Shown here: in pieces, positions 1 to 37,272 of the stretch | Layout: each line of letters begins with the position of its first letter | Position numbering within the stretch: position 1 is the first letter of the stretch | Source of the DNA: a virus | Lineage: Duplodnaviria > Heunggongvirae > Uroviricota > Caudoviricetes | Direction: 5' to 3' (one strand) | IMG/VR virus record: IMGVR_UViG_2917403263_000004 | Span: 1-37,272 of that record | Length of the DNA: 37,272 bases | Notes under the pieces: model-generated | The model's database searches: none | What the model was told of the DNA's origin: nothing | What the model saw: the letters and a program-made list of their open reading frames with translations, nothing else | Translations under genes and position numbers: made by a program

Positions 1-144
1 TTACTGTCTACATTGTAAGAACGCCGCAAACTCCGCTCCCCAGAAGCTCATCCGTATCTCGCAGAGCGAACCCTGCAACATCCAGATGATGAGGATTGCC
101 GTCACGCATAGTGTGGTGATGGCGATTAGCGATTTTTGCGACAT
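1..144 (-). CDS. Hok/Gef-family type I toxin (small membrane peptide, 47 aa)
   Basis: Manual translation of minus strand 144..1: MSQKSLIAITTLCVTAILIIWMLQGSLCEIRMSFWGAEFAAFLQCRQ. N-terminal hydrophobic helix followed by SLCEIR...EFAAF, resembling the Hok/HokA/Gef signature. AAGGAG lies 8 nt upstream of the ATG. The stop codon is the first 3 nt of the window. Below the ORF-track length cutoff. Confidence 0.6.
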   Translation of the reverse strand: MSQKSLIAITTLCVTAILIIWMLQGSLCEIRMSFWGAEFAAFLQCRQ

Positions 145-247
145 AGCACTTGCTCCTTTTTCGGAGAGGCGCTAACCTACGACTTGCGAAGGTTGTATGG
201 CTAGGGCCTCGGGTTAACGTTAAAGTTGACTCGGGGCCTTTCCACAT
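8..247 (-). CDS. mok-like overlapping reading frame (modulator of hok translation)
   Basis: 79-aa ORF in the track that overlaps the hok-like ORF almost completely in another frame and starts about 100 nt upstream, as mok does in hok/sok loci. No sequence-level confirmation. Confidence 0.35.
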   Translation of the reverse strand: MWKGPESTLTLTRGPSHTTFASRRLAPLRKRSKCYVAKIANRHHHTMRDGNPHHLDVAGFALRDTDELLGSGVCGVLTM

Positions 248-408
248 CCGGCCTTCAGGTATTCCCTCCAGCCATCAGCCGAAAGGCACCCGCGCGAATT
301 CTAGCCTGGTTTTTTCCCTTGTTTCAATCCGTTGAGACTTATCAGCCTTCTGATGTAAAATTCCCGACCGCAGACATTATTCAGTCACGCATTTGATACA
401 TGCTTCCG

Positions 409-432
409 CCGGCGTTCGCGCCGGTTTTTTTT
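409..432 (+). terminator. Rho-independent terminator (possible Sok-like antisense RNA terminator or hok mRNA 5' structure)
   Basis: CCGGCG-TTCG-CGCCGG hairpin (6-bp GC stem, UUCG loop) followed by T8 on the plus strand. No plus-strand CDS lies upstream. It sits about 160 nt upstream of the mok-like start. Confidence 0.5.
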
Positions 433-909
433 CGTCCTGTTGCTGCGTAGATCGTCATGTGCGATCGAGGCGCGGTATTGATCCTTTTTTCAGTTTAATT
501 CTGGCTCTTGATTTTGTGCAGGCCGCGCCGCGTCTGGCTTCTTTGTTTGATGGTTGTTTGATGTGATCCCTTCGCGATCGTGTCCTGTCTCACGTAAAGT
601 ATGAAAACTCTTTTAATATCAGCCTGTTTTCTTTCTCCTGCCATTTATGGGATCGTAAAAACCTCTCTGAAAACTGCAAAAAATTTCAAAGCGTGAAATT
701 TCAGATCCTCGCTTTTCCCTCAGTCGCTGCGCGGGCTGGCGGTCATTTTTGCACGGCAGAAAACTGAAAAAGTGTTTCGACACGAAACCCGCGGGTTGGA
801 GGGGGTAGCGCGGTTTACGTCACCTCACGCTTTACGTCACACCGTTTACGCGGTATGTGCATACAGCGCCAGAATGGTATGCAGAACGCATTAATCAGGT
901 GGTGGATAT

Positions 910-935
910 GAAAACGCACGGTCGAAGCCGTGCGT
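910..935 (-). terminator. Putative terminator at the end of the late tail operon
   Basis: Hairpin ACGCACGG-tcgaag-CCGTGCGT followed on the minus strand by TTTTCAT, about 40 nt downstream of the last late gene (stop at 975). Confidence 0.45.
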
Positions 936-974
936 TGTGTGGTGGGGCGTTTATGTGGCTTTTATGTCGGGTTA

Positions 975-2672
975 TCAGGCGATAAGGTCGCCGTATTTTT
1001 CACGCAGACTCGTGGCCTGTTGGGCATCTGCGGCAAGTTCGCCGCTGTTCATCGGTGCGCCAGTGTTGCTGTGGGTGTGGTTTGCTGTATGTGTGGCCAG
1101 CAATTGAATCAGGTCCAGAATATCAGTCAGCAACGTCAGCAGGTTAAGCCCGGACTTTTCCCGCGAGCCGCTGCGACCAATAAACACTGTCGGGGCGGTA
1201 AACTCCAGACCGCCGTCCGCCCTGCATGTTCTGCGGCCTCCCACGTTTTCAGTCAGGTCGTGCTCAATCGTTGACGTTGCGCCTTTAAGTTTAGTCAGCA
1301 AATCCTGCGCCACCATCTGGATGTGTTCGCCGGCTGCGATCGCGTAATTGCCGGTAGTAAGGTGTTCTGTCTGGCCTGTCATCAGCTTGCTGGTACCAAG
1401 AACACTGGTTATGTCGTTTGCCTGGACTGTTGTTGTTCTGGTTGTTGTTGTGCGTTCTTCCTGGTCGCTGTTAATGGTTCGCCTGGCAGAATGCTCCCTG
1501 ATTTGCTGGTCGGTTTCCCTGTGCCAGCTTCCGTCAGTCGTGACACGCTGAAACACTTCTGCGCGCTGTTGCTGCAACTGTTCGCCGGGCTTTACATCAG
1601 GCAGGTTATGTCCGGCAGGTAAGATTTGCCTGATGACAGGTTTATCCGGGCGGCCTTCAATACTGGATATTTCCACGATGGTGCCTGCCGGTGGGTAGGC
1701 AAAACATCCCGCCTCGCTACCAGCCATCGGGACAGGGAGCGGTACTGCCGGGTAAACAGGCGTATCGCTTTTGTCGTTGCCGTTCTCATCAAGCAGCTGC
1801 ACGTCCACGGCGTAGCGTGGGCGGAAACTGTCGGCTACATCGCCCAGGGTGGCGGATTCCGTTGGTGCGACGACCCGCGCCAGTCTGGTGTGTAGTGTAC
1901 CGCTGGCCAGTTCCGGAAACTGCGTTTCCATCTGTCTGCGCAATGGTGATTTGGAAACAGGGCTACCCGTGGCGGTGAGGCGCTCCCATGTCAGTGTCAT
2001 TTTCTCGTTGTTGAGGGCTACACGGGTAATACGCCCGGCCGGAAGATTCACACCCGGCCGCACGGTTTCCATGAACATGATGTCGATGCTGTTTCCGCCG
2101 CTTTGCCCGAGTGTGTACTGTTGCGGAATATCGGGCATGGTAATGCTGGCAAACCGTGAATCAGCTGCGTTTCCCACAAATACAGAACCGTCCGGCATGG
2201 GGTGCCAGACGTAATCGCTGATACTGAATGAGCGCCCCAGCTGGCTGAGTAACTGCGTCCCGCTGCCGCTGTGGGTGATGTAGGGAGTTGGTGTGCTGAC
2301 ATAATCCGCATCTGGCGTGATAAAAACGATACCGCTTTGTCGCCCCAGATTATCGAGCACATCCCGCAACGTCGGGTGTTGCATGGAGCAGGGGAAATCA
2401 AAATCCAGCACAGCAGCTGCTTCACGGATAAAAAGGCGACGTGAGCCATTTTCGGCCGGTTGATCGCGTTCTATGTAGCCAGAGAAATAGCGCCAGGCCT
2501 CACCATTACGGCCGAGATCGATTTGCACCATTGCGCCGGCAAGGCTTTTTTCTGGTGACAGATTGTTAACAGAAACGAAGCCGCGACCGGCAGCATTCAG
2601 GGTGAGAGCAAGGCTGATATCGGCAATTTCCACCTGTTCGCCATTGATCATGCAGCGTTGTATCAATTTCAT
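975..2672 (-). CDS. Putative baseplate hub protein (gpD / Mu gp44-like N-terminus with long C-terminal extension)
   Basis: 565 aa, last gene of the tail operon. ATGA start/stop overlap with the upstream gene. The N-terminal pattern (VQIDLGRNGEAWRYFSGYIERDQ ... QHPTLRDVLDNLGRQSGIVF) resembles the gpD/late-control-D family, recalled from memory. Weak assignment. Confidence 0.45.
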   Translation of the reverse strand: MKLIQRCMINGEQVEIADISLALTLNAAGRGFVSVNNLSPEKSLAGAMVQIDLGRNGEAWRYFSGYIERDQPAENGSRRLFIREAAAVLDFDFPCSMQHPTLRDVLDNLGRQSGIVFITPDADYVSTPTPYITHSGSGTQLLSQLGRSFSISDYVWHPMPDGSVFVGNAADSRFASITMPDIPQQYTLGQSGGNSIDIMFMETVRPGVNLPAGRITRVALNNEKMTLTWERLTATGSPVSKSPLRRQMETQFPELASGTLHTRLARVVAPTESATLGDVADSFRPRYAVDVQLLDENGNDKSDTPVYPAVPLPVPMAGSEAGCFAYPPAGTIVEISSIEGRPDKPVIRQILPAGHNLPDVKPGEQLQQQRAEVFQRVTTDGSWHRETDQQIREHSARRTINSDQEERTTTTRTTTVQANDITSVLGTSKLMTGQTEHLTTGNYAIAAGEHIQMVAQDLLTKLKGATSTIEHDLTENVGGRRTCRADGGLEFTAPTVFIGRSGSREKSGLNLLTLLTDILDLIQLLATHTANHTHSNTGAPMNSGELAADAQQATSLREKYGDLIA

Positions 2673-3244
2673 GTTTTCCCTTCCTCTTTCGCGCTTCCGA
2701 TGCCAACAGCATCCAGACCAGAGCCAACGGCATCATTGATTTTTTTCCAGAATGAACTTTGCGTATTCATGCCTTTGTCTGGCACCTGTTCGCTGCCGTT
2801 CTGTGTTTGCTGTTTTGCAATTGTTTTCTGTGAGCCGCTACGTGCAGATGCTTTCTCTGGTACGCTTAATTTTTCTCTGAGGGTAAAGGTGACCTGCCAG
2901 TGCATCTTGCCCTGTTGTTCCGTGGCATCGATGCCGCCGGAAAAAACACCCTGTCGCATATTAATCGCCTTAGCGGTAGCGTTGGCGATGCGGTATGTTT
3001 TTTTGGCCCCGTTACCTTCAGTTGCTTCGGCAAGCTGAAAAATACGGGTCAGAATGGCCTCATCGTTAAAATCAATGACACCTGACACGCGCAGTTCTTT
3101 TGCCTTGTTTCCCTGCTGAGCGCTTGTGGTGCTGGTTGACTGCCCGGACATGTCTTTATCCGGTAGTTGCATGGTGGCACTGACGGTGATGTTGCGCAGC
3201 AGAATGGCCTCTCCGTCAAGCGCAAGAACAATTATCTGGGTCAT
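2669..3244 (-). CDS. Tail-operon protein of unknown function (possibly gpU-like)
   Basis: 191 aa. Translationally coupled: ATGA overlap with the downstream gene and a 29-nt overlap with the upstream gene. Position between the fibre cassettes and the hub-like gene. No confident motif. Confidence 0.4.
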   Translation of the reverse strand: MTQIIVLALDGEAILLRNITVSATMQLPDKDMSGQSTSTTSAQQGNKAKELRVSGVIDFNDEAILTRIFQLAEATEGNGAKKTYRIANATAKAINMRQGVFSGGIDATEQQGKMHWQVTFTLREKLSVPEKASARSGSQKTIAKQQTQNGSEQVPDKGMNTQSSFWKKINDAVGSGLDAVGIGSAKEEGKT

Positions 3245-3929
3245 GTAGTGCTTCCCTTAGTGATGAGAGTTCATCGCCGACAAACAGCATCACGGCGGTA
3301 AAAACCCACTCCGGGTGTGGAATGTTTTTTTGTATCAGTGCCGCAGTCTGATTAAGTGTTCCCTTGTTGCAAAAACGCCACACCGGACAGAATTGTTGTC
3401 TGAGTGCTGTCTCTCGCCCGGCAATTTCCTGCAAAATTTTATCTCTCGCTTCCCTGAACTGATGAAGTGACGATGACAATGTTTCCGGTGATGTGGCTGC
3501 TGGGGTGGCTGCCTGCGCAATGGTTGCCGCCAGTGTCATGCCACGGGTTGTCTGTGTTGACAGCGTTATCGGCTCCGGAAGTGATGTTGCCGGCCTGGCG
3601 GGGAGTTGCATTCTGCTGATGGCCAGCGAAAGCTGGCTGGAGATCATGCGGGACATTCGCCCCACCTCCGGCAACGGAAATGCACCTGAAAATTGCCTGG
3701 CGAGTGATAAAAATTCGTCAGCGGACGGGGCGCAGAGTAACAGCGCCACAACGTCCTTTTCTGTGCTTTCTGTCAGGTACGGTAAAAGTGCGGATACCGC
3801 ATTGTCCGGACTGAGATAACGCCCGGATGGTGTAATGTTTCCCGTATTTTCTGACCACGGATGAAGGCAGACCACTGAACAGCTGATGTTCATGGCTGCC
3901 GGGCGCAGAATGGCCTTTTCCCATTTCAT
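3216..3929 (-). CDS. Hypothetical tail-operon protein
   Basis: 237 aa. ATG at 3929 overlaps the stop of the upstream tail-fibre assembly gene (ATGA). Low-complexity Ala/Thr/Pro/Ser-rich middle region. No recognisable family. Confidence 0.4.
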   Translation of the reverse strand: MKWEKAILRPAAMNISCSVVCLHPWSENTGNITPSGRYLSPDNAVSALLPYLTESTEKDVVALLLCAPSADEFLSLARQFSGAFPLPEVGRMSRMISSQLSLAISRMQLPARPATSLPEPITLSTQTTRGMTLAATIAQAATPAATSPETLSSSLHQFREARDKILQEIAGRETALRQQFCPVWRFCNKGTLNQTAALIQKNIPHPEWVFTAVMLFVGDELSSLREALHDPDNCSCA

Positions 3930-4498
3930 TCTGCCTTGCCCACCTGAAATGCGCGAATTTCTGCGAGATTATTCAGTTTAGTCAGTGTGTTTTTCATCTC
4001 CCGCTGGCGCAGATAAATCTCATTGTTGCGGGTAACCTGTGCCTGAACCATTGCCGTCAGCAGTTCGTCCAGTTGCTGCACGGAGAGTTTCACCTGGCGG
4101 TTGTTCGCGTCGTTCCATGTCATAACGCTTCGTGCCGTGTCAGATTTTGCCAGCATCACCACCGGAGACAATCTGTCCACTGAAACAGGGCCGGCATCCC
4201 AGATTCGCTTTTTCCATTCGAATGTGAACGACCGCGCTTCCTGTTCTGTGCGCCATGCTTCAATTTCCCGACGCTTGGCTGTTTTTGCTGCTTCCAGTAT
4301 TTCCGGTGTCACAGTGAACGGAGCTATCTCCCCCCATTTACCGCTTTGCAGTTCCTGCCAGATTTTCTGGCCTGTTGGCGCCGTATCATCTGCCGTCGCT
4401 GTATACGGCAGTGCTTCGCCCATTCCCTCGAGCAGTACGTCACAGTCAATTGCACCACTTTCGATATAACGGGCGTTTTCGATTTTTTTTATTTTCAT
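3926..4498 (-). CDS. Tail fibre assembly / chaperone protein (cassette 2)
   Basis: 190 aa immediately downstream of tail fibre 2. Size and position are typical of Tfa/gpG-type fibre chaperones. AGGTGAT RBS. Confidence 0.55.
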   Translation of the reverse strand: MKIKKIENARYIESGAIDCDVLLEGMGEALPYTATADDTAPTGQKIWQELQSGKWGEIAPFTVTPEILEAAKTAKRREIEAWRTEQEARSFTFEWKKRIWDAGPVSVDRLSPVVMLAKSDTARSVMTWNDANNRQVKLSVQQLDELLTAMVQAQVTRNNEIYLRQREMKNTLTKLNNLAEIRAFQVGKAE

Positions 4499-4548
4499 AA
4501 ATCACCTATGCTGTACGTATAAACAAACCAATCATGACACCGAACGTA

Positions 4549-6555
4549 TCAGCCGATCCCATCATGTCGCCAGACAATGCCCGGTACCGTTCCCGGCAAA
4601 CCTGCTCCTGAATCACGAAAATAAGCAGATACGTTGCCGTCGTATACGCCGGCCACGTTACTGGTGAAATGGCCCTTAAATTCAACCGCGCTAAGACGCG
4701 AGCCAGGGTAATAATAACCCCGCATTATCCGGCGATTCTGGTCTGAAGAGTCACTTCCTCTGTATGCGGCCAGCACCAGACTGCCTGTGCCGTACCAGGC
4801 GTCTGTGGCTCCCGGAGCAATGCCTGACAGAAGATCGATAACGTTCTGAGTGGTAAATTTCAGTGATTCCCAGCCGATGAGATAGCCATTTCCACTTGTC
4901 CAGTAGCGGTTGTGATAAATATTGCCGTTAATGCCATAGAAAGTAATGACCTTTACTGTATGACGCGGGTTCGGCACTCCATACTCTGACTCAACCCAGC
5001 GAATACGAACCATTCCTTTGAACAGCACGTCCGGTATAATTTTATTGCTGCCGTCAACAAGATATTCTCCCGGTTCTGCCTTCCTTACCCACGCAAGAAA
5101 ATCATTTTCTGAGTTAAACCTGATGACCTCGTCAGGGAGAAAGATATGACCAAAGCCGAACGCGCCAGGTATAGCCAGGCGGTCTGCCGTGCGGTCATGA
5201 ATGTCACCCTGCGGCTCCAGTGTGGCAGCTTTTCCAAGCTCAAGGATCGTGTGCATGTCTGCCAGTGTTTCCTGCATCAGCAGAGTGCGCGCCATTTCTG
5301 ACAGTGTGGAAAGCGAAGCATTCCCTTCCGTATCAAAGCACAATAATTTGTCTGCCCGCGCTTTCAAATTGCTGATGGCGGTTAACACGTCACTGAGAGG
5401 TTGCTTGCCTGCCAGCGCGTTGGTGACTGTTGTTGCAAAGTTCGGGTCATTGCCCAGCGCCGCCGCCAGTTCGTTCAGCGTGTCCAGGGCTTCGGGAGAT
5501 GAATCCACCAGTGCAGCGAGCAGTTTGCGGACAAACGCCGCATTTGCGATTTCTGTCCCCGTGGCATCATCAGGCGGTGTCGGGGTTTTCGGAGCGCCGG
5601 TAAAGACCGGACTGTACAGGGTGGCTCTGGCGTTGATTAACGTTAAGAAGTACGCCTCATTTGTCTTCAGGTTATCCCAGCCAGTCAGATAACCACCGCT
5701 GAGAGGCCAGTAACGGTTGTAATAAACATCTCCGTTAACGGTGTATAAAATAATGGCTTTTGCCATATGTTGCGGTTCTGGTGGATTGCGGTTCGCCTCC
5801 AGAAACCGGATATTAATTACACCACAGTAGCCACCGGGTAACACACCATTGGCCCCCTGTACAGAATACTCTCCGGGCGTTGCCTGCTTGACCCATGCTA
5901 GGAGGTCTTTTTCTGTATCAAACCGGATAAGCTCGCCTGGCAGAAACATGTGACCAAAACCAAATGCGCCCGGTATCGCCAGCCGGCCTTCCGTGCGGTC
6001 GTAAATATCACTCTGCGGCTCCATTGTGGCGGCATTTTTCAGTCCCAGATTATCACGGGATTCCTGTTGCGCCTCTTCACCTTCTGCCGCAATTTCTGAC
6101 AGGTGGTTAGCCGTTTTCAGCATTGTTTTCAGTTCCGGATAAATATCCATCTGCCAGCTCTGTGGGGGAACCGTGATTTGTGCAGCCTGAGCCATACCAC
6201 TGTAAGTGATTGCAAAATTACGAAGAAGAGTTTCCCCCACATGTTTGTGGTGAACAGGAGTTTTTATTACACCGCATAGCGTGCCACTTGCCTGGTGAAC
6301 AAGACAAATCCAGTCATAACTGAATTCGGCGTCTTCAGTGACTGCACCGCTACATACAATGCTGTTTGGGGTCAGTTGTCCGTAGGTGAGTTTGTTTACG
6401 GTATAAGTAATTTTTTCCGGTGGAATAATATTATCTTCCGGGCTGGGGTCGCGATTCATTAGTGCAAATACGATGGCATCCGGCCGGGCAGGTAAATTGC
6501 CGGCAATGCATTTTGCAATCCATTTTTCAAATGCTTTCGTTAATAATGCGCTCAT
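4549..6555 (-). CDS. Tail fibre protein 2 (receptor-binding fibre with internal tandem domain repeat)
   Basis: 668 aa. N-terminal about 150 aa homologous to the N-terminus of fibre 1 (PARPD..VFA, EF.Y.WI.L, G.LC motifs). Contains the classic fibre motif DTLNELAAALGNDPNFATTVTNALAGKQP. Two diverged copies of a domain of about 130 aa (aa 165-297 and 433-566). Confidence 0.7.
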   Translation of the reverse strand: MSALLTKAFEKWIAKCIAGNLPARPDAIVFALMNRDPSPEDNIIPPEKITYTVNKLTYGQLTPNSIVCSGAVTEDAEFSYDWICLVHQASGTLCGVIKTPVHHKHVGETLLRNFAITYSGMAQAAQITVPPQSWQMDIYPELKTMLKTANHLSEIAAEGEEAQQESRDNLGLKNAATMEPQSDIYDRTEGRLAIPGAFGFGHMFLPGELIRFDTEKDLLAWVKQATPGEYSVQGANGVLPGGYCGVINIRFLEANRNPPEPQHMAKAIILYTVNGDVYYNRYWPLSGGYLTGWDNLKTNEAYFLTLINARATLYSPVFTGAPKTPTPPDDATGTEIANAAFVRKLLAALVDSSPEALDTLNELAAALGNDPNFATTVTNALAGKQPLSDVLTAISNLKARADKLLCFDTEGNASLSTLSEMARTLLMQETLADMHTILELGKAATLEPQGDIHDRTADRLAIPGAFGFGHIFLPDEVIRFNSENDFLAWVRKAEPGEYLVDGSNKIIPDVLFKGMVRIRWVESEYGVPNPRHTVKVITFYGINGNIYHNRYWTSGNGYLIGWESLKFTTQNVIDLLSGIAPGATDAWYGTGSLVLAAYRGSDSSDQNRRIMRGYYYPGSRLSAVEFKGHFTSNVAGVYDGNVSAYFRDSGAGLPGTVPGIVWRHDGIG

Positions 6556-7112
6556 TATTCTTTATTCTCATTAATAGTTTGCGACAGCTCCGGCCACGCG
6601 ATCGCGGCATACGCTGTTTTATCCGTAATCAGGCTAAAATCCATCACCTGCAATTCCTTTGCGTAAATACGATATGCTCTCAGCTTTTCTTTATCTTCGT
6701 CGCTGATTAACCCCAGCAACAGGTCTTTTTCCCAGTCAGCAGTTAACCGGCTTACATCCTTGAGCTTCCTCACTCGCTCATCTTCTGCCTTTTTACCGTA
6801 ATCAAATATGAATTTACCATCCCGGTAAAACCAGTAACCCGATATATCAATTCGTCGGTTAGCTGTGTTATCTGTCACTTCAATCACGCTCCTGTTTCTG
6901 GGGTTAATTGACGCAACATCTTTGCCAACCCAGGTAACTTTTCCTGTATCCAGATATTCGACTTTTAATGTGTCAGGTGAAAAATCTTTCTGAATCTCAT
7001 ACCAGTTTTCACCAGATTCTGCATACAACCACTCGACGCCATATCTTTTAGTTAACTCATATTGTTCGGCTGTTTTCGGATTGCCCGACGTAATATTTTT
7101 TAAGTGCAACAT
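6555..7112 (-). CDS. Tail fibre assembly protein (cassette 1)
   Basis: 185 aa directly after fibre 1. C-terminal region (LRAYRIYAKELQVMDFS...AWPEL) resembles the conserved Tfa C-terminus. Its stop overlaps the fibre 2 start (TAATG). Confidence 0.6.
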   Translation of the reverse strand: MLHLKNITSGNPKTAEQYELTKRYGVEWLYAESGENWYEIQKDFSPDTLKVEYLDTGKVTWVGKDVASINPRNRSVIEVTDNTANRRIDISGYWFYRDGKFIFDYGKKAEDERVRKLKDVSRLTADWEKDLLLGLISDEDKEKLRAYRIYAKELQVMDFSLITDKTAYAAIAWPELSQTINENKE

Positions 7113-7114
7113 AA

Positions 7115-8773
7115 TTACATACTCGCTACGTTATACCAGGTTCCATTAATCAGTTTCTGAAGGGGGCGGATAAACCACCCGTCGGCAGAGTTATCCCAGT
7201 CTCCGTAGCAGTAGCCACCCACACTGACATAACCCGGGGGAGCCAGGTTTGAGCCTGTACTGCCCATCTGTTGATAACCGCCAAGACGCATATCCTGTAC
7301 TCCCATTTTATTTTGCAGGTAAGATGACAGCCATCCTCCCCATGTGCTGCCGTACACGTTACCGTCAGCCGCAAGCCTTGCAGAGCCGTTGCCTGACTGT
7401 AATTCACCTGTTGCGACACTATTTCCATGCACCAGTGAACCGCCACCGGTGGTCACTTTGTGTGACATGGCAATATCACCAGTCCGCAGGTTAATTGAGA
7501 AAGGACGCAGAGGGCCAATATTGCCATTTTCACCCTGTCCTTCCGTGGTGGGGATAAGATGAAGGCTGTCTTCTGAGCGACGAAAAATCAGACCAAAGGC
7601 GCCATCGAAAATCCTCAGCGCATTAACGTCACGAATTTTCAGTTCCCCGGTCATGGTATCGCCACCTCGCTGAACGGCGCCTTCTGCCTTATCAACGGTG
7701 GGCTTTAGTCCGACGTTTTCAATAAACAGTGGTTTGTCGGGGATGTCGCTGCCGTTGCGATTTTTCGCAAGGCGGGCATTTGCGTTATCCATTGCGATTT
7801 TTACCGCTTTTGACGTGGCGGCACGGTCTTCTGCATCACTGTCAGTGGCGTTACTGTACTGAGCGAATCCTTTTTCGTTCAGTGTGGCATCCGGGTGCCT
7901 GCGGGATTTTTCGTGTTCTGCCAGTGCATTGCTTTGTTCTTCGTCGGGTGTCTCCGGACGTAAATCCTGTGAGCCGTCTGCTGTCAGTTTTGCAAGCGGT
8001 GCAACAAAATGCCGAAAGCCATTCCCGTCTGTGTAGGATGCATGTTCCGGGCGGGCGCTGAATGTGAAAACCGTATTCCATTCGCCAGTAACAAATCCCT
8101 GCCAGCTTGCATCAATCCAGATGGTGTCCCCGACCGTTGCGCGCAGGCTGTAAGGTTCGCGCAGACTGACGCGCAAACCTCCCACATAACCAATCCCCGC
8201 GGCAACAATGGCGGTGCCGTTCTGATAGCTCACCTGAAAACCGTCCTCCAGAAAAGCGGCTTCACCGTAGTGATCAAACGCCAGCAGTCTGCGGGCTTCA
8301 TCCATTCCCGCCAGGCGGGCAGTGAAATCAATCTGCCAGACATCAGCACTGACATCGATATGCATCGCTGCTGCCGCACCGTCAAACTCCATGGAAAACG
8401 TGCGGATCAGATTGTTTCCCTGTACACCGTTCGCGGTTTTAATTTTTTGCTGGCAGGGGGTGTGCGCAATCATACAGAGCACGCCGCTTTCTTCGTTCAG
8501 CAGGCCAATCCAGTTGTATTCGAAGTCGCCGATTGTGGTATCCAGAATGATGGAAAATGCGGTTGCATTCGGTGACAGGAGACCGTACTGGGTGACCGGT
8601 GCGCGATACTGGATCAGGGTTTCATCAGGGAGCGTTTCGTCGCGGGGGATCTCTGCAGACTCATCCAGTCCCGGAATATATGCAAAAACAAATGTATCCG
8701 GGCGCGCAGGTTTCCCGCTGATGATCTGATTTGCGCACCAGTGTTCGTATTGTTCAGTAATAATCGTACTCAT
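7115..8773 (-). CDS. Tail fibre protein 1
   Basis: 552 aa. Contains AEHEKSRRHPDATLNEKGFAQYSNATDSDAEDRAATSKAVK, matching the conserved P2 gpH / T4 gp37-type fibre motif (AEHEQSRRHPDASLTAKGF...). ATGA overlap with the upstream baseplate gene. Confidence 0.75.
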   Translation of the reverse strand: MSTIITEQYEHWCANQIISGKPARPDTFVFAYIPGLDESAEIPRDETLPDETLIQYRAPVTQYGLLSPNATAFSIILDTTIGDFEYNWIGLLNEESGVLCMIAHTPCQQKIKTANGVQGNNLIRTFSMEFDGAAAAMHIDVSADVWQIDFTARLAGMDEARRLLAFDHYGEAAFLEDGFQVSYQNGTAIVAAGIGYVGGLRVSLREPYSLRATVGDTIWIDASWQGFVTGEWNTVFTFSARPEHASYTDGNGFRHFVAPLAKLTADGSQDLRPETPDEEQSNALAEHEKSRRHPDATLNEKGFAQYSNATDSDAEDRAATSKAVKIAMDNANARLAKNRNGSDIPDKPLFIENVGLKPTVDKAEGAVQRGGDTMTGELKIRDVNALRIFDGAFGLIFRRSEDSLHLIPTTEGQGENGNIGPLRPFSINLRTGDIAMSHKVTTGGGSLVHGNSVATGELQSGNGSARLAADGNVYGSTWGGWLSSYLQNKMGVQDMRLGGYQQMGSTGSNLAPPGYVSVGGYCYGDWDNSADGWFIRPLQKLINGTWYNVASM

Positions 8774-9405
8774 GCGTTATTTGCCTGTAATGTGTAATGC
8801 TCCACGGACAGGCCGTAATGTCCTGCCTGTAGTGAAGCGGTTAACCAGATGGTGTCCTTTCTCACCGTTGCTTCTGCTGTGTGGTACCGGTAGTGACCAT
8901 CAAACGTGCCGGCTGTCAGTCGGGCGGTGGTTGCATTGATCACCTGAAAGAAATAGCGCCTGCAGGTACGGCCATACTGGCGCACGAGCTGCATCATCAG
9001 CGCGTTGCTTTCACTCAGCTGGGTGTCATTAATGCGCAGTAAAATAACGTCCCAGTCATGTTGCAGTTGTCGCTCCAGTGTTTTAACGTCTCCCACGCCA
9101 AGACGTTTAAAGATGCGCTCGAAGCCGGCGCGTTCGCCTGAGTCCTGAGCGTTGATAAATGCGTGTTTTACCCTCAGGCGAAATAACGAAACCGGCTCCC
9201 CCTTAAATCGGGTGATGTTGCGCTGGTATGCCAGCAGGTTAAGTAAAGGCTCTGCGCAGGTGTCGACATCAATCTGCTGTAGTGGCCACGTCAGCCAGCT
9301 CCAGACCTTTTCCCAGTAGCGATGCGATGAATGTGCAAGCGTCAACGGCTCACCTTTATTCATCCAGGTGGGAAGTGGAAATTCGGGTATCTCCGGAAGT
9401 TTCAC
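8770..9405 (-). CDS. Baseplate protein (P2 gpI / Mu gp48-like, tail-fibre attachment)
   Basis: The track ORF (8770..9555) overlaps the J-like gene by 150 nt. The likely start is GTG at 9405, preceded by GGAGGTG and overlapping the J-like stop (GTGA). An alternative ATG lies at 9363. Position between the J-like and fibre genes as in P2/Mu. Confidence 0.5.
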   Translation of the reverse strand: MKLPEIPEFPLPTWMNKGEPLTLAHSSHRYWEKVWSWLTWPLQQIDVDTCAEPLLNLLAYQRNITRFKGEPVSLFRLRVKHAFINAQDSGERAGFERIFKRLGVGDVKTLERQLQHDWDVILLRINDTQLSESNALMMQLVRQYGRTCRRYFFQVINATTARLTAGTFDGHYRYHTAEATVRKDTIWLTASLQAGHYGLSVEHYTLQANNA

Positions 9406-10589
9406 GCGCCCACCTCCACAGCAAGCGATTCCAGACGGGGAACGGCCAGATCGCTGAGAATATCCGGAAGGGAAAACGTAACCGACTCCACCTGTGGAAA
9501 GACCTGGTGGATCTCTTCGCCCAGTCTGGACATGCTGAAACGGCTGTACGGCCATGTTTTCTGAACGTCATAATCGCTGTTTTCGCGAAATGCACAGCGA
9601 ACCAGATTTTCCACATTGTGCAATAGTGTCTGAATCTCCTCATCGCTGAGGTTCAGCGTTGCATACAACCAGAGTGTCACGGTCAGGGTGTGGCGTGTTT
9701 CAGGCATGGAAAAACAGCGCAGATCGTCACCGTGTCCGTGATGACCTTCATCGTTAATGAATGCGTTTACTGCATCAACGAACGGTTCGGATGCGATGCC
9801 GGTATCCAGCAGAATGTAAGCATTCGCTGTGCCGGGGCCGCGTGGTGCATCATGCAGAAAATAGATGCGGTCGGCACTGATGCCGGCAACACCGGCAATT
9901 AATCCACGGTAAACAGCATCGGTGTGATAAGCGCCGGCAAGATTAAACTGATTGCGCACACGATCACGCAGCTCGTCGTCGCTTTCTTCGTTGGCCCCCG
10001 GCGAGGTCAGCCAGTTTTCATCGTTCTCAACGCCGGCAATGCCGTCAATTGCCACCGGAAGGATGCGGTAATACCCCGGTGCGAGGTTAAAGCCGGCCCC
10101 GGCCTGTTCCGCAGAAACATCGATGTTCATGCTGAGTGTTCCTGCCGGAATAACCGTATCCCTGACAACGGTCAGCGTATAAATCACGCCGTTAATACGC
10201 TCTGTCTGGATCTGTGTACCTGCCGGCACAGTAACTGTGCGATCAATATCGTCTTTTGTGAAACGAATAACGCCGGATGCGTGCGTGGCGGCCTTGCGCT
10301 GCAGGTTCACTGCCCAGGCAAAAACATCAACGAATACACCACTGGCATCGGCCAGAAACAGGTTTTTCATCACCACATTAACCAGCGCGTCTTTCAGCCA
10401 CATCACGGGCTTTGAGGTGATGGCTGTAATCAGTCGCCAGAACGGCGACATGCGGGATGTGTTGGTGATAAGCCCTTCGTTTTTAACGATGGCTTCAAAT
10501 TCAGCGCGTACCTGTTCTTCGGTTACCGGCATGCCGTTATCAGCCAGAATGCGCTCGTAATCTGCGGTGGGTTTACCGTTAATCATCAA
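9402..10589 (-). CDS. Baseplate J-like protein (P2 gpJ / Mu gp47 family)
   Basis: 395 aa. Size, position and overall sequence character are consistent with the Baseplate_J family. Flanked by W-like and I-like genes. Confidence 0.7.
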   Translation of the reverse strand: MMINGKPTADYERILADNGMPVTEEQVRAEFEAIVKNEGLITNTSRMSPFWRLITAITSKPVMWLKDALVNVVMKNLFLADASGVFVDVFAWAVNLQRKAATHASGVIRFTKDDIDRTVTVPAGTQIQTERINGVIYTLTVVRDTVIPAGTLSMNIDVSAEQAGAGFNLAPGYYRILPVAIDGIAGVENDENWLTSPGANEESDDELRDRVRNQFNLAGAYHTDAVYRGLIAGVAGISADRIYFLHDAPRGPGTANAYILLDTGIASEPFVDAVNAFINDEGHHGHGDDLRCFSMPETRHTLTVTLWLYATLNLSDEEIQTLLHNVENLVRCAFRENSDYDVQKTWPYSRFSMSRLGEEIHQVFPQVESVTFSLPDILSDLAVPRLESLAVEVGA

Positions 10590-10929
10590 GGGATACCGTA
10601 AAAGTCAGGGGTTCAAAAAAATCTTCTGTATGGGCGTTAATCAGCAGGCGACCGGAAAGAGGTGATTCCTCCGTTACACTGACGGTGCCCGGCGTGATGC
10701 GTTCATCATCCTCAATCAACAGTGTCATCTGCATCATGATGTCGGCGCGAAGTGTCTGGCTTTTTTCTGCCAGCAGACGTGTGGCCAGTCCGCTTTCAAT
10801 GATGGCGTGCTGGCAGTCCTGGGCGATACTTTCCCTGTTGTTGCACAGCACTGGTTCGGCGGCGCTGTTCAGCGTGAAGTTGCGACCGGTGATGAGCAAA
10901 TCGATGTAAAGAGGCTGGTCAGTAAGCAT
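10579..10929 (-). CDS. Baseplate wedge protein (gpW / gp25-like)
   Basis: Start taken at internal ATG 10929 (GGAG RBS; 11-nt overlap with the tape measure stop) rather than the track start 11067. About 116 aa, with a C-terminal pattern resembling P2 gpW. Confidence 0.5.
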   Translation of the reverse strand: MLTDQPLYIDLLITGRNFTLNSAAEPVLCNNRESIAQDCQHAIIESGLATRLLAEKSQTLRADIMMQMTLLIEDDERITPGTVSVTEESPLSGRLLINAHTEDFFEPLTFTVSLDD

Positions 10930-13015
10930 GTAGCTCCATCCATTCGTTAAGACGGGCAGGGGATGCGTCCTGCACGTTGACATTGACCACGCGGCGGGAG
11001 TTGTCGATTGTGGTCTGGTTTTCGCTGTTGTTCCGCATCTCTGCCGCAATGCCGCCCGGTCCTGCACTGATGGCTTTTCCGCCGGTTAATACGGAGCCTT
11101 CGCCGCTCCCTGCGCTTTCTGGCGTGTCGATGTTAACGCCGGGGATCATGTTGAGTTTGTCCACAATCCAGCCCCATGAATCACTGAAGGACTGTTTCAC
11201 CAGCTCCCAGAGGTTGCTGAAAATCTTCAGTATGCCGCCGGCGATATTCTTCAGGGCGTCCAGTGGTGAATGCGTGGAAAAATAGTTAACCAGTGCATTC
11301 CAGCCATCCCGGATTGCGCCCCATGCCTTGTCGAAGCATGTCCCCATACTGCCAACCATTCCCGCCACCCACTGAAAGGCGGCGGTGTCCATCAGTGCGG
11401 CCTTGATTTCATCCCAGCGGGTGATCAGGAAATAAATGCCCACACCCAGCGCAGCCAGTGCCAGGATGATTAACGTAATTGGGCTGAAAAGTAGTTGAGT
11501 GGCAACAGCTGCACCGCTGGTAACGGCGGTATAAATTTTCATGGCCACCGCAGTGGCCCCCAGAGCAATGGAGTAAAGCCAGAGTCCGGCACGCTGTAGT
11601 TTCAGCAGCGCCAGCTGAATTTTTGCTTTGATGTTGTATGTTCCCATTACAAGGGTCATGGCCAGATACAGCGCCCTGACCGTTCGGGCGACGGCACAGA
11701 ATGCCCACATGGTGGCAGTCAGCATGCGTTTCAGCAGAATAAGGATTTTCAGAGGCGCAGTAGCTGCCAGCCAGACCAGCCGGAGCCCGGTCCAGACAAA
11801 CTTTGCTGCGCCCACCACAATGTTTGTCACGGCCCCCACGGCAGCAATGCCCAGCAGTGCACCGGTCAACAGGCCAATGGCGCGGGTGATATTGGGGTAC
11901 AGGCGTAACCAGGCAACAAAGGATTTACCGCCTTCGTTGCTTTTCTGGATGAACGGGTACAGAACGGGCAACAGCTGTGTGCCGATTTCAATACGAATGC
12001 CGTTAATAATTGCGGCGGCCTGTTCCCACGGGTCGGCCATGGCCTGCGCCATTTCGACAGCCTTATCCATGCCTTTGATATTGCCCAGCGTGGCGATATT
12101 CTTTTCCAGTCCGCCAATGTCTGCATTGAGCAATTTAATCATGGCCACGGCCTCATCAGAGCCAAATGCGCTTTTCAGCAAATCGGAGTCAGCCACTTTT
12201 GACAGATCACCAAATTTGCCTCTGATAAGTTTCATGATCTCGACAACACTTTTCATCGTGCCGTCTTTATTCACGAAATTAAGCCCCAGCTTTTTCTGGG
12301 CGCTGCCTACAGCGGCCAGAAATGATTTGTACTTTGTCCCGGCCTCACTGCCGCTCATGGTAGCCTGCAACTGCCCCAGCACGGCGAACTGTTCAGCCGC
12401 ATCAATACCGGCTGCTTTTGCACTGGCACCCAGCGTGGTGAACGCTGCCGACATGTTATCGCCGGTTGTTTTAAACATCTGCACGGCGGTGGCGGTTTGT
12501 CCGGCAACCTGCTCAACCCATTTGCTTTTTCCCATGGCATCAGCCTGGTCTTTAAAAATGCCGTACATGGTGCCCATGTAGGCGGTAATTGTCTGGCTGC
12601 TGGATTTGGTTGCCGCAGCCACTGTTGCTGATGCGGTGGTGAAACGGGAGAGTTCATCGTCAGTTAATCCGGCGATGGCTGACTGGATATCATAAGAAGC
12701 ACGTACAAAATCCTGCGCCGCGCCGCCGTATTCCATAGTGAAATCAACGGCGGCCCGACTGAGTTTACGCAACCCGGATTCCGCGACGCCCAGTGACTTC
12801 ACCTCACCGAGCGCCCGGTCCATTTCAATAGCCGGCATCAGTGCGCCTTTCACGGCGGCACCCACGCCCCAGAGTGCAGCGCCACCGGTGGCGATATTGC
12901 GGAAGGCTCCCCGGCTTGTTGCGGCGAATCCCTGAACCTGTCGGCCCGCCGCACGTAACGGTCTTGTCAGGCGGTCTGTCAGTTCAAGAAGTAATTCAAG
13001 ACGCTGCTGTGACAT
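10919..13015 (-). CDS. Tail tape measure protein
   Basis: 698 aa, Ala/Gly-rich with long predicted helices and a central hydrophobic block (LLTGALLGIAAVGAVTNIVVGAAKFVWTGL...). Lies immediately downstream of the frameshifted chaperone pair. Confidence 0.8.
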   Translation of the reverse strand: MSQQRLELLLELTDRLTRPLRAAGRQVQGFAATSRGAFRNIATGGAALWGVGAAVKGALMPAIEMDRALGEVKSLGVAESGLRKLSRAAVDFTMEYGGAAQDFVRASYDIQSAIAGLTDDELSRFTTASATVAAATKSSSQTITAYMGTMYGIFKDQADAMGKSKWVEQVAGQTATAVQMFKTTGDNMSAAFTTLGASAKAAGIDAAEQFAVLGQLQATMSGSEAGTKYKSFLAAVGSAQKKLGLNFVNKDGTMKSVVEIMKLIRGKFGDLSKVADSDLLKSAFGSDEAVAMIKLLNADIGGLEKNIATLGNIKGMDKAVEMAQAMADPWEQAAAIINGIRIEIGTQLLPVLYPFIQKSNEGGKSFVAWLRLYPNITRAIGLLTGALLGIAAVGAVTNIVVGAAKFVWTGLRLVWLAATAPLKILILLKRMLTATMWAFCAVARTVRALYLAMTLVMGTYNIKAKIQLALLKLQRAGLWLYSIALGATAVAMKIYTAVTSGAAVATQLLFSPITLIILALAALGVGIYFLITRWDEIKAALMDTAAFQWVAGMVGSMGTCFDKAWGAIRDGWNALVNYFSTHSPLDALKNIAGGILKIFSNLWELVKQSFSDSWGWIVDKLNMIPGVNIDTPESAGSGEGSVLTGGKAISAGPGGIAAEMRNNSENQTTIDNSRRVVNVNVQDASPARLNEWMELHAY

Positions 13016-13212
13016 TACGATCCTTTAAAAGCGCGAATAATGCCGTTATTGACGGCGATACCCATATTTCCCCAGTAGTGGTTATCCAGCCAGACGGCGG
13101 CAGCCAGTGACTGCGGCGAATCATCTTCGCCGGGCAGCCAGTGGCGGCGCAGGATTAGCATCCGGGTCAGGTCATTGCGATCAATGGCCCCCAGATGGCT
13201 TTTTATTTTTTT
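13015..13212 (-). other. Programmed -1 frameshift extension of the tail chaperone (G-T / E+E'-like fusion product)
   Basis: Slippery run A7 at 13206..13212 at the end of the chaperone ORF. The -1 frame stays open for about 65 codons (KKIKSHLGAIDRNDLTRMLILRRHWLPGEDDSPQSLAAAVWLDNHYWGNMGIAVNNGIIRAFKGS) and stops at TAA overlapping the tape measure ATG (TAATG). Confidence 0.5.
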
Positions 13213-13496
13213 ACGGTGATTTCCACTTCCGGTACGAACTCGTTATTCACGGCCGTTGCCAGGCTTGCCGGCATTCCTGGCTTTTCCAGCAACTGATTCA
13301 GCAGATCGCGGTGGTCTTTAATCACGATGCGGCGCAGGTAGTTTTTCAGTGGCGCGATTTTGTTATCCGGCATGAAGTCGTTCTGCAGGTCGTTGTAGGC
13401 TTTAACTGTCGGGATAAACGTCAGTTCATGCTCGCCCACCTGTAAAGTGATGGTGTTTTCTGCAGTGGTTTGGGTGTTTTTATCGTTCATCATCAT
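13203..13496 (-). CDS. Tail assembly chaperone (G / gpE-like, frame 0 product)
   Basis: 97 aa, acidic, directly upstream of the tape measure gene. Ends in GTA AAA AAA TAA. Confidence 0.6.
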   Translation of the reverse strand: MMMNDKNTQTTAENTITLQVGEHELTFIPTVKAYNDLQNDFMPDNKIAPLKNYLRRIVIKDHRDLLNQLLEKPGMPASLATAVNNEFVPEVEITVKK

Positions 13497-13582
13497 TTCC
13501 TGTTAATGTCAAGAATAAGAGGGCTTAATAAGACCATCAGGAGGCTTATTAAGACTGTCGGTGGCCTTATCCCGTATCGGAA

Positions 13583-13924
13583 TCAGCGCACGCCGTTGTG
13601 CTCAAGGCTGAAATGATTGCCATCCGGGCGGTTTTTAAAACGACCGCCCCATGCACCGCCAAGGGATTCCCAGTACTCGCCCAGTTCGCGGTAGGCCTCT
13701 GTGCGGGTCTGATATTCACCGTTAATAAACAGATTAAAATCCACTGCCAGCCGCTGGCAGTGCAGGCTGTTGGCAGTGCCGGATCCCTTTTGCGCATTGA
13801 GTTTTGCCTGCTCCGGCGTGCGGTACGCTTCACCGAATGTCAGGCCATAACCGCGCTGATGGGCAAACTGGATGAGTTTGCCGACCATGACGGTAAATTG
13901 TTGTTGCTTATCGGAGAGTTTCAT
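13583..13924 (-). CDS. Endolysin, peptidase M15 family (zinc D-Ala-D-Ala carboxypeptidase-like)
   Basis: 113 aa with SLHCQRLAVDFN and DGNHFSLEH, the H..D and H..H metal-binding motifs of M15 peptidases. Follows the holin. Confidence 0.7.
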   Translation of the reverse strand: MKLSDKQQQFTVMVGKLIQFAHQRGYGLTFGEAYRTPEQAKLNAQKGSGTANSLHCQRLAVDFNLFINGEYQTRTEAYRELGEYWESLGGAWGGRFKNRPDGNHFSLEHNGVR

Positions 13925-14025
13925 TTTTGCTCCTTACGGGGTTGCTGAGGTTTGCGCAGCCAGTGCCACAGCACCCGGATAATTTTCCAGGCGGCAGCGG
14001 CTTTTTGTTCCCTGCGGGACAGCAT
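13921..14025 (-). CDS. Small basic ORF (34 aa) between holin and endolysin
   Basis: Manual translation MLSRREQKAAAAWKIIRVLWHWLRKPQQPRKEQK. AGAGGAG lies 8 nt upstream. Its stop overlaps the endolysin ATG (ATGA). Not in the ORF track because of length. Confidence 0.3.
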   Translation of the reverse strand: MLSRREQKAAAAWKIIRVLWHWLRKPQQPRKEQK

Positions 14026-14030
14026 CGCTG

Positions 14031-14327
14031 TTACTCCTCTTTGTTTTCTTTCTCGCCCAGCTTCCGGCGCATATGGCGCAGGAAAATTTCAACAATCTGG
14101 TAGCCGGCTACGCCCATTGCGGTGCCAGCGCCGGCAATAGCCAGCGGGTCAAGATTCGGATAACGAACCAGCAGGGCTGCAGCAGAAACACCCAATGCGC
14201 TACCCAGCAGGGTTCGCCCCACAAACAACCGCAATGTAATCGGCTCCGCGCCAGCCAGCACCCGGCTGGCGGCGGCAATGCCGCCAAGAATGCCCAGGGT
14301 GATGATGGTGCGTTCATGCTCCTGCAT
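14031..14327 (-). CDS. Holin
   Basis: 98 aa with two hydrophobic segments (IITLGILGGIAAASRVLAG, TLLGSALGVSAAALLV) and a charged C-terminus (RHMRRKLGEKENKEE). Immediately upstream of the endolysin. Confidence 0.6.
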   Translation of the reverse strand: MQEHERTIITLGILGGIAAASRVLAGAEPITLRLFVGRTLLGSALGVSAAALLVRYPNLDPLAIAGAGTAMGVAGYQIVEIFLRHMRRKLGEKENKEE

Positions 14328-14330
14328 GGT

Positions 14331-14786
14331 TCACCCCATCAGCCCGCGCACGTCGTTCTCTGAGAGAACGGGCACGCCGTTGATACGCACAAAATCGGGG
14401 CTGGCCACCACGTACTTGATTTTGTGCGTGGTCAGGTCTGCACTCCCGGTGTCAATGCTTAACAACCCGGAGAGCATCAGCTCGCAACCGAAGGCTTCGA
14501 CGCGGATTTCCTCGGTACCGGTGTTGGCGTAGAACACAAAATCCATTGGCGGCAGATCGCGCCATGATCCTGCCTGAGCGGCCACTTCCCCTAGCTGGTT
14601 AAAACTGCGGGTGCTCATTTCAATTTCACCTTCGGCACTGACGGGGCCGCGCAGTTTGCCGTCAGGGATGCCACGGGTTTTGGCAACGGCGCTTTCATCA
14701 CTGATGTCCAGCGAGATGTTATTCACATGGATATCCGTTCCACCGATAAAGGTGTCAAACGCCATGCCGTTAATGCGGGTGGTCAT
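14331..14786 (-). CDS. Putative tail tube protein
   Basis: 151 aa directly downstream of the sheath-like gene (4-nt overlap). Size and position fit a tube protein. No strong motif. Confidence 0.5.
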   Translation of the reverse strand: MTTRINGMAFDTFIGGTDIHVNNISLDISDESAVAKTRGIPDGKLRGPVSAEGEIEMSTRSFNQLGEVAAQAGSWRDLPPMDFVFYANTGTEEIRVEAFGCELMLSGLLSIDTGSADLTTHKIKYVVASPDFVRINGVPVLSENDVRGLMG

Positions 14787-15931
14787 GCACTTTCCTCCAG
14801 AGATTTATCCAGCTGAATGCCCACCTTGATGGTTTTGGGGCAAGCGTAAGGGCGAACAACAATGCTGATACTGACCGTCTTTTCGTCCTGCCAGGTGATG
14901 GCCACATCGCCTTTTTGTGGCGATTTCACTTCGCCCGGAAAGGTGACACCGTTAATCTGCTTGGATTTCGCCATGGTACGCAGCGGGCGGGCAAACAACG
15001 TTTCATGTGCGGCAATGCTGCCCGGTGTGCTGTTCAGTGAACGATCGGCAATTTTGGGGATGGCCATCAGTCGCACGCGGCGCGCCACCTTATCTGCAAT
15101 GCGGACATGCTCAATGACGTTGTAGTCCCCGCCTTCCACCTCAAGTGTCACACCATCAGCCCAGTAAAGGCCGTCATAGTCGGCATACCACATGGGCACG
15201 CTGTAGCGGGCGGTAGCCAGTGCCTGCAGGGTGGCGAGATCAATTGCCTGTCCTGCGCTGTCCTTCGGACGTTCTGTGGTTTTCAGTGCAGACAGAGCCC
15301 CGGTTGCCACGCGTGCGGGACTGTCAGCAATGGTGACGGCGTTGTTACACAGGCGACCGGCAAGAACGCCCGGTTCAAATCCAAAAATCTCCGGAACCAG
15401 CATGACCTGCGGGGCTGCAATACCTTTCTGTAGCGTGGTCAGTTCGGCGACGTATTCCGCCCAGGTTTTACTGCCGTCGTTGGCGGTGATGGTCAGGATG
15501 AACCAGATGCGGCGCTGATATTTATTAATGATGGTCTGACGTAACGCCTGTATGGCGTTGATGTCATCCTTCGTGCTGACCGGTTCAGTGATCACCACGC
15601 CTTCAACTGAAATGGTTTCCTGAGCGGCCAGCACGGCGTTTTGCCATGCCTGGCAGGCCGGCGTTGCTTCTTTGCCTTTGCCTGCGTCCGGCAGAACGGC
15701 GACATAAAAAAAGGCATTCTGTCCAGCATTGGTCAGAGCGGACTGAAGGAAATTTTTCAACGGGCTCGCGTTCGTTCCCAGCAACTCATCCAGATCGCTG
15801 TTGGCGTTAACCGGCAGAACTTTGCCTTTGTTGTTTTGTGCGCTACCCACAAACAACAGTGTATTTTCCACGCCGTCCGGCGAGCTACTGAACGTGTTGT
15901 ACTGTTCAATCGTGACAGATGGCCAGGTCAT
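14783..15931 (-). CDS. Putative tail sheath protein
   Basis: Start taken at internal ATG 15931 (CAGGAG RBS, 8-nt spacer) rather than the track start 16015, giving 382 aa. Followed by the tube-like gene. Confidence 0.5.
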   Translation of the reverse strand: MTWPSVTIEQYNTFSSSPDGVENTLLFVGSAQNNKGKVLPVNANSDLDELLGTNASPLKNFLQSALTNAGQNAFFYVAVLPDAGKGKEATPACQAWQNAVLAAQETISVEGVVITEPVSTKDDINAIQALRQTIINKYQRRIWFILTITANDGSKTWAEYVAELTTLQKGIAAPQVMLVPEIFGFEPGVLAGRLCNNAVTIADSPARVATGALSALKTTERPKDSAGQAIDLATLQALATARYSVPMWYADYDGLYWADGVTLEVEGGDYNVIEHVRIADKVARRVRLMAIPKIADRSLNSTPGSIAAHETLFARPLRTMAKSKQINGVTFPGEVKSPQKGDVAITWQDEKTVSISIVVRPYACPKTIKVGIQLDKSLEESA

Positions 15932-15950
15932 AATTTGTCTCCTGATTTTG

Positions 15951-16664
15951 TTATCTCGTGCCGCCGTAATGCAGGCTACGCAACTGCGCTTCCAGAATGC
16001 GGGTAAATTCAGCATCGCTGGCTCCCAGAAATGCGCGGGAGGGGATTTTTATTTCCCATACACGTTTTTTCTGCTCGCCTTTCAGAATGCTGATCACCAG
16101 TCCGGCCTGCGCCATACTCATGTTTTCCATAATCCATTTCAGGGAGGGCTTTCTGCGTCCCCTGCGTCCGGTTTTTTTGCTGACTGCGCCGACGGGGGCG
16201 CGAAAGCCCAGAGAAAGAAGCCGCTCCGCCTGCCGTCGTGTGGCGGGTCGGGTGCGCATGGTTTCGTTGTTCCGGCGTTTTGTGGCGCGACCTTTGATGG
16301 TTGCACCGTGCTGTTGCACCCACGCGACCGCCCCGCCATGAGAGCCGGTGTTGTAGCCCCCTTTTTTGAAGAAAAGGCGGACACTTTTCCCGTTACTGTC
16401 AACCCTGATGGCCAGCAGTTTTGGCAGTCCCAGCAGCATTTTGTTTTTATACTTACCGCTGGCTTTATCTGGTCTTTTTCGTGGTGCCCAGGCTGCCCCT
16501 TCCGGTGTTCTCTGTGCTTTCACATTGCGTCGTGCAGCTGGCATCAGGCCGTATTTCGCAATACGAACCAGCAGCTTTCTGGCCTTTACCGGCGGAAGTT
16601 CTGCCGCTCTGATGGCGCGATGAACCTGCCGGAGCTGTGATTCATTAATCGCAGGGCGCGTCAT
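15951..16664 (-). CDS. Virion morphogenesis / tail completion protein (gpS-like)
   Basis: 237 aa with an Arg/Lys-rich middle region. Position between gpR-like and sheath genes. Family assignment from general resemblance only. Confidence 0.45.
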   Translation of the reverse strand: MTRPAINESQLRQVHRAIRAAELPPVKARKLLVRIAKYGLMPAARRNVKAQRTPEGAAWAPRKRPDKASGKYKNKMLLGLPKLLAIRVDSNGKSVRLFFKKGGYNTGSHGGAVAWVQQHGATIKGRATKRRNNETMRTRPATRRQAERLLSLGFRAPVGAVSKKTGRRGRRKPSLKWIMENMSMAQAGLVISILKGEQKKRVWEIKIPSRAFLGASDAEFTRILEAQLRSLHYGGTR

Positions 16665-17134
16665 GGCATCACCTGACAGTGAAGCTGATGTGCCTGAGCC
16701 ACCCAGATTTCAGGTTTTTCCAGCCGGTAACGTTTTCCGCCTCTGGGGATGGGGCCGTTTTCATCCTCAATCAGGGTGATGGGATCAACCAGCGGCAGAC
16801 TGATTTCCAGCCATGCCACTTCATTTTCATCATCCACTTCGACGTCCACGGCTGGCGCATCCGGTGTCAGGCGCTGTCGCAGGTCGCCGCCGTTGTCTGC
16901 CAGCCAGGCTTCAACCAGAGAAAACACCAAATCCGGATCGAGCTGACGATAGGGCCATGCGTCCCATCGCAGAAAAGCCGTATATTTTCTGGCCTGCGTA
17001 CATAACTGCCCGTGCCCCAGCGACTTTGTGAGCGGAACGAGCGTGATATCATCCATGTCACTGGTGAACGGAATGCGTGCGCGTGCCGGCAGATTGTTTT
17101 CAATGAATGCCGTCAGGCTTGCGAGTTGCGTCAT
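16661..17134 (-). CDS. Putative tail completion protein (gpR-like)
   Basis: 157 aa. ATGA-type overlap with the downstream gene. Located right after the head-completion gene, as R is in P2-like phages. Confidence 0.4.
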   Translation of the reverse strand: MTQLASLTAFIENNLPARARIPFTSDMDDITLVPLTKSLGHGQLCTQARKYTAFLRWDAWPYRQLDPDLVFSLVEAWLADNGGDLRQRLTPDAPAVDVEVDDENEVAWLEISLPLVDPITLIEDENGPIPRGGKRYRLEKPEIWVAQAHQLHCQVMP

Positions 17135-17143
17135 ACCGTTTCC

Positions 17144-17638
17144 TTAATCAATCAGCGCGACAGAGGCGCGCGGTCTGCCCAGCAGCGCACGCACCGCCAT
17201 GGCCGCTTCAGCCAGCAACGTCCGGCGGCTCTCGCTGGCTTCTGATGATGGCTGCGCTTCGCGCCGCCCCACACTGGCAGATTCCGGCAAAAGATCGGCC
17301 TTTGCGCGCGCATACACAGCCTTGGTGTACAGTGCTGTAATGTGGTTCTGCATCCGTTCTGATTGTGCATCCGTATTGCGCGGCTCTGGTTGCAACACGG
17401 TGTAACCCGGAATATCAGCAGCCCGGATGTGGCCCTGTTCCTGCCAGTATTCACGGCGCGCAGCCAGTTCAGTGTTAATCTCTGTTACCGCGCAAAGCAG
17501 CGCCGTCAGCACCGTTTCGTGTGACGTGACGGCGGGGATGCTGCGGCTCTTTTCAAAATCGCCGGCATTAATATCCGGCCAGAATCCATCGTTCTGAATA
17601 ATGGCCTGCTGATAGTGAATGCTTTTCCCGTCAAACAT
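17144..17638 (-). CDS. Head completion/stabilisation protein (gpL-like)
   Basis: Start taken at ATG 17638 (GGAGTG RBS); the track ORF starts at a GTG at 17701. Contains GFWPDI, typical of gpL. About 164 aa (P2 gpL is 169 aa). Confidence 0.6.
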   Translation of the reverse strand: MFDGKSIHYQQAIIQNDGFWPDINAGDFEKSRSIPAVTSHETVLTALLCAVTEINTELAARREYWQEQGHIRAADIPGYTVLQPEPRNTDAQSERMQNHITALYTKAVYARAKADLLPESASVGRREAQPSSEASESRRTLLAEAAMAVRALLGRPRASVALID

Positions 17639-17736
17639 GCTCACTCCGAGGAAAGGCGGGCTGACCGGTTTCCGCAGTGTGCTGATGGCTTTTGCCGGCA
17701 CACCTCCACCGCGCCCGCCCGGTTGTTGGGAGTCGT

Positions 17737-18447
17737 TTACGTTCCCTGCAATGCGCGCAGTCTTGCGGCAATGCGCTGGCGCAGGGTTTTCACCTGAATT
17801 TTTGGATGCAGCCAGGCAGCCTGCTCCAGATACTGGTCGGCCTGTTGCAGTATCCCCGGATCACTAATTGCACTGGCCAGTGGTTTGCCGTCATCGCTAC
17901 GCAGCAGCTGGACGCCTGCAAAGCGCCAGTAGCGGGCAGCAAGGCGTTCATTCACACGCCATTTGTCGCGGATTTTTTCAAACACCTGCTGAAAATACGG
18001 TGCGATACTGTTCCCGCGTTCGGCTTCTGTTTCTGCCCATTCGAGAATGAAATGGGCCACAAACGTTGGCAGCTCACTTTTGAAGTTCTCCGGCGTTTTC
18101 TGCCCCTGCTCAATGGCAATGTCAGCCCACTGCAGCGCCAGCTCAAACTGCCCGGTATCAAACAGCCAGATGATGCAGTACACCAGAACGGGATTCTGAT
18201 AGACGCGTTCCCCCTCCAGATAAGCCTGTGCGTGTGGCAGCCAGCGGGGCAGCAGCGTGTTCCGTTTGAATTCCAGCTTGTCAGACAGCAGCTCCATGTT
18301 GTGCAGTTGTCTGATGTCGTTATCCAGTGCCAGCAGCTTAATGTGCTGACTTTCTGTGCTGACGGTGCGCCCGTCTGTTCTGGTCATGAGCGCCGCACGG
18401 CGCTCATCCATCTGTCGGGCTCGTTGTCGCTGCATTGGCGTTGGCAT
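17737..18447 (-). CDS. Terminase small (endonuclease) subunit (gpM-like)
   Basis: About 236 aa. Position between the capsid and head-completion genes as in P2 (O-N-M-L). Start set at ATG 18447 with a GGAG RBS. Confidence 0.6.
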   Translation of the reverse strand: MPTPMQRQRARQMDERRAALMTRTDGRTVSTESQHIKLLALDNDIRQLHNMELLSDKLEFKRNTLLPRWLPHAQAYLEGERVYQNPVLVYCIIWLFDTGQFELALQWADIAIEQGQKTPENFKSELPTFVAHFILEWAETEAERGNSIAPYFQQVFEKIRDKWRVNERLAARYWRFAGVQLLRSDDGKPLASAISDPGILQQADQYLEQAAWLHPKIQVKTLRQRIAARLRALQGT

Positions 18448-18464
18448 ACCGCGCACTCCGTTTA

Positions 18465-19478
18465 TCAGGCGATGGTGACCGCAGACTCATCCACGGCAGC
18501 ATATAAATCCGGATCGCCCAGGGCGTACCCCTCATAACGCCAGTATGAGTTTTCGAACTGTTTGCGATCGCCCACATCTTCCGCTTTACGACGGCGGGAA
18601 CCCTTCAGCGTCAGGATCTGCAGATTTGGCAGCACGGTCACCACCATACGCTTGCCCGGCATAAACGGCGGAATGATGGCCTTGCGGCCCGCAATGTTCT
18701 TCGTCAGCAACTGTGCGGCCACTTTTTCGGTAGGCTTGTCCTCTTTGTTGTAGAGGCGCAGCTCCTCGGCGGCCACAAGGTCAGCGCCGACCAGCACGGT
18801 GAGGCGTGGATCGTTGTGATACTGCGCCGGGATGTAAGTGCGGATCAGGTCAGATGCCATGGCATCCAGTCCCACGTAATCGCCGCCTTCACCCAGGGTA
18901 ACGGCGTCTGTCAGAATACGGGAGGTATTTCCAGGCTGTTCTCCCCACTCACGGGCGATTTCATGCCAGCCGATGTTGACGTCCTCGCCGTTCGGATGGC
19001 TTTCAGGATCGGAGTTTTCCGCTGCTGTTTTACCGTTAAAGCCAATGCGCAGCATATCCAGCGCAAAGTTGGTAACGGCGGCGGAGTTCATCAGGTTGAA
19101 AAATTCCTGCGGGCTGCCGGCATTCGCCCAGATGGCGAGTTGTTCCCAGGTGATCACGCAGCAGGAATCAGTTTCAACGAGTTTAAATTCGTTGCCTTTG
19201 ATGCCTGAACCTTTGGCGAAACGACCGCTTTTCACGCGACCGGTGCGCAGCGTGGATTCGCCAACGGTGACGACCTGTCCCTGCGGGTGCGGAACGTCCA
19301 TGCAGGTGATGAAACTCAGAAACTCGGTGCTTTCCAGTAGTGCTTTACGCAGGGCAATGCTGCGCGGTTCGGTCAGGGAAAAAGTGCGATCACCTGAGAC
19401 AGCGCAGTCACTGAATGTTTTTTGCAGTTCGCTGAGGTACTGATTAACCAGCTTTTGTGCTTCTGGTGTCATGTTCAT
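18465..19478 (-). CDS. Major capsid protein (P2 gpN family)
   Basis: 337 aa. Size and position after the scaffold gene match the P2 gpN family. Confidence 0.8.
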   Translation of the reverse strand: MNMTPEAQKLVNQYLSELQKTFSDCAVSGDRTFSLTEPRSIALRKALLESTEFLSFITCMDVPHPQGQVVTVGESTLRTGRVKSGRFAKGSGIKGNEFKLVETDSCCVITWEQLAIWANAGSPQEFFNLMNSAAVTNFALDMLRIGFNGKTAAENSDPESHPNGEDVNIGWHEIAREWGEQPGNTSRILTDAVTLGEGGDYVGLDAMASDLIRTYIPAQYHNDPRLTVLVGADLVAAEELRLYNKEDKPTEKVAAQLLTKNIAGRKAIIPPFMPGKRMVVTVLPNLQILTLKGSRRRKAEDVGDRKQFENSYWRYEGYALGDPDLYAAVDESAVTIA

Positions 19479-19492
19479 TGCGTTCTCTCCGG

Positions 19493-20383
19493 TTACACCA
19501 GGTTAAAAGTTTCGCCACCGGCCGGATTGTTACCCGGCAGCTTTGTGGCATCCTTGCTGAGTTCAGCAAATGCGGTTTCCATACTGGTGACTTTCTCCGC
19601 GATGGCGTTCACCGTGGAGAACAGCTTTTCACCCTGCTCGGTGGTCAGCGTGAAGGTTTTGTCGTCCTTGTTGTTCTGTTCTGCGTTGTCCTGCCCCTGA
19701 TCGCCAGTGCTGCCTTCCGGCTTGTTATCACCGGTATTTTTCGGGGCATCCTTCGCGCTGAACTGCGCGACGTTTTCTTCCAGTTTGTCCAGGCGTTCGC
19801 CGGTTTTGTTGATGGCGTCCATCAACTGACCGAACTGCTTTTCGTTCATATCGTTTTCCTGTTTGTTGCGTCCCATGGAGAAAAGGTCGGAAAAGAAACT
19901 GCGTTTGGCCTGCTCGTCGTCAGACTGCAGCGTGAAATTCAGTTCTTCTGCATTCCCCATGTGAATGGAATCTCCCTGCGAAAATTGCAGGCGGGTGGTG
20001 TTGATGCTGGCCGGTGTGTCAGTCACAGCGATACCGGATACAAAGAATTTGCCCGTGCCCAGATAGTTTTCCCGCACCTCAATAGAGGTAAAAAGCTTCT
20101 GCCCGGCCTTATTGGCTTCAATCAGGAAGCGATTTGGGATCAGGCGTGCTTTAAGCTGCACCTTGTCACCAAATTTTTCGACTTTCAGGGCATCAACAAG
20201 GCCGTAGTTATTGGTGAAGGCACGCCATCCGGAATCAGCGTGATATGGCCAGAGCATGGCGGCTCGCTCGTCCGGGTTATAAACCTCGGCGGCATCTGTC
20301 AGCCACTTCGGATCAATTTCCCGACCGTCGATGGTGGGGCCTGATGTGGCAACCACAACCCAGTCTGTTTTCTGCTTCGTCAT
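19493..20383 (-). CDS. Capsid scaffolding protein (gpO-like)
   Basis: 296 aa with an acidic/low-complexity C-terminal half (KDAPKNTGDNKPEGSTGDQGQDNAEQNNKDDK). Transcribed divergently from the terminase gene, as in the P2 O/P arrangement. Confidence 0.75.
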   Translation of the reverse strand: MTKQKTDWVVVATSGPTIDGREIDPKWLTDAAEVYNPDERAAMLWPYHADSGWRAFTNNYGLVDALKVEKFGDKVQLKARLIPNRFLIEANKAGQKLFTSIEVRENYLGTGKFFVSGIAVTDTPASINTTRLQFSQGDSIHMGNAEELNFTLQSDDEQAKRSFFSDLFSMGRNKQENDMNEKQFGQLMDAINKTGERLDKLEENVAQFSAKDAPKNTGDNKPEGSTGDQGQDNAEQNNKDDKTFTLTTEQGEKLFSTVNAIAEKVTSMETAFAELSKDATKLPGNNPAGGETFNLV

Positions 20384-20613
20384 CTGAATTAATCCGCTGA
20401 TAAAAATTAAACTGGCGTTATTTAACGGAGAAATAAAAACGTCGTCATCTGATTAATTTCCGGTACTTTCGGATATGCGCATATATCCGAAAAATACCGA
20501 AAACAGATAATCGTTAAAAAAATGCCTGCGGCAAATAATGGGATATTACGGAACGTTACGGAACGAACCGGAAAAAGATGAAAACCCATTAAAATAAATT
20601 CCACAGGTAGTTT
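20384..20613. promoter_or_regulatory. Divergent late promoter region (O leftward / P rightward) with repeat elements
   Basis: 230-bp AT-rich intergenic region. Inverted repeat TTCGGATAT-gcgcat-ATATCCGAA at 20468..20491. Tandem TTACGGAACG x2 at 20546..20565, about 48 nt upstream of the P start. Confidence 0.5.
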
Positions 20614-22401
20614 ATGGCTTATTCTGATGAAGTTATTGCCGCAGCAAAATCACTCTATCTGAAAAGGCACACCCCAAAAGAAATACAAAAGAAGCTCGGA
20701 CTGAACAGTCCGCGAATTGTTTATTATTGGGCGACAAAGTTTGAGTGGTACACACAGCTTAATACTGAAGGCGTGGAGGATGTTATCGCCCGTCGTCTCG
20801 CTGTACTGGCGGAGCGTGACCATAAAACGCCGGAAGAACACGATGAACTCGATCGCCTGATTGGCCACCACGTCAAACTGATGTCGGTCAGAAACAAGCA
20901 CACGGAGCGAATGGCTGAGATTGCACGAATGGGTGCGGACATTCCCCAGCCTGGTCGTTATGGAAAAGAAGAACGCGGAGAAAAAGGTGCAGGTAAGAAA
21001 GAGCGCCCCCGTAAAGCTAATGACGTTTCCGGACTGACTGCTGAAAGTTTTGAGCCGTTTACCAAAAAACTGTTCGCTTATCAGTTGCGCCTGCGTGAAA
21101 ACAAATTCCGCCGTGTACGCAACCTGCTTAAATCCCGCCAGATTGGGGCGACGTATTACTTCGCGTTTGAGGCGTTTGAAGATGCGGCATTAACCGGCGA
21201 CACACAGATATTTTTATCGGCATCAAAACGTCAGGCCGAAGTGTTCCGCACCTATATCGTTAAGATTGCACAAACAGAGTTTGGCATTCCCATTAAAGGC
21301 AATCCGGTTAAGTTAAGTAATCTGGCTGAACTGTATTTTCTGGCGACCAACAGTAACACAGCGCAGTCAAACAGCGGCCACCTGTATATTGATGAATACC
21401 TGTGGATCCCCGGTTTTCGCCGTCTCAATGAAGTGGCATCAGGGATGGCCACCCATAAACACTGGCGCATTACCTATTTCTCCACGCCGTCATCCAAAAC
21501 ACACCAGGGTTACCCGTTCTGGTCTGGCGATGAATGGCGCAAAGGCGATCCGAAACGAAAAGGGGTTGAGTTTCCGTCCTTTGATGAGCTGCGCGATGGT
21601 GGGCGTGAATGTCCGGATGGTCAGTGGCGCTATGTGGTTACGCTGGAAGATGCCATTGCCGGCGGCTTTAACCTTGCTGACATCAACGAGCTGCGCGAGC
21701 GATACAACGAAACAGCGTTCAATATGCTGTTTATGTGTGTGTTTGTGGATGACAAAGAGAGCGTCTTTAAATTCGATGATCTTGTGCGTTGTGGTGTTGA
21801 TGTCAGTACGTGGGAGGATTTTCACCCGGAAGATCCCATGCCATTTGGTAACCGTGAGGTTTGGGGCGGCTTTGACCCTGCGCGCTCCGGCGATAACGCC
21901 ACATTTGTTGTGCTGGCACCGCCGCTGGTTGCGGCAGAACGATTCCGCGTGCTGGAAAAACACCACTGGCGCAGCATGTCATTCCAGTTTATGGCAGAGC
22001 GTATCCGCAGCATTAAGGCACGCTATAACATGACGTTTATCGGCATTGACGTCACCGGTCTTGGCTACGGTGTCTTTGAACTGGTTCAGGGATTTGCCCG
22101 CCGTGAAACAGTGGCCATTCATTACAGCGTGGAATCCAAAAACCGTCTGGTGATGAAGATGCTGGATCTGATTTACGCCAACCGTATTGAGTGGGATGAG
22201 GAAGCCACGGATATTCCGGCATCGTTCCTGGCCATTCGTCAGGAATCCACCAACAGCGGCAATAAAGTCACTTTCACCGCCGAACGTAGCGAAGAAACCG
22301 GGCACTCTGACATCTTCTTTGCCATAGCTCATGCCGCAAGTAATGAACCCCTGAACTATAAGCACAAGCGCAAATCAACATGGATCCTGTCAGATGAGTA
22401 A
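20614..22401 (+). CDS. Terminase large (ATPase) subunit (gpP-like)
   Basis: 595 aa (P2 gpP is about 590 aa). Divergent from O and followed by the portal gene with an 8-nt overlap. Confidence 0.9.
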   Translation: MAYSDEVIAAAKSLYLKRHTPKEIQKKLGLNSPRIVYYWATKFEWYTQLNTEGVEDVIARRLAVLAERDHKTPEEHDELDRLIGHHVKLMSVRNKHTERMAEIARMGADIPQPGRYGKEERGEKGAGKKERPRKANDVSGLTAESFEPFTKKLFAYQLRLRENKFRRVRNLLKSRQIGATYYFAFEAFEDAALTGDTQIFLSASKRQAEVFRTYIVKIAQTEFGIPIKGNPVKLSNLAELYFLATNSNTAQSNSGHLYIDEYLWIPGFRRLNEVASGMATHKHWRITYFSTPSSKTHQGYPFWSGDEWRKGDPKRKGVEFPSFDELRDGGRECPDGQWRYVVTLEDAIAGGFNLADINELRERYNETAFNMLFMCVFVDDKESVFKFDDLVRCGVDVSTWEDFHPEDPMPFGNREVWGGFDPARSGDNATFVVLAPPLVAAERFRVLEKHHWRSMSFQFMAERIRSIKARYNMTFIGIDVTGLGYGVFELVQGFARRETVAIHYSVESKNRLVMKMLDLIYANRIEWDEEATDIPASFLAIRQESTNSGNKVTFTAERSEETGHSDIFFAIAHAASNEPLNYKHKRKSTWILSDE

Positions 22402-23428
22402 AAAGAAAAAATCCCCCGTGTTACACGATGGCGTGGCAAAAAAAACAGCCAGCAAAATGACGTTTATTGAATTTGGTGACCCGGAACCGGTCGCTGCATG
22501 GGGCTGTTATTACGGCTCGCTCTGGGATGGTTATAACGGCTGGTACACGCCGCCCATTGAGCGCATGGATCTCGCCATGTTGGCCAATATCGCACCGTAT
22601 CACGGCGCGGTACTGCGTGCGCGCGTCAATATGATTATGCAGGGTTTTCGTGGGGGTGGTGGTATGACACACGCCGCCATGGCGGCAGCGGTGACCAATC
22701 TGCTGATATTCGGGGATATGGGACTGCTTAAAGTGCGCAATGGTTTCGGGCGGGTGGTGCGCCTGCATACGTTGCCTTCTCTGTACCTGCGGCGTAACAA
22801 CGAGGGTGGCACGGTGATTGTGCAGGCGGCACTGGAAGATCTCGTTTACCCGCCAGGCGAAGTGGTGTTCGTGGCCATTTATGACCCGCAACAGCAGGTT
22901 TACGGTGTCCCGGATTATATTCACGGGATGGAATCTGCCATGCTGAATGTGGATGCCACCCGCTTTCGCCGCAAGTATTACAAGAACGGCGCACATCTGG
23001 GTTATATCCTGTATTCCACTGACCCGGACATGGATCCCGATCTCGAGGCGGAATTCCGTAAAAAGATAGAGGCGTCAAAAGGGGCGGGCAATTTTAAATC
23101 CATGTTTATCAATATACCTGGCGGAGACAAAGAAGGCGTTAAGGTGATCCCTATCGGGGATTCAGGTACAAAAGATGAGTTCCTGAATATAAAAACCATC
23201 AGTGCCCAGGATCAGCTCGTTGCGCACCGTTTTCCACCCGGACTTGCCGGCATCATTCCCGCAAATACGGCCGGGCTTGGTGACCCACTGAAATCCCGCG
23301 AGGCATATTACAGGGATGAGGTTATCCCGATGCGCCGCCTGATTATGGAGGGGATCAACAGCGACCCGGATATCAGACGACTGGGGGAGGTGAAATTTAT
23401 TCTTGATTTTGATGAACCCATGGAGTGA
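22394..23428 (+). CDS. Portal protein (gpQ-like)
   Basis: 344 aa (P2 gpQ is 344 aa). Follows the terminase large subunit gene. Confidence 0.85.
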   Translation: MSKKKKSPVLHDGVAKKTASKMTFIEFGDPEPVAAWGCYYGSLWDGYNGWYTPPIERMDLAMLANIAPYHGAVLRARVNMIMQGFRGGGGMTHAAMAAAVTNLLIFGDMGLLKVRNGFGRVVRLHTLPSLYLRRNNEGGTVIVQAALEDLVYPPGEVVFVAIYDPQQQVYGVPDYIHGMESAMLNVDATRFRRKYYKNGAHLGYILYSTDPDMDPDLEAEFRKKIEASKGAGNFKSMFINIPGGDKEGVKVIPIGDSGTKDEFLNIKTISAQDQLVAHRFPPGLAGIIPANTAGLGDPLKSREAYYRDEVIPMRRLIMEGINSDPDIRRLGEVKFILDFDEPME

Positions 23429-23493
23429 TGTGCGGTATGAGGAAAGAGCGGGTAAAATCGGCGGCAGTAAAACGCTGTTCCGGGAGGTGGAAA

Positions 23494-23751
23494 ATGCGCA
23501 GACAAAAAGCGCGATGTCATTGCTGTGGTGCACATGCGGTGATTGAGAAAACAGCCTGGAAAACCGATCAGTTTGCTGATGTGTATTACCGTTGCACCCG
23601 TCTCGAGTGCGGACATACCTGGGTGATGAATCTGACCTACTCGCACACACTGGTGCCCAGCGGGCTGGAGAATGGTGTGTTAAAGCTGTTGATTGAGCGG
23701 ATGCGCCCGGAAGAAAAACAAATGGCTCTGGAGTTGTTGCAGGCCGGATAG
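23494..23751 (+). CDS. Ogr/Delta-family zinc-finger late-gene activator
   Basis: 85 aa from ATG 23494 (GGGAGGTGG RBS): MRRQKARCHCCGAHAVIEK...YYRCTRLECGHTW. Cys pairs resemble the Ogr zinc finger. The track ORF begins upstream at 23425. Confidence 0.6.
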   Translation: MRRQKARCHCCGAHAVIEKTAWKTDQFADVYYRCTRLECGHTWVMNLTYSHTLVPSGLENGVLKLLIERMRPEEKQMALELLQAG

Positions 23752-23773
23752 CTGACGCGCTTCGCTTGTCCAA

Positions 23774-23820
23774 CCCGGAACGGGCGCACAAAGAATTTGC
23801 GCACCCGTTCCGGGTTTTCT
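23774..23820 (+). terminator. Rho-independent terminator after the Q-ogr unit
   Basis: Roughly 13-bp stem CCCGGAACGGGCGC...GCGCACCCGTTCCGGG followed by TTTTCTT. The convergent Rrf2-like gene stop overlaps the T-run. Confidence 0.55.
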
Positions 23821-24176
23821 TATTCAATGGCAGACAACTGATAATTTGTGTCTTCCTGCAGGCTGGTTAAAGAAATATTATCCAGTGCAGCCAGAATAAC
23901 GTGCTGTGTATATAATCCGGAACATTTCATTGCCCGGACAATATCACCAACACTGTAATTTTCTTTTGTCGGGATATATCCACCACCCGGGCCGCGTGTG
24001 GCTTTTACCAGGCTACTTTCCCGTAAATATCTGAATATTTGCTCCAGATATGACAGTGAAACGGTTTCTTTGCTTAATTGCCGGAGTGAGATTGGCTTTC
24101 CGGTGTACTGTTTCACAAATTTAATCATTACCATAACTGCAACTGATGCACGCTGGCTTCCGGAATTATCTTTCAT
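23820..24176 (-). CDS. Rrf2-family winged-helix transcriptional regulator (short form without Fe-S cysteine cluster)
   Basis: Contains SLSYLEQIFRYLRESSLVKATRGPGGGY, the Rrf2 (IscR/NsrR-like) signature. Start set at ATG 24176 (GGAAG RBS), giving 118 aa. Confidence 0.55.
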   Translation of the reverse strand: MKDNSGSQRASVAVMVMIKFVKQYTGKPISLRQLSKETVSLSYLEQIFRYLRESSLVKATRGPGGGYIPTKENYSVGDIVRAMKCSGLYTQHVILAALDNISLTSLQEDTNYQLSAIE

Positions 24177-24190
24177 CGTGATTACTTCCA

Positions 24191-24466
24191 TTAATGGCAT
24201 AAATTGATGGAGTGGGTCAGTGAATAAAGAGGCATTACATTCCATCCCTTAGAGCGCCAGCTGTCTGCAACATCTTTACTCCTTGTTATTGCTGGTATTC
24301 CGATGCCGTTATTTACATGCATCCATGCCACTGGCTCTGCTTCCAGTGATGCAAGTGCGATTAACATATTGTGATCGTCTTCATCAAGACCGAACGGGAT
24401 GTCTTCGCGCCACGATTTAAACTTTGTGATTTTACGTTGTAGCCATTCTTTGGTAATGGTGGACAT
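24191..24466 (-). CDS. Hypothetical protein (91 aa)
   Basis: ORF in an operon-like array with 3-12 nt spacing. No recognisable motif. Confidence 0.4.
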   Translation of the reverse strand: MSTITKEWLQRKITKFKSWREDIPFGLDEDDHNMLIALASLEAEPVAWMHVNNGIGIPAITRSKDVADSWRSKGWNVMPLYSLTHSINLCH

Positions 24467-24468
24467 GG

Positions 24469-24666
24469 TTACTCCTGTTTTATTGGTCTGATACTGTTCA
24501 GAAGTAAGCGTCGCCGCATATTTGGCGCGCCCCAGCGGTAGCCAGTTTTTTTGTCGTAGGATTCAGAACGTCCGACAACCCAGGATGTTTTAGTTGAATG
24601 CAATTTCAAACGCTTTTCGCCATTCCTGGTGATAACAATTCCTGTATGAGTTTTTATCGCGCTCAT
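24469..24666 (-). CDS. Hypothetical protein (65 aa)
   Basis: Basic small ORF. ATGA overlap with the upstream Ea22-like gene. Confidence 0.4.
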   Translation of the reverse strand: MSAIKTHTGIVITRNGEKRLKLHSTKTSWVVGRSESYDKKTGYRWGAPNMRRRLLLNSIRPIKQE

Positions 24667-25256
24667 TTCGCAACACCTTTGCGAAGTTGGGCGGCAATCA
24701 ATTGGAGATATAGCGCGGATGTGCGATGATATTCCGCTGCTATCGGCGCCTCTTTCTCGCTGCGCTCCGCAAGCTGGTTTAACTCCGTGATGGCTATTTC
24801 CACACCCCGTGCCCGCACTATATTCTGGAAGGCGTCGGTGGCTGGCGTATCTGGCATGAGTGGTGATTCATCAGCAGGCGAGTACTCATCAGAAATGTCG
24901 GGCTGCTCCCCATCAAATACATAGCAACTGCCCCTGATAAACAGCTTCATTGCGGCATTCTCCGCTGCCAGCTCCGTGAAATTAGCCTCCAGCTCTGCAA
25001 TGCGTTTGCTTTGGGCTTCTCGTTCATCCAACAGAGCCCGCACTACTTCAGGGTTGAAAGCTGCGATATAACGAGCGTTGTTCTCTGCGTTTTTCTGTCC
25101 GTCAAAGCCGGGCCATTTGATAACGTCTTCACATCGTTTATCACCGGGCGTATGCACCGCATACGTACCAGTACCCGTCGAAATAAATGCGACCCATTCG
25201 CCCTGTGTTGCCTGTTTTGCTAACTCACGCAGTGCCTGATAGTTGATTTCGCTCAT
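24663..25256 (-). CDS. Ead/Ea22-like protein (lambdoid early-region accessory protein family)
   Basis: N-terminus MSEINYQALRELAKQATQGEW resembles the conserved Ea22-like N-terminus found in lambdoid prophages. 197 aa. Confidence 0.5.
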   Translation of the reverse strand: MSEINYQALRELAKQATQGEWVAFISTGTGTYAVHTPGDKRCEDVIKWPGFDGQKNAENNARYIAAFNPEVVRALLDEREAQSKRIAELEANFTELAAENAAMKLFIRGSCYVFDGEQPDISDEYSPADESPLMPDTPATDAFQNIVRARGVEIAITELNQLAERSEKEAPIAAEYHRTSALYLQLIAAQLRKGVAK

Positions 25257-25319
25257 TAAGTCGGTCTCCTTGTTTATGTTCTGAGGTGGAGATCAGGGCG
25301 AACTCGCCCTGACGTTGTG

Positions 25320-25631
25320 TTATTCGGGGAATAACGCCCTGATATTTCCGGCCATCTGACTGGTTATCTGTGCGGTTGGCACTGGCTGTGACACGGGGCG
25401 TTCTGTCCTGGTTTGTGTCACGGATAACGCCTCATCGTCAGCCCATGCAGCCAGTCGGTAAGCCTCTGCTGGATTCATTTTCAGAAGTGCCAGCCCGGCC
25501 AGAAAAGCCACGCGTTGGCCGCTTTTGCGGGCTTCTGGTGTAAGGCTGTCCAGCCAGGCGCATGCTTCGCTTTCGTTCTTGACGGCCGCAGGCTTCAGAT
25601 AGAAACTTATCCGTCTGGTTGGTGTCGTCAT
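25320..25631 (-). CDS. parR: ParR-like centromere-binding adaptor protein
   Basis: 103 aa from ATG 25631 (AAGGAG RBS, 4 nt after the parM stop). RRISFYLKPAAV...GQRVAFLAGLALL...NIRALFP parallels R1 ParR (RRTIAFKLNPDV...NRAALTAGLALY...ILRSLFP, recalled from memory). Confidence 0.6.
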   Translation of the reverse strand: MTTPTRRISFYLKPAAVKNESEACAWLDSLTPEARKSGQRVAFLAGLALLKMNPAEAYRLAAWADDEALSVTQTRTERPVSQPVPTAQITSQMAGNIRALFPE

Positions 25632-25635
25632 TGGT

Positions 25636-26595
25636 TTACTCCTTGTCCATTGCGTACAGCCCATTAACCAGAGCAAACTGTGGCACCCCATCCGCGATGA
25701 AAGTCGCATTAACTCCGCAGGCTTCGCGGATAGCGGGTGCCACAATCTCCGCCCCGCCACCGACAACCATCACCCGCCCGTAACCCGAAAAACCCGCCAG
25801 CGCGCGGATCACGCGTTGTTTCAGTGTTTCCTCCTTTTCACGAATAACCGCCATCAGGCTGCCGTAATGCGCGTCATTGTGGATGTGCTGGCGCAGCCAG
25901 GCTTCATCATGGCGATGTTCGATAATGGTATTGGCGATGTGGTGACTGGTGCGCATACCGTTAGTGGCCATCACCGACAGTACGGCATCGGCCATCAGAG
26001 AAACGCCTACGTGTGGATCGCAAAACACCTGGCTGATACCTGCCAGTTGCCCCTGAACCTTTGCCACATCCAGCGTGGTTCCGCCCAAATCCACAATCAG
26101 CAGGGATTCAAACGGACTCATGTCAGCCAGTGCCTTAAAGCCAGCCGGAATGGATTCAGGCATAACCCGTACGTTACGGATAGTGAATGCTTCGCTGTTC
26201 TGGTACTCCACCGGGCGCATGACGTTCGCTTTTTTGCGGTTGATGTTGGCCATGTCCGGCTGTGCGTTTGTATCGAAATACTCGCTCAGTGGCAGGGTGA
26301 CAACCACATCCACTTCCTGTGGTGGGATGCCTGATTTGACCAGCGCGTGATGAATGGCAATGACATTCACATCACTGTACTGATATTGCGTGTCGGTCGT
26401 CTGGACAAAGCGATCGCTGACCGAATCAAAACCATAGCGCACACCATCAAGCATGTAGTTCGCGGGCTGCGTGCCACCGAACGGCGCAGACCATTCCGAC
26501 TTGAAGCTGTTCGGGCTGATGGCGTTGCGGCGTTCGCCGTTCTCAGTCCATGCCAGCTTGATGTTGGTGGAGCCGTCGTCGATACAAATTTTCAT
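25636..26595 (-). CDS. parM: ParM/StbA-family actin-like plasmid segregation ATPase
   Basis: 319 aa. N-terminus MKICIDDGSTNIKLAW...ISPNSFKSEW...QYSDVNVIAIHHALVKSGIP closely parallels R1 ParM (MLVFIDDGSTNIKLQW...ISPNSFKREW...[20 protein letters not shown], recalled from memory). Confidence 0.85.
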   Translation of the reverse strand: MKICIDDGSTNIKLAWTENGERRNAISPNSFKSEWSAPFGGTQPANYMLDGVRYGFDSVSDRFVQTTDTQYQYSDVNVIAIHHALVKSGIPPQEVDVVVTLPLSEYFDTNAQPDMANINRKKANVMRPVEYQNSEAFTIRNVRVMPESIPAGFKALADMSPFESLLIVDLGGTTLDVAKVQGQLAGISQVFCDPHVGVSLMADAVLSVMATNGMRTSHHIANTIIEHRHDEAWLRQHIHNDAHYGSLMAVIREKEETLKQRVIRALAGFSGYGRVMVVGGGAEIVAPAIREACGVNATFIADGVPQFALVNGLYAMDKE

Positions 26596-26623
26596 GTCGA
26601 TTTTCCTTATGTTGATTAATTAA

Positions 26624-26738
26624 CCGTTTACGGGATTTTTAAATCCCGCTTTCGCCTGTTTTGTGCGCGCTTCATATATCGCGGCGCGTTTTTTGCTCAT
26701 TTACGGGTTTTGTGAATCCCGTTTCTGTCTGTTTTTTG
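26624..26738. repeat. parC-like centromere: two roughly 42-bp direct repeats, each containing an 18-bp palindrome
   Basis: CCGTTTACGGGATTTTTAAATCCCGCTTTCGCCTGTTTTGTG and TCATTTACGGGTTTTGTGAATCCCGTTTCTGTCTGTTTTTTG. Palindromes at 26631..26648 and 26704..26721, 73 bp centre to centre, immediately upstream of parM. Confidence 0.55.
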
Positions 26739-26846
26739 TTTCCACTGGTCAGGCTACCCCGCAGCAGGTCTGCTTTGCGGCGGGCGCGTTCAGTGGTTTC
26801 ACTGATTCTCTGTGCGTGCTCTGCGTCACGGATGGCGCGCAGCATG

Positions 26847-29326
26847 TCAGAAAGCACGGTAACAGGGGTTTTCATGGTGTTCTGGTCCTGCTGAAGTGTG
26901 GATGCCAGGCGTGCGGCGGCTTCGGGGTCTCGATGCCCCCAGCTGTTCCAGATAGCTGGCGACCGGGTTATGGCGGATCTCCGTGCTGCTTACGCCGTGA
27001 TTACGGCTCAGGCGCTGCCAGAGCTGCGTGATTCGGCTGTCCGGGCGGGTATCCGGTTTGCGTACAATTTCAAATCCCTGCGGTGCAATGATGCTGCCGT
27101 CAACGTACAGACTGCCGCCCCGTAACAGGTGCTGCATCTGCTGTTCACCGATATGCAGGCCGAGAGATTCAGCAGACTCCCGCCATTCTTTAGCGAGTAA
27201 CTCATGGTTATCAGGCAAAGGCCACGGTGTTGGCCGTTCTTTCGGCTGTTCTGTCCCGTTGTTGTCCGTTTCCTGTACATGGGGACAGTTATTGCCACGA
27301 GTCCAAGGGGCGGCAGGGCCGCCCTGAAGGTCAAAACCATTTTCGCGGGCGCTGTCTTCCGCTTCCGGTTTACGTCTTACCAGCTTCCAGTTATCCGGGT
27401 GCGTGCACACGCGGGAAGATTCCCCGATGAGCGGCGACCAGATCCCGTAAATCTGTACACTCTGCTCGCCGTAATCGTTCAGCTCATCTGCGAGGTCGTA
27501 GGCGGTGCGAATCAGGTAGTCTTTACGTGGAACAAGTACGCCGCCCTGTTTTTCAATGTAGGAGGCAAAACACCCGGCATCGGCGGCAGCGAGTACCGCA
27601 TCCATTGCGTCATCCTTCAGCCGTTGCGGGCCTTCCGGGTTGCGTGCCATCTGGCTGGCAAGGCGGCGCAGTTCACGCCATACCTGACGGGAGGGGATGC
27701 CAAAGAACTGGAACTGGCGGACCCGATGAAGGCGCGCCCAGCCGATGGCGCGCTCCACGCTCTCGGCCATTGATTTTCCGGTTTCGTGGTCAACGCGTGG
27801 TTTGCCCGTTTTCGGATCGATTCCATCCACGGCGCGGCTGTCCAGGTTTTTTCCGATGTAGGTGGCGATGTAGCTGGTTGGCGTGCCTTTGGAGCCGTCG
27901 ACGTACTCCACCTTAAAGCGCGGAGTAATATCATTGCCCAGCTCGTGGCGGTCTTCCTGAATGGCAATATCGCGGGTGATGGCCACGATGCTGTCGATTT
28001 CTTCCGGATGAGCAAAGACCATCATATGCCAGTGCACGGTGCCGTCATGGTGAGGCTCCACCGTGCGGATGCCATACCAGCGCAGGCCGTCGCGGTTCAG
28101 TTTTTGCGGACCGCCGCAAAAAACGTGTTAACCAGGTAATCGCTGGAGTCGCGCATGGTGGCCCCGTTCCATTTGGGATTCGGATGACCGTTCTCTGTTG
28201 TGGCGTGGTATTTTGACGGGCAGGTGACAGTCAGAAACACCGCTTTGTCGCCACGGGCTTCGGCCAGAAGTTCCAGTCCCTTCATGGTGGCCATCATTTC
28301 TGCCTTACGGTGAACCGGGTTACTTACTCCCGCGTAATACACTGTCTCGAGATCAATCGTGAAGCCGTCTTCGTTTTCCAGTTCGAAGCTCTTCAGGAAG
28401 TCGCGGGTTTTCTCGCGCTGTGCGCGAAACTCGCTTAACGCGTCCTGGCTCAGATAGGGTGATGTTTTTCTGGAAACCAGACAGGCGGCGCGGAGTTGTT
28501 CTTCTCTCCACTCGCAACGTAACAGCCACAGTTTGCGTTTCCACCAGTCCGCACAGGTCAGGCGGAGGATTGCGCCCGGCAGCAGTTCCGTATCCGGATC
28601 GCTCTTGTTCAGGGCTTCGTAATGTGGCGGCATGATGTGCAGGCGTAATGCGATACGAGCCAGCATCCGGTAAGCCTTCAACATTACATCCATGGTCAGC
28701 TCGCCATCTCTGGCACCAAAGCCATCGCAGAGTGTTTCGAAGGTGCTGCTGAACATCGCCGCGGTCATGGTGGCCAGCGTCTGTATCTGGTGCTTGTTGA
28801 GCTGCGGCAGGTAAAGCAAATCGTCCAGGCGTTCGCGCCCGGCAAGGGAGCGATAACCCGGTGTCAGCCAGCGTCCGTCAGTGCGATCCAGACGTTCGAA
28901 TATTTTGCGCAGGGTTCCGCGTGCATAGCGTTCCGCCTGCCAGCTCTTTTTGCCTTTCTGGCGATCGGCTTCCTGTTTTTTGCGCAGGAAGGAGAGGTGG
29001 CGAATAAGCGGATCGCGCAGATAGGACGGCAGCAGGCGCAGCGAGGCCATGGCTTCATCCACCGCGCCGCGTGCCTGCTTTCTGGCGTCTCCTGCCAGTG
29101 TGATGGTTTTGTCCTGTTTTTCCTGTGCGTCCAGGCTTTTATTAATCAGGTTGCCCAGCGGCGTGGCGGAGAACGCCGCATCAGCCATTTCCTGGCGGCG
29201 CTCGTTCTCTACCCGGTAGGCATCCAGCCAGGAGGAAAGCGCGGATTCAGGAGCGGGGATCCCCGTTCCTTCACGCCCCACTGCGTGGCGCGGTTGTTGC
29301 CAGTCCCTGATGTACTCTGCCGTCAT
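26847..29326 (-). pseudogene. Replication initiation protein gpA (rolling-circle HUH endonuclease), split by a 1-nt frameshift
   Basis: Two track ORFs (28097..29326 and 26847..28061) in different frames. The C-terminal part carries HUH and catalytic-Tyr motifs (GTVHWHMMVFAHPEE, YIATYIGK). The frames join if one A is added to the minus-strand A5 run (plus T5 at 28101..28105): ...FFAAVRKK-LNRDGLRWYGIRTVEPHHDG. Confidence 0.7.
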
Positions 29327-29332
29327 AGTGAT

Positions 29333-29698
29333 TTACTTCGTCATGCCATTCAGGGTGTCGCGGCAGACTGTAGCCAGCCGCTGAATTTCCAGCACGGTGT
29401 CTTCTGTGTCGGCATGGCGATGTGTGATGCGGATGCTGTCGGCAATCACATCGACGATTGCAGAGGATGGGTGCTGGTAAATGCCAATAACGGACGGGGT
29501 GCCACCTTCAATGCGGTAAAGCCTGTAATTTCCCTCGTGGCTGTCAATCATGTAGCGACCATCAATAACAATCTTTCCATCAGCGAGCTGCGGTACAGGC
29601 AGGGATTTCAGGTACATGTCATAACGATCACGCACGCGAGCGGCAAGATCACGTTCTGTGTTGAGCAGGTATTCAAGAAAGTCGTTGGCGAGAATCAT
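29333..29698 (-). CDS. Hypothetical early protein (121 aa)
   Basis: ORF ending 7 nt before the gpA start. Confidence 0.45.
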   Translation of the reverse strand: MILANDFLEYLLNTERDLAARVRDRYDMYLKSLPVPQLADGKIVIDGRYMIDSHEGNYRLYRIEGGTPSVIGIYQHPSSAIVDVIADSIRITHRHADTEDTVLEIQRLATVCRDTLNGMTK

Positions 29699-29770
29699 TG
29701 CGGCAATCCTCTTGTTACAGATGTGCGAAGGCCTCCCGCCGCAAGGTGCAGGAAAGGCCCGGAACAGTAA

Positions 29771-30001
29771 TTAATGGAGTTTGTTTTGCTGCTGGATGAG
29801 CTGCTGAAGCTCGCGCAGATCATCCGCCAGATAGCTGAAAACAGAGGCGGAATAGCTGTTCGATAGTGCGTGACTGCGCTCATGCAGCATATTGATGTGC
29901 ATGATTTGCGCGACGCGTGATGCGCGGAAAAGTCTGCGGTTGATTTCAGTCTGGATGTGACGACGCTCCGCGATAGCGCGGTGCTGTTTGCGGTTTGCCA
30001 T
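29771..30001 (-). CDS. Hypothetical small basic protein (76 aa)
   Basis: First ORF after the iteron-rich non-coding region. Arg-rich N-terminus. Confidence 0.45.
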   Translation of the reverse strand: MANRKQHRAIAERRHIQTEINRRLFRASRVAQIMHINMLHERSHALSNSYSASVFSYLADDLRELQQLIQQQNKLH

Positions 30002-30011
30002 GGTGTGGCCT

Positions 30012-30235
30012 CTGTAGTTGCAAGTTTTGAAAACTCACCATCCAGAGGTTGCAATTCTGGGTGGTGAGGCGTACGGGGTTGCAACCACCGGCAACTACAG
30101 AAACCGGCCCGACCGAAGTCGGCCCCATACGCCCCACCATAATTCGTGTGCGAAAAAGACGTGGCGATACGGTACGCACAAAAAAACCGCTGGCGCGGTT
30201 GTGCGCTGTAGTTGTCAGCGGGGGTTGCAATCCCG
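30012..30235. repeat. Cluster of short repeats (CTGTAGTTG and GGTTGCAA motifs) in a 320-bp non-coding region
   Basis: CTGTAGTTG at 30012 and 30206, with the inverse GCAACTACAG at 30091..30100. GGTTGCAA at 30047, 30077 (perfect palindrome GGTTGCAACC) and 30222. Confidence 0.5.
30181..30200 (-). terminator. Putative terminator after the upstream early genes
   Basis: On the minus strand, ACCGCGCCAGCGGT hairpin followed by T7, nested inside an outer CGCACA/TGTGCG inverted repeat. Confidence 0.4.
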
Positions 30236-30321
30236 ACACCCGTTTTATGAGGTGCAGCGGAAATGTAACCTGACTGATTGCGGCATGGCAAGCGGTTTTT
30301 TTGTGTGTGCATGATGATTAC

Positions 30322-30882
30322 TCAGTTTGGTAATAGCTCGTACAGCACGGCGTCGGCGGCGGTGCGGCGACCGTAAAGAAAACGTGCTGTGCGAGTGGTG
30401 ACTTTTATTTGCAGTGTGTGATTAATGTGTTTTGCTATCATGGCGAACGTCATGTGTTGCTCATCATGTAGTTCAGTCACCAGTTCCACCAGGTGATCGC
30501 TGTATCTGGTCAGGTGGTGGAGTTCTCCACATTTTCGCAGGCTGTAACCACGTTTTTTCAGGTGCACTTGTACTGTGCGACGGGTGCATCCCATCTCGGT
30601 GGCCAGTTCCTTCGCCGTTCTGGTGCGGCGGTTTTCGATGAGAAAGGCGATCTCCTTTGCACTCAGTGTCTTTTTTTTGCGACCAATCAATCCACGGCCA
30701 CGTAAAAAACTAAGTCGGTGCATAACGGCGTCATGGGTTCGTTGAATTCGTTCAGTTATCTGGCGCGTGTTGTGCTCCGGATAAAGCGAGATAAGCATTT
30801 CATCTTCCCATTGTGCCCATGGCTTTACATGTGCCGGAGCCACGCCTGGTGTACCCATTGGTTTGAGTTTGAATTTGTGCAT
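30322..30882 (-). CDS. Putative HTH DNA-binding protein (186 aa)
   Basis: C-terminal half has a helix-turn-helix-like segment (TAKELATEMGCTRRTVQVHLKKRGYS). No family assigned. Confidence 0.5.
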   Translation of the reverse strand: MHKFKLKPMGTPGVAPAHVKPWAQWEDEMLISLYPEHNTRQITERIQRTHDAVMHRLSFLRGRGLIGRKKKTLSAKEIAFLIENRRTRTAKELATEMGCTRRTVQVHLKKRGYSLRKCGELHHLTRYSDHLVELVTELHDEQHMTFAMIAKHINHTLQIKVTTRTARFLYGRRTAADAVLYELLPN

Positions 30883-30909
30883 ATTTCTTACCCCGTTAGT
30901 GGTGGTGCT

Positions 30910-31056
30910 TTACACGGCGTATAAACCGCGGCGGTGGCACCACACTTCAAACATTCGTTTCACAATTTCGCGGCAGTAGTAACCATCGGTATCTCTCGTC
31001 AGGTCGTAGCGGTTGCCGTAACGCTGACGCATCCATCGTTCAAAGGCTTTGTGCAT
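30910..31056 (-). CDS. Small ORF (48 aa)
   Basis: Manual translation MHKAFERWMRQRYGNRYDLTRDTDGYYCREIVKRMFEVWCHRRGLYAV. AAGGGA 8 nt upstream. Fills the gap between two flanking genes. Not in the track. Confidence 0.3.
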   Translation of the reverse strand: MHKAFERWMRQRYGNRYDLTRDTDGYYCREIVKRMFEVWCHRRGLYAV

Positions 31057-31067
31057 GTTCTGGTCCC

Positions 31068-31268
31068 TTACTGGTTAAGGAAAAAGTCAAAAACGTTATC
31101 AATGCGCATCATGAGTTCGCGCTGCATCGCTTCTGGTGTTTCCGGTTCGCCAGGCGACCCCAGCGTTGCGCAGAAATCAGCGATCTCGTGTTGAATGAGT
31201 TCTTTCAGCGTCGGTAAGGAATTCATGTGTGTGCGGCGATGCCTGCGTGTGATTCGCCTTCTGCTCAT
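31068..31268 (-). CDS. Hypothetical small protein (66 aa)
   Basis: ORF with ATGA overlap to the upstream gene. Arg-rich N-terminus. Confidence 0.4.
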   Translation of the reverse strand: MSRRRITRRHRRTHMNSLPTLKELIQHEIADFCATLGSPGEPETPEAMQRELMMRIDNVFDFFLNQ

Positions 31269-31468
31269 TTGCGCTGCTCCTGTACCTGTCGGATAAGGTT
31301 TACCCGCGCCACATTAGTGGCGCAGAAGTAAGTGCCGTCAGTGAGGTAGATGTGGTGTGCATCCTTTTCCGAGCGATGTTTGTCGATAGTGGTAATCAGG
31401 CGTTCATCGACCTCGTATTCGCGCCCTCTGGAGGTAAAGCGAACGACGGGAAAATGCTTAATTGCCAT
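31265..31468 (-). CDS. Hypothetical small protein (67 aa)
   Basis: ORF in the early operon array. Confidence 0.4.
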   Translation of the reverse strand: MAIKHFPVVRFTSRGREYEVDERLITTIDKHRSEKDAHHIYLTDGTYFCATNVARVNLIRQVQEQRK

Positions 31469-31492
31469 TGCGCCCCCTTTTGTCCAGTAACC

Positions 31493-31903
31493 CTATGCGT
31501 TAAATACGGCACGTTGCGCGTCATCAATGAATACAGCTTGAGAGCGTTCTATCAGGCGGAGATTTGTCAGAAGCTCTGATTCCCTTATGGGGTGAGGAGT
31601 GATCAGGTATTTATCCTGTAATTCGGCGATAATGGTGTATCGCTGTAGCTCCGAGCCAATTGTGTAAATAAGGCGTCCGATGTTCGATAAATCCAGCCCG
31701 GCGACTGGTTGTGCTTTGAGAACCGCCAGTTCAGCACCCTGTTTTGCGATAATTTCGGCTGCTTCTGCCGTTACTCTTGCGACTATCAATGTGTGGGTTG
31801 CGACGTCCATGTGAGCATTGGCCACGGCTTTTTTCGCTACTTCGTTTTCTGTCTTTGAAATTTCTTTCAGTGCTCTGATAATACCTTCTTCTTTTGCGTG
31901 CAT
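31493..31903 (-). CDS. Hypothetical early protein (136 aa)
   Basis: ORF with ACGGAG RBS. Predicted helical. No family assigned. Confidence 0.45.
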   Translation of the reverse strand: MHAKEEGIIRALKEISKTENEVAKKAVANAHMDVATHTLIVARVTAEAAEIIAKQGAELAVLKAQPVAGLDLSNIGRLIYTIGSELQRYTIIAELQDKYLITPHPIRESELLTNLRLIERSQAVFIDDAQRAVFNA

Positions 31904-31997
31904 TTTTGTATCTCCGTTATTTACTTGTGCGAATACCTCCGCGAATGCGGATGGTTTTTACGTTTTTCTTATTTAATCTGGTGTTTTGTTTGTGCTG

Positions 31998-32099
31998 TTA
32001 CTTCCCAGTGAAAAAACGCTCAATCTTTTTCACTGAATGAATAATTCGCATAATGCCGATTGCGCAAAGCACCGAAATAATCAGGACAAGCCAGGACAT
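31998..32099 (-). CDS. Small hydrophobic peptide (33 aa)
   Basis: Manual translation MSWLVLIISVLCAIGIMRIIHSVKKIERFFTGK: one transmembrane-like helix plus a basic tail. Starts 8 nt after the upstream gene stop. Weak RBS. Confidence 0.3.
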   Translation of the reverse strand: MSWLVLIISVLCAIGIMRIIHSVKKIERFFTGK

Positions 32100-32107
32100 A
32101 AATATAC

Positions 32108-32350
32108 TCATGCAATATTCCCCAGTTTATACGGTTCAATATGCTCTCCGCATTCTGCGGCGCAGATAAGCTCTGAAAGCTCATTGAGCGCATCCAGATC
32201 ATCAGCGTAAAAAGCCACGTCATACAGACTCCGGATTGCCCTGGTCAATGAGTCACGGGCTGCACGTTCAGCATGAGCGCCTGATGCACTTAAGCGAAAA
32301 TAAAAACGCTCAAGTGCTTTGTTAATGAGAGTTTTATATTCTTTGCCCAT
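32108..32350 (-). CDS. Hypothetical protein (80 aa)
   Basis: ORF in the early operon. Confidence 0.4.
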   Translation of the reverse strand: MGKEYKTLINKALERFYFRLSASGAHAERAARDSLTRAIRSLYDVAFYADDLDALNELSELICAAECGEHIEPYKLGNIA

Positions 32351-32361
32351 CGCAACGCCTT

Positions 32362-32640
32362 TTAATCTGCTTTCTGGGTTTCTGCTTTTGAATCCATGCA
32401 GATAATTTCGATGTATGGTTCATCGCTATTAATCTGACGTGCCTTTTCAGCTTCGCTAATGACTTCGCGTACAGTCTGGTACGGAAGCTCCACGAACAGT
32501 TGTGCGCCGCTGTCCAAATAAATATGAGTGGTTGCGTTTTTTGTCTGGGCCACACCATTAATAGCTGATGCACGCAATAACAGTTCACCGCGAGAATCAA
32601 TAAAGCGGATAAATACACCTTGAGTATGGTCTTTAGTCAT
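32362..32640 (-). CDS. Hypothetical protein (about 92 aa)
   Basis: Start set at internal ATG 32640, 8 nt after the upstream stop; the track ORF extends to 32700. Confidence 0.4.
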   Translation of the reverse strand: MTKDHTQGVFIRFIDSRGELLLRASAINGVAQTKNATTHIYLDSGAQLFVELPYQTVREVISEAEKARQINSDEPYIEIICMDSKAETQKAD

Positions 32641-32650
32641 AAAGCACCTG

Positions 32651-33001
32651 TTATAAATCAGCCTGTTTAATAAAACTCTGTCCACGCAGCAGACGATCAA
32701 CCGTGCGAAGCGCTTCGTATAATGTGAAATCCTGCCCGAACTGATTGTCGCCGCTGCTCAGAGCAAAAATGCGGTTTCCGGTAAACGGATTGCGCGGGCA
32801 TTTGTGGACCACGATTCCAGCCTTCTCAATCAGCCAGGTGTGCTCTCCGATTTGTTTTACAGCGTGGTCATCCGGTGTTGCGTGTGTTTCGCTCAGGCTG
32901 TAGCGAGAGCTGCTGCGTGATGCACTGGTGGCGAAACGGTTAGCGTGGCGTTCCGCCCCGTTGCGGAAGCGTTGCTGTGAAAAATTACGTCGTTGCTTCA
33001 T
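32651..33001 (-). CDS. Hypothetical protein (about 116 aa)
   Basis: Start set at ATG 33001 (AGGAT RBS); the track ORF extends to 33049. Confidence 0.4.
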   Translation of the reverse strand: MKQRRNFSQQRFRNGAERHANRFATSASRSSSRYSLSETHATPDDHAVKQIGEHTWLIEKAGIVVHKCPRNPFTGNRIFALSSGDNQFGQDFTLYEALRTVDRLLRGQSFIKQADL

Positions 33002-33143
33002 ACAAAAATATCCTGCTGCTGTTGTTAGTTTGTGCCGGGTTTTAGCCATGCCCGGCGCATGGTTTTGTGGTATTTTTCCACCGCCCGCAGTCTTGAAGGG
33101 GCTGTAAAGGGCGCGTGTTCAACCAACCACAAAGGAATAAAAT

Positions 33144-33326
33144 ATGTCCTATGATAAAAAGGTTATTGATGCGCTAAATGCGGCAATTTCTGTATTAGAG
33201 AAAGCGCCGGTTAATCCTCCTAATAAAGGAGAGCCATCAAATACCATTCGTAAGCTTATGCACGAAGTGCGTAAGCTCACGTTGGAAAAATATCCTCAGG
33301 CAAGTACATGGACTTTCCCTGAGTGA
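33144..33326 (+). CDS. Hypothetical small protein (60 aa), opposite strand to the surrounding early genes
   Basis: AAGGA RBS 8 nt upstream of the ATG. Ends exactly where the convergent 154-aa minus-strand gene ends. Confidence 0.3.
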   Translation: MSYDKKVIDALNAAISVLEKAPVNPPNKGEPSNTIRKLMHEVRKLTLEKYPQASTWTFPE

Positions 33327-33791
33327 TTATTTAACTCCCGTGCCGGAGATTTTCTCTGGCACATTTCCGACCTCAATAACCATGTTGTCACTGCTTAAAA
33401 TTTGTCGATAAAGCTCAAAGATTTCTTTGGCGGGGAAACGGAGCGCAACGCCGTATATTGGTTCTAAAATCATTCCAATCGTTTCTTTGACACCATCTCG
33501 ACAAAAATGACCGTATTCATCATCAGGATGCAGGGTAACATTTTTCAAATCTTCGCCATTCTGAAGCTTTGATTTAAATGCCATCAGGTCAGCGAACGTT
33601 CTGTGTAATTCGTGGTAGTCAATGCTGATTTCAACCTGTGGTTTGCCCGGAAAAACCAGCAAAAGCTTCTGGTGTGGCTTTTCGTTTTTCAGGGTTTCCA
33701 GTCGTTCCAGTAGTGCTTTGTCTTCGTAGTTTGTCATTTCAAAGCCCCAGCCACAGCAATCATGCGTCTCGCTATTCTTTCGGGCGAGCAA
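33327..33791 (-). CDS. Hypothetical early protein (154 aa)
   Basis: Second gene of the early operon. No motif recognised. Confidence 0.45.
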   Translation of the reverse strand: MLARKNSETHDCCGWGFEMTNYEDKALLERLETLKNEKPHQKLLLVFPGKPQVEISIDYHELHRTFADLMAFKSKLQNGEDLKNVTLHPDDEYGHFCRDGVKETIGMILEPIYGVALRFPAKEIFELYRQILSSDNMVIEVGNVPEKISGTGVK

Positions 33792-33818
33792 AGAATACTT
33801 CGACGCTCTTGATGTTGT

Positions 33819-34346
33819 TTATGATAAATCGCTCTCGTGATCTCTGCGTTTTTCCAGTTTTGAACTTCTACCCATATAAACCCGTTTTCCGTTAACGGTC
33901 TGGCAATCTTCTTTGTCGACTGGGGCGAACTTTCTTTTCTGGCGGTCATACGTCCAGTAACTTTTCCAGTTGTGCCATTCTGGGGGTTCGCACTCTGGTA
34001 GCTCATCAGCCAACTTGTCCCACTCTTTGGCGTTAAACCACCATACGCCGTCTGAGTTTTCATCTTCTGGATTAGTGCGTGTTTTATGTCCTGGCATTTG
34101 TCCGCGAGCGACGGCAGTGCGAAGTGCCAGTTTTGTTAGCCCGACATACGCAGCGCCTTTTTCTAGGGAGCAAAGCCCGGCGATTGGTCCGTCCAGCCGC
34201 AAAGTTGCCCCCTTTTTGTAGGTGCGGCTTTGCTTGCTTTCCTGATGTTCATCATCGTTGGCGGCATCAGCGGAATCGCTAATACCGTCGCTTTTCTGGG
34301 GGTGTTGGGTGTCAGATAACTCTTTATCGGCAATGATGTCCCGCAT
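33819..34346 (-). CDS. Cox-like excisionase / early-promoter regulator with C-terminal extension
   Basis: First gene of the leftward early operon, divergent from C. HTH-like GAAYVGLTKLALRTAVARGQMPG followed by GVWWFNAKEWDKL, resembling P2 Cox (AVRRMIDKGKLP ... EYWVYLPAWNNGLK). 175 aa versus 91 aa for P2 Cox. Confidence 0.5.
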   Translation of the reverse strand: MRDIIADKELSDTQHPQKSDGISDSADAANDDEHQESKQSRTYKKGATLRLDGPIAGLCSLEKGAAYVGLTKLALRTAVARGQMPGHKTRTNPEDENSDGVWWFNAKEWDKLADELPECEPPEWHNWKSYWTYDRQKRKFAPVDKEDCQTVNGKRVYMGRSSKLEKRRDHESDLS

Positions 34347-34407
34347 TTGTTATCCTCTTGCGTTGGTGCGCTTGTCGCGCCTTATGAATGTTTGTTTGGG
34401 TTTGTTA

Positions 34408-34427
34408 ACTTCACCTTGTGGTGAAGT
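34408..34427. promoter_or_regulatory. Candidate operator in the C/cox divergent promoter region
   Basis: Perfect inverted repeat ACTTCACC-ttgt-GGTGAAGT in the 103-bp region between the cox-like start (34346) and the C start (34450). Confidence 0.45.
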
Positions 34428-34449
34428 GAGAATAGAGGATACTCATCGT

Positions 34450-34791
34450 ATGGTGAACATGTCAAGAGATTACGCCAAAAAACTAAAGGCAATCAGAAAC
34501 GCGGAAAAACTTACACAATCTCAGTTTTCGCAAGTAACAGGGGTTTCTGTAGGGACTATAGGAAATTATGAGTCTGGATATAAACCTGCGCGAATTGAGG
34601 TTGTAGAAAAAGTAATCCAAGTCGAGCGATTCGAAAAATACACTATGTGGATACTTCACGACAAAACATTTCCCGCTGCCGGGCAGGTTGCCCCGGCTCT
34701 CTCTCTTGATGGCTCTATTCAGTCGGAGGGCGATCAGGTTTCAATCGGCATTACCCAAAAATCACCCCGATCAGGCCGCAATGTTGGCTGA
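34450..34791 (+). CDS. Immunity repressor (P2 C-like)
   Basis: MVNMSRDYAKKLKAIRNAEKLTQSQFSQVTGVSVGTIGNYESG ... FEKYTMWILHDKTFPAAGQVAPALSLDG parallels P2 C (recalled: ...QQLADLTGVPYGTLSYYESG...FTKYTLWFMTNQIAPESGQIAPALAHFG). Start set at internal ATG 34450. Confidence 0.75.
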   Translation: MVNMSRDYAKKLKAIRNAEKLTQSQFSQVTGVSVGTIGNYESGYKPARIEVVEKVIQVERFEKYTMWILHDKTFPAAGQVAPALSLDGSIQSEGDQVSIGITQKSPRSGRNVG

Positions 34792-34860
34792 CTTTACACA
34801 TTGAGCGGATTACATCTCGCAAGGAGTATTTAGTTAATTTATCCGTTGGATGGGCTAATC

Positions 34861-35854
34861 ATGTCGATTAAGCAACTCAAAGACGGACGTTATCAGGTCG
34901 ATGTCAGACCGCAGGGGGCGGAAGGAAAGCGGATTCGAAAAATCTTCGCCCTGAAATCAAAGGCTCAGGAGTTTGAGAAATATGTGTTGCAGAACTTCCA
35001 TGACAAGCCATGGCAGGCTAAGCCAGCTGATCAGCGGCGATTATCAGAGCTGCTTGATGCGTGGTGGATGCTTGACGGGCGTAATCAGGCTTACGGGGAT
35101 AGCTACAGGGTCAGGCTAGAGAAGGTTATTCGTGAAATGGGAGATCCTCGTGCCAGTCATATGACGCGAAAATTTATGCTCGAGTATCGGTCAGAGAAAT
35201 TACAGGCCGGATTAATGCCGTCCAGCATTAATCGTGATTTATGCGTTCTGTCTACCATGTTCACGGTGCTGATTGAAGCTGAGGTCTTTCACAATGCGAA
35301 CCCTGTACGCGGTATACGCAAACTGAAAGTTCAGAACACGGAAATGGCCTTTCTTTCTGATGATGAGATTGAACGGCTTCTTGAGCGACTGGAGGGGGGA
35401 TGCGCGTCGTGTTGCCATTCTGTGTCTTTCTACTGGTGCCCGGTGGAGTGAAGCATCGGAACTACGTGGAGAGCATATCGTTGGCAACCGGGTGACGTTT
35501 TTTAACACCAAAAACGGAAAATCCCGCTCAGTTCCTGTGGCGGATTCGGTTGTGCCTCTGATTAAAACCCGTCGGACGGGGTTGTTGTATCAGGTTAATT
35601 ATCTGGAGTTCCGGGAGATTCTTCAGGAGGTGAAACCGGATTTGCCGAAGGGGCAGGCTACGCATGTCATGCGTCATACATTTGCCACACACTTTATGAT
35701 GAATGGTGGAAATATTGTTACGTTACAACGAATCCTTGGGCACGCCACGATTCAGCAGACAATGACGTACGCTCATTTTTCGCCGGACTTCTTACAGGAC
35801 GCGATCAACTTTAATCCGTTGGCTGAAAGTGTCCATAAACTGTCCATCGATTAG
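34861..35854 (+). pseudogene. int: P2-type tyrosine integrase, frameshifted
   Basis: N-terminus MSIKQLKDGRYQVDV and C-terminal RHTFATHFMMNGGNIVTLQRILGHATIQQTMTYAHF parallel P2 Int. The reading frame shifts +1 at the G6 run 35394..35399 (track ORFs 34846..35451 and 35360..35854); a G5 run would restore ...LERLEG-DARRVAILCLSTGARW. Confidence 0.75.
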
Positions 35855-35940
35855 TTATAATTTGTGTTGATTTGTTCCCCCTGTTTGGGCTTATTCATTG
35901 AAAAATAAGTAAATCATCAGGGGGAGCAAGAAACCTTAAA

Positions 35941-35959
35941 GCGCCTGCGGGCGCTTTTT
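35941..35959. terminator. Hairpin between convergent int and serS (probable bidirectional terminator)
   Basis: GCGCC-tgcg-GGCGC followed by TTTTT on the plus strand and preceded by AAA, about 20 nt downstream of the serS stop. Confidence 0.5.
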
Positions 35960-35979
35960 AGATTCAGAATAGTTGGATA

Positions 35980-37272
<1,293 letters not shown>

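What the first reader, a model, noticed from the sequence alone, without database searches (positions are those of the whole stretch)
1..432. Hok/Mok-type type I toxin locus at the prophage flank
A 47-aa ORF with the Hok-family signature (SLCEIR...EFAAF) is overlapped by a longer mok-like frame. A strong plus-strand terminator (GC hairpin plus T8) with no upstream plus-strand gene lies in the leader region, compatible with a Sok-like antisense RNA or the structured 5' end of the toxin mRNA. It may be chromosomal or the outermost cargo of the prophage; if the candidate att core at 314-324 is real, the junction would fall inside the toxin mRNA leader.
Basis: partly seen in the sequence, partly recalled or inferred. 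Interest (0 to 1): 0.5.

Follow-up and report, generated by a model that had tools for sequence, protein, structure and literature searches.

The report
Prophage-borne hok/sok toxin-antitoxin cassette

Summary
The 47-aa ORF at 1..144 (-) is a real Hok/Gef toxin: Pfam HOK_GEF is above its cut-off, PHROG 251 gives E 3e-21, and RefSeq annotates an identical protein. It is about 91% identical to members of a Hok cluster reported toxic on overexpression. The leader carries the expected RNA parts. These are a sigma-70-like hok promoter (327..298, TSS about 291), a 5' tac element, and a Sok gene on the + strand (promoter 150-178, RNA about 186-243, 16-bp hairpin). The window ends at the hok stop codon, so the 3' fbi element and mRNA terminator lie outside it; relatives have both. 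The 79-codon mok-like frame exists, but only its AUG and SD are conserved. In 35 of 46 related alleles that ORF is a 17-29-codon leader ORF. The hairpin+T8 terminator (408-432, +) is real but lies about 117 nt upstream of the hok TSS. It is not Sok's terminator and is absent from the same hok cassette in other phages. A promoter-like site at 332-361 makes a ~65-nt orphan transcript possible. The 314-324 "att core" falls in the spacer and -35 of the hok promoter. The true att core is the palindromic serS terminator (35938-35959). Known biology, low interest.

The parts
1..144 (-). hok toxin CDS (47 aa; Cys28 and Cys45). The stop codon is the first three bases of the window.
   Evidence: ORF list; Pfam HOK_GEF 29.3 bits > 22; PHROG 251 E 2.8e-21; identical protein annotated Hok/Gef family, WP_000078905.1
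8..247 (-). Leader or mok-like ORF: AUG at mRNA +45 with SD GAAGG, 79 codons here, overlapping hok in another frame.
   Evidence: The AUG/SD is nearly invariant, but ORF length varies from 1 to 79 codons among 46 alleles. No PHROG or Pfam family.
153..158 (-). hok Shine-Dalgarno AAGGAG, 8 nt before the hok AUG; overlapped by the Sok -35.
   Evidence: Read from the sequence; nearly invariant in alignment A2
150..178 (+). Predicted Sok promoter: -35 TTGCTC (150-155), 17-nt spacer, -10 TAACCT (173-178).
   Evidence: Sequence; both hexamers invariant or nearly so in A1. The layout resembling R1 (TTGCGC/TATCCT) is recalled from memory, not tested.
186..243 (+). Predicted Sok antisense RNA (~58 nt): variable ~17-nt 5' tail, 16-bp hairpin (203-240), then UUU.
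   Evidence: Fold -30.1 kcal/mol, z -4.7 in Sok sense versus -17.1 in hok sense; hairpin kept in all 39 distinct leaders; 2 of 12 pairs with compensatory changes
131..291 (-). hok mRNA leader matched end to end by Rfam RF01794 (sok/CssrC model).
   Evidence: 38.6 bits, E 7e-7, below the gathering score of 59. The homologous loci in P88 (47.9 bits), L012 (38.5) and Sp5 (35.6) also score below it.
276..291 (-). 5' end of the hok mRNA (tac element GGGUGCCUUUCGGCUG). Its 3' partner (fbi) lies outside the window.
   Evidence: In 44 of 46 distinct relatives these nucleotides pair with GCCGAUAAGGCACCC-like sequence 48-66 nt after the stop; median -28.5 kcal/mol, z -3.7
298..327 (-). hok promoter: -35 TTGAAA (327..322), -10 TAGAAT (303..298), TSS about 291.
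   Evidence: Promoter scan, 10 of 12 matches. The -10 is conserved and the -35 varies with context.
332..361 (+). Promoter-like site divergent from the hok promoter: TTGAGA, 18 nt, TAAAAT.
   Evidence: Scan, 10 of 12 matches. The -10 TA[A/G]AAT is kept in 15 of 18 variants and lost in the three STEC313-type variants.
408..432 (+). Intrinsic terminator (GCCGGCG-TTCG-CGCCGGT plus T8). With the promoter-like site it would bound a ~65-nt orphan transcript (about 368-433).
   Evidence: Nearly invariant in 18 variants. Absent from the same hok cassette in P88, Sp5, L012 and L014.
35938..35959 (.). True prophage att core (palindromic serS terminator AAAGCGCCTGCGGGCGCTTT), Int-side junction. The second copy lies left of window position 1.
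   Evidence: Comparison with the empty sites of K-12 and Escherichia sp. E1V33 and with both junctions of E. coli A36

Best explanation
[quoted passage not shown] It belongs to the prophage-borne 'MSQKSL...' Hok cluster and is carried as cargo (a moron) next to the att site of a P2-like prophage inserted at the serS terminator. Inferred mechanism, by analogy with plasmid R1 hok/sok: a constitutive promoter (327..298, -) makes a ~400-nt hok mRNA starting at about 291. Its 5' tac element pairs with a 3' fbi element, which lies outside the window, and this keeps the full-length mRNA inert. A ~58-nt Sok RNA is transcribed from the opposite strand (about 186-243). It pairs with the leader immediately downstream of a conserved AUG (+45) and blocks translation of the leader/mok-like ORF, and with it the translation of hok, which depends on that ORF. 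When Sok decays (prophage loss, induction, or transcription shut-off by an infecting phage), Hok is made. Hok is a 47-aa inner-membrane peptide with two cysteines, and it depolarises the cell. The hairpin+T8 terminator at 408-432 belongs to a separate short + strand unit adjoining the cassette in this phage lineage, not to hok/sok. Shown here: family membership, element positions, their conservation, and the genomic context. Inferred: transcription, Sok-hok pairing, toxicity of this exact allele, and biological role.
For: Hok matches Pfam HOK_GEF above its cut-off and PHROG 251 'MokW-like host killing', category moron, E 2.8e-21. RefSeq annotates the identical protein as Hok/Gef. Two peptides of the same cluster, 72_1621 and 72_1589, are listed among the tested sequences of bioRxiv 10.1101/2025.08.07.668861. 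Its text says only three other sequences were non-toxic. 72_1621 differs from the window peptide at 4 sites. Rfam sok matches 291..131 end to end, E 7e-7. The hok promoter was found by the scan. The Sok hairpin folds at -30 kcal/mol (z -4.7) on the + strand, much better than its complement because of G-U pairs. It is kept in 39 distinct leaders, while the Sok 5' tail varies. The tac-fbi pairing is kept in 44 of 46 relatives. Context: the cassette occurs in 1678 E. coli records and 198 phage records. It lies inside the P88 and P88-4B11 genomes. It is absent from empty serS-dmsA sites. In a related prophage (ETEC1716) other cargo (a YafO-family toxin gene and a neighbouring gene, an ATP-dependent nuclease gene further out) occupies the same position, with homology to the window starting at 480.
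Against: The Rfam score (38.6) is below the gathering score (59), but the homologous loci in P88, L012 and Sp5 also score 35.6-47.9. The fbi element and mRNA terminator cannot be seen in the window. The hok-overlapping mok frame is not conserved, so classic mok-hok coupling is unproven for this cluster: 35 of 46 alleles have a 17-29-codon leader ORF and 2 have none. Sok's U-tract is short (UUUCC). No expression data were available. The validated hokW-sokW of Sp5 is a different, HokD-like locus (its primers encode MKQQKAM...), so it gives only family-level support.
Confidence: 0.85

Rival explanations
1. The promoter-like site at 332-361 and the terminator at 408-432 form an independent small-RNA gene. 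It would give a ~65-nt transcript (about 368-433) with a 3' hairpin and U8, typical of Hfq-binding sRNAs. It is co-inherited with the hok cassette in this phage lineage and acts in trans on an unknown target.
For: The promoter matches 10 of 12 consensus positions and lies back to back with the hok promoter. The -10 TA[A/G]AAT and -35 TTGA are kept in 15 of 18 variants although the spacer varies. The body and terminator are nearly invariant while both flanks vary. The 66-nt stretch (368-433) folds at -17.1 kcal/mol, z -2.2. In the 17 of 18 variant sequences where a hok anchor could be checked it lies next to hok, and the related prophage with other cargo lacks this segment.
Against: There is no Rfam family at E<=1. 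The -10 is lost in the three STEC313-type variants. Complementarity to the window or to hok mRNA is no better than chance: three 10-mers against 2.2 expected, and a duplex within about 1.3 sd of shuffles. Conservation was partly forced by the exact-match search used to collect variants. No expression data.
Confidence: 0.35
2. The terminator at 408-432 is only a backstop or insulator. It stops + strand read-through from the weakly terminated Sok gene, or from host transcription entering the prophage end, before it runs antisense into the tail operon. A long Sok isoform (about 186-432) might then exist, which is.
For: Sok's own terminator has only three U (UUUCC), so read-through is plausible. 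The terminator is oriented correctly and lies between Sok and the tail genes, which are on the - strand. It is strictly unidirectional: there is no A-tract before it and no T-tract on the other strand.
Against: The same hok/sok cassette works without it in other contexts. In P88-4B11 and L012 it lies directly downstream of ogr, and Sp5 and L014 also lack it. The cargo cassette that replaces hok in ETEC1716 has no + strand terminator at the equivalent edge. The idea does not explain the conserved promoter-like site just upstream.
Confidence: 0.3
3. The locus is a decaying, non-functional hok remnant like hokA, hokC or hokE of E. coli K-12, which are disrupted by IS elements.
For: The prophage integrase is split by a frameshift, so the prophage may be degenerating. 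The long mok frame is not conserved.
Against: There is no IS element or disruption. The promoters, SD, ORF, both cysteines, the Sok hairpin and tac are all intact and match many independent copies. The exact peptide is listed in 148 blocks of the public collection.
Confidence: 0.07

Closest known systems
Prophage/phage Hok cluster 'MSQKSL...' (cluster 72 of bioRxiv 10.1101/2025.08.07.668861; PHROG 251; the cassette in Escherichia phage P88, Xuanwuvirus P88-4B11, and between lom and orf66 of Stx phages VT2-Sakai/933W)
   Same: Same peptide family: 33 of 47 residues identical to the Sp5 copy, and 4 differences from 72_1621. Nucleotide identity is 83-86% over window 1-319. The leader architecture, Sok hairpin, tac/fbi and -10 elements are the same. 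It is phage cargo in every case.
   Different: The window allele has one extra codon (ITTLCV versus ITFCV) and a 1-nt longer Sok hairpin. That puts the AUG+45 ORF in a frame that runs through hok. In this phage lineage the cassette is joined to an extra 363-480 segment carrying the strong terminator.
hok/mok/sok of plasmid R1 (Gerdes laboratory paradigm)
   Same: A Hok/Gef toxin with the SLCEIR motif. A cis-antisense Sok whose -35 overlaps the hok SD region. Sok consists of a 5' tail plus a long hairpin. There is 5'-3' tac/fbi pairing followed by a terminator. The R1 sequences used for this comparison are recalled from memory.
   Different: In R1 mok starts just downstream of the Sok-target hairpin and overlaps hok (70 codons). 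Here no start codon exists at that place. The only conserved start is AUG+45, upstream of the Sok-target hairpin, and the ORF it opens is usually short.
hokW-sokW of Sakai prophage 5 (Takada et al. 2021, PMC8621323)
   Same: A prophage-borne hok/sok shown to be a working type I TA. Sok loss on induction leads to Hok production and earlier lysis, which suggests one possible role for phage-borne hok.
   Different: It is a different locus. The paper's primers encode MKQQKAM...DYESEK (51 aa, HokD-like by my recollection of the K-12 sequences) with a GGGUGCUUGAGG-type leader, so it is not the orthologue of the window's gene.
Chromosomal hokA of E. coli K-12
   Same: The Hok is hard-coded with both cysteines; M-x-QK N-terminus, W-M and AAFL-x-C motifs.
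   Different: Only 18 of 47 residues are identical. The K-12 copy is inactivated by IS150.

Membership tests
[quoted passage not shown] | Small (~46-55 aa) Hok/Gef-family membrane toxin with a conserved cysteine pair | tested here: met
   Pfam PF01848 29.3 bits > 22; PHROG 251 76 bits. Cys28 and Cys45 are 17 residues apart, as for HokB Cys29/Cys46 described in bioRxiv 10.1101/2025.08.07.668861.
[quoted passage not shown] | Cis-encoded antisense Sok RNA with its own promoter, complementary to the toxin mRNA leader, with a 5' tail plus terminator hairpin | tested here: met
   Sequence-level only. Conserved -35/-10 at 150-178, and a 16-bp hairpin that is more stable on the + strand (-30.1 versus -17.1 kcal/mol). 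No transcript data.
[quoted passage not shown] | Leader matches the Rfam sok (RF01794) covariance model | tested here: inconclusive
   Full-length match at 38.6 bits, E 7e-7, but below the gathering score of 59. Homologous loci in P88, L012 and Sp5 also fall below it.
[quoted passage not shown] | mok: an ORF overlapping hok, whose translation is blocked by Sok and coupled to hok translation | tested here: inconclusive
   A 79-codon overlapping ORF exists in the window. Only 9 of 46 related alleles have an AUG+45 ORF that reads into hok; 35 have a 17-29-codon leader ORF ending 13-48 nt before the hok AUG, and 2 have none.
[quoted passage not shown] | Long-range 5' (tac) to 3' (fbi) pairing that keeps the full-length mRNA inactive, followed by an mRNA terminator | tested here: inconclusive
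   The tac sequence is present at 291..276. The window ends at the stop codon, so fbi cannot be seen. It is present in 44 of 46 relatives, including alleles with the identical Hok.
[quoted passage not shown] | Toxicity of Hok and neutralisation by Sok | not testable with these tools
   Only indirect evidence: two peptides of the same cluster are listed among tested sequences and are not among the three reported as non-toxic.
Prophage cargo (moron) at the att-proximal end of P2-like phages | Lies inside the prophage boundaries, outside the conserved structural operons, at a position with alternative gene content in relatives | tested here: met
   In A36 the att core lies 258 nt beyond the hok stop, and the empty sites lack hok. 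Alternative cargo sits at the same position in ETEC1716. The cassette is also present in P88 and P88-4B11.

The most novel reading that the evidence does not exclude
Two things are not excluded. (a) The conserved promoter-like/terminator pair at 332-433 may be an undescribed ~65-nt prophage sRNA gene that travels with the hok cassette. (b) In this Hok cluster the 'mok' function may be carried by a short leader ORF that starts at the invariant AUG+45 and reads through the Sok target, rather than by a hok-overlapping gene. That would be a variant of the R1 coupling mechanism.
Probability: 0.3. Interest if true: 0.35.

Novelty: already known. Interest (0 to 1): 0.15.

Why it matters
It matters little as a discovery. 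hok/sok loci are a textbook system, their enrichment in prophages has been quantified (6290 Hok homologues in IMG/VR), and this peptide is already annotated in RefSeq. The value here is corrective: the analysis fixes the real limits of the cassette, shows that its 3' regulatory end is cut off by the window, and separates it from an adjoining terminator unit and from the true att site. The non-conservation of the mok frame is a small but useful caution for annotating type I toxin loci.

Tried and rejected
1. Att core at 314-324. An exact and one-mismatch search found no partner near the other prophage end. Comparison with empty sites put the core at the serS terminator. Rejected.
2. Terminator 408-432 as Sok's terminator or as a 5' structure of the hok mRNA. 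Rejected on position (TSS about 291; Sok hairpin at 203-240) and because other copies of the cassette lack it.
3. Orthology with the validated hokW-sokW of Sp5. I assumed this at first from the PHROG name and the 83% match to VT2-Sakai. The paper's primers show that hokW is a different, HokD-like gene. Withdrawn.
4. Link between the candidate sRNA and the prophage 'Pas' sRNAs. Those lie in lambdoid lysis or structural regions and no sequence was available to compare. Not pursued.
5. Target search for the candidate sRNA within the window and against hok mRNA gave chance-level results.
6. RNAalifold on the full-length mRNA recovered the 5' hairpin (tac pairing with the upstream box) but not tac-fbi, so I tested tac-fbi by duplex folding instead.
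8. The exact Int-arm/serS junction is absent from 5426 complete E. coli genomes and from IMG/VR, so its origin stays open.

Full report
**What is in the sequence.** On the minus strand, 1..144 encodes a 47-aa peptide, MSQKSLIAITTLCVTAILIIWMLQGSLCEIRMSFWGAEFAAFLQCRQ. Its stop codon is the very first triplet of the window. It matches Pfam HOK_GEF at 29.3 bits, above the cut-off of 22. It matches PHROG 251 ('MokW-like host killing', category moron) at 76 bits, E 2.8e-21. The identical protein is annotated 'Hok/Gef family protein' (WP_000078905.1) in E. coli A36 and is listed in 148 blocks of the public gene collection. Two peptides of the same cluster are listed among the sequences tested for toxicity in bioRxiv 10.1101/2025.08.07.668861. 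They are 72_1621, which has four differences from the window peptide, and 72_1589, which is identical to the copy in Stx phage Sp5. The paper's text names only three other sequences as non-toxic. The two cysteines (28 and 45) have the 17-residue spacing described there for the HokB disulfide.

**RNA elements of the cassette.**
- The Rfam sok model (RF01794, which is written in the hok-mRNA sense) matches 291..131 end to end at 38.6 bits, E 7e-7. This is below the gathering score of 59. The homologous loci in phage P88 (47.9 bits), L012 (38.5) and Sp5 (35.6) are also below it, so the shortfall is a property of this subfamily.
- A sigma-70-like promoter lies on the minus strand: -35 TTGAAA at 327..322 and -10 TAGAAT at 303..298. 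It puts the start at about 291, exactly where the Rfam match begins.
- On the plus strand, -35 TTGCTC (150-155) and -10 TAACCT (173-178) are invariant or nearly so in relatives. They would start a ~58-nt RNA at about 186.
- That RNA has a ~17-nt single-stranded tail and then a 16-bp hairpin (203-240) followed by UUU.
- The hairpin folds at -30.1 kcal/mol (z -4.7) on the plus strand, but its complement reaches only -17.1, because several pairs are G-U. This is what selection on the Sok transcript would produce.
- All 39 distinct leaders collected from relatives keep the hairpin, in three sequence types. The 5' tail, which is the recognition region, is the most variable part.
- A formal RNAalifold count is modest, with 2 of 12 pairs showing double changes, because the types differ by 1-nt register shifts.

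**The 3' end is missing from the window.** In relatives that carry the identical Hok, the 3' UTR contains GCCGAUAAGGCACCC, which is complementary to the mRNA 5' end GGGUGCCUUUCGGC. It is followed by a terminator, AAACCCGCAGCG...CUGCGGGUUUUCUUUUU. The 5'-3' pairing is found in 44 of 46 distinct relatives, with median -28.5 kcal/mol and z -3.7 against shuffles. So the finding covers only about three quarters of the locus.

**The mok-like frame.** The 79-codon ORF at 8..247 is real. Its AUG (mRNA +45) and SD (GAAGG) are nearly invariant. Among 46 distinct related alleles the ORF opened by that AUG varies widely:
- it reads into hok (60-79 codons) in only 9 alleles;
- it is 17-29 codons long and stops 13-48 nt before the hok AUG in 35 alleles;
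- it is a bare AUG followed by a stop in 2 alleles.

No start codon exists at the position where R1 mok starts, just after the Sok target (the R1 layout is recalled from memory). The peptide has no Pfam or PHROG family. The long frame in the window is therefore a by-product of the window allele's 1-nt longer hairpin. The conserved feature is a leader ORF that begins 2 nt before the Sok-complementary stretch. Sok binding there would block its initiation, which fits the R1 logic, but coupling to hok is not shown.

**The terminator.** The hairpin at 408-425 plus eight T (425-432) is real and is oriented for the plus strand only.
- Homology to other copies of the cassette ends at 315-319. This holds for P88, P88-4B11 and the Stx phages, and likewise for L012 downstream of ogr and L014 at another chromosomal site. 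All of these lack the terminator.
- Segment 363-480 is found only in this phage lineage (50 of 5426 E. coli genomes). It lies next to hok in the 17 of 18 variants where that could be checked, and it is missing where other cargo replaces hok.
- A promoter-like site lies just upstream, back to back with the hok promoter: TTGAGA, 18 nt, TAAAAT at 332-361, matching 10 of 12 positions. Its -10 is kept in 15 of 18 variants. This would give a ~65-nt RNA.
- The candidate RNA has no Rfam match and no above-chance target in the window.
- I rate an orphan sRNA at about 0.35 and a plain backstop terminator at about 0.3. Transcript mapping would decide between them.

**Prophage context and the att site.**
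- The window is a P2-like prophage with P2-type head genes and a different tail module. The baseplate gene at 975..2672 matches PHROG 2258.
- serS is at 35980..37272 (-).
- Comparison with the empty serS-dmsA site of K-12 and of Escherichia sp. E1V33, and with both junctions in E. coli A36, puts the att core in the palindromic serS terminator. The sequence is AAAGCGCC-TGCG-GGCGCTTT, at window 35938-35959.
- There is no second copy inside the window, so the hok-side junction lies to the left of position 1. In A36 it is 258 nt past the hok stop. hok is therefore the outermost prophage gene and not host DNA.
- The 11-mer at 314-324 has no partner elsewhere in the window and sits in the spacer and -35 of the hok promoter.
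- In a related prophage (ETEC1716) other cargo (a YafO-family toxin gene and its neighbour, with an ATP-dependent nuclease gene further out) occupies the same slot, so this is a variable cargo position.

**Comparison with known systems.**
- The closest relatives are the phage-borne 'MSQKSL...' Hok loci. Nucleotide identity is 83-86% over window 1-319.
- The experimentally dissected hokW-sokW of Sp5 (PMC8621323) is a different gene in the same phage. Its primers encode MKQQKAM..., so it supports the family-level mechanism and a possible role in lysis timing, not orthology.
- K-12 HokA shares 18 of 47 residues.
- The enrichment of hok in prophages is already documented.

**Verdict.** This is a correct but ordinary identification and the biology is already known. 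The secondary claims (terminator in the leader, att core at 314-324) are wrong, and the mok frame should not be annotated as a conserved gene.

Noticed in passing
window 34846-35959 and 35980-37272: The prophage is inverted relative to its flanks compared with relatives. Here the Int arm abuts the 3' end of serS. In A36 and in six of the seven other places shown that carry the identical Hok (L014 is at a different chromosomal site), the hok end abuts serS; in A36 Int abuts dmsA. The att core is a palindrome (arms AAAGCGCC/GGCGCTTT, centre TGCG), and at the window junction the centre has the phage orientation. This junction is absent from 5426 complete E. coli genomes and from IMG/VR. It could be a rare wrong-orientation integration, an inversion between the two palindromic att copies, or an assembly artefact.
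   Followed up: partly
window 34846-35854 (+): The integrase is split into two overlapping ORFs (34846..35451 and 35360..35854) by a frameshift near residue 180. Otherwise it is 92-98% identical to the intact 330-aa Int of the A36 prophage. It is either a pseudogene or a sequencing error.
   Followed up: partly
window 36100-37272; L143: The host is not typical E. coli. The 3' part of serS is at most 95.9% identical to any complete E. coli genome, but 98.7% identical to Escherichia sp. E1V33, whose serS-dmsA site is empty.
   Followed up: partly
window 30057-30255 (-): Rfam matches above gathering score to C4 antisense RNA (82 bits) and isrK (58 bits). This is a P1/P7-type c4/immI-like immunity element inside a P2-like prophage.
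   Followed up: no
window 430-975: A ~540-bp conserved stretch without a convincing ORF lies between the hok cassette and the last baseplate gene. It contains direct repeats of TTTACGTCAC / GTTTACG at about 805-850. A minus-strand hairpin (AACGCACGG...CCGTGCGTT plus TTTCATAT, about 944..912) looks like the tail-operon terminator. The function of the repeats is unknown.
   Followed up: no
window 186-203 (+) and relatives: Among 28 distinct Sok sequences the 5' tail (the antisense recognition region) is the most variable part, while the lower hairpin stem is nearly invariant. This is consistent with diversification that avoids cross-talk between co-resident hok/sok loci. Many E. coli genomes carry several copies (up to 7 places per genome).
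   Followed up: partly
window 226-396 (+): A 56-aa TTG-start ORF antisense to the hok leader matches PHROG 24458 (unknown function) over its first 27 residues. This is most likely a family built from spurious ORF calls on the strand opposite hok leaders.
   Followed up: no
L142 (VT2-Sakai 44127-45240): Stx phage Sp5 carries an unannotated second hok locus (46 aa, MSQKSLITVT...) between lom and orf66. It is distinct from the published hokW-sokW.
   Followed up: partly

What the first reader, a model, noticed from the sequence alone, without database searches (positions are those of the whole stretch)
975..17701. Late-gene order departs from P2 synteny
Observed order is L, R-like, S-like, sheath, tube, lysis, chaperone, tape measure, W, J, I, fibres, then three further tail genes and a D-like hub. 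P2 has lysis after L, the baseplate/fibre block before the sheath, and T-U-D at the end. No gpV-like spike gene was recognised; it may be one of the three terminal genes or fused to the hub-like 565-aa protein. This suggests a distinct lineage or mosaic tail module on a P2 head/replication backbone.
Basis: partly seen in the sequence, partly recalled or inferred. Interest (0 to 1): 0.45.

Follow-up and report, generated by a model that had tools for sequence, protein, structure and literature searches.

The report
HP1-type tail gene order in prophage
The unusual order of the tail genes is real, but it is the standard layout of the long-known HP1/K139 branch of P2-like phages, in which the missing spike gene is fused to the hub gene, so the finding is ordinary.

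Summary
On the minus strand, 17701 down to 975, profile HMMs give this order: gpL, gpR, gpS, sheath, tube, holin, endolysin, tail chaperone, tape measure, DUF2590 (gpW position), gpJ-like, gpI-like, two fibre/chaperone pairs, HP1-orf33-like, HP1-ORF34-like, and a 565-aa protein. P2 and 186 have a different order.

The layout is not new. Every late gene except the lysis genes and fibre chaperones has its best match, in the same order, in Haemophilus phage HP1 (orf20-orf35), Vibrio phage K139 and the ESSI-2-like enterobacterial phages. Four Pfam families defined on HP1 proteins hit well above threshold. The head genes are also closer to these phages than to P2, so this is not a recent mosaic.

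Published work already describes the HP1 versus P2 subgroups, the deeply diverged tail module and the gpD-gpV fusion in HP1.

The only distinctive feature is a tandem pair of tail-collar fibre genes. Interest is low.

The parts
17144..17701 (-). gpL-like head completion / head-tail adaptor. Longest ORF is 185 aa. The likely ATG is at 17638 (164 aa), as annotated in the E. coli relative.
   Evidence: PF05926 99 bits, phrog_71 E 1e-36. 35% identity to HP1 orf20 and 40% to K139 orf20. Start checked.
16661..17134 (-). gpR-like tail terminator
   Evidence: PF06891 61 bits, phrog_65 E 3e-22. Matches HP1 orf21 and K139 orf21 in order.
15951..16664 (-). gpS-like tail completion protein (237 aa, longer than P2 gpS)
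   Evidence: PF05069 37 bits, phrog_26 E 2.5e-24. It is one of the few late proteins outside the fibre and lysis genes that still hit P2 by tblastn (gpS, 30% identity, E 3e-5).
14783..15931 (-). HP1-type contractile tail sheath (382 aa from the ATG at 15931; the longest ORF runs to 16015)
   Evidence: phrog_907 'tail sheath' E 7e-148, DUF2586 431 bits. 47% identity to HP1 orf23 and 57% to the ESSI2_ev015 sheath. No tblastn hit to P2 FI.
14331..14786 (-). HP1-type tail tube
   Evidence: Pfam Phage_HP1_Orf24 171 bits, phrog_1182 E 5.5e-65. 50% identity to HP1 orf24.
14031..14327 (-). holin (P2 gpY family), first gene of the lysis cassette that sits between the tube and chaperone genes
   Evidence: PF04550 98 bits, phrog_175. 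39% identity to P2 Y and 47% to ESSI2 holin. HP1 hol/lys occupy the same position between orf24 and orf25.
13583..13924 (-). M15-family endolysin (113 aa)
   Evidence: Peptidase_M15_4 46 bits, phrog_1768/465. 76% identity to ESSI2_ev015 endolysin.
13203..13490 (-). tail assembly chaperone (P2 gpE equivalent)
   Evidence: Phage_TAC_10 92 bits, phrog_1214. 39% identity to HP1 orf26.
13015..13213 (-). -1 frameshift extension of the chaperone (P2 E' equivalent). The slippery heptamer A AAA AAA lies at the end of the chaperone ORF. The -1 frame then stays open to the TAA that overlaps the tape-measure ATG.
   Evidence: Sequence read directly. The -1 frame product hits phrog_7050, E 1e-27. PGAP calls it DUF6890 in the E. 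coli relative. Frameshifting itself is inferred by analogy with P2 E/E'.
10919..13015 (-). tape measure protein (698 aa)
   Evidence: phrog_28 E 2e-94, PhageMin_Tail 102 bits. 37% identity to HP1 orf27.
10579..10929 (-). DUF2590 protein in the gpW (sheath initiator) position (116 aa from the ATG at 10929)
   Evidence: PF10761 121 bits, phrog_1237. 57% identity to HP1 orf28. The link between HP1 orf28 and P2 gpW comes from published HHpred, 17% identity (PMC10612066 Table S1), and was not tested here.
9402..10586 (-). gpJ-like baseplate wedge protein
   Evidence: Baseplate_J 110 bits, phrog_6 E 6e-63. 56% identity to HP1 orf29 and 63% to ESSI2.
8770..9405 (-). gpI-like baseplate wedge / fibre-attachment protein (211 aa from the GTG at 9405)
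   Evidence: phrog_1228 E 7e-80; Tail_P2_I 21.8 bits against a 20.6-bit cutoff. 48% identity to HP1 orf30.
7115..8773 (-). tail fibre 1 (552 aa) with an N-terminal tail-collar domain
   Evidence: PF12571 100 bits, Phage_fiber_2, phrog_8239 E 2e-98. The N-terminus is 36% identical to HP1 orf31. Internal pieces match P2 H and Mu S.
6555..7112 (-). tail fibre assembly protein (P2 gpG / Mu U family)
   Evidence: Caudo_TAP 72 bits, phrog_136 E 5e-51. 36% identity to P2 G and 49% to Mu U'.
4549..6555 (-). tail fibre 2 (668 aa), a second gene with the same N-terminal tail-collar domain
   Evidence: PF12571 30 bits, phrog_2636 E 4e-101. The N-terminus is 36% identical to fibre 1 over 157 aa. Residues 308-494 are 46% identical to P2 gpH.
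3926..4498 (-).
   Evidence: DUF4376 52 bits, phrog_1141 'tail fiber protein' E 2e-80. No counterpart in HP1, K139 or ESSI2. The role is inferred from position.
3216..3929 (-). HP1 orf33-like protein (237 aa), role unassigned. Probably a minor baseplate or assembly component.
2669..3244 (-). HP1 ORF34-family baseplate complex protein (191 aa), a candidate gpU-like tube initiator
   Evidence: PF25759 182 bits, phrog_1398. 47% identity to HP1 orf34. The gpU equivalence is called 'uncertain' in PMC10612066. hhalign against P2 gpU gave no signal here.
975..2672 (-). 565-aa fused baseplate hub (gpD / Mu gp44 / T4 gp27-like, about residues 1-250) and central spike (gpV / gp5-like OB domain at about 310-347, then a putative beta-helix and C-terminal helices). 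The architecture is VgrG-like.

Best explanation
The region is the complete late (neck, tail, lysis) gene block of a temperate myovirus prophage of the HP1-like subgroup of Peduoviridae (HP1, HP2, K139, phiO18P, ESSI-2-like phages).

Its gene order is the normal one for that subgroup:
- neck proteins (L, R, S)
- sheath and tube
- a lysis cassette
- a tail chaperone with a -1 frameshift extension
- tape measure
- the wedge block (DUF2590/W-position, J-like, I-like)
- fibres with their assembly proteins
- last, the inner-baseplate genes: orf33-like, ORF34-like (possibly the tube initiator) and a single polypeptide that combines the hub (gpD equivalent) and the membrane-piercing spike (gpV equivalent), as VgrG does in type VI secretion systems.

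The 22 genes from O to the hub-spike gene are co-directional, and they overlap or are separated by at most 187 nt. They are therefore most likely expressed as one long late transcription unit, not the separate O, V and F operons of P2 (inferred, not shown).

The difference from P2 is an old, lineage-wide property and not a rearrangement in this genome.
For: - HMM assignments for all 19 late ORFs. These include four Pfam families defined on HP1 proteins, far above their cutoffs: Phage_HP1_Orf24 171 bits, DUF2586 431 bits, DUF2590 121 bits, HP1_ORF34 182 bits.
- tblastn of the window proteins gives strictly monotonic, same-strand hits in HP1 (16585 to 32157), K139 and ESSI2_ev015 for every late gene that has a homologue.
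- Against P2, only gpS, the holin, fibre pieces, gpG and the head genes hit. Against Mu, only fibre and Tfa pieces hit.
- Head proteins are also closer to HP1-type phages than to P2. P is 53-56% identical versus 43%, Q 41-54% versus 37%, and N 59% to ESSI2 versus 28%.
- The sheath and the 565-aa protein each find the same set of about 75 phage records: Vibrio, Escherichia, Pseudomonas, Pseudoalteromonas, Salmonella, Pasteurella, Haemophilus, Aeromonas.
- The same layout occurs at 88-91% nucleotide identity in 19 complete E. coli genomes.
- Literature: PMC2771037, PMC10612066 and PMC7312051.
- Gene spacing is -29 to +187 nt.
Against: - hhalign of the family alignments against single P2 gpD, gpV and gpU sequences gave no signal. 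The P2 equivalences therefore rest on fold, position and published HHpred.
- No equivalent of P2 gpX (the LysM glue protein) was found.
- The roles of the orf33-like and ORF34-like proteins are not established.
- The single-operon idea is untested. The consensus scan found no informative promoters or terminators.
- This copy may be defective, because its gpA and int genes are frameshifted.
Confidence: 0.93

Rival explanations
1. Recent mosaic: a tail module from a phage outside the Peduoviridae (for example a Mu-like phage) recombined onto a P2-type head/replication backbone in this prophage or its immediate ancestors.
For: - By BLAST the tail proteins have no detectable similarity to P2.
- Sheath-tube-chaperone-tape measure is also the Mu order.
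Against: - Head and tail genes are jointly collinear with HP1, K139 and ESSI2, and the head genes are themselves closer to those phages than to P2.
- Mu gives no hits except fibre and Tfa pieces.
- In Mu the hub and spike genes follow the tape measure directly, whereas here they are last.
- There is no GC step at the head/tail junction (0.55-0.58 on both sides).
- About 75 phage genomes share both the sheath and the hub-spike protein.
Confidence: 0.03
2. On the origin of the layout: the HP1-type order arose by in-place block rearrangement and fast divergence of an ancestral P2-type tail operon set. The alternative is ancient capture of a separate, older contractile-tail paralogue by the ancestor of the HP1 clade, as PMC10612066 proposes.
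For: - gpR, gpS, Baseplate_J, Tail_P2_I, the fibre collar and the Tfa families are still shared with P2 at the HMM level.
- The hub genes sit at the end of the block in both layouts.
Against: - Sheath, tube, tape measure and hub show no BLAST-level similarity to P2, whereas the head genes do.
- The published sheath timetree puts the HP1/P2 sheath split near the base of the myovirus radiation, much deeper than the portal split.
Confidence: 0.3
3. Artefact: the order results from misassembly, or from wrong functional guesses, and the true order is P2-like.
For: Frameshifts in gpA and int suggest that either decay or indel errors are present in this sequence.
Against: - All late ORFs are intact and tightly packed.
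- The identical order occurs in independent complete E. coli chromosomes and in isolated phage genomes.
- The HMM assignments are strong.
Confidence: 0.01

Closest known systems
Haemophilus phage HP1 / HP2 (Hpunavirus) late region orf20-orf35
   Same: Identical order of functions: L, R, S, sheath, tube, hol-lys, chaperone, tape measure, orf28, orf29, orf30, fibre, Tfa, orf33, orf34, orf35. All shared genes are collinear. Both have the fused hub-spike (orf35; and PMC10612066 footnote). The lysis genes lie between the tube and chaperone genes.
   Different: - Only 24-57% amino-acid identity.
- The holin here is P2-Y type and the endolysin M15 type, whereas HP1 has a pinholin and a SAR endolysin.
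- HP1 has one fibre gene, and the window has two fibre cassettes.
- HP1 has an Rz-like orf25, and no spanin was found here.
ESSI-2-like enterobacterial phages (e.g. Escherichia phage ESSI2_ev015, Quadragintavirus; Salmonella SI7; Yersinia vB_YenM_324)
   Same: These are the closest isolated phages. Sheath identity is 56-58%, J-like 63%, hub-spike 45-47% and endolysin 76%. The whole structural region has the same order and orientation, including the divergent P-Q genes.
   Different: - No megablast-level DNA similarity apart from a 274-nt endolysin piece.
- They have a single fibre cassette.
- They carry an Rz-like spanin.
- They have no ParM-like gene.
Unnamed prophages in E. coli chromosomes (e.g. 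EC42405 NZ_CP043414, STEC316 NZ_CP041431)
   Same: 88-94% nucleotide identity. Same genes in the same order, including the two tail-collar fibre genes, DUF6890, ParM, ogr-like and gpA genes.
   Different: - The fibre and chaperone genes are only 58-70% identical.
- The second fibre is degraded in EC42405.
- gpA and int are intact in STEC316 but frameshifted in the window.
- The flank next to int differs: serS in the window, dmsA in STEC316.
Phage P2 / 186 (Peduovirus, Eganvirus)
   Same: - The head cluster is the same, with Q-P divergent from O-N-M-L.
- A gpA-type replicase and an ogr-like regulator are present.
- The gpR, gpS, J, I, fibre-collar and gpG families and the Y holin are shared.
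- The chaperone has a -1 frameshift.
- The hub genes are at the end of the late block.
   Different: - In P2 the lysis genes follow L-X.
- V-W-J-I-H-G precede FI-FII-E-T-U-D.
- V and D are separate genes.
- gpX (LysM glue) is present.
- There are three rightward late operons separated by morons.
- Sheath, tube, tape measure and hub have no BLAST-level similarity to the window proteins.
VgrG (type VI secretion) and the Afp8/Pvc8 spikes of extracellular contractile injection systems
   Same: The 565-aa protein has the same domain order in one chain: a gp27-like hub followed by a gp5/gpV-like OB domain and needle. These proteins are the top full-length Foldseek matches, with weak sequence hits at the OB domain.
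   Different: - 9-15% identity in the fold alignments.
- The hub part is shorter (about 250 residues).
- The needle region is not confidently modelled.
- It is a phage virion protein, not a secretion-system component.

Membership tests
HP1-like subgroup of Peduoviridae | P2-family head cluster: portal and large terminase transcribed divergently from scaffold, capsid, small terminase and gpL | tested here: met
   P (20614-22401, +) and Q (22394-23428, +) face O, N, M and L on the minus strand. All hit HP1, K139, ESSI2 and P2 homologues.
HP1-like subgroup of Peduoviridae | Late gene order L-R-S-sheath-tube-lysis-chaperone-tape measure-orf28-orf29-orf30-fibre-Tfa-orf33-orf34-orf35 | tested here: met
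   tblastn coordinates are monotonic in HP1, K139 and ESSI2_ev015 and match their annotation tables.
HP1-like subgroup of Peduoviridae | Tail proteins belong to the HP1-type families and are much closer to HP1 than to P2 | tested here: met
   Phage_HP1_Orf24, DUF2586, DUF2590 and HP1_ORF34 are all above Pfam cutoffs. Sheath is 47% and tube 50% identical to HP1, and neither hits P2.
HP1-like subgroup of Peduoviridae | Hub (gpD) and spike (gpV) equivalents at the end of the late block. They are fused in HP1 and split in some members such as ACA1. | tested here: met
   The single 565-aa ORF aligns over its full length with HP1 orf35. The fusion in HP1 is stated in the PMC10612066 supplement.
HP1-like subgroup of Peduoviridae | P2-type early region: gpA rolling-circle replicase, tyrosine integrase, ogr-like late activator | tested here: inconclusive
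   The families are present (phrog_91, phrog_1/11531, phrog_603). However, gpA is split over three frames and int over two in this copy.
P2-like phages in the strict sense (P2/186 gene order) | Order L-X-lysis-R-S, then V-W-J-I-H-G, then FI-FII-E-E'-T-U-D | tested here: not met
   In the window, sheath and tube follow S directly, the lysis genes follow the tube gene, and the wedge and fibre genes follow the tape measure.
P2-like phages in the strict sense (P2/186 gene order) | Separate gpV spike gene and a gpX LysM glue gene | tested here: not met
   There is no separate Phage_base_V ORF, and the domain lies inside the 565-aa protein. No LysM or gpX hit was found in any late ORF.
Mu-like tail module | Tape measure followed directly by gp43, hub gp44 and spike gp45, then the wedge genes, with sequence similarity to Mu tail proteins | tested here: not met
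   The hub-spike gene is last, after the fibres. tblastn against Mu hits only fibre and Tfa segments.
VgrG-like fused hub-spike proteins (architecture of the 565-aa protein) | N-terminal gp27 / Mu gp44-type hub fold | tested here: met
   [not shown]
VgrG-like fused hub-spike proteins (architecture of the 565-aa protein) | gp5/gpV-type OB domain following the hub in the same chain | tested here: met
   [not shown]
VgrG-like fused hub-spike proteins (architecture of the 565-aa protein) | Trimeric beta-helical needle | tested here: inconclusive
   Gp5_trimer_C hits 11 of 30 members and Gp5_C 7 of 30. There are weak profile hits to the T4 gp5 helix at residues 408-498. The monomer model is unstructured there, with pLDDT 28-42. 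Trimer modelling was not available.

The most novel reading that the evidence does not exclude
Among HP1-type phages, this prophage lineage alone carries two tandem tail-fibre genes that share the N-terminal baseplate-attachment (tail-collar) domain. Each has a different distal part and its own accessory gene (Caudo_TAP versus DUF4376). If both fibres are assembled, particles would carry two receptor specificities, either as mixed fibres on one baseplate or as two particle populations. That would be a route to wider host range in P2-family phages without the invertible segments used by Mu and P1.
Probability: 0.3. Interest if true: 0.35.

Novelty: new member of a known kind. Interest (0 to 1): 0.1.

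Why it matters
It matters little beyond correct annotation. The result shows that 'P2-like' prophages in enterobacteria include the HP1-type branch. In that branch the tail genes cannot be annotated by P2 synteny or by BLAST to P2, and the spike is hidden inside a VgrG-like hub-spike fusion that genome pipelines still call 'hypothetical protein'.

It also gives a parts list that leaves two conserved inner-baseplate genes (orf33-like and ORF34-like) without a demonstrated role, and no gpX equivalent. These are the open points for anyone solving an HP1-type baseplate, now that the P2 baseplate is described.

Tried and rejected
- Megablast of the late region against the phage collection found only a 274-nt endolysin piece and short fibre pieces. 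Close relatives are prophages only.
- phmmer and profile searches of the 191-aa and 237-aa proteins against PDB sequences gave only chance-level hits.
- hhalign of the three family alignments against single P2 gpD, gpV and gpU sequences gave probabilities below 1%. The alignments are shallow (Neff about 2) and the targets are single sequences, so this is weak negative evidence.
- Relaxed Pfam scans of all homologues of the 191-aa and 237-aa proteins found no Phage_P2_GpU or LysM hits.
- The promoter/terminator consensus scan of 1-20000 found fewer promoter-like sites than the shuffles, and its terminator-like sites were mostly inside genes. It says nothing either way about operon structure.
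- The ORF 13567-13833, embedded in the endolysin gene, and the 34-aa ORF 13920-14024 were tested as possible spanins. Neither hit any PHROG.
- The original HP1 genome paper (PMC145952) is not held in the library.
- A Mu-derived tail was considered and rejected.

Full report
**1. What is in the window**

The 37.3-kb window holds a P2-family prophage. Its right flank is serS (35980-37272, TIGR00414 E 3e-185).

All late genes from the scaffold gene O (19493-20383) down to the 565-aa ORF (975-2672) are on the minus strand. The large terminase and portal genes (20614-23428) are on the plus strand. No tRNA genes are present.

**2. Check of the observation**

PHROGs and Pfam scans of the 19 ORFs between 17701 and 975 give this order:
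- gpL (PF05926)
- gpR (PF06891)
- gpS (PF05069)
- sheath (phrog_907, E 7e-148; DUF2586)
- tube (Phage_HP1_Orf24)
- holin (PF04550)
- M15 endolysin
- tail chaperone (Phage_TAC_10)
- tape measure (phrog_28)
- DUF2590
- Baseplate_J
- a gpI-like protein (phrog_1228; Tail_P2_I just above its cutoff)
- a tail-collar fibre plus a Caudo_TAP assembly protein
- a second tail-collar fibre plus a DUF4376 protein
- a 237-aa protein with no Pfam family
- an HP1_ORF34 'baseplate complex protein'
- a 565-aa 'baseplate protein' (phrog_2258, E 2e-232)

Start codons refined against the PGAP annotation of an E. coli relative leave gene spacings of -29 to +187 nt along the whole block.

**3. What it is**

tblastn of 24 window proteins against five reference genomes settles the question.
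- In HP1, K139 and ESSI2_ev015, every late protein that has a homologue hits in strictly the same order and orientation. In HP1 the matches run from orf20 to orf35, 16585 to 32157. Identities are 24-63%, apart from 76% for the ESSI2 endolysin.
- In P2, only gpS, holin Y, fibre segments, gpG and the head proteins hit.
- In Mu, only fibre and Tfa segments hit.

The annotation tables of HP1, ESSI2_ev015 and K139 show the same functional order. The sheath and the 565-aa protein each retrieve the same set of about 75 phage genomes from Vibrio, Escherichia, Pseudomonas, Pseudoalteromonas, Salmonella, Pasteurella, Haemophilus and Aeromonas.

No isolated phage is close at the DNA level. However, 19 of 5426 complete E. 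coli genomes carry the same late region at 88-91% identity, with the same genes in the same order.

The head proteins are also nearer to the HP1-type phages than to P2. For example, the capsid protein is 59% identical to ESSI2 and 28% to P2, and the terminase is 53-56% versus 43%. GC content does not step at the head/tail junction. The element is therefore an ordinary member of the HP1-like branch, not a recent chimera.

**4. The missing spike**

Several lines of evidence place it in the C-terminal half of the 565-aa protein.
- The window protein has a sub-threshold Phage_base_V OB hit at residues 310-347.
- It gives weak PDB hits to the OB domain of VgrG1 and to Pvc8.
- A profile of 30 homologues also touches the T4 gp5 beta-helix at residues 408-498.
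- Scanned one by one, 29 of the 30 homologues hit Phage_base_V (best E 4e-5), 11 hit Gp5_trimer_C and 7 hit Gp5_C.
- Some homologues are named 'Gp5/VgrG OB-fold' or 'baseplate assembly protein V' by their sources.

An AlphaFold2 model is confident for residues 1-250 and poor for about 350-500, as expected for a trimeric needle modelled as a monomer.
- Foldseek ranks 15 full-length fused hub-spike proteins first, at E 2e-16 to 8e-13 over 558-700 alignment columns. These are T6SS VgrG and the Afp8/Pvc8-type spikes of contractile injection systems. Hub-only proteins come next, at about 300-335 columns.

The protein is thus a VgrG-like fusion of the gpD and gpV equivalents. The supplement of PMC10612066 says the same of HP1 orf35.

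**5. The other terminal genes**

- The DUF4376 protein (3926-4498) has no counterpart in HP1, K139 or ESSI2 and sits directly after the second fibre. I assign it to that fibre cassette by inference.
- The 191-aa protein belongs to Pfam HP1_ORF34. Published HHpred links HP1 orf34 to P2 gpU only tentatively, and my hhalign test gave nothing.
- The 237-aa protein corresponds to HP1 orf33. It has no family beyond PHROGs, and its model matches no known fold. A homologue was detected in ACA1 virions.
- In P2, gpU is the tube initiator, gpX a LysM glue protein, gpD the hub, gpV the spike and gpW the sheath initiator (bioRxiv 10.64898/2026.09.14.750843). No gpX equivalent was found here.

**6. How it most likely works**

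Shown: the gene content is a complete set for a contractile tail. It has neck proteins, sheath, tube, chaperone, tape measure, the wedge genes (W position, J, I), fibres with accessory proteins, and a hub-spike.

Shown from the sequence: the chaperone ORF ends in the slippery heptamer A AAA AAA. The -1 frame stays open to the TAA that overlaps the tape-measure ATG, and its product matches a conserved PHROG (E 1e-27).

Inferred by analogy with P2 E/E': a -1 frameshift produces the extended chaperone.

Inferred from spacing: the 22 co-directional genes form one late transcription unit. Consensus scans were uninformative.

Relative to P2, the layout differs by three block differences:
- The lysis cassette sits after the tube gene.
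- FI-FII-E-T precede W-J-I-H-G.
- V is joined to D at the very end.

Relative to Mu, the hub and spike are last, not directly after the tape measure.

**7. Comparison with the literature**

- Lavigne et al. 2009 split the P2-related phages into P2-like and HP1-like genera. [quoted passage not shown]
- The 2023 ACA1 paper in Viruses extends the HP1 subgroup and tabulates the same order with P2 equivalents. [quoted passage not shown]
- The HP1 lysis genes were mapped between the tube gene and orf25 (PMC7312051).

I could not decide between ancient module capture and in-place divergence.

**8. Verdict**

The element is a new member of a known kind, and interest is low (0.1).

The only feature not seen in the 56 HP1-type phage records that carry the fibre collar domain is the tandem pair of collar-bearing fibre genes. 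Every one of those records has a single copy.

Noticed in passing
window 3926-8773 (-): There are two tandem tail-fibre cassettes. Fibre 1 (7115-8773) has a gpG/Mu-U-type assembly protein (6555-7112). Fibre 2 (4549-6555) has a DUF4376 protein (3926-4498). The two fibres share only the N-terminal tail-collar domain (36% identity over 157 aa). All 56 phage records that carry this domain have exactly one copy. The E. coli prophage relatives also have two, though the second is degraded in EC42405. GC falls to 0.444 at 6001-7000, which suggests an exchanged cassette.
   Followed up: partly
window 26675-29326 (-) and 34861-35851 (+): The gpA-type replication endonuclease is split over three reading frames, with breaks near 28110 and 26930. 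The integrase is split over two frames, with a break near 35400. Both were compared with the intact 940-aa and 330-aa proteins of the E. coli STEC316 prophage. This copy is either a decaying prophage or the sequence has indel errors. All late genes are intact.
   Followed up: partly
window 13015-13213 (-): There is a canonical -1 frameshift site (A AAA AAA) at the end of the tail chaperone gene. A conserved -1 frame extension follows (phrog_7050, E 1e-27; PGAP 'DUF6890') and ends at the tape-measure start codon.
   Followed up: yes
window 13496-14327 (-): No spanin gene was recognised in the lysis cassette. It holds a holin, an unassigned 34-aa ORF (13920-14024) and an M15 endolysin, and the chaperone gene follows directly. 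HP1 and ESSI2_ev015 have an Rz-like gene at this position. The ORF embedded in the endolysin gene (13567-13833) hits nothing.
   Followed up: partly
window 25636-26595 (-): There is a ParM-like partition gene in the early region (phrog_691, E 7e-90). It is annotated 'plasmid segregation protein ParM', next to a 'plasmid partitioning/stability' gene, in the E. coli relative. This is unusual cargo for an integrated P2-family prophage.
   Followed up: no
window 35980-37272 (-): The right flank is serS. Part of the query 17702-37272, most probably this flank, matches every one of 5426 E. coli genomes, nearly all at 90-95% identity. The host is therefore probably an Escherichia-like enterobacterium and not typical E. 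coli. In E. coli STEC316 the related prophage has dmsA next to int, whereas the window has serS there.
   Followed up: partly
window 23425-23751 (+): A small regulator gene lies just downstream of the portal gene (phrog_603 'transcriptional regulator', E 2e-31). The E. coli relative annotates an ogr/Delta-like zinc-finger late activator at the same place.
   Followed up: no
[not shown]
   Followed up: partly

What the first reader, a model, noticed from the sequence alone, without database searches (positions are those of the whole stretch)
3926..8773. Two complete tail-fibre plus chaperone cassettes in tandem on the same strand
Fibre 1 (552 aa) with its Tfa and fibre 2 (668 aa) with its own chaperone follow each other directly. 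The two fibres share a homologous N-terminal (baseplate-attachment) domain of about 150 aa but have unrelated distal regions. There is no invertase and no inverted arrangement, so this is not a Mu G-segment or Pin-type switch. Both fibres appear to be full-length genes with their own starts, which would give a virion two receptor specificities, or provide a substrate for recombination between the N-terminal repeats.
Basis: seen in the sequence. Interest (0 to 1): 0.7.

Follow-up and report, generated by a model that had tools for sequence, protein, structure and literature searches.

The report
Two-fibre tail module in HP1-like prophage
An HP1-like prophage of a cryptic Escherichia species carries two tail-fibre genes in tandem, each with its own chaperone, a layout conserved in its whole prophage clade but not found in the sequenced phage isolates searched; in this copy the second fibre and two other essential genes are frameshifted.

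Summary
On the minus strand the order is gpJ, gpI, fibre 1 (7115-8773), Tfa (6555-7112), fibre 2 (4549-6555), DUF4376 protein (3926-4498), then HP1 orf33/34/35 homologues.

- **Shared anchor.** Both fibres start with the PF12571/DUF3751 anchor domain (36% identity over 157 aa, E 2e-23). Their distal parts are unrelated. Fibre 1 has a Mu S-like tip. Fibre 2 has a repeated shaft-plus-knob distal part also found in PF08400-type prophage fibres.
- **No switch.** There is no invertase, no inverted repeat, and no DNA similarity between the two anchors.
- **Conserved layout.** All close relatives long enough to judge (IMG/VR, about 1% of complete E. coli genomes, E. albertii, Y. kristensenii) have both fibres. 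Every more distant relative and every isolate examined (HP2, Yersinia 324, Salmonella SW3, ESSI2-like) has one.
- **Second anchor.** It is under purifying selection (dN/dS 0.11).
- **This copy is damaged.** One extra base at 4587-4588 frameshifts fibre 2 and removes its conserved last 26 residues. The integrase and replication gene A are also frameshifted.

Verdict: a conserved, apparently undescribed two-fibre variant of a known tail module. Dual receptor recognition is plausible but untested. Moderate interest.

The parts
9402..10589 (-). Baseplate J-like wedge protein
   Evidence: PF04865, E 1.5e-31. 95-97% identical in most close relatives (91% in L027).
8770..9405 (-). gpI-like wedge protein (211 aa). 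It carries a roughly 30-aa C-terminal extension seen only in the dual-fibre clade.
   Evidence: Tail_P2_I match. In the alignment, the extension ATVRKDTIWLTASLQAGHYGLSVEHYTLQANNA is present in the Escherichia and Yersinia dual-fibre loci and absent from all single-fibre relatives.
7115..8773 (-). Fibre 1 (552 aa): DUF3751 anchor, shaft, and a Mu S-like tip
   Evidence: PF12571 E 1e-28 and Phage_fiber_2. Matches PDB 5YVQ, Mu tail fibre protein S, E 5.7e-42. Its anchor groups with the single fibre of HP1-like relatives.
6555..7112 (-). Tail-fibre assembly protein for fibre 1 (185 aa)
   Evidence: Caudo_TAP E 5.5e-20. phrog_136, tail fiber assembly protein, E 5e-51.
6106..6555 (-). Fibre 2 anchor domain (residues 1-150), a divergent paralogue of the DUF3751 anchor
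   Evidence: PF12571, 29.9 bits. 36% identical to the fibre 1 anchor. dN/dS 0.11 with no stop codons in 17 loci. Forms a separate clade with two lineage-specific deletions.
5623..6105 (-). Fibre 2 knob module A (residues 151-311)
   Evidence: 48% identical to module B, E 6e-54. AlphaFold pLDDT is 80-90 over residues 205-295.
5305..5622 (-). Fibre 2 shaft segment (residues 312-417) with the LVDSSPEALDTLNELAAALG motif
   Evidence: Matches PDB 9d93 'tail collar fibers gp4', E 5e-11. Repeated together with the knob module in homologous fibres.
4816..5304 (-). Fibre 2 knob module B (residues 418-580)
4549..4815 (-). Fibre 2 tip as it reads in this sequence (residues 581-668 plus stop). The last 12 codons are out of frame.
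4587..4588 (-). Single-base insertion (GG instead of G) that frameshifts fibre 2
   Evidence: DNA alignment with L041: AACGGTACC against AAC-GTACC.
4506..4586 (-). Displaced coding sequence for the conserved fibre 2 C-terminus (YRALSG...IGLFIRTA*)
   Evidence: It lies within the small ORF 4506-4685. It matches the C-termini of the seven homologues printed, and removing the extra base restores a 682-aa ORF that ends with it.
3926..4498 (-). DUF4376 protein (190 aa), the presumed chaperone of fibre 2
   Evidence: PF14301 E 1.4e-13. phrog_1141 E 2e-80. The same family follows homologous fibre tips in L001, L002, L033, L038, L039 and L041. DUF4376 proteins are required fibre chaperones in Alteromonas phage V22 and Campylobacter CJIE1 (PMC10579305, PMC7882524).
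3216..3929 (-). HP1 orf33-like protein
   Evidence: Synteny with HP2 orf33. phrog_1677.
2669..3244 (-). HP1 ORF34 baseplate-complex protein
   Evidence: PF25759 E 1e-53.
975..2672 (-). HP1 orf35-like baseplate protein (565 aa)
   Evidence: phrog_2258, baseplate protein, E 2e-232.

Best explanation
This is the host-recognition end of the late tail operon of an HP1-like (Peduoviridae) prophage. The host is Escherichia sp. E3659 and the prophage lies between serS and dmsA.

The prophage lineage carries two fibre slots instead of one.
- **Slot 1 is the ancestral HP1 fibre.** It has a DUF3751 anchor and a Mu S-like tip, and is folded by a Caudo_TAP protein.
- **Slot 2 has its own diverged DUF3751 anchor.** Interchangeable distal parts are grafted onto it. 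Here the distal part is a shaft-knob-shaft-knob-tip unit shared with PF08400-type prophage fibres, together with its DUF4376 chaperone.

All these genes are co-oriented and three of the five junctions overlap or lie within 2 nt, so both fibres would be made together. I infer that both trimers dock on the gpJ/gpI wedge through their anchors. Intact relatives would then carry two receptor-binding specificities, either side by side or as a mixture competing for six sites.

Shown: the anatomy, the homologies, conservation across the clade, and selection on both anchors. Inferred: co-assembly on the virion and a broadened host range.

In this particular copy fibre 2 has lost its conserved C-terminus to a frameshift. 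The integrase and gene A are also frameshifted, so this prophage is probably defective.
For: **Anatomy and domains:**

**HP1 synteny:** TMP, DUF2590, J, I, fibre, tfa, orf33, orf34, orf35 match HP2, Yersinia phage 324, SW3 and ESSI2_ev040, each of which has one fibre.

**Dual layout in close relatives:**
- Every IMG/VR relative with gpI at 88% identity or more that extends far enough has both fibres. The four loci with gpI at 54-78% have one.
- In 5,426 complete E. coli genomes, gpI plus the fibre 1 anchor is found in 43 and the fibre 2 anchor in 48.
- The layout also occurs in E. albertii, Y. kristensenii and a metagenome contig.

**Selection:** dN/dS is 0.04 for anchor 1 and 0.11 for anchor 2, with no stop codons.

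**Origin of anchor 2:** it forms one clade with shared deletions.

**Slot 2 is polymorphic:** 1-3 knob modules plus DUF4376; 350-842 aa proteins with no chaperone gene; or a 285-aa adaptor plus a 352-aa ORF.

**The distal cassette moves between lineages:** the same distal part plus DUF4376 sits after gpD in P2-like prophages, under a different N-terminal domain.

**Operon structure:** no strong internal promoter or terminator.

**Relatives can be intact:** integrase, replication endonuclease and ogr are annotated as intact in E. coli ETEC1716.
Against: - No expression, proteomic or microscopy data exist for any member.
- None of the 50,697 deposited phage records has the second anchor type, so no isolate demonstrates a two-fibre particle.
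- There is no extra adaptor gene relative to single-fibre relatives. Simple myovirus baseplates offer one fibre-attachment element per wedge, as in E217 (PMC10329688). Simultaneous display of both fibres is therefore not assured.
- Anchor 2 varies by 25-30% among loci whose baseplate proteins are about 97% identical.
- Fibre 2 is frameshifted here and in Y. kristensenii, so it can be lost.
- The full-length fibre 2 model was poor (mean pLDDT 54.6; anchor about 35).
Confidence: 0.7

Rival explanations
1. The two fibres use the same six docking sites and compete for them. A lysate would then contain particles with mixed or alternative fibre sets (bet-hedging), rather than every particle carrying twelve fibres.
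For: Both fibres carry the same anchor fold. There is no additional adaptor gene relative to single-fibre relatives. In E217 there is one fibre-attachment element per wedge.
Against: The anchors are only 36% identical and differ by two indels, which suggests different contacts. gpI has a clade-specific C-terminal extension that could provide a second site.
Confidence: 0.3
2. Fibre 2 does not dock on the baseplate. It attaches to fibre 1 or to another tail protein such as orf33, giving a branched fibre as in some multi-RBP phages.
For: Anchor 2 is much more variable than the baseplate proteins. Adaptor-plus-RBP variants of slot 2 exist: a 285-aa protein followed by a 352-aa ORF in E. albertii.
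Against: The DUF3751 domain is described as the tail/baseplate anchor in R2 pyocin and P2 H (PMC7882524). No interaction data point elsewhere.
Confidence: 0.12
3. The second cassette is a passenger left by recombination and is not used by the phage.
For: Fibre 2 is frameshifted in this window and in Y. kristensenii. PGAP annotates it as pseudogene fragments in E. coli A2.
Against: The E. coli A2 ORF is in fact intact at 681 aa. Anchor 2 has dN/dS 0.11 with no stops in 17 loci. It is present in essentially every clade member. Its start is coupled to the Tfa stop.
Confidence: 0.08
4. The paired anchor sequences serve as a substrate for homologous recombination that deletes or swaps cassettes.
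For: They are direct repeats at the protein level.
Against: blastn and the repeat search find no nucleotide similarity between them. No single-fibre deletion derivative was seen among close relatives.
Confidence: 0.03

Closest known systems
Haemophilus phage HP1/HP2 tail module (orf27-orf35) and the HP1-like isolates Yersinia vB_YenM_324, Salmonella SW3/SI7 and Escherichia ESSI2_ev040
   Same: Same gene order: TMP, DUF2590, J, I, fibre, tfa, orf33, ORF34, orf35. The fibre 1 anchor is 40-49% identical to theirs.
   Different: They have a single fibre and chaperone. The window clade inserts a second fibre with a divergent anchor plus a DUF4376 chaperone, and its gpI is longer at the C-terminus.
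Phage Mu S/U and S'/U' (G segment) and Pin/Cin-type invertible fibre switches
   Same: The fibre 1 tip is homologous to Mu S (5YVQ, E 5.7e-42) and its chaperone is Tfa-like. Both systems encode two alternative specificities in one phage.
   Different: There is no invertase, no inverted repeats, and no shared constant exon. The two genes are complete, tandem and co-oriented, so they would be co-expressed rather than switched.
Phages with two independent receptor-binding proteins (T4 long and short fibres; Wifcevirus and Gordonclarkvirinae in the BASEL collection, PMC11990801)
   Same: Two different fibres are encoded by one myovirus genome. One is more conserved and the other highly variable.
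   Different: Those phages use different adaptors or positions and unrelated N-termini. Here the two anchors are paralogues of one domain in a minimal P2/HP1-type baseplate.
PF08400-type prophage tail fibres (annotated 'prophage tail fiber N-terminal domain-containing protein' or 'shikimate transporter') followed by a DUF4376 protein
   Same: The fibre 2 distal part (about residues 150-668) is 47-71% identical to them, with the same shaft-plus-knob repeats and the same C-terminal motif. The same chaperone family follows.
   Different: Their N-terminus is PF08400, not PF12571. In the two contexts examined they sit after gpD of P2-like prophages.
DUF4376 tail-fibre chaperones of Alteromonas phage V22/A5 and the Campylobacter CJIE1 H-fibre
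   Same: A DUF4376 protein is encoded directly downstream of the fibre it serves.
   Different: Function is inferred here from family and position only. Sequence similarity is limited to the domain.
DUF3751 tail fibres of R-type tailocins (a/b/c types, Ghequire et al. 2015, PMC4684702)
   Same: A conserved anchor of about 150 aa with freely exchanged distal parts, including short anchor-only forms. This resembles the 285-aa slot 2 variant.
   Different: In the passages read, that work describes fibre types per cluster, not a conserved pair of paralogous anchors in one phage.

Membership tests
P2/HP1-type tail fibre with PF12571 (DUF3751) anchor | N-terminal PF12571 domain above Pfam's gathering score | tested here: met
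   Fibre 1 scores 100.3 bits and fibre 2 scores 29.9 bits, against a cut-off of 23.
P2/HP1-type tail fibre with PF12571 (DUF3751) anchor | Gene lies in the baseplate/fibre block downstream of gpJ and gpI, followed by its own chaperone | tested here: met
   Fibre 1 is directly after gpI. Fibre 2 is directly after the fibre 1 chaperone. Each is followed by a chaperone-family gene.
P2/HP1-type tail fibre with PF12571 (DUF3751) anchor | Intact C-terminal tip | tested here: not met
   This applies to fibre 2 only. A one-base insertion at 4587-4588 removes the conserved last 26 residues. Fibre 1 aligns with its homologues to the end.
P2/HP1-type tail fibre with PF12571 (DUF3751) anchor | Trimeric fibre incorporated into the virion and binding a host receptor | not testable with these tools
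   Needs proteomics, microscopy and adsorption assays.
HP1-like Peduoviridae tail module | Synteny TMP, DUF2590, J, I, fibre, tfa, orf33, ORF34, orf35, with a P2-type head module | tested here: met
HP1-like Peduoviridae tail module | One fibre plus one chaperone between gpI and orf33 | tested here: not met
   There are two fibres and two chaperones here and in the whole close clade.
Invertible fibre switch (Mu G segment / Pin, Cin, Gin) | Serine invertase gene adjacent to the fibre genes | tested here: not met
   No resolvase/invertase family appears among the Pfam hits of the ORFs tested across the window.
Invertible fibre switch (Mu G segment / Pin, Cin, Gin) | Inverted repeats flanking oppositely oriented alternative fibre and chaperone genes | tested here: not met
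   All genes are on one strand. The longest inverted repeats are 14-29 nt at 70-94% complementarity and lie at irrelevant positions.
Caudo_TAP tail-fibre assembly protein | PF02413 domain, encoded immediately after the fibre | tested here: met
   ORF 6555-7112, E 5.5e-20.
DUF4376 tail-fibre chaperone | PF14301 domain, encoded immediately after the fibre, and travelling together with the fibre tip | tested here: met
   E 1.4e-13. Found downstream of homologous tips in six other loci.
DUF4376 tail-fibre chaperone | Required for folding or function of the fibre | not testable with these tools
   Shown only for V22 and CJIE1 in the literature.
PF08400-type prophage side tail fibre | N-terminal PF08400 domain | tested here: not met
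   Fibre 2 has PF12571 instead. Only its distal part is shared with this family.

The most novel reading that the evidence does not exclude
The clade has turned a minimal HP1/P2-type baseplate into a two-fibre machine. On this reading the clade-specific 30-residue C-terminal extension of gpI is a second docking peptide, recognised by the diverged anchor of fibre 2. Each of the six wedges would then carry both fibres (twelve per virion). Slot 2 would serve as a plug-in position for distal cassettes that are also used by P2-like prophages.
Probability: 0.25. Interest if true: 0.55.

Novelty: new variant of a known kind. Interest (0 to 1): 0.35.

Why it matters
[quoted passage not shown] What differs here is how a small P2/HP1-type tail could gain a second fibre without any visible new adaptor gene: through a paralogue of the anchor domain itself.

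The clade offers a natural comparison. Single-fibre and dual-fibre relatives share about 70-80% identical baseplate proteins. That makes it possible to ask how fibre docking specificity is encoded, whether fibre sets compete or coexist, and how distal cassettes move between HP1-like and P2-like prophages.

This is also practically relevant to retargeting tailocins and phages through DUF3751 fusions.

Finally, it shows that automatic annotation hides these genes. They are labelled 'shikimate transporter' or called as pseudogenes when the ORF is intact.

Tried and rejected
- **Full-length AlphaFold model of fibre 2.** Mean pLDDT was 54.6 and the anchor was about 35. Foldseek against PDB gave no hit at E <= 0.001. 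I did not use it beyond noting that the two knob modules fold confidently.
- **Sequence search of PDB with the DUF4376 protein.** Nothing significant.
- **Scan of one genome per species for anchor 2.** Only E. albertii was found. The scan needs exact peptide words, so this is not a measure of absence.
- **Second homologue search with the anchor alone.** Only 12 short hits.
- **Possible second PF12571 site in ESSI2_ev239.** The tail module has a single fibre.
- **Search for att direct repeats between the window ends.** No match of 12 nt or more.
- **Literature searches** for dual fibres in Peduoviridae, HP1-like E. coli prophages, and P2-like prophages with side tail fibres. No description of this arrangement was found.
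- **Y. kristensenii split fibre 2 as a genuine two-gene design.** Rejected. The two parts are joined by a frameshift within a continuous homologous reading.
- **A recent duplication of the anchor.** Rejected, based on the tree and the shared indels.
Full report
**What is in the sequence.** All genes of the region lie on the minus strand. Read 5' to 3' on that strand, the order is:
- tape measure protein (10919-13015)
- DUF2590 protein
- baseplate J (9402-10589)
- gpI-like protein (8770-9405)
- fibre 1 (7115-8773, 552 aa)
- a Caudo_TAP assembly protein (6555-7112)
- fibre 2 (4549-6555, 668 aa as it reads)
- a DUF4376 protein (3926-4498)
- homologues of HP1 orf33, ORF34 and orf35 (3216-3929, 2669-3244, 975-2672).

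The rest of the window has a P2-type head module, lysis genes, gene A, cox, a repressor and an integrase. It is bounded by serS on one side. dmsABC lies beyond the other end in the source contig, which is from Escherichia sp. E3659. So this is an HP1-like Peduoviridae prophage.

**Checking the observation.** Both fibres carry the PF12571/DUF3751 N-terminal domain above Pfam's threshold (100.3 and 29.9 bits). Their first 157 and 145 residues align at 36% identity, E 2e-23, and nothing else in the two proteins is similar. The two downstream proteins are unrelated to each other.

Gene junctions are tight. gpI and fibre 1 overlap as ATGA. Fibre 1 and Tfa are 2 nt apart. Tfa and fibre 2 overlap as TAATG. 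The scan found no convincing internal promoter or terminator.

No ORF tested across the window matches a resolvase/invertase family. There are no long inverted repeats. The only sizeable DNA repeat is internal to fibre 2.

**The flaw in 'two complete cassettes'.** The seven homologues checked all end with a conserved motif (...PGxYRALSG...IGLF[I/V]R..). The window protein ends instead with VPGIVWRHDGIG. The conserved ending is still present, out of frame, at 4506-4586.

A DNA alignment with a 94%-identical metagenomic relative, which has the same two-fibre layout, shows one extra G at 4587-4588. Removing it gives a 682-aa protein that stops 8 nt before the DUF4376 start.

The integrase (34846-35854, in a G7 run) and replication gene A (26847-29326, in an A5 run) are also split by single-base frameshifts. 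Both are annotated as intact in the E. coli ETEC1716 relative. This copy is therefore probably a decaying prophage. Assembly error cannot be excluded, although no frameshift was noticed in the flanking host genes.

**What the two fibres are.**
- *Fibre 1.* Beyond its anchor it has a P2/Mu-type fibre repeat and a tip homologous to Mu tail fibre protein S (PDB 5YVQ, E 5.7e-42). Its partner is a Tfa-family protein.
- *Fibre 2.* Beyond its anchor it consists of knob module A, a shaft segment, knob module B and a tip. The two modules are 48% identical (E 6e-54).
- *Relatives of fibre 2.* The whole distal part is 47-71% identical to a very large set of 'prophage tail fiber N-terminal domain' (PF08400) proteins, which have two or three such shaft-plus-knob units. 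In the two contexts I examined, those proteins sit after gpD at the end of P2-like prophages. There too a DUF4376 protein follows.
- *Chaperone precedent.* DUF4376 proteins are experimentally required fibre chaperones in Alteromonas phage V22 and for the Campylobacter CJIE1 H-fibre (PMC10579305, PMC7882524).

**Comparison with relatives.**
- *Isolates.* HP2, Yersinia vB_YenM_324, Salmonella SW3 and Escherichia ESSI2_ev040 and ev239 all have one fibre and one chaperone between gpI and orf33.
- *Deposited phage records.* None of the 50,697 records contains the fibre 2 anchor type; the best match is 32% identity.
- *IMG/VR.* Every locus with gpI at 88% identity or more that reaches far enough has both fibres. 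The four loci with gpI at 54-78% have one.
- *Complete E. coli genomes.* Of 5,426 genomes, gpI plus anchor 1 is found in 43 and anchor 2 in 48. The dual layout is therefore the rule in a clade present in about 1% of strains.
- *Other species.* It also occurs in E. albertii and Y. kristensenii.

**Evolution of the anchors.** In a tree of anchors, anchor 1 groups with the single fibres of HP1-like phages, with a single-fibre locus as sister to the dual clade. Anchor 2 from Escherichia and Yersinia forms its own clade with two shared deletions. The second slot was therefore gained once and is old.

Both anchors are under purifying selection: dN/dS is 0.04 for anchor 1 and 0.11 for anchor 2, with no stop codons in 17 loci. 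Anchor 2 evolves about five times faster at the protein level.

**Slot 2 is a plug-in position.** Behind the constant anchor, I found three kinds of content:
- one to three knob modules with a DUF4376 chaperone
- proteins of 350-842 aa with no separate chaperone gene
- a 285-aa adaptor followed by an unrelated 352-aa ORF (E. albertii).

In Y. kristensenii fibre 2 is split by a frameshift. In E. coli A2, PGAP annotates it as two pseudogene fragments, one called 'shikimate transporter', although the ORF is intact at 681 aa.

**How it most likely works.** The genes are co-oriented and tightly spaced, and the fibre 2 start overlaps the Tfa stop. Both fibres and both chaperones should therefore be made from the same late transcript.

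The DUF3751 domain is described as the element that anchors P2 H and the R2 pyocin fibre to the tail (PMC7882524). In the simple myovirus E217, one trimeric fibre N-terminus grips an attachment loop of the wedge protein encoded just upstream (PMC10329688).

I therefore infer that both fibres dock on the gpJ/gpI wedge, giving intact relatives two receptor specificities. Whether they coexist on each wedge or compete for six sites is open.

One observation bears on this. gpI of all dual-fibre loci has a conserved C-terminal extension of about 30 residues. It is absent from every single-fibre relative, including the closest ones. It could be a second docking element. However, the correlation rests on a single evolutionary event.

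**The recombination idea is not supported.** The two anchors share no detectable nucleotide similarity, and no deletion derivative was seen among close relatives.

**Novelty and score.** Multi-RBP phages, fibre mosaicism and both chaperone families are established knowledge. Literature searches found no description of a conserved pair of paralogous DUF3751-anchored fibres in an HP1/P2-type phage, and no isolate in the phage collection has it.

I rate it a new variant of a known kind, of moderate interest (0.35). This particular copy is damaged, which lowers the value of the window itself but not of the clade.

Noticed in passing
window 34846-35854 (+): The integrase is split into two overlapping ORFs by a single-base frameshift in a G7 run near 35393-35399. 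The E. coli relative has an intact 329-aa integrase.
   Followed up: partly
window 26847-29326 (-): Replication gene A (PF05840) is split into 409-aa and 404-aa ORFs by a frameshift in an A5 run near 28095. The relative has one 941-aa replication endonuclease.
   Followed up: partly
window 25320-26595 (-): A plasmid-type partition pair (ParM/StbA actin-like ATPase plus a Plasmid_stab_B protein) lies inside the prophage, next to an Rrf2-family regulator (23820-24245). The set is conserved in the E. coli ETEC1716 relative.
   Followed up: no
window 30057-30144 (-) and 30180-30255 (-): Rfam matches above gathering score to C4 antisense RNA (82 bits) and to the isrK Hfq-binding sRNA (58 bits). They are adjacent to each other in the early region.
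   Followed up: no
window 8770-8870 (-), the C-terminus of gpI: A conserved extension of about 30 residues (ATVRKDTIWLTASLQAGHYGLSVEHYTLQANNA) is present only in dual-fibre loci and absent from all single-fibre relatives.
   Followed up: partly
L038 6001-8791 (Citrobacter freundii) and L039 6001-9691 (E. coli): P2-like prophages carry a PF08400-anchored fibre (739 or 1034 aa) plus a DUF4376 protein directly after gpD, in addition to their gpH/gpG set. This is a second route to a two-fibre Peduoviridae prophage, and to judge from the homologue list it may be very common in E. coli.
   Followed up: partly
L001 7500-9560 (E. coli A2) and many hits: RefSeq annotation labels these fibres 'shikimate transporter' and splits an intact 681-aa fibre 2 ORF into two 'incomplete' pseudogenes.
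   Followed up: yes
L033 9001-10721 (Yersinia kristensenii): Fibre 2 is split into 200-aa and 340-aa ORFs by a frameshift. It is followed by DUF4376. The same 200-aa product is on record in three contigs.
   Followed up: yes
L037 10001-11941 (Escherichia albertii); also L012 and L017: A slot 2 variant: a 285-aa protein (anchor, short shaft, PxTxNR-like repeats) followed by an unrelated 352-aa ORF, with no DUF4376 gene. Possibly an adaptor plus a separate receptor-binding protein.
   Followed up: no
window 1-144 (-): A hok/gef-type small toxin gene lies just outside the last tail gene, as called in the source contig. A hok gene occupies the same position in the Y. kristensenii prophage.
   Followed up: no

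What the first reader, a model, noticed from the sequence alone, without database searches (positions are those of the whole stretch)
4858..6063. Internal tandem duplication of a domain of about 130 aa within tail fibre 2
Residues about 165-297 and 433-566 of the 668-aa fibre are diverged copies: EPQSDIYDRTEGRLAIPGAFGFGHMFLPGELIRF...NRYWPLSGGYLTGWDNLK versus EPQGDIHDRTADRLAIPGAFGFGHIFLPDEVIRF...NRYWTSGNGYLIGWESLK. They are separated by the canonical fibre linker motif (DTLNELAAALGNDPNFATTVTNALAGKQP). A repeated putative binding domain in one fibre is uncommon and could bind two ligands or bind one more strongly. I do not recognise the GAFGFGH-containing domain.
Basis: seen in the sequence. Interest (0 to 1): 0.5.

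Follow-up and report, generated by a model that had tools for sequence, protein, structure and literature searches.

The report
Repeated knob domain in prophage tail fibre
The duplicated domain is real, but it is a bead-like building block that enterobacterial prophage tail fibres commonly carry in one to three copies, so the duplication is ordinary; separately, this copy of the gene has a one-base frameshift that removes the end of its tip.

Summary
In the 668-aa fibre (4549..6555, minus strand), aa 152-311 and 418-580 are 48% identical (BLASTP E 7e-54). A 106-aa linker carrying the DTLNELAAALGNDPNFATT motif separates them.

The reading that this is uncommon does not hold. Of the 120 closest homologs, 96 have three copies, 19 have two and 5 have one. 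At the same locus in related phages there are 1-copy (415 aa) and 2-copy (683 aa) alleles that differ by exactly one 804-nt period.

Internal copies are conserved (87-90% identity). The distal copy (65%) and the roughly 100-aa tip (60%) are variable, and a DUF4376 gene always follows the tip. The most likely layout is a conserved shaft bead (copy 1) plus a specificity module (copy 2 and the tip).

An extra G at 4587/4588 frameshifts the last 26 residues.

Verdict: a new member of a known kind, of low to moderate interest.

The parts
4549..6555 (-). Tail fibre 2 ORF as it reads in the window (668 aa); the C-terminus is frameshifted
6145..6549 (-). N-terminal baseplate-attachment domain (aa 3-137), Pfam PF12571 Phage_tail_fib
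   Evidence: E 6.7e-07, 29.9 bits against a cut-off of 23
5623..6102 (-). Repeat copy 1 (aa 152-311): helical leader, the conserved Q.DI.DRT.GRLA.PGAFGFG neck, an alpha/beta knob core and an exit helix. This is the internal, conserved subtype.
5305..5622 (-). Inter-copy linker (aa 312-417). It contains SPVFTGAPKTPTPPDD and the DTLNELAAALGNDPNFATTVTNALAGKQP motif (5398-5484).
   Evidence: 9d93 gp4, E 5e-11; DNA matches to P2 gpH and other fibres
4816..5304 (-). Repeat copy 2 (aa 418-580), the distal, variable subtype that lies next to the tip
4506..4815 (-). C-terminal tip, about 100 aa and beta-rich. The intact frame would end at the TAG at 4506-4508; the window's frame ends at 4549.
4587..4588 (-). 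Site of the one-base (G) insertion that frameshifts the last 26 codons
   Evidence: alignment with L014 and L015
3926..4498 (-). DUF4376 gene (190 aa), the probable cognate assembly or chaperone protein of the knob-plus-tip module
   Evidence: PF14301, E 1.4e-13; phrog_1141; it follows the tip directly in all 15 complete loci
5044..5233 (.). DNA-level direct repeat D1, partnered with 5848-6037 (75% identity, spacing 804 nt = one cassette period)

Best explanation
Fibre 2 is a modular tail fibre assembled from portable parts. They are a P2/HP1-type N-terminal anchor (aa 1-150), an internal knob cassette (copy 1), a helical linker with the widely shared DTLNELAAALG motif, a distal knob (copy 2), and a beta-rich tip of about 100 aa whose folding partner is probably the DUF4376 protein encoded next to it. 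The repeated unit is a knob-type globular fibre domain. Copy 1 is a conserved shaft bead that, together with the linker, lengthens the fibre by one cassette. Copy 2 and the tip form the variable host-recognition end. Copy number (1, 2 or 3) changes by recombination between the repeated cassettes or linkers, and whole distal blocks are exchanged between P2-like fibres and lambdoid side tail fibres. Shown here: the repeat, its distribution, copy-number variation at one locus, the conservation gradient, and linkage to DUF4376. Inferred: the trimeric bead structure, the spacer role of copy 1, receptor binding by copy 2 plus the tip, and the chaperone role of DUF4376.
Confidence: 0.6

Rival explanations
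1. This is a bivalent fibre. Both knob copies are independent ligand-binding domains, so one fibre binds two different surface structures or binds one structure with higher avidity.
For: Knob-type domains are described as common in saccharide-binding fibres and spikes, and Knob2 of R-pyocin fibres is implicated in binding (PMC11871291, PMC12625404). The structural neighbours are mostly receptor-binding proteins. The two copies have diverged to 48-51% identity, which would allow different specificities.
Against: Internal copies are 87-90% identical across fibres whose distal ends differ by up to 73%, and they form their own positional subtype. They therefore do not behave like host-range determinants. 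Natural 1-copy alleles at the same locus keep only the distal-type C-terminal half and the tip. No binding data exist.
Confidence: 0.15
2. Copy 1 is a fossil of recombination. It is the leftover knob of an older distal end, stranded when a new linker, knob and tip block was appended by recombination at the conserved linker, and it has no function of its own.
For: The linker is the only segment with DNA-level matches in many unrelated phages, including P2 gpH and Gordonia phages, which fits a recombination hotspot. 1-copy alleles exist at the same locus. The single unit of P0046 is a mosaic, with a copy-1-type leader and a copy-2-type C-terminal part.
Against: A relic should decay or be lost. 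Instead, internal copies are the best-conserved part of these fibres. They have a dedicated exit helix and junction shared across P2-like and lambdoid fibres, and they keep all the invariant unit residues. They also lack any remnant of the roughly 100-aa tip.
Confidence: 0.15
3. In this particular genome fibre 2 is a dead gene. The frameshift removes the last conserved strand of the tip, so the fibre does not assemble and the duplication has no current function.
For: A one-base insertion at 4587/4588 replaces YRALSGDMMGSADTFGVMIGLFIRTA with VPGIVWRHDGIG. The lost segment includes nearly invariant positions of the tip (A218, L219, G221, F237, R239 in alignment A3).
Against: It could be a sequencing or assembly error, since only one contig carries this exact protein. 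The rest of the ORF and the downstream DUF4376 gene are intact. This explanation concerns the state of this one copy, not what the duplication is.
Confidence: 0.35

Closest known systems
R-type pyocin receptor-binding fibre (P. aeruginosa PA0620; PDB 6cl6, 6cu2): Knob1, connector, Knob2, lectin-like foot
   Different: There is no detectable sequence similarity. The unit here is larger, about 120-160 aa against roughly 85 aa per pyocin knob (PMC12625404). The knobs here are separated by a 106-aa helical linker, compared with a connector of about 70 aa. The tip did not match the pyocin foot. The assembly partner here is a DUF4376 protein.
Lambdoid prophage side tail fibres of E. coli, Salmonella and Citrobacter (PF08400 N-terminus, about 1030-1047 aa; e.g. 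P0003, P0018, P0099; phage Rac-SA53 tail3)
   Same: They carry the same cassette family, the same linker, the same type of tip and the same downstream DUF4376 gene. P0003 is 71% identical over 68% of the query, its internal copy is 83% identical to window copy 1, and L001 shows the same arrangement.
   Different: They have a different N-terminal anchor (PF08400 rather than PF12571) and usually three copies, two of them directly adjacent.
T4 proximal long tail fibre gp34 (PDB 5nxh, 4uxe)
   Different: There is no sequence similarity, and the domains sit in the proximal half-fibre, not next to a receptor-binding tip.
Staphylococcal myovirus receptor-binding proteins (phage K gp144, 5m9f; phi812, 9euf)
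   Different: The hosts are Gram-positive, the overall architecture is unrelated, and identity is 11-17% at high rmsd.

Membership tests
Pyocin-knob-type fibre domain (R-pyocin Knob1/Knob2) | Sequence match to solved or curated knob domains | tested here: not met
   A profile of 20 units against all PDB sequences found no fibre hit at E up to 10. No Pfam hit at E up to 10 and no NCBIfam hit.
Pyocin-knob-type fibre domain (R-pyocin Knob1/Knob2) | Fold similarity to the knob domains of 6cl6/6cu2 | tested here: inconclusive
Pyocin-knob-type fibre domain (R-pyocin Knob1/Knob2) | Forms a trimeric bead around the fibre axis | not testable with these tools
   Only monomer prediction was available.
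Pyocin-knob-type fibre domain (R-pyocin Knob1/Knob2) | Serial knobs followed by a small C-terminal binding domain | tested here: met
   There are two knobs and then a beta-rich tip of about 100 aa. The tip of 95-125 aa follows the last knob in nearly all representatives. The tip fold itself was not matched to the lectin-like foot.
P2/HP1-type tail fibre (PF12571 Phage_tail_fib N-terminal domain) | N-terminal domain above Pfam's gathering score | tested here: met
   aa 3-137, 29.9 bits against a cut-off of 23, E 6.7e-07.
P2/HP1-type tail fibre (PF12571 Phage_tail_fib N-terminal domain) | Location in a myovirus baseplate and fibre gene block | tested here: met
   Baseplate_J, Tail_P2_I and HP1_ORF34 genes flank the two fibre genes.
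PHROG 2636 (tail fiber protein) | Profile match | tested here: met
   E 3.6e-101 in two stretches; the best covers aa 308-656.
Lambdoid side tail fibre Stf (PF08400 N-terminal domain) | PF08400 N-terminal domain | tested here: not met
   Only PF12571 was found in the window protein. The similarity to Stf proteins begins after about aa 145.
Phage tail fibre repeat PF03406 (Phage_fiber_2) | Pfam match | tested here: not met
   No match in fibre 2 at E up to 0.01, although fibre 1 has one at aa 297-338.

The most novel reading that the evidence does not exclude
The internal knob is a working second binding site, for example for a conserved LPS-core or ECA sugar. Cassette copy number (1-3) at this locus would then be a recombination-driven switch that sets both the reach and the valency of the fibre, giving related prophages different abilities to penetrate O-antigen or capsule layers.
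Probability: 0.12. Interest if true: 0.5.

Novelty: new member of a known kind. Interest (0 to 1): 0.22.

Why it matters
The practical value is modest. First, the work defines an uncurated knob-type fibre domain restricted to Enterobacterales: 127 cluster representatives among 1.84 billion, with no Pfam, NCBIfam or PDB entry. It also gives the domain's boundaries and two positional subtypes. Second, natural alleles with 1, 2 and 3 cassettes exist at one locus, which is a ready-made test of whether fibre length or internal knobs affect adsorption. Third, the knob, tip and DUF4376 gene form one portable unit, and the linker is the natural junction, which helps anyone designing chimeric fibres for E. 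coli, Shigella or Salmonella. None of this changes how fibres are understood.

Full report
**The observation**

The ORF at 4549..6555 on the minus strand encodes a 668-aa protein. It is identical to 'phage tail protein [Escherichia sp. E3659]'. Comparing aa 141-330 with aa 401-668 gives one strong alignment, aa 152-311 against 418-580. It has 48% identity, 66% positives and E 7e-54.

The repeat is also visible in the DNA. It is 77% identical over 172 nt and 70% over 104 nt. The repeat finder reports 5044-5233 and 5848-6037, 75% identical, with spacing 804 nt. A six-frame HMM scan finds exactly these two copies in the window and none in the neighbouring fibre 1.

The finding's coordinates correspond to aa 165-566. 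The quoted strings begin at aa 179 and 447 and end at 297 and 566. The linker motif is at aa 358-386. The only correction is that the repeat extends about 27 residues further towards the N-terminus than the quoted strings, because it includes a helical leader.

**Anatomy**

- Residues 3-137 are the Pfam PF12571 tail-fibre N-terminal domain.
- Each repeat unit has four parts. They are a helical leader (LSE......LELK.AAT), a highly conserved neck (Q.DI.DRT.GRLA.PGAFGFG) that holds most of the invariant residues of the family (Q30, D35, A42, G45, G48, G50), an alpha/beta core and an exit helix.
- Between the copies lies a 106-aa linker. It contains SPVFTGAPKTPTPPDD and the DTLNELAAALGNDPNFATT motif.
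- The linker is the only part of the protein with a PDB sequence match (9d93 gp4 tail collar fibres, E 5e-11). It is also the only part with DNA matches in unrelated phages such as P2 gpH and Gordonia phages.
- After copy 2 comes a tip of about 100 aa.

**What the unit is**

The unit matches nothing in Pfam, NCBIfam or PDB by sequence, even as a 20-sequence profile. A profile search of 1.84 billion cluster representatives finds only 127 proteins, 67 of them at E below 1e-30. A scan of one genome per species finds it only in E. coli, Shigella, Salmonella and Yersinia. tblastn finds it in fibres of very different phages: lambdoid Rac-SA53, phiP27, the jumbo phage Goslar, Av-05 and an Actinobacillus phage.

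- phi812 receptor-binding proteins
- the AS12 and Belisarius tailspikes
- phage K gp144
- T4 gp34
- Pa193 gp47
- the phi11 receptor-binding protein
- the Mu fibre

The best Foldseek hit is 6cl6, at probability 0.85 and E 0.065. A second model, of the distal knob plus tip from the intact homolog P0002, gave the same list. The scores are modest, but the hits are exclusively fibre proteins. I read the unit as a knob-type fibre domain. I do not claim it is a member of the pyocin-knob sequence family, because that test failed at the sequence level.

**Is a repeated domain uncommon?**

No. An HMM of the two copies was run against the 120 best homologs. It finds three copies in 96, two in 19 and one in 5. 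That sample is biased towards multi-copy proteins, because the query itself has two copies. Among representatives clustered at 50% identity with near-complete units, 68 are single-copy, 13 double and 1 triple.

Two spacings occur: directly adjacent copies, and copies separated by the linker of about 107 aa, as here.

The closest intact relative, P0002 (683 aa, two copies), and P0046 (415 aa, one copy) lie in the same gene order as the window. That order is fibre 1, Caudo_TAP, fibre 2, DUF4376, a 237-aa ORF, HP1_ORF34 and a 565-aa ORF. The two alleles differ by 268 aa = 804 nt, exactly one repeat period. PF12571-type fibres with three copies also exist (P0006 and P0008, 810-811 aa). Cassette number is therefore polymorphic at one locus.

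**Age and subtypes**

The duplication is old. Window copy 1 is 85% identical to copy 1 of P0002 and 83-84% identical to internal copies of the lambdoid fibres P0003 and P0051. It is only 51% identical to its own copy 2.

Across 326 units in multi-copy proteins, the nearest unit in another protein nearly always belongs to the same positional class. There were 210 internal-to-internal matches, 86 distal-to-distal matches and 3 internal/distal cross-matches. Paralogs within one protein average 37% identity.

The single unit of P0046 has a copy-1-type leader and a copy-2-type C-terminal part. That is the pattern expected if recombination between copies removes or adds a cassette.

**Which part recognises the host**

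In 82 full-length three-copy fibres, mean pairwise identity falls along the protein:

| Part | Mean pairwise identity |
|---|---|
| Internal copies | 87-90% |
| Linker | 85% |
| Distal copy | 65% (minimum 27%) |
| Tip | 60% |

In nearly every complete representative, the last knob is followed by 95-125 residues. In all 15 complete loci examined, covering lambdoid and P2-like phages from E. coli, Shigella, Salmonella and Yersinia, a DUF4376 gene starts a few bases after the tip. That gene is 60-84% identical to the window's.

The knob, tip and DUF4376 gene therefore travel together as one module. The distal knob plus tip is the variable end, and the internal knob is a conserved shaft element. 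This parallels published descriptions of R-pyocin-type fibres, in which Knob1 is conserved while Knob2 and the foot vary and are implicated in binding (PMC12625404, PMC11871291). It also fits the description of knob domains as mobile pseudo-domains among fibre classes (PMC12143355).

The receptor-binding, spacer and chaperone roles are inferences. No member of this family has been tested.

**Frameshift**

The window's protein ends ...GLPGT-VPGIVWRHDGIG. Every intact homolog continues ...PGTYRALSG...VMIGLFIR.A. Another frame of the window reads YRALSGDMMGSADTFGVMIGLFIRTA and stops at 4506-4508. That stop is 7 nt before the DUF4376 start codon, and an AGGTGA Shine-Dalgarno sequence overlaps it.

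DNA alignment with L014 and L015 shows a single extra G at 4587/4588. The lost segment contains nearly invariant tip positions. This is either an assembly error or a real inactivation of fibre 2 in this prophage. The sequence alone cannot decide between them.

**Verdict**

The repeat is real and well delimited, but it is a normal feature of a modular fibre family rather than an unusual duplication. The domain is uncurated and narrowly distributed, and it most resembles knob domains of other fibres. The idea that two copies mean two binding sites is not excluded, but the conservation pattern argues against it for the internal copy. I rate this a new member of a known kind, with low to moderate interest.

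Noticed in passing
window 4587-4588 (minus strand); restored frame runs to 4506: A single extra G, relative to the orthologous loci L014 and L015, frameshifts the last 26 codons of fibre 2. The annotated 668-aa protein is a truncated form of a 682-683-aa protein and lacks the conserved ...YRALSG...GLFIRxA end. This is either a sequencing error or a real inactivation.
   Followed up: yes
window 3926-8773: Two tail-fibre genes lie in tandem, both with the PF12571 N-terminal anchor. Each is followed by a different accessory gene: fibre 1 (7115-8773) by Caudo_TAP (6555-7112), and fibre 2 by DUF4376 (3926-4498). The same pair is conserved in L014-L016. How two fibres with the same anchor type share the baseplate is not addressed here.
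   Followed up: partly
window 3926-4498; loci L001, L003-L016: The DUF4376 gene directly follows the knob-plus-tip module in every complete locus. Apart from L014, it is more conserved (60-73% identity) than the tip it presumably serves (36-64%). That is unusual for a fibre and chaperone pair, where both normally co-vary.
   Followed up: partly
window 975-2672 and 3216-3929: Two ORFs, of 565 aa and 237 aa, have no Pfam match. They flank the HP1_ORF34 baseplate gene (2669-3244) and are conserved in the same positions in L014-L016 (the 237-aa ORF is 89-97% identical).
   Followed up: no
whole window: The prophage is a mosaic. It has a P2-family capsid and terminase (18465-19478, 20614-22401) and an HP1-like tail and baseplate (HP1_ORF34, DUF2586, DUF2590). 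Its replication and partition module is about 96% identical to phage P88 and Xuanwuvirus, while the structural genes have no close match among sequenced phages.
   Followed up: partly
loci L003-L011: E. coli ECMA0423 has five separate chromosomal loci with a knob, tip and DUF4376 module, and Shigella flexneri SFBU1023 has four. Some of these loci have an upstream Caudo_TAP gene and some do not, which suggests many prophage remnants carry this module.
   Followed up: no
homologs P0020, P0024, P0026 and others: Many lambdoid side-tail-fibre homologs of about 1030-1047 aa are named 'shikimate transporter' in public records. This appears to be a propagated misannotation.
   Followed up: no
representatives P0206, P0207, P0232, P0235: Weaker profile hits match only the leader and/or the start of the neck of the unit (within profile positions 1-55). 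They occur 4-7 times per protein in large proteins of 1000-1800 aa. The leader and GAFGFG neck may be a separate, more widespread repeated fibre motif, independent of the knob core.
   Followed up: no

What the first reader, a model, noticed from the sequence alone, without database searches (positions are those of the whole stretch)
13015..13215. Canonical -1 slippery site joining the tail chaperone to an extension ending at the tape-measure start
The chaperone ORF ends GTA AAA AAA TAA. A -1 shift on the A7 run opens a frame of about 65 codons with no stops, terminating at TAA that overlaps the tape measure ATG. This is the conserved G/G-T (lambda) or E/E+E' (P2) arrangement and supports the tail-module annotation.
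Basis: partly seen in the sequence, partly recalled or inferred. Interest (0 to 1): 0.45.

Follow-up and report, generated by a model that had tools for sequence, protein, structure and literature searches.

The report
Tail chaperone programmed −1 frameshift
This prophage makes two versions of its tail-assembly chaperone by letting a small share of ribosomes slip back one base on a run of seven A's, an ordinary and well-known phage trick, though databases still list the slipped-frame part as a separate protein of unknown function (DUF6890).

Summary
The chaperone ORF (13496..13203) ends GTA AAA AAA TAA. The heptamer A_AAA_AAA (13212..13206) lies in the register needed for −1 slippage. The −1 frame then runs 63 sense codons to a TAA (13017..13015) that shares its last A with the tape-measure ATG.

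Window statistics alone are weak; the comparative evidence decides. All 228 distinct relatives (50 clusters at 90% identity) plus 8 further phage genera keep an in-frame A_AAA_AAN heptamer and a 55–64-codon −1 ORF ending at the tape-measure start. Substitutions in the extension fall mainly on third positions of the −1 frame. This also holds upstream of the ATG that PGAP uses to call a free-standing "DUF6890 family protein". That ATG has no Shine-Dalgarno and is not conserved.

The chaperone matches Pfam Phage_TAC_10, and its model resembles the HK97 chaperone fold. The extension matches DUF6890. A hairpin starts 5 nt after the heptamer (−19.4 kcal/mol, z −3.1), but its own lineage gives no covariation support.

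Verdict: a G/GT- or E/E+E′-type programmed frameshift of the HP1-like Peduoviridae. It is analogous to λ and P2, with no detectable sequence homology to P2. It is ordinary biology with modest annotation value. No record inspected annotates the joined product.

The parts
13203..13496 (-). Tail assembly chaperone ORF (0 frame), 97 aa from the first ATG. ATGs at 13496, 13493 and 13490; PGAP orthologues use the third, giving 95 aa.
13206..13212 (-). Slippery heptamer A_AAA_AAA in 0-frame register (the A of GTA, then AAA, AAA).
   Evidence: An in-frame A_AAA_AAN is conserved in 228/228 distinct relatives and in 8 more genera. The Val codon supplying heptamer base 1 is GTA in 227/228, while the preceding codon varies freely.
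13203..13205 (-). 0-frame stop codon TAA immediately 3' of the heptamer.
   Evidence: The stop is adjacent in all 154 relatives whose heptamer ends in A or C. It lies 7 codons later in the 74 whose heptamer ends in G.
13015..13206 (-). -1 frame extension: 63 sense codons (ATA at 13206..13204 through TCG at 13020..13018) plus TAA at 13017..13015. The fused CDS is join(13496..13206, 13206..13015) on the minus strand, 160 aa.
   Evidence: Pfam PF21830 DUF6890, E 2.6e-21, fusion residues 116-159. PHROG 7050. Gapless alignment of fused products across the junction. Third-position share of substitutions in the -1 frame is 61% overall, 74% in the window's lineage, and 69.5% in the first 15 codons.
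13015..13161 (-). The ORF that PGAP annotates in E. coli orthologues as a free-standing 48-aa 'DUF6890 family protein' (ATG = Met113 of the fusion). Judged here to be an annotation artefact.
   Evidence: for the annotation. SD duplex energy is -1.1 kcal/mol against -4.3 to -9.3 for real starts nearby. The aligned codon is ATG in only 33 of 226 relatives, and two lineages have no ATG/GTG/TTG in the first 25 codons. The ATG lies in the 3' arm of the predicted hairpin.
13157..13200 (-). Predicted RNA stem-loop starting 5 nt after the heptamer; a possible frameshift stimulator.
   Evidence: -19.4 kcal/mol, z -3.07, 0/200 shuffles as stable. Top 1.8% of GC-matched 56-mers on this strand and top 5% overall. 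90% of cells paired in 11 lineage members, but with no significant covariation, and one G-C pair is broken in 4 of 11. No Rfam match and no terminator-like T-run.
10919..13015 (-). Tape measure protein gene (698 aa). Its ATG overlaps the extension's TAA by one base. An SD-like AAGGA at 13025..13021 lies inside the extension's last codons.
   Evidence: Pfam PF10145, E 5.7e-29; PHROG 28, E 2.2e-94. SD duplex -5.4 kcal/mol. In most relatives the -1 ORF ends within -4 to +24 nt of the tape-measure start.
13583..16015 (-). Upstream context: sheath (14783..16015, DUF2586/PHROG 907), tube (14331..14786, Phage_HP1_Orf24), holin (14031..14327) and M15 endolysin (13583..13924).
   Evidence: The same order is seen in ESSI2_ev239, HP1, K139, phi3 and phiO18P.

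Best explanation
This is a programmed -1 ribosomal frameshift in the tail assembly chaperone (TAC) gene of an HP1-like, P2-family (Peduoviridae) prophage.

Most ribosomes translate the 95-97-aa chaperone and terminate at TAA 13205..13203. A minority slip back one base while the lysine tRNAs sit on A_AAA_AAA (13212..13206). They then read ATA AAA AGC ... in the -1 frame and add 63 residues (the DUF6890 domain), terminating at the TAA that overlaps the tape-measure ATG. The two products share the N-terminal chaperone domain.

By analogy with lambda gpG/gpGT and P2 gpE/gpE+E', the shared domain coats the tape-measure protein. The extension, present in a small fixed proportion of molecules, recruits the tail tube so that polymerisation starts on the tape measure.

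Shown here: the sequence anatomy, its universal conservation, protein-level selection on the -1 frame, the lack of an independent start, and the TAC family and fold. Inferred: that slippage is ribosomal, that its level is low, that the hairpin 5 nt downstream and/or the adjacent stop stimulate it, and the binding partners of the two domains.
For: Anatomy.

Families: PF10963 Phage_TAC_10 plus PF21830 DUF6890 on the fused product, next to a PF10145 tape measure and an HP1-type sheath and tube.

Conservation:
- tblastn of the fusion hits 76 phage records, every one as two pieces in two frames.
- 228 distinct sequences, forming 50 clusters at 90% and 10 at 70% identity, all carry an in-frame A_AAA_AAN and a 55-64-codon -1 ORF, apart from one with a 44-codon extension and contig-truncated loci. 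The +1 frame is open for a median of only 19 codons.
- 8 more genera show the same arrangement.
- The fused proteins align without gaps across the junction.
- The -1 ORF ends at or near the tape-measure start in most relatives.

Selection: third-position share of substitutions is 61% in the extension and 69.5% in the 15 codons upstream of the annotated start, similar to the TAC's own frame. Heptamer base 1 is fixed synonymously, with GTA in 227/228.

No independent start: no SD, and the ATG is not conserved.

RNA: a hairpin with a 5-nt spacer in the window. A similarly placed 8-bp stem in the ESSI2 lineage is paired in 100% of cells and has two compensatory pairs.

Literature: the G/GT frameshift is widely conserved in long-tailed phages (PMC5009743). 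A_AAA_AAA gives 0.41% -1 frameshifting in E. coli without a stimulator and 24.8% with a strong one (PMC4066793 supplement).
Against: No protein or ribosome-profiling data exist, so the fusion product is inferred. The window's hairpin has no covariation support in its own lineage, and one pair is broken in 4 of 11 members. Other lineages place their hairpins at different distances (HP1 about 25 nt away) or show none (Yersinia, phiO18P). No universal stimulator is therefore evident, and there is no conserved upstream SD-like element. A7 could also support transcriptional slippage, which would give the same protein. No public record inspected annotates a joined CDS.
Confidence: 0.88

Rival explanations
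1. The DUF6890 ORF is an independent small gene. On this view a 48-aa protein is initiated at ATG 13161 (Met113), as PGAP, Pfam and PHROGs implicitly treat it, and no recoding occurs.
For: An ATG exists at 13161 and opens a 48-codon ORF. RefSeq annotates 'DUF6890 family protein' this way in E. coli prophages. Several phage records annotate a small separate ORF. The Pfam DUF6890 profile starts just after this Met.
Against: SD duplex energy is -1.1 kcal/mol, and 77% of all ATGs on this strand do as well or better; real starts nearby score -4.3 to -9.3. The aligned codon is CTG, TAT, GCN, TTG and others in most relatives, and two lineages have no ATG/GTG/TTG in the first 25 codons. The 15 codons upstream of it evolve as coding sequence in the -1 frame, with 69.5% of changes at third positions, and encode a conserved KK/KN-L-T-x-R-x-x-x-I-E motif. 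The annotated starts differ between records: ATG, TTG, or none, leaving a 190-nt 'gap'. The ATG is buried in the hairpin's 3' arm.
Confidence: 0.04
2. Transcriptional slippage rather than ribosomal slippage. On this view RNA polymerase adds one A on the A7/T7 run, giving A8 mRNAs that encode the same fusion (V-K-K-I-K...) by standard translation.
For: The window has a 7-nt homopolymer. AAAAAAA is under-represented in all frames of E. coli genes, possibly because of transcriptional slippage or indels (PMC4066793). The protein product would be identical. This same window shows a 1-nt length change in another A-run, in gene A, so A-runs here are length-unstable at some level.
Against: 195 of 228 relatives have only A6 followed by C or G, which from general knowledge is too short for efficient slippage by bacterial RNA polymerase. 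The run is always in the exact X_XXY_YYZ register. Stable hairpins 5-9 nt downstream in the window, ESSI2 and Vibrio lineages, with compensatory changes in the ESSI2 lineage, are the signature of ribosomal frameshifting. Both routes could nevertheless contribute in the A7 lineages.
Confidence: 0.07
3. No functional recoding. On this view the open -1 frame and the heptamer are coincidental, or a relic or sequencing indel in a homopolymer that splits one gene.
For: In-window statistics are weak: 23.5% of positions and frames are open for at least 63 codons, and 76 in-frame heptamers occur. The window does carry a homopolymer indel elsewhere, in gene A.
Against: The frame break is present in 228/228 independent distinct sequences and 8 more genera, with three heptamer variants. 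No full-length in-frame fusion was found among database hits. The extension is under purifying selection.
Confidence: 0.01

Closest known systems
Phage lambda gpG / gpGT (-1 PRF at G_GGA_AAG; Levin 1993; Xu, Hendrix & Duda 2004, 2013, 2014, as summarised in PMC5009743)
   Different: I ran no direct sequence comparison with lambda G or T. The Pfam scan of the fused product at E <= 0.1 returned only PF10963 and PF21830. The heptamer is A_AAA_AAA, and the 0-frame stop directly abuts it. The host phage is a contractile-tailed P2/HP1-type myovirus with a lysis cassette between the tube gene and the TAC gene.
Phage P2 gpE / gpE+E' (PF10109 Phage_TAC_7 + PF06528 Phage_P2_GpE; -1 PRF at T_TTT_TTG)
   Same: Same virus family (Peduoviridae), same position before the tape-measure gene T, and an extension of similar size (P2 142 aa against 160 aa here). 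In both, the extension's stop overlaps or abuts the tape-measure start. Both show the same two-family pattern in Pfam, with the extension filed as a separate small family.
   Different: No detectable homology: hhalign probability 0.2%, and different Pfam families. The slippery sequence differs, and in P2 the 0-frame continues 6 codons after the site. P2's record annotates the joined CDS, whereas none of the HP1-type records inspected does.
HP1 orf26, K139 orf30 and ESSI-2-type chaperones of HP1-like Peduoviridae (the true family of this gene)
   Same: Direct homologues at 35-51% identity over the fused product, with the same PF10963 + PF21830 pair. They carry the same A_AAA_AAN heptamer, mostly followed at once by a stop, and the same -1 ORF length.
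   Different: Most relatives use A_AAA_AAC; the window lineage and several Vibrio-type lineages use A_AAA_AAA; Pseudomonas lineages use A_AAA_AAG with the stop 7 codons later. The window lineage lacks the spanin genes that precede the TAC in the others.
Bacterial -1 PRF sites on A-rich heptamers: dnaX (A_AAA_AAG), IS1 (A_AAA_AAC), IS600/IS3-family (A_AAA_AAA)
   Same: Same class of shift site decoded by lysine tRNA. IS1's A_AAA_AAC works without an established stimulator, and the IS600-type A_AAA_AAA is stimulated by a stem-loop (PMC4066793). The window has a candidate stem-loop with a 5-nt spacer.
   Different: There is no conserved upstream SD-like stimulator as in dnaX or IS911. The biological output is a chaperone ratio, not a transposase or a polymerase subunit.

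Membership tests
Tail assembly chaperone genes with conserved -1 frameshift (lambda G/GT type) | Two overlapping ORFs lie between the major tail/tube gene and the tape-measure gene, immediately upstream of the tape measure. | tested here: met
   The order is tube 14331..14786, then holin and endolysin, then TAC 13203..13496, the -1 ORF, and tape measure 10919..13015. The -1 ORF ends at the tape-measure ATG, and at or near it in most relatives.
Tail assembly chaperone genes with conserved -1 frameshift (lambda G/GT type) | [quoted passage not shown] | tested here: met
   A_AAA_AAA at 13212..13206. It is conserved as A_AAA_AAN in 228/228 relatives plus 8 more genera, with synonymous fixation of base 1.
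Tail assembly chaperone genes with conserved -1 frameshift (lambda G/GT type) | The second ORF has no translation start of its own and is under protein-coding selection from the shift site onward. | tested here: met
   SD energy is -1.1 kcal/mol at the only ATG, and start codons are not conserved. 69.5% of changes in the first 15 codons are at third positions.
Tail assembly chaperone genes with conserved -1 frameshift (lambda G/GT type) | Both products are made at a fixed low ratio, both are required for tail assembly, and neither is in the virion. | not testable with these tools
   This needs expression, mass spectrometry and genetics. Only reference efficiencies for the heptamers in E. coli are available.
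Tail assembly chaperone genes with conserved -1 frameshift (lambda G/GT type) | TAC fold of the N-terminal domain. | tested here: met
Pfam PF10963 Phage_TAC_10 | Score above the gathering threshold over the full profile. | tested here: met
   90.5 bits against 25.7; profile positions 1-82 of 82.
Pfam PF21830 DUF6890 | Score above the gathering threshold. | tested here: met
   75.5 bits against 23.6; profile positions 1-44 of 44 on fusion residues 116-159. HP1 and phi3 fusions also match.
P2 gpE / gpE+E' (PF10109 + PF06528) | Sequence homology to P2 E and E'. | tested here: not met
   hhalign of the 8-member fusion alignment against P2 E+E' gives probability 0.2%. P2 matches PF10109 and PF06528, and the window product matches neither. 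It works like E/E+E' but is not a member.
dnaX/IS911-type stimulated -1 PRF | An SD-like element 6-17 nt upstream of the heptamer. | tested here: not met
   The anti-SD duplex is -4.2 kcal/mol in the window and about 0 in the HP1, phi3 and Vibrio lineages; it is not conserved.
dnaX/IS911-type stimulated -1 PRF | A stable RNA structure 5-9 nt downstream of the heptamer, supported by covariation. | tested here: inconclusive
   The window hairpin has a 5-nt spacer, -19.4 kcal/mol and z -3.07, and is in the top 1.8% of GC-matched windows. Its own lineage gives no covariation. The ESSI2 lineage supports a similarly placed stem, while other lineages differ.

The most novel reading that the evidence does not exclude
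The stop codon that directly abuts the heptamer may be a functional part of the signal. All 154 distinct relatives with the weak sites A_AAA_AAA or A_AAA_AAC have the 0-frame stop immediately 3'. The 74 with the intrinsically shiftier A_AAA_AAG have it 7 codons later (the same pattern holds in 8 more genera). This would fit a termination-coupled -1 slip, in which slow release at the stop lets the P-site tRNA re-pair. Lineage-specific hairpins would tune the level. That would be a distinct sub-mechanism of chaperone frameshifting shared by a whole clade of HP1-like phages. A corollary is that Pfam DUF6890 and PHROG 7050 are never free-standing proteins. Caveat: the G-ending sites all come from one Pseudomonas clade, so the contrast may rest on a single evolutionary event.
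Probability: 0.25. Interest if true: 0.45.

Novelty: new member of a known kind. Interest (0 to 1): 0.25.

Why it matters
Biologically this is the expected chaperone frameshift, so it mainly confirms the tail-module annotation.

Its practical value is for annotation. In this clade the frameshifted product is not annotated in any RefSeq or GenBank record I inspected. The extension is either left as an unannotated ~190-nt gap or called as a separate "hypothetical" or "DUF6890 family" protein with inconsistent starts. It is filed as "unknown function" in Pfam (PF21830) and PHROGs (7050). Assigning DUF6890 as the −1 extension domain of Phage_TAC_10 chaperones, the counterpart of λ T and P2 E′, would correct the annotation of 41 of 5,426 complete E. 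coli genomes for this lineage alone, and of many Vibrio, Haemophilus, Pasteurella, Aeromonas and Pseudomonas prophages.

The clade also offers a natural series for studying how shift-site strength is balanced to hold a chaperone ratio: A_AAA_AAA or A_AAA_AAC with an adjacent stop, A_AAA_AAG without one, and movable hairpins.

Tried and rejected
- The search for related loci with the 8-member fusion alignment on genome contigs failed because no block was conserved enough. I replaced it with five viral-contig scans using TAC-only queries. The single-protein genome scan returned only Escherichia albertii.
- I looked for a natural full-length in-frame TAC–DUF6890 fusion in the 5.8-billion-protein database. 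There is none. The one protein with both domains (P0005) is a deletion derivative.
- A sequence search of the PDB with the fusion found nothing.
- NCBIfam has no model for the product.
- Rfam gave no hit, and the promoter/terminator scan found nothing in the junction.
- An upstream SD-like stimulator is not conserved.
- Literature: I could not obtain Xu, Hendrix & Duda 2004. I therefore cannot say whether HP1 or K139 were among its 28 phages. Full-text searches for DUF6890, PF10963, or HP1 + frameshift + chaperone found nothing relevant. The E. coli heptamer survey (PMC4066793) lists other prophage chaperone clusters but not this one.
- I considered that the split replication gene A (stop at 28097, also after AAA AAC TGA) might be a second recoding site. 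I rejected this because E. coli homologues are 1 nt longer and intact.
Full report
**1. Observation**

The genes here are on the minus strand. The reverse complement of 13496..13203 is a 97-aa ORF. It begins with three consecutive ATGs, and PGAP orthologues start at the third, giving 95 aa. It ends ...GAA ATC ACC GTA AAA AAA TAA.

The seven A's occupy 13212..13206. In the chaperone's frame they read A_AAA_AAA, a canonical X_XXY_YYZ heptamer, and the TAA stop (13205..13203) follows directly. The −1 frame is already open 37 nt upstream of that stop.

After a −1 slip the reading is ATA AAA AGC CAT ... for 63 sense codons. It ends at TAA 13017..13015, whose last base is the A of the tape-measure ATG (13015..13013, TAATG). 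The fused product is 160 aa.

**2. Chance**

The window alone does not settle it. 23.5% of all positions and frames in this densely coding window are open for at least 63 codons. There are 76 in-frame X_XXY_YYZ heptamers in ORFs of at least 90 aa, many of which are spurious ORFs. What stands out is the placement: the last two codons of a real gene, with a −1 ORF that exactly fills the otherwise non-coding 188 nt up to the next gene.

**3. What the parts are**

| Part | Match |
|---|---|
| Fused product, residues 16–97 | Pfam PF10963 Phage_TAC_10, E 7.6e-26, full profile |
| Fused product, residues 116–159 | Pfam PF21830 DUF6890, E 2.6e-21, full profile |
| Same two parts | PHROGs 1214 and 7050, both "unknown function" |
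| Downstream gene | Tape measure, PF10145 and PHROG 28 |
| Upstream genes | M15 endolysin, holin, HP1_Orf24-type tube, DUF2586-type sheath |
| Rest of the window | P2-family capsid, GPO scaffold, terminase, portal, gpR, gene A |

**4. Comparative test**

A tblastn of the fused product against 50,697 phage records hits 76 records. They come from Vibrio, Escherichia, Pseudomonas, Pseudoalteromonas, Salmonella, Pasteurella, Aeromonas, Haemophilus, Yersinia and Cronobacter phages. Every hit comes as two pieces, that is, in two frames.

I then collected loci using chaperone-only queries, so the extension was not part of the selection. This gave 263 loci and 228 distinct sequences, forming 50 clusters at 90% and 10 at 70% amino-acid identity. 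All 228 have an in-frame A_AAA_AAN heptamer at the chaperone's 3′ end:

| Heptamer | Position of the 0-frame stop | Distinct sequences | Lineages |
|---|---|---|---|
| AAAAAAC | immediately after | 121 | most lineages |
| AAAAAAA | immediately after | 33 | the window's lineage and a Vibrio lineage |
| AAAAAAG | 7 codons later | 74 | Pseudomonas phi3 lineage |

The −1 ORF after the site is 55–64 codons in almost all complete loci (one has 44), while the +1 frame is open for a median of only 19 codons. Eight further genera checked by hand behave identically. Fused products from eight genera align without a gap across the junction. In most relatives the −1 ORF ends within −4 to +24 nt of the tape-measure start.

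**5. Is the extension translated from the shift site, or from its own start?**

RefSeq/PGAP annotates the E. coli orthologues as three genes: "putative phage tail assembly chaperone", "DUF6890 family protein" (48 aa from the ATG equivalent to 13161) and "tape measure". Other records use a TTG, a different ATG, or leave a ~190-nt gap. None inspected has a joined CDS. Four observations argue against an independent start:

- The codon aligned with the window's Met113 is ATG in only 33 of 226 relatives. It is otherwise CTG, TAT, TTG, GCN, GTG and others, and two lineages have no ATG/GTG/TTG in the first 25 codons.
- The window ATG has no Shine-Dalgarno. Its duplex energy is −1.1 kcal/mol, and 77% of all ATGs on the strand do as well or better. 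Real starts nearby score −4.3 to −9.3.
- The 15 codons between the heptamer and Met113 evolve as coding sequence in the −1 frame, with 69.5% of differences at third positions. They encode a conserved motif, KK/KN-L-T-x-R-x-x-x-I-E-x-N. Over the whole extension the third-position share is 61%, and 74% within the window's own lineage, comparable to the chaperone's own frame.
- The valine codon that supplies heptamer base 1 is GTA in 227 of 228 sequences, including GC-rich Pseudomonas phages, while the preceding codon varies freely among synonyms. This indicates selection on the nucleotide sequence of the heptamer.

**6. Stimulators**

The 56 nt after the heptamer fold into a stem-loop that starts 5 nt downstream (13200..13157). 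Its energy is −19.4 kcal/mol with z −3.07, and none of 200 shuffles is as stable. It ranks in the top 5% of all 56-nt windows on this strand and the top 1.8% of GC-matched ones. The spacing is right for a −1 stimulator.

Support from the window's own lineage is lacking. Across 11 distinct sequences, 90% of cells are paired, covariation is no better than shuffles, and one G-C pair is broken in 4 of 11. Other lineages give a mixed picture:

- The ESSI2-type lineage has an 8-bp stem at +9/+39. It is paired in 176 of 176 cells and has two pairs with compensatory changes; 0 of 500 shuffles reach its covariation score.
- A Vibrio lineage has a similar hairpin.
- The HP1 lineage has a 13-bp helix, but about 25 nt downstream.
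- The Yersinia and phiO18P representatives show nothing unusual.

There is no conserved SD-like element upstream, no Rfam match and no terminator. A downstream hairpin is therefore plausible for this window but not established, and no single structure is shared by the clade.

Published E. coli measurements of −1 frameshifting (PMC4066793 supplement):

| Heptamer | No stimulator | IS911 stimulators | IS3 pseudoknot |
|---|---|---|---|
| A_AAA_AAA | 0.41% | 0.82% | 24.8% |
| A_AAA_AAC | 0.16% | 0.19% | 0.74% |
| A_AAA_AAG | 0.29% | 4.3% | 39% |

A low-percentage output is expected here, and it would be sensitive to any downstream structure.

**7. Mechanism and rivals**

The best explanation is ribosomal −1 slippage on A_AAA_AAA. 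It yields a short chaperone and a rare chaperone–DUF6890 fusion. By analogy with λ gpG/gpGT (PMC5009743), the shared domain binds the tape measure and the extension recruits the tube. That functional step is inferred, not shown.

- **Transcriptional slippage on A7.** This would give an identical protein and cannot be excluded as a contributor. However, 195 of 228 relatives have only A6 in a strict reading-frame register, and several have hairpins at stimulator distance. These features point to the ribosome.
- **Independent initiation of DUF6890.** Section 5 argues against it.
- **Sequencing indel.** The universal frame break across independent assemblies excludes this, and no full-length in-frame fusion was found.

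**8. Comparison with known systems**

It works like λ G/GT and P2 E/E+E′. P2's own pair is PF10109 + PF06528, with T_TTT_TTG and a stop that overlaps gene T. The window's pair is PF10963 + PF21830, and profile comparison with P2 E+E′ gives 0.2% probability. It is an analogue of P2 E/E+E′, not a detectable homologue. Its true family is the HP1 orf26 / K139 orf30 / ESSI-2 group.

I could not read Xu et al. 2004, so I cannot say whether HP1-type phages were among the 28 it listed. Nothing in the searchable literature links DUF6890, PF10963 or HP1-like chaperones to the frameshift. A 2024 genome paper on a member of this clade still lists the two ORFs separately.

**9. Verdict**

The finding is correct and ordinary: a new, unannotated member of a well-known kind. 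Its modest added value has three parts:

- DUF6890 / PHROG 7050 is assigned as the frameshift extension of Phage_TAC_10 chaperones.
- A systematic annotation gap in this clade is documented.
- Weak heptamers (ending in A or C) always abut the stop, whereas the strong one (ending in G) does not. This could mean the stop is part of the signal, but the contrast rests on one Pseudomonas clade.

Noticed in passing
window 26847..29326 (-), junction at 28097..28108: The replication gene A (Phage_GPA) is split into two ORFs. The first ends CGC AAA AAC TGA at 28097, and the rest continues in the -1 frame and contains the EPHHDGTVHWH motif. E. coli homologues at 99.8% identity are 1 nt longer over the same stretch and are annotated as an intact 'replication endonuclease'. 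The window therefore has a 1-nt deletion in an A-run: a defective prophage or a homopolymer sequencing error, not a conserved recoding site.
   Followed up: yes
protein P0005 (Salmonella Montevideo); corresponds to window ~13333..13324 and ~13150..13141 (-): A 96-aa database protein carries both PF10963 and PF21830. It is the chaperone's first ~54 residues joined directly to the extension at '...NYLRR|HWLPG...'. This is apparently a deletion between two copies of CCTGCGCCGC (Leu-Arg-Arg in both frames) that happens to restore one ORF. It is not a full-length natural fusion.
   Followed up: partly
related loci (L001-L272), heptamer and following codon: A heptamer ending in A or C is always followed at once by the 0-frame stop (154/154 distinct sequences, plus 7 of the 8 extra genera). 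A heptamer ending in G (Pseudomonas lineages, 74 sequences plus phage UFJF_PfPro) has the stop 7 codons later. This suggests the stop may compensate for weaker shift sites, but all G cases belong to one clade.
   Followed up: partly
L002-type loci (ESSI2 lineage), +9..+39 after the heptamer; L004-type loci (HP1 lineage), +25..+55: Conserved hairpins occur at lineage-specific distances from the shift site. The ESSI2-type stem is 8 bp, is paired in 100% of cells and has two compensatory pairs (GC<->AU in 9 of 22 and 1 of 22 sequences). The HP1-type helix is 13 bp, is 93% paired and lies about 25 nt downstream, which is too far for a classical -1 stimulator, so its role is unclear.
   Followed up: partly
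window 13497..13582 and 13925..14030 (-): The window's lineage has no spanin (Rz/Rz1-like) genes between the endolysin and the chaperone. ESSI2_ev239, vB_YenM_324, HP1, phi3 and phiO18P have spanin-like genes annotated there (K139 has an unnamed ORF there). Only 86 nt separate the endolysin stop from the chaperone start. I did not check whether spanins lie elsewhere in the window.
   Followed up: no
window 30670..30676 (-), inside ORF 30322..30882 (-): An in-frame A_AAA_AAG heptamer lies in a 186-aa HTH-domain gene and is followed by a 65-codon open -1 frame, 115 codons before the gene's own stop. It is probably chance, and its conservation was not examined.
   Followed up: no
window 13021..13026 (-): The tape-measure Shine-Dalgarno (AAAGGA, -5.4 kcal/mol) lies inside the last codons of the extension (F-K-G-S). 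Many lineages end the extension with a similar ...(A/G)(F/L)(K/N)G. The conserved C-terminal 'KG' may therefore partly reflect the tape-measure ribosome-binding site rather than protein function.
   Followed up: partly
window 4549..6555 (-) and 7115..8773 (-): Two separate genes each begin with a Phage_tail_fib (tail-collar fibre, N-terminal) domain. This suggests two alternative or tandem tail-fibre genes in this prophage.
   Followed up: no
L264 (Escherichia albertii NBRC 107761) against E. coli genomes: The junction region is only ~93% identical to its best matches in 41 of 5,426 complete E. coli genomes. The chaperone is 99% identical to an Escherichia albertii prophage and to about a dozen IMG/VR contigs. 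By contrast, the gene A region is 99.8% identical to E. coli prophages in more than 1,300 genomes, so the element looks mosaic.
   Followed up: no

What the first reader, a model, noticed from the sequence alone, without database searches (positions are those of the whole stretch)
13583..14327. Lysis cassette embedded between tail tube and tail chaperone genes, with a coupled 34-aa ORF
Holin, a 34-aa basic Trp-rich ORF with a strong RBS and ATGA coupling, and an M15-peptidase endolysin lie inside the tail gene block rather than after the head genes as in P2. No spanin-like genes were recognised. The small ORF could be an antiholin or lysis regulator.
Basis: partly seen in the sequence, partly recalled or inferred. 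Interest (0 to 1): 0.45.

Follow-up and report, generated by a model that had tools for sequence, protein, structure and literature searches.

The report
Small cationic peptide gene replacing spanins
An HP1/P2-type prophage has lost the two genes that normally break the bacterial outer membrane at lysis, and it carries between its holin and endolysin genes a conserved, unannotated 34-residue positively charged helical peptide that may do that job instead; this is untested.

Summary
On the minus strand lie the tail tube (14331-14786), a PF04550 holin (14031-14327), a 34-aa ORF (13921-14025; GAGGAG Shine-Dalgarno, ATGA overlap with the next gene), an M15 endolysin (13583-13924), an 86-nt spacer and the tail chaperone (13203-13496).

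Having the lysis cassette inside the tail block is ordinary: HP1 itself has it there.

Two things are not ordinary:
- More than 100 related loci carry Rz/Rz1 spanins between endolysin and chaperone. This lineage has only a short hairpin spacer there, and the window has no credible lipoprotein gene.
- The small ORF is a real gene. About 40 relatives keep it as at least five diverged subfamilies of 31-41 aa. Length changes within the window-type subfamily are in frame, pN/pS is about 0.2, and every version is +7 to +11, Trp/Arg-rich and amphipathic.

The ORF never co-occurs with spanins. It has no Pfam or PHROG match and no similarity to phiKT gp28.

My best reading (about 0.4) is a disruptin-like outer-membrane disruptor. 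An antiholin or timing regulator (about 0.25) is not excluded. The main caveat is that two spanin-less sister groups lack the ORF.

The parts
14331..14786 (-). Tail tube gene (151 aa), upstream neighbour of the lysis cassette
   Evidence: PF10772 Phage_HP1_Orf24, E 2.1e-50. Same position as HP1 orf24.
14031..14327 (-). Holin (98 aa) with three hydrophobic Gly/Ala-rich segments and a charged C-terminus. It has a single Met start, so no dual-start antiholin isoform.
   Evidence: PF04550 Phage_holin_3_2, E 5.5e-28. phrog_175 holin, E 1.2e-32. Hydropathy. Homologous to the phiKT holin gp29 (28% identity, E 1e-11).
14034..14039 (-). Shine-Dalgarno GAGGAG of the small ORF, inside the last holin codons, 8 nt upstream of the ATG
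   Evidence: Read from the sequence. SD-like motifs lie 5-9 nt upstream of the start in all subfamilies.
13921..14025 (-). 34-aa ORF MLSRREQKAAAAWKIIRVLWHWLRKPQQPRKEQK. A cationic (+8), Trp/Arg-rich amphipathic helix peptide, proposed to be disruptin-like.
   Evidence: - Conserved as at least five subfamilies in about 40 loci.
- pN/pS about 0.2.
- In-frame indels within the window-type subfamily.
- Maximum 18-mer hydrophobic moment 0.63.
- AlphaFold2 predicts a helix at residues 4-23, pLDDT 73.
- No Pfam or PHROG match.
13930..13935 (-). Shine-Dalgarno AAGGAG of the endolysin, embedded in the last codons of the small ORF
   Evidence: Read from the sequence.
13583..13924 (-). Endolysin (113 aa), an M15 zinc peptidase with no signal or SAR sequence. 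Its start overlaps the small ORF stop (ATGA).
   Evidence: PF13539 Peptidase_M15_4, E 8.5e-12. phrog_1768 and phrog_465 endolysin. H55-x6-D62 and H104/H109 read from the sequence. 68-98% identical in relatives.
13497..13582 (-). 86-nt spacer occupying the place where relatives carry Rz/Rz1 (about 440-470 nt). It contains a conserved 13-bp stem-loop at about 13522-13555.
   Evidence: Gap sizes. Hairpin with compensatory changes at 4 pairs in 10 sequences. The fold of the window copy is weak: -23.5 kcal/mol, z -1.27.
13203..13496 (-). Tail assembly chaperone (97 aa), downstream neighbour
   Evidence: PF10963 Phage_TAC_10, E 2e-26.

Best explanation
The 34-aa ORF is a real, translationally coupled third gene of the lysis cassette. 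It encodes a soluble, strongly cationic, Trp/Arg-rich amphipathic helix.

Proposed mechanism. The steps after synthesis are inferred, not shown.
1. The peptide is made late, in step with holin and endolysin.
2. It binds anionic membranes. It reaches the periplasm either by itself or through the holin lesion.
3. It binds LPS and weakens the outer membrane.
4. Once the M15 endolysin has removed the peptidoglycan, the cell bursts.

In this reading the peptide is a functional analogue, not a homologue, of the phiKT gp28 'disruptin'. It stands in for the Rz/Rz1 spanins that this phage lineage has lost.
For: Shown:
- **The gene is real.** It is conserved as an open frame in about 40 loci. The sequence types include MLSRREQKAAAIAWKIIRALW[YRH]WLRK..., MKLTDRQQKRAAIAWKILRTLWRWLCK..., MTPSEKQKLTAIIWRVICAAWRHLSK..., MNTTDRQWRVIATLWRYGQALWRLWKK... 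and MTGKK...FAVKVWQLLRSLQKLRNS.... Pairwise similarity between types beats composition-preserving shuffles, for example 0/2000 for L035-L029. pN/pS is about 0.2. Indels within the window-type subfamily are in frame. Every type has an SD motif and start/stop coupling to holin and endolysin.
- **Spanins are lost.** Every locus in the more distant clade has endolysin, then about 440-470 nt, then chaperone (78 loci, 44, with some overlap). Clear Rz (N-terminal TMD) and Rz1 (LSGC/TSGC lipobox) sequences lie in that interval. The window has 86 nt there and no credible lipobox anywhere. The full 41.8-kb E. coli prophage relative has no spanin either.
- **Mutual exclusion.** An HMM of the peptide hits every locus with the 88-118-nt holin-endolysin gap (E 1e-13 to 1e-19) and no spanin-bearing locus.
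- **Physicochemistry fits the published working criteria for disruptin candidates** (<80 aa, net charge at least +4, helical, near lysis genes, spanin-less genome; bioRxiv 10.1101/515445). All family members are 31-41 aa, +7 to +11, with maximum 18-mer hydrophobic moment 0.58-0.78. gp28 scores 0.68 at +7 and LL-37 scores 0.89 at +6. AlphaFold2 gives one helix at residues 4-23. There is no TMD: maximum KD17 is 0.37.
- **Same cassette logic as phiKT.** There the peptide gene also lies between endolysin and holin, and the phiKT holin is a homologue of this one.
Against: - **The peptide is dispensable in some relatives.** Spanin-less relatives without it exist. Class C (L034/L124, L037-39) is nested inside the peptide-bearing clade, so it is a secondary loss. 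Class D (L148, L150, L152) has a GH108 endolysin instead of the M15 enzyme. So the peptide is not indispensable, and spanin loss need not have been compensated by it.
- **The exclusion pattern is one event.** Spanin loss and peptide gain map to a single lineage, so this is not a replicated correlation.
- **No sequence similarity to gp28**.
- **Charge plus amphipathicity is not very rare.** 4% of random 28-45-aa ORFs in this GC-rich window show both.
- **No experimental data.** All members seen are prophages or metagenomic contigs. No cultured phage of this clade is in the phage collection.
Confidence: 0.4

Rival explanations
1. The peptide is an antiholin or lysis-timing regulator. It would act at the cytoplasmic face of the inner membrane or on the charged holin C-terminus, and delay or sharpen holin triggering. 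It would have no role at the outer membrane.
For: - It lies immediately after the holin and is coupled to it.
- The holin has only one Met start, so no dual-start antiholin exists.
- The ORF has been lost secondarily in class C, and class D lacks it; both persist without it. That is what one expects of a modulator, not of an essential effector.
- The phiKT authors note that cationic peptides can affect the proton-motive force and so holin timing.
Against: - More than 100 relatives with homologous holins (42-61% identical) and spanins do without it.
- It has no TMD or SAR domain and no match to any Pfam or PHROG family.
- The holin C-terminal tail shows no obvious co-variation with peptide type.
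- A Trp/Arg-rich +8 amphipathic helix is typical of membrane-active peptides, not of specific protein ligands (my own knowledge).
Confidence: 0.25
2. The ORF is translated, but the peptide has a different function or none of its own. It could be a coupling leader that sets endolysin translation, or a prophage-encoded toxin or moron peptide unrelated to envelope disruption.
For: - It carries the endolysin RBS in its last codons, and its stop overlaps the endolysin start.
- The C-terminal tail is variable and tolerates truncation (L049, L044/45/47).
- Class C shows that the holin stop can couple directly to the endolysin start.
Against: - A mere spacer would not keep a cationic amphipathic Trp-containing helix across at least five diverged subfamilies with pN/pS about 0.2.
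- The constrained part is the helix (A11, W13, W20 and K25 are invariant), not the RBS-bearing tail.
Confidence: 0.15
3. The small ORF is fused to the endolysin. A -1 slip on the A-run at CAA-AAA-TGA would give an endolysin with an N-terminal cationic, membrane-permeabilising tag.
For: The endolysin frame is -1 relative to the small ORF, and a run of five A precedes the stop in the window type. The run length varies between L035 and L036.
Against: The A-run is absent in the L029 and L032 subfamilies (GGGAGTGATG, CCAGACCATGA). It is more simply the A-rich spacer of a strong RBS. No stimulatory structure was seen.
Confidence: 0.03
4. It is not a gene, only a chance open frame in an intergenic spacer.
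For: - It is short.
- PGAP leaves it unannotated in RefSeq E. coli genomes.
- Variable sites are not strongly skewed to third codon positions (9, 8 and 10).
Against: - The frame is open in about 40 loci of at least five diverged types. By my estimate, the chance that one given frame of about 35 codons stays open is about 0.19 per independent lineage.
- Indels within the window-type subfamily are in frame.
- Synonymous changes are in excess.
- RBS and coupling are conserved.
- Some gene callers do call it.
Confidence: 0.05

Closest known systems
phiKT gp28 'disruptin' (Holt et al., bioRxiv 10.1101/515445; phiKT NC_019520 gene 28)
   Same: - Small cationic peptide with predicted amphipathic helix and no TMD or signal sequence.
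- Encoded between holin and endolysin of a phage with no lipoprotein gene.
- Similar net charge (+8 here, +7 for gp28).
- The partner holins are homologous (PF04550; 28% identity, E 1e-11).
   Different: - No detectable sequence similarity.
- 34 aa with one helix, against 56 aa.
- Trp/Arg-rich.
- Gene order is holin-peptide-endolysin, against endolysin-peptide-holin.
- M15 peptidase here, T4-type lysozyme in phiKT.
- Temperate P2/HP1-type myovirus prophage here, virulent podovirus there.
- Function is untested here.
HP1-type lysis cassette (Haemophilus phage HP1 hol-lys-Rz; Yersinia phage vB_YenM_324 holin-endolysin-Rz-Rz1)
   Same: - Cassette sits between tail tube (Orf24 family) and tail chaperone/tape measure.
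- vB_YenM_324 has the same holin family (60% identity) and the same M15 endolysin (74% identity).
   Different: - Those phages have Rz/Rz1 after the endolysin and no ORF between holin and endolysin.
- The window has the reverse: an extra 34-aa ORF and an 86-nt hairpin spacer in place of the spanins.
Antiholins (lambda S107, T4 RI/RIII, P2 LysA, P1 LydB; my own knowledge)
   Same: Small accessory products of lysis cassettes encoded next to the holin.
   Different: - The known examples are holin isoforms, membrane or SAR proteins, or a larger cytoplasmic protein (RIII, 82 aa).
- This peptide has no TMD and no homology to them.
- It is restricted to a spanin-less lineage.
Cationic Trp/Arg-rich antimicrobial and cell-penetrating peptides (LL-37 compared here; tritrpticin, lactoferricin and penetratin from my own knowledge)
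   Same: Length of 30-40 aa, net charge +6 to +9, amphipathic helix, and Trp/Arg composition associated with binding to LPS and anionic lipids.
   Different: It would be made inside the cell it acts on. There is no sequence similarity to LL-37. Activity is untested.

Membership tests
Disruptin (functional class founded by phiKT gp28) | Small (<80 aa) peptide with net charge at least +4 | tested here: met
   34 aa, +8. Family members are 31-41 aa, +7 to +11.
Disruptin (functional class founded by phiKT gp28) | Predicted amphipathic alpha-helix, with no TMD, signal peptide or lipobox | tested here: met
   Hydrophobic moment 0.63 over residues 11-28. AlphaFold2 helix at residues 4-23. Maximum KD17 0.37.
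Disruptin (functional class founded by phiKT gp28) | Encoded within the lysis cassette | tested here: met
   Lies between holin and endolysin and is coupled to both. phiKT gene 28 likewise lies between endolysin 27 and holin 29.
Disruptin (functional class founded by phiKT gp28) | Phage genome has no spanin (no plausible lipoprotein gene) | tested here: met
   Six-frame lipobox scans of the window and of the related prophage and class C contig. The relaxed filter recovers 77 of 78 o-spanins in relatives.
Disruptin (functional class founded by phiKT gp28) | Sequence homology to gp28 (phrog_35982) | tested here: not met
   BLASTP found no alignment. No PHROG hit. Smith-Waterman score is no better than shuffles. 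It is therefore not a member of the gp28 sequence family.
Disruptin (functional class founded by phiKT gp28) | Complements a spanin-null lysis defect, associates with membranes, and is bactericidal as a synthetic peptide | not testable with these tools
   Needs the lambda Rz-am Rz1-am complementation, fractionation and MIC/NPN assays described in 10.1101/515445.
Two-component spanin (Rz/Rz1) | o-spanin lipobox plus i-spanin with an N-terminal TMD and a periplasmic coiled coil | tested here: not met
   Neither is present in the window. Both are present in relatives between endolysin and chaperone.
Antiholin | Dual-start holin isoform, a TMD/SAR-bearing inhibitor, or homology to RI/RIII/LydB/LysA | tested here: not met
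   The holin has a single Met start. The peptide has no TMD. No Pfam or PHROG match.
Antiholin | Binds the holin and delays triggering | not testable with these tools
   Requires lysis-timing and interaction experiments.
HP1-type late operon layout (Peduoviridae) | Lysis cassette between the Orf24-family tail tube and the tail chaperone/tape measure | tested here: met
   Pfam assignments. HP1 annotation. vB_YenM_324 annotation.
Holin PF04550 / endolysin Peptidase_M15_4 | Profile match above the gathering threshold | tested here: met
   97.7 bits against a cutoff of 25, and 45.9 bits against a cutoff of 25.

The most novel reading that the evidence does not exclude
The ORF founds a second, unrelated family of phage disruptins: a 31-41-residue Trp/Arg-rich peptide that took over outer-membrane disruption when a temperate HP1/P2-type coliphage lineage lost Rz/Rz1. 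It would be the first disruptin in a temperate myovirus or prophage. It comes with natural controls: sister phages with spanins, and sister phages with neither.
Probability: 0.4. Interest if true: 0.7.

Novelty: new variant of a known kind. Interest (0 to 1): 0.55.

Why it matters
How the roughly 13-15% of 'spanin-less' phages of Gram-negative hosts breach the outer membrane is still an open question (Kongari 2018, PMC6139136; restated in 2026, PMC12819732). In the literature I could search, only one disruptin, phiKT gp28, has been described.

This locus offers a short, easily synthesised candidate in E. coli prophages. The prophage type is present in 41 of 5426 complete E. coli genomes.

It also has an unusually clean comparative setting:
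- close relatives with Rz/Rz1 and no peptide;
- relatives with the peptide and no Rz/Rz1;
- relatives with neither.

The established lambda Rz/Rz1 complementation assay would settle the question in days.

If confirmed, it would show that disruptins arise independently, give sequence rules for finding them, and add a natural Trp/Arg-rich anti-Gram-negative peptide. If instead it is a timing regulator, it would be a new type of soluble holin modulator.

Either way, the gene is missing from RefSeq annotation, Pfam and PHROGs.

Tried and rejected
- **Exhaustive phmmer against 1.84 billion representatives:** found only two true relatives, P0024 and P0026. The two other hits are repeat proteins.
- **Pattern scan of IMG/VR with the peptide alignment:** returned only contigs of the same clade.
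- **PDB sequence search with the endolysin:** no hit at 1e-3.
- **53-aa TTG ORF at 13934-14095,** which overlaps the holin end and the small ORF: rejected. It is absent in the L029, L032 and L033 types, and its 'FSCAIC' is not a signal peptide with a lipobox.
- **31-aa alternative-frame ORF with 'LSTTAC' at 13567-13662,** inside the endolysin: rejected as an o-spanin. Only 6 residues follow the Cys.
- **Lipobox-like ORF at 26219-26350 (+):** rejected. It overlaps the 25636-26595 ORF on the opposite strand, which by position matches the ParM gene of the related E. coli prophage, and it is far from the cassette.
- **Holin-peptide or peptide-endolysin fusion by frameshift:** rejected. The frame relations and the A-run are not conserved between subfamilies.
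- **Compensating change in class C endolysin or holin,** such as a more cationic terminus: none seen.
- **Promoter and terminator scan:** found nothing convincing inside the cassette.
- **First literature search for 'disruptin':** swamped by 'disrupting'. It was repeated with whole-word matching.

Full report
**1. What is in the sequence**

All genes in this part of the window run on the minus strand.

| Coordinates | Feature | Evidence |
|---|---|---|
| 14783-16015 | tail sheath | DUF2586 |
| 14331-14786 | tail tube | Phage_HP1_Orf24, E 2e-50 |
| 14031-14327 | holin, 98 aa | PF04550, E 5.5e-28 |
| 13921-14025 | 34-aa ORF | no family |
| 13583-13924 | endolysin, 113 aa | Peptidase_M15_4, E 8.5e-12 |
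| 13497-13582 | 86-nt spacer | - |
| 13203-13496 | tail assembly chaperone | Phage_TAC_10 |
| 10919-13015 | tape measure | PhageMin_Tail |

The small ORF reads MLSRREQKAAAAWKIIRVLWHWLRKPQQPRKEQK. It has GAGGAG 8 nt upstream of its ATG. It ends in an ATGA overlap with the endolysin start. The endolysin's AAGGAG lies inside its last codons.

**2. The position is ordinary**

Haemophilus phage HP1 has orf24 (tube), hol, lys, Rz-like, orf26 and orf27 in exactly this place. So does the closest deposited phage, Yersinia phage vB_YenM_324 (Peduoviridae): tube, holin, endolysin, Rz, Rz1, chaperone. The window is a P2-head/HP1-tail prophage. A version about 92% identical sits between raiA and pheL/pheA in 41 of 5426 complete E. 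coli genomes. Another is in E. albertii.

**3. Four architectures among relatives**

I collected about 200 related loci. Sources were GTDB genomes, contigs encoding holin homologues, IMG/VR and metagenomes. I measured the holin-endolysin and endolysin-chaperone gaps in each.

| Class | Layout | Where found | Spanins | Small ORF |
|---|---|---|---|---|
| A | Holin stop overlaps endolysin start; about 440-470 nt before the chaperone | 78 + 44 loci with some overlap; tube 44-55% identical to the window; Yersinia, Xenorhabdus, Photorhabdus, Ewingella, Serratia and others | yes | no |
| B | 88-118-nt holin-endolysin gap; 60-86 nt to the chaperone | window plus about 40 loci; tube at least 83% identical | no | yes |
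| C | Holin overlaps endolysin; 65-86 nt to the chaperone | L034/L124, L037-39 | no | no |
| D | Holin, then a GH108 + PG_binding_3 endolysin, then the chaperone | L148, L150, L152; tube 66-68% identical | no | no |

- In class A the interval before the chaperone holds an i-spanin with an N-terminal TMD and an overlapping o-spanin with an LSGC or TSGC lipobox.
- In neighbour-joining trees of tube, endolysin, holin and their concatenation, class C is nested inside class B. The most divergent class B types (L029, L032/L060) are basal.
- So the ORF was present in the ancestor of the B/C clade and was lost secondarily in class C.

**4. Spanins are really absent**

- A strict lipobox scan of all six frames of the window gives a single antisense hit.
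- A relaxed scan recovers 77 of 78 class A o-spanins. In the window it gives only out-of-frame or antisense hits, with no i-spanin partner and none near the cassette.
- The scans find BamD and an SPFH lipoprotein in the E. coli locus, so they work. They find no spanin in that prophage or in a 20-kb class C contig.
- PGAP annotates no spanin in the E. coli prophage.

**5. The small ORF is a gene**

Class B loci carry at least five sequence types:

| Type | Sequence | Length |
|---|---|---|
| window type | MLSRREQKAAA(I)AWKIIRALW[YRH]WLRKPQQP[RH]KEQK | 34-35 aa |
| L035/L036 | MKLTDRQQKRAAIAWKILRTLWRWLCKPQKTSKDK... | 36-39 aa |
| L033 | MTPSEKQKLTAIIWRVICAAWRHLSKRRGKK | 31 aa |
| L029 | MNTTDRQWRVIATLWRYGQALWRLWKKLRNSNRRE | 35 aa |
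| L032 | MTGKKASPGILSGMRQFAVKVWQLLRSLQKLRNSMNGKTRP | 41 aa |

- **Homology between types.** Similarity beats composition-preserving shuffles. L035-L029 and L035-L033 score 0/2000, WIN-L033 6/2000, and L032 is weaker at 5-55/2000. A11, W13, W20 and K25 are invariant in the alignment.
- **Translation signals.** All types keep an SD-like motif. The start is a few bases after the holin stop or overlaps it (ATGA or GTGA). The stop overlaps or abuts the endolysin start.
- **Length changes.** Those within the window-type subfamily are in frame: -3 nt in the window and -9 nt in L230. L035 differs from L036 by 1 nt in the terminal A-run, which only moves the stop.
- **Selection.** In the close group, pairwise pN/pS is mostly 0.1-0.4. 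By my reading of the alignment, 12 of 27 variable sites are synonymous, against about 21% expected. Replacements are conservative (R/K/H, I/V, A/V/T).
- **Truncated alleles.** One allele (L049) has a stop after codon 26, which keeps the helix. Three alleles stop two codons early. The constrained part is therefore the helix, not the tail.
- **Annotation.** RefSeq leaves the gap unannotated. Some gene callers call the ORF.
- **Distribution.** There is no Pfam or PHROG family. An exhaustive phmmer search of 1.84 billion representatives finds only two true relatives. A peptide HMM hits every class B locus (E 1e-13 to 1e-19) and no class A, C or D locus. The family is confined to this clade.

**6. 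What the peptide looks like**

- All members are 31-41 aa, net +7 to +11, and contain 1-4 Trp.
- Their maximum 18-mer hydrophobic moment is 0.58-0.78. phiKT gp28 scores 0.68 at +7 and LL-37 scores 0.89 at +6.
- AlphaFold2 without an alignment gives one helix at residues 4-23, pLDDT 73.
- The hydropathy maximum (KD17 0.37) excludes a transmembrane segment.
- About 4% of random 28-45-aa ORFs in this window are equally cationic and amphipathic. The properties are telling only because they persist across diverged subfamilies.

**7. Mechanism**

Shown:
- It is a conserved, coupled, late-operon peptide gene inside the lysis cassette.
- The lineage has lost Rz/Rz1.
- It never co-occurs with Rz/Rz1.

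Inferred: the peptide is membrane-active and weakens the outer membrane, so that the cell bursts once the M15 endolysin has removed the peptidoglycan. That would make it a disruptin in the sense of phiKT gp28.

Parallels with gp28:
- gp28 is a 56-aa, +7, helical peptide encoded between the endolysin and the holin.
- phiKT has no lipobox gene.
- gp28 complements lambda Rz/Rz1 mutants and acts like LL-37.
- The peptide here meets the authors' working criteria for candidates (<80 aa, at least +4, helical, near lysis genes, spanin-less genome).
- The phiKT holin gp29 is a homologue of the holin here (28% identity, E 1e-11).
- There is no sequence similarity to gp28. This is analogy, not membership of the gp28 family.

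**8. Against this reading**

- Classes C and D are spanin-less without the peptide. The peptide is not indispensable, and spanin loss was not necessarily compensated.
- The exclusion pattern reflects one evolutionary event, not a replicated correlation.
- A soluble antiholin or timing regulator would also be expected to be dispensable. It cannot be excluded computationally.
- I put the disruptin-like role at about 0.4, a regulator at about 0.25, another or no peptide function at about 0.15, a fusion to the endolysin at about 0.03, and 'not a gene' at about 0.05.

**9. Novelty**

- The cassette position is already known.
- The peptide family is new and unannotated.
- In the searchable literature, the only phage protein described as a disruptin is gp28.
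- A 2026 paper still calls the outer-membrane step of spanin-less phages an open question.
- HP1-like phages surveyed by Kongari et al. all had spanins, and no P2- or HP1-like phage is named in the part of their spanin-less table that I retrieved.

I rate this a new variant of a known kind, with moderate to good interest, because a standard assay can test it directly.

Noticed in passing
window 13522-13555 (minus strand), within the 13497-13582 spacer: A conserved 13-bp stem-loop (CUUAAUAAGCC-loop-GGUCUUAUUAAG) sits exactly where relatives carry Rz/Rz1. It is followed by a U-rich stretch and the chaperone RBS. The arms covary at 4 pairs across 10 diverged loci. It could be a partial terminator, an RNA-stability element or a palindromic binding site. 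The terminator scan did not call it, and the fold of the window copy is weak (z -1.27).
   Followed up: partly
L123 7283-7666 (phiKT gene 29) compared with window 14031-14327: The holin of phiKT, the only phage with a proven disruptin, is a homologue of this holin (28% identity over 86 residues, E 1e-11). Both known or suspected peptide-type cassettes therefore use PF04550-family holins.
   Followed up: partly
L150 2998-4174 (also L148, L152): An intermediate lineage (tube 66-68% identical) has swapped the M15 endolysin for a GH108 + PG_binding_3 enzyme. It has neither spanins nor the small ORF. How it breaches the outer membrane is unexplained.
   Followed up: partly
L034/L124 and L037-L039: This sub-lineage is nested within the peptide-bearing clade but has lost the small ORF precisely, so the holin stop overlaps the endolysin start again. 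It still has no spanins. A 20-kb contig shows no lipobox ORF.
   Followed up: yes
L002/L003 (E. coli STEC313, NZ_CP041433), holin-endolysin gap: RefSeq/PGAP leaves the 109-nt gap containing the 35-aa ORF unannotated. Other gene callers call it in some contigs (35, 39 and 41 aa).
   Followed up: yes
L035 compared with L036, end of the small ORF: A one-base length difference in the A-run before the endolysin ATG (5 or 6 A) moves the small ORF's stop by 13 nt into the endolysin gene. The run is mutable.
   Followed up: no
window 13015-13161 (minus strand): A 48-aa ORF between chaperone and tape measure corresponds in position and length to the gene annotated DUF6890 in relatives. It may be the frameshift-extension part of the tail chaperone, like P2 E/E'.
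   Followed up: no
window 14783-16015 (minus strand): The mechanical sheath ORF is 410 aa, but homologues are called at 382-384 aa. The true start is probably the internal Met of MTWPSVTIEQ..., about 28 codons downstream.
   Followed up: no
L003 36565-37395: The E. coli relative carries an SPFH-domain lipoprotein (LLVGC lipobox) in its early region. The lipobox scan of the window detected no equivalent lipoprotein.
   Followed up: no

What the first reader, a model, noticed from the sequence alone, without database searches (positions are those of the whole stretch)
23494..23820. Ogr-like zinc-finger activator located after the portal gene; cos site not identifiable
In P2 the late activator ogr lies at the opposite end of the genome, next to D and attP. 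Here the only Ogr-like ORF (CxCC...CxxxxC) is co-directional with P and Q, just before a strong terminator. I found no match to the P2 or 186 cohesive-end sequence in the 68-bp gap where cos would be expected.
Basis: partly seen in the sequence, partly recalled or inferred. Interest (0 to 1): 0.45.

Follow-up and report, generated by a model that had tools for sequence, protein, structure and literature searches.

The report
Ordinary Ogr-type late activator gene
The small gene after the portal gene is a normal Ogr-family zinc-finger activator sitting where all HP1/K139-type P2 relatives keep it, and the "missing" DNA-packaging (cos) site is most likely 22 kb away, after the last tail gene, as in that phage group.

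Summary
The sequence facts are correct. Positions 23494-23751 (+) encode an 85-aa protein with an exact CX2CX22CX4C motif. It matches Pfam Ogr_Delta (E 9e-13) and follows terminase P and portal Q. A strong hairpin terminator (23772-23816) comes next. No P2-like cos lies in the Q-ogr gap.

The implied oddity does not hold. The window is an HP1/K139-type prophage of the P2 family (Peduoviridae), not a P2-type one. P-Q-ogr is the standard order in K139, phiO18P, HP1, ESSI-2, SI7, YenM_324 and 71 of 80 IMG/VR relatives. The literature already notes this order. It also notes that HP1-like phages keep cos next to attP, not after the portal gene.

By alignment with the ESSI-2 genome termini and the annotated HP1 cos, I place the likely cos at 791-808 (GCGGGTTGGAGGGGGTAG). 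That is just beyond the last tail gene.

Two conserved cis elements stand out:
- A dyad, TTCGGATAT-N6-ATATCCGAA (20468-20491), occurs once, between the divergent O and P genes. It replaces the P2 TGT-N12-ACA box.
- A TAAAAT motif (23453-23458) sits 35 nt upstream of the ogr start and probably marks the gene's own promoter.

NCBI's PGAP pipeline already annotates this gene in E. coli prophages. Interest is low.

The parts
23494..23751 (+). ogr-like gene, 85 aa, C4 zinc finger (CX2CX22CX4C), Ogr/Delta family
   Evidence: ORF. Pfam PF04606 E 9.4e-13. PHROG 603. The four Cys are invariant in an alignment with P2 Ogr, K139 orf13, phiO18P, SW3, ESSI-2 and YenM_324. Variation peaks at codon position 3 (entropy 0.43/0.35/1.09), which indicates purifying selection.
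23453..23458 (+). conserved TAAAAT(C) motif 35 nt upstream of the ogr ATG; probable -10 element of the gene's own promoter
   Evidence: The motif is exact in 76 of 81 relatives and has one mismatch in the other 5, always 30-45 nt (30-38 in all but two) from the start codon. It is kept in loci where 2.6-3.6 kb of cargo separates Q from ogr, and in a locus where its TAA is an in-frame stop. The surrounding 'N-terminal extension' shows no codon periodicity (0.80/0.72/0.89), so the conservation is at DNA level. No consensus -35 is present, and the simple sigma-70 scan did not call a promoter here.
23482..23490 (+). Shine-Dalgarno-like GGGAGGTGG three bases before the ATG at 23494
   Evidence: Read directly from the sequence. 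A GGAG-type motif is kept at the same place in diverged relatives. It supports 23494 as the start rather than the GTG at 23425 or the ATG at 23428.
23772..23816 (+). long G+C-rich hairpin followed by a T-rich tail (23817-23825): terminator closing the P-Q-ogr transcription unit, placed between it and the convergent early operon
   Evidence: Most diverged relatives also have a hairpin plus T-run right after their ogr stop.
20614..23428 (+). terminase large subunit P (20614-22401) and portal Q (22394-23428), the late operon that ogr ends
   Evidence: Pfam Terminase_6N/6C/Terminase_5 and Phage_portal. 53-54% identity to HP1 against 37-43% to P2.
20467..20492 (.). perfect dyad TTTCGGATAT-N6-ATATCCGAAA in the divergent O/P promoter region; candidate operator of the Ogr-like activator
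   Evidence: It is unique in the window, with 0 matches expected. The same dyad occurs once per genome, always between O and P, in K139 (0 mismatches), YenM_324 (2), HP1 (3) and ESSI-2 (3), and is absent from phiCTX. It is found in 42 of 80 IMG/VR loci at up to 4 mismatches, with a single off-target hit. Related variants sit at the same place in the 17 other loci inspected.
791..808 (+). probable cohesive-end (cos) core, GCGGGTTGGAGGGGGTAG, 167 nt beyond the stop of the last tail gene (975-2672, -)
   Evidence: It aligns with the 15-nt terminal direct repeat of the linear ESSI-2 record (GCGGGTGCGGTGTAG) and with the annotated HP1 cos junction. It matches the P2 cos 19-mer at 12 of 19 positions by eye. 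It occupies the same topological place as in HP1, between the orf35 homologue and attP/int.
814..850 (+). three TTTACG(TCAC) repeats at 814, 831 and 845 beside the cos core; possible terminase recognition repeats
   Evidence: ACGTAA/ACGGAA repeats flank the HP1 and K139 ends in the same way. The function is inferred.
23820..24245 (-). Rrf2-family regulator gene, last gene of the convergent early (replication) operon; context only
   Evidence: Pfam Rrf2 E 3.9e-13. PGAP calls it an 'RrF2 family transcriptional regulator'.

Best explanation
The ORF at 23494-23751 encodes an Ogr/Delta-family C4 zinc-finger protein. It is the late-gene transcription activator of an HP1/K139-type prophage of the P2 family (Peduoviridae) integrated beside serS.

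The gene is the last gene of the P-Q late operon and ends at a strong terminator that faces the convergent early operon. This is the standard position for this phage group.

Inferred mechanism:
- A weak promoter of its own, marked by the conserved TAAAAT at 23453-23458, gives the first protein.
- The protein binds the single dyad TTCGGATAT-N6-ATATCCGAA at 20468-20491.
- By analogy with P2 Ogr, it recruits RNA polymerase to the two divergent late promoters, roughly 50-55 bp to either side.
- This turns on O-N-M...tail/lysis leftward and P-Q-ogr rightward. The rightward unit feeds back positively on ogr. P2 ogr is likewise read through from the F operon.

The cos site is not next to Q. It lies at about 791-808, after the last tail gene and near the attL end, as in HP1.
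For: Shown here:
- Motif and family match.
- It is the only Ogr-like ORF in the element.
- PGAP annotates the 98.7%-identical locus in E. coli prophages as 'ogr/Delta-like zinc finger family protein'.
- The same P-Q-ogr order occurs in SW3, K139, phiO18P, ESSI-2, YenM_324 and SI7, and in an unannotated HP1 ORF. It also occurs in 71 of 80 IMG/VR loci.
- The literature states this position for K139 and Smhb1 (PMC8537503).
- The literature also states that HP1-like cos sites lie next to attP rather than after the portal gene (PMC2771037).
- The morphogenesis genes are HP1-type.
- The ESSI-2 terminal repeat and the HP1 cos align to 791-808.
- The dyad is conserved from Haemophilus and Vibrio to E. 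coli, once per genome, always between O and P.
- The TAAAAT motif is conserved as DNA, not as coding sequence.
- The P2 record notes that the terminator after ogr also serves the F operon, which shows the same 'end of a late operon' logic.

Inferred only: activation, the alpha-CTD contact, promoter positions and the feedback loop.
Against: No experiment bears on this particular protein. The P2-type operator TGT-N12-ACA is absent from the O/P region, so the binding site is inferred only from conservation and position. Only one dyad is found in the window, whereas P2 has four late promoters. Either one long late operon exists or other sites went unrecognised. The proposed ogr promoter has no recognisable -35 and was not called by the consensus scan. 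The cos assignment rests on homology to one deposited terminal repeat and one annotated cos; identity in that stretch is modest. In this copy the replication gene A carries two frameshifts and int carries one, relative to an intact relative. The prophage may therefore be defective, or the sequence may contain errors.
Confidence: 0.8

Rival explanations
1. One reading: a P2-type genome in which ogr has been moved to a new place after the portal gene, and in which cos has diverged beyond recognition or been lost in the Q-ogr gap.
For: No P2 cos is found within 3 mismatches. In P2 itself ogr does lie next to D and attP.
Against: The structural module is HP1-type. The arrangement is shared by every HP1-type relative examined and is described in the literature. 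The gap holds a conserved promoter-like motif and a Shine-Dalgarno sequence, not a cos-like sequence. ESSI-2's record termini are not near its ogr gene.
Confidence: 0.04
2. The protein is an Ogr-fold zinc finger with another regulatory job, such as control of lysogeny, of cargo genes or of a satellite. Late genes would then be switched on by something else.
For: P2 Ogr alone does not detect it by tblastn; identity is 21% in the alignment. It carries a conserved C-terminal tail (P-E-x-R/K-Q-x-x-L-x-L-L) that P2 Ogr lacks. The P2 operator consensus is absent. Two IMG/VR loci, L026 and L027, have an 86-89%-identical gene with no P, Q or O upstream.
Against: It is the only candidate late activator in the element. 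It is physically tied to the late P-Q operon across genera. A conserved dyad sits exactly where P2 has its activator site between pO and pP.
Confidence: 0.08
3. In this particular copy the gene is a leftover in a decaying prophage and currently drives nothing useful. This is compatible with the best explanation for the family.
For: Gene A is split over three reading frames and int over two, relative to the intact E. coli relative.
Against: The ogr ORF, its upstream motif, the dyad, and P, Q and all the large late ORFs are intact. The frameshifts could be sequencing errors. Five IMG/VR loci encode a 100%-identical protein.
Confidence: 0.3

Closest known systems
K139 orf13 (Vibrio phage K139) and its equivalents in phiO18P, ESSI-2, SI7/SW3 and YenM_324: the ogr homologues of HP1-like Peduoviridae
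   Same: Same family (39-51% identity), similar length and the same conserved C-terminal tail. The position is the same: directly after P-Q, before a terminator, convergent with the replication operon. The same dyad lies between O and P.
   Different: K139 has an extra small orf14 between Q and orf13. K139 and phiO18P carry a CTGT-N8-ACAG sequence upstream of the gene that the window lacks, and they lack the TAAAATC motif at the enterobacterial spacing.
P2 Ogr, 186 B and P4 Delta (Pfam PF04606 founders)
   Same: CX2CX22CX4C zinc finger and small size. The gene sits at the 3' end of a late operon followed by a shared terminator. A single dyad lies midway between divergent O and P promoters (PMC3931495).
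   Different: Only 21% identity in the alignment. P2 Ogr lacks the C-terminal tail. The gene location differs: next to D and attP in P2, after Q here. The operator sequence differs: TGT-N12-ACA in P2, TTCGGATAT-N6-ATATCCGAA here.
HP1 genome architecture (cos next to attP)
   Same: The gene order is int-cI | cox-rep ... | ogr-Q-P | O-N-M ... tail-orf33-35 | cos. The last tail genes are orf34/orf35 homologues. A C-rich cos core with flanking ACGTAA-type repeats is present.
   Different: The early region is P2/P88-like (GpA, ParM, C4 RNA), with 96% DNA identity to phage P88. A hok/sok module sits between cos and attL. The HP1 record's own ogr-like ORF is unannotated and split between two frames.

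Membership tests
Ogr/Delta zinc-finger activators (Pfam PF04606) | Four cysteines spaced CX2CX22CX4C (definition cited in PMC3931495) | tested here: met
   C8, C11, C34 and C39. All four are invariant in the alignment with P2 Ogr and five HP1-type homologues.
Ogr/Delta zinc-finger activators (Pfam PF04606) | Profile match above the curated threshold over the full domain | tested here: met
   48.3 bits against a 26.3 cut-off, model positions 1-47 of 47.
Ogr/Delta zinc-finger activators (Pfam PF04606) | Late promoters carry the TGT-N12-ACA activator site (P2/186/P4 subgroup) | tested here: not met
   The window has 9 matches against 9.3 expected, and none lies in the O/P intergenic region. A different conserved dyad occupies that position. 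This argues against membership of the P2/186 specificity subgroup, not against membership of the family.
Ogr/Delta zinc-finger activators (Pfam PF04606) | Binds zinc; activates late promoters by contact with the RNA polymerase alpha subunit (the rpoA109 phenotype; from my own knowledge of P2) | not testable with these tools
   This needs biochemistry or genetics. No solved structure of a relative exists; the only weak profile matches are to TFIIS/RPB9 zinc ribbons (E 0.007-0.05).
HP1-like Peduoviridae genome organisation | HP1-type morphogenesis genes, including the orf33-35 tail-end block | tested here: met
   Pfam HP1_ORF34 at 9.7e-54. The orf35-like, sheath and terminase proteins match HP1 and K139, whereas the orf34/orf35-like and sheath proteins have no hit in phiCTX (P2 was held only for its first 3.5 kb, so only P and Q could be compared with it).
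HP1-like Peduoviridae genome organisation | The ogr homologue lies between the portal gene and the end of the replication operon | tested here: met
   stated for K139 and Smhb1 in PMC8537503.
HP1-like Peduoviridae genome organisation | cos lies next to attP, after the last tail gene, not after the portal gene | tested here: inconclusive
   Positions 791-808 align with the ESSI-2 terminal repeat and the annotated HP1 cos (PMC2771037). No physical ends are known for this element or for a close relative.
P2/186-type cos downstream of Q | A 19-nt GGCGAGGCGGGGAAAGCAC-like cohesive end within about 200 bp after the Q stop | tested here: not met
   No match within 3 mismatches anywhere in the window. 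The Q-ogr and ogr-Rrf2 gaps hold a promoter-like motif, a Shine-Dalgarno sequence and a terminator hairpin.

The most novel reading that the evidence does not exclude
HP1-type Ogr proteins form a distinct specificity class. They would recognise TTCGGATA-N8-TATCCGAA rather than TGT-N12-ACA. A single operator between O and P would control the whole late programme. Because ogr is the last gene of the activated P-Q operon and also has its own conserved -35-less promoter, the switch would be a self-reinforcing loop. I found no description of this operator or of the TAAAAT element in the papers I could search.
Probability: 0.5. Interest if true: 0.3.

Novelty: already known. Interest (0 to 1): 0.1.

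Why it matters
It matters little beyond correct annotation. The finding shows that P2 is the wrong template for this prophage. Using the HP1/K139 template explains both the position of ogr and the absence of cos near the portal gene.

There are modest by-products:
- A testable operator for the HP1-type activators.
- A conserved promoter element for ogr.
- A predicted cos core for a group of E. coli, Salmonella and Cronobacter prophages whose ends have not been mapped.

These could help define prophage termini and late promoters in annotation pipelines.

Tried and rejected
- **P2 cos search.** The 19-mer with up to 3 mismatches found nothing.
- **Short-word blastn.** The HP1, K139 and phiCTX end junctions against the window gave only chance-level hits. 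The relationship became visible only in a collinear alignment.
- **Sensitive blastn ('distant' mode).** Window 330-1000 against the phage collection gave no match.
- **TGT-N12-ACA.** It occurs at chance frequency and not in the late promoter region.
- **Longer ORF** from the GTG at 23425 or the ATG at 23428, overlapping the Q stop. I rejected it as the true start. The extension shows no codon-position signal, 21 of 81 relatives have an in-frame stop there, K139, phiO18P and P2 start at the short position, and a strong Shine-Dalgarno sequence precedes 23494.
- **Second ogr.** The P2 Ogr tblastn search found no match in the window, and neither that search nor a motif regex found any second Ogr-like ORF; the other regex matches do not have the CX2CX22CX4C spacing.
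- **Further late-promoter dyads.** None is convincing. Isolated half-sites at 10518 and 14155 lie inside genes.
- **Tools and sources that did not deliver.** NCBIfam gave no hit. PDB gave no meaningful relative. The search for related loci with the 7-sequence alignment failed, so I repeated it with a tighter alignment. The K139 genome paper is not held in the library.

Full report
**Observation**

The reported span holds an ORF from the ATG at 23494 to the stop ending at 23751. A long hairpin follows at 23772-23816, with a T-rich tail after it. The folded stretch has dG -39 kcal/mol and z = -5.6.

The 85-aa product has cysteines at 8, 11, 34 and 39. That is exactly the CX2CX22CX4C spacing that defines Ogr, as cited in PMC3931495. 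It matches Pfam Ogr_Delta over the whole model (E 9.4e-13, 48.3 bits against a 26.3 cut-off). It also matches PHROG 603, 'transcriptional regulator'.

It is the only Ogr-like reading frame in the window. It lies directly after terminase P (20614-22401) and portal Q (22394-23428), on the same strand. The P2 cos 19-mer has no match with up to three mismatches anywhere in the window.

**What the element is**

The window is almost a whole prophage, bounded on the right by serS (35980-37272). From left to right it contains:
- a hok/sok-type module (1-320);
- a 650-bp non-coding stretch;
- the tail, lysis and capsid genes on the minus strand (975-20383);
- P-Q-ogr on the plus strand;
- a convergent early operon on the minus strand, running from a Cox-like gene through GpA and ParM to an Rrf2-type gene;
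- an integrase.

The morphogenesis genes are HP1/K139-type:
- Pfam HP1_ORF34 matches at 1e-53.
- The last three tail genes correspond to HP1 orf33-35.
- Terminase and portal are 53-54% identical to HP1, against 37-43% to P2.
- The sheath and the orf34/orf35 homologues hit HP1 and K139 but not phiCTX; P2 could not be compared for these genes, because only its first 3.5 kb was held.

The early region is 96% identical in DNA to phage P88 and its relatives. Close copies of the ogr region (98.7% identity) occur in E. coli chromosomes: 74 of 5426 complete genomes have a match, 36 of them over at least 80% of the query. NCBI's PGAP pipeline already names the gene there 'ogr/Delta-like zinc finger family protein'.

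**Position of ogr**

The order P, Q, zinc-finger gene, terminator, then the end of the convergent replication operon is found in:
- Salmonella phages SW3 and SI7;
- Vibrio phage K139, where orf13 is annotated 'zinc-finger protein';
- Aeromonas phage phiO18P;
- Cronobacter phage ESSI-2;
- Yersinia phage YenM_324;
- HP1 itself, as an unannotated ORF.

A scan of IMG/VR viral contigs found at least 567 relatives. Among the 80 best loci, Q lies within about 130 nt upstream in 71. Six have 2.6-3.6 kb of inserted cargo between Q and ogr. Three lack Q.

[quoted passage not shown] By contrast, phiCTX keeps its homologue in the early region, and P2 keeps it next to D and attP. The position is therefore the norm for this branch, not an anomaly.

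It also preserves the P2 logic. In P2 the terminator after ogr is annotated as serving both the ogr transcript and the late F operon. Here too ogr ends a late operon.

**Where cos is**

In HP1 the annotated cosL is at position 1 of the mature genome. That is beside attP and int, just beyond the last tail gene orf35, and 10 kb from Q. [quoted passage not shown]

The linear ESSI-2 record starts 199 nt beyond the stop of its orf35 homologue. It carries the same 15 nt, GCGGGTGCGGTGTAG, at both ends, which is the signature of a cohesive-end genome.

Window 560-980 is collinear with the ESSI-2 junction and with the corresponding SI7 region. In a five-way alignment, the ESSI-2 repeat and the HP1 junction both fall opposite window 791-808, GCGGGTTGGAGGGGGTAG. 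This G-rich core agrees with the P2 cos at 12 of 19 positions by eye. It is followed by three TTTACG repeats at 814, 831 and 845. These resemble the ACGTAA/ACGGAA repeats beside the HP1 and K139 ends.

I therefore place cos at about 791-808. That is 167 nt past the last tail gene, with the hok/sok module between it and attL. This is an inference from homology, and no physical ends are known.

**What the Q-ogr gap contains instead**

Across 81 sequences, a TAAAAT motif (usually TAAAATC) lies 30-45 nt before the ogr start codon (30-38 nt in all but two). It is exact in 76 and has one mismatch in the other 5. In the window it is at 23453-23458.

It persists in loci where cargo separates ogr from Q, and in a locus where its TAA is an in-frame stop. 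The apparent N-terminal extension, open from the Q stop in many relatives and annotated that way in SW3 and ESSI-2, shows flat variation across codon positions (0.80/0.72/0.89). The ogr body shows 0.43/0.35/1.09.

So the conservation is in the DNA, not in a protein. I read the motif as the -10 element of ogr's own promoter, with no recognisable -35. The simple consensus scan did not call it. The start at 23494, three bases after GGGAGGTGG, is the one PGAP uses, and it matches the K139, phiO18P and P2 N-termini.

**Likely operator**

TGT-N12-ACA occurs at chance frequency in the window (9 matches against 9.3 expected) and not between O and P. Instead, a perfect dyad TTTCGGATAT-N6-ATATCCGAAA sits at 20467-20492, in the 230-bp divergent O/P region. 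It is unique in the window, with 0 matches expected.

The same dyad occurs once per genome, always between O and P:
- K139, 0 mismatches;
- YenM_324, 2 mismatches;
- HP1 and ESSI-2, 3 mismatches each.

It does not occur in phiCTX. In the IMG/VR set it is found at up to 4 mismatches in 42 loci, each time 64-123 nt before P, with one off-target hit. The 17 inspected loci without such a hit carry a visibly related variant (TTCGGTTATA...) in the same place.

A-T-rich -10-like hexamers lie about 50-54 bp to either side of the dyad centre (my reading). This is comparable to P2, where one activator site lies 55-56 bp from both the pP and pO starts.

I infer that this is the operator of the HP1-type Ogr proteins. 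No further site was found in the late region. Either the leftward late cluster is one long operon, or other sites are too diverged to recognise.

**Mechanism**

Shown:
- family membership;
- gene position;
- the terminator;
- conservation of the dyad;
- conservation of the upstream motif.

Inferred:
- A weak promoter of ogr's own yields some protein.
- The protein binds the dyad.
- By analogy with P2 Ogr, whose contact with the RNA polymerase alpha subunit I cite from my own knowledge, it activates both divergent late promoters.
- Because ogr is the last gene of the rightward unit, activation reinforces itself.

**Comparison and novelty**

The protein is a member of the Ogr/Delta family and belongs to the HP1/K139 subgroup. 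It shares 39-51% identity with those homologues and 21% with P2 Ogr. It has a C-terminal P-E-x-R/K-Q-x-x-L-x-L-L tail that P2 Ogr lacks.

The gene, its position and the cos placement rule are all already documented or annotated. I found no description of the dyad or of the TAAAAT element in the papers I could search. They are incremental refinements.

**Caveats**

In this copy, gene A is spread over three reading frames and int over two, compared with an intact relative. The prophage may be defective, or the sequence may contain errors.

**Verdict**

This is an ordinary, correctly recognised Ogr-type gene in its usual place. The 'missing cos' came from using the wrong template. Interest is low.

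Noticed in passing
window 26672-29326 (-) and 34846-35854 (+): The replication endonuclease gene A is split over three reading frames, with breaks near 26919-26938 and 28103-28124. The integrase is split over two frames, with a break near 35339-35436. Both comparisons are with the intact E. coli EC42405 prophage. The prophage is either decaying or the sequence has errors.
   Followed up: partly
window 30057-30144 (-) and 30180-30255 (-): Rfam finds a C4 antisense RNA (82 bits) and an isrK Hfq-binding sRNA (58 bits) side by side in the early region. The relative has an 'ash family' pseudogene at the corresponding place. This looks like a P1/P7-style antisense immunity module inside a P2-family prophage.
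   Followed up: no
window 1-320: A Hok/Gef toxin gene with its upstream regulatory region lies between the predicted cos and attL. Related copies occur in about 1670 E. coli genomes. It is a cargo gene beside cos, much like ctx in phiCTX.
   Followed up: no
window 25636-26595 (-) and the adjacent small ORFs: A plasmid-type ParM segregation ATPase sits inside an integrated prophage, together with the 'plasmid partitioning/stability' partner gene that PGAP annotates next to ParM in the relative. The module is shared at 96% DNA identity with phage P88 and its relatives.
   Followed up: no
window 20546-20565: A tandem direct repeat, TTACGGAACG x2, lies in the leader of the P gene. It is absent from the otherwise similar E. 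coli EC42405 intergenic region. It resembles the CACGGAA repeats near the HP1 and K139 ends. Its meaning is unknown.
   Followed up: no
L006 (HP1, NC_001697) 10447-10680, minus strand: HP1 has an unannotated Ogr-like ORF right after its portal gene. In the deposited sequence the N-terminal CxxC part and the remainder are in different frames. This may be an old sequencing error or a real frameshift in HP1c1.
   Followed up: partly
L004 (K139) about 3900-3920 and L005 (phiO18P) about 3910-3930: A perfect CTGT-N8-ACAG sequence, which looks like a LexA box, lies upstream of the ogr-like gene in K139 and phiO18P. HP1 has a partial version. The window and its enterobacterial relatives have none.
   Followed up: no
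L049, L050, L059, L061, L066, L070 and L026, L027 (IMG/VR loci): Six relatives carry 2.6-3.6 kb of inserted DNA between the portal gene and ogr while keeping the TAAAAT motif. Two loci have an 86-89%-identical ogr gene with no P, Q or O within 6 kb upstream.
   Followed up: no
L007 (E. coli A36) 4409-6144, compared with window 35854-37272: In strain A36 the tail/hok end of a 93%-identical prophage abuts the 3' end of serS. In the window the integrase end abuts the 3' end of serS. The opposite orientation suggests an inversion or a different arrangement in one of the two genomes.
   Followed up: no
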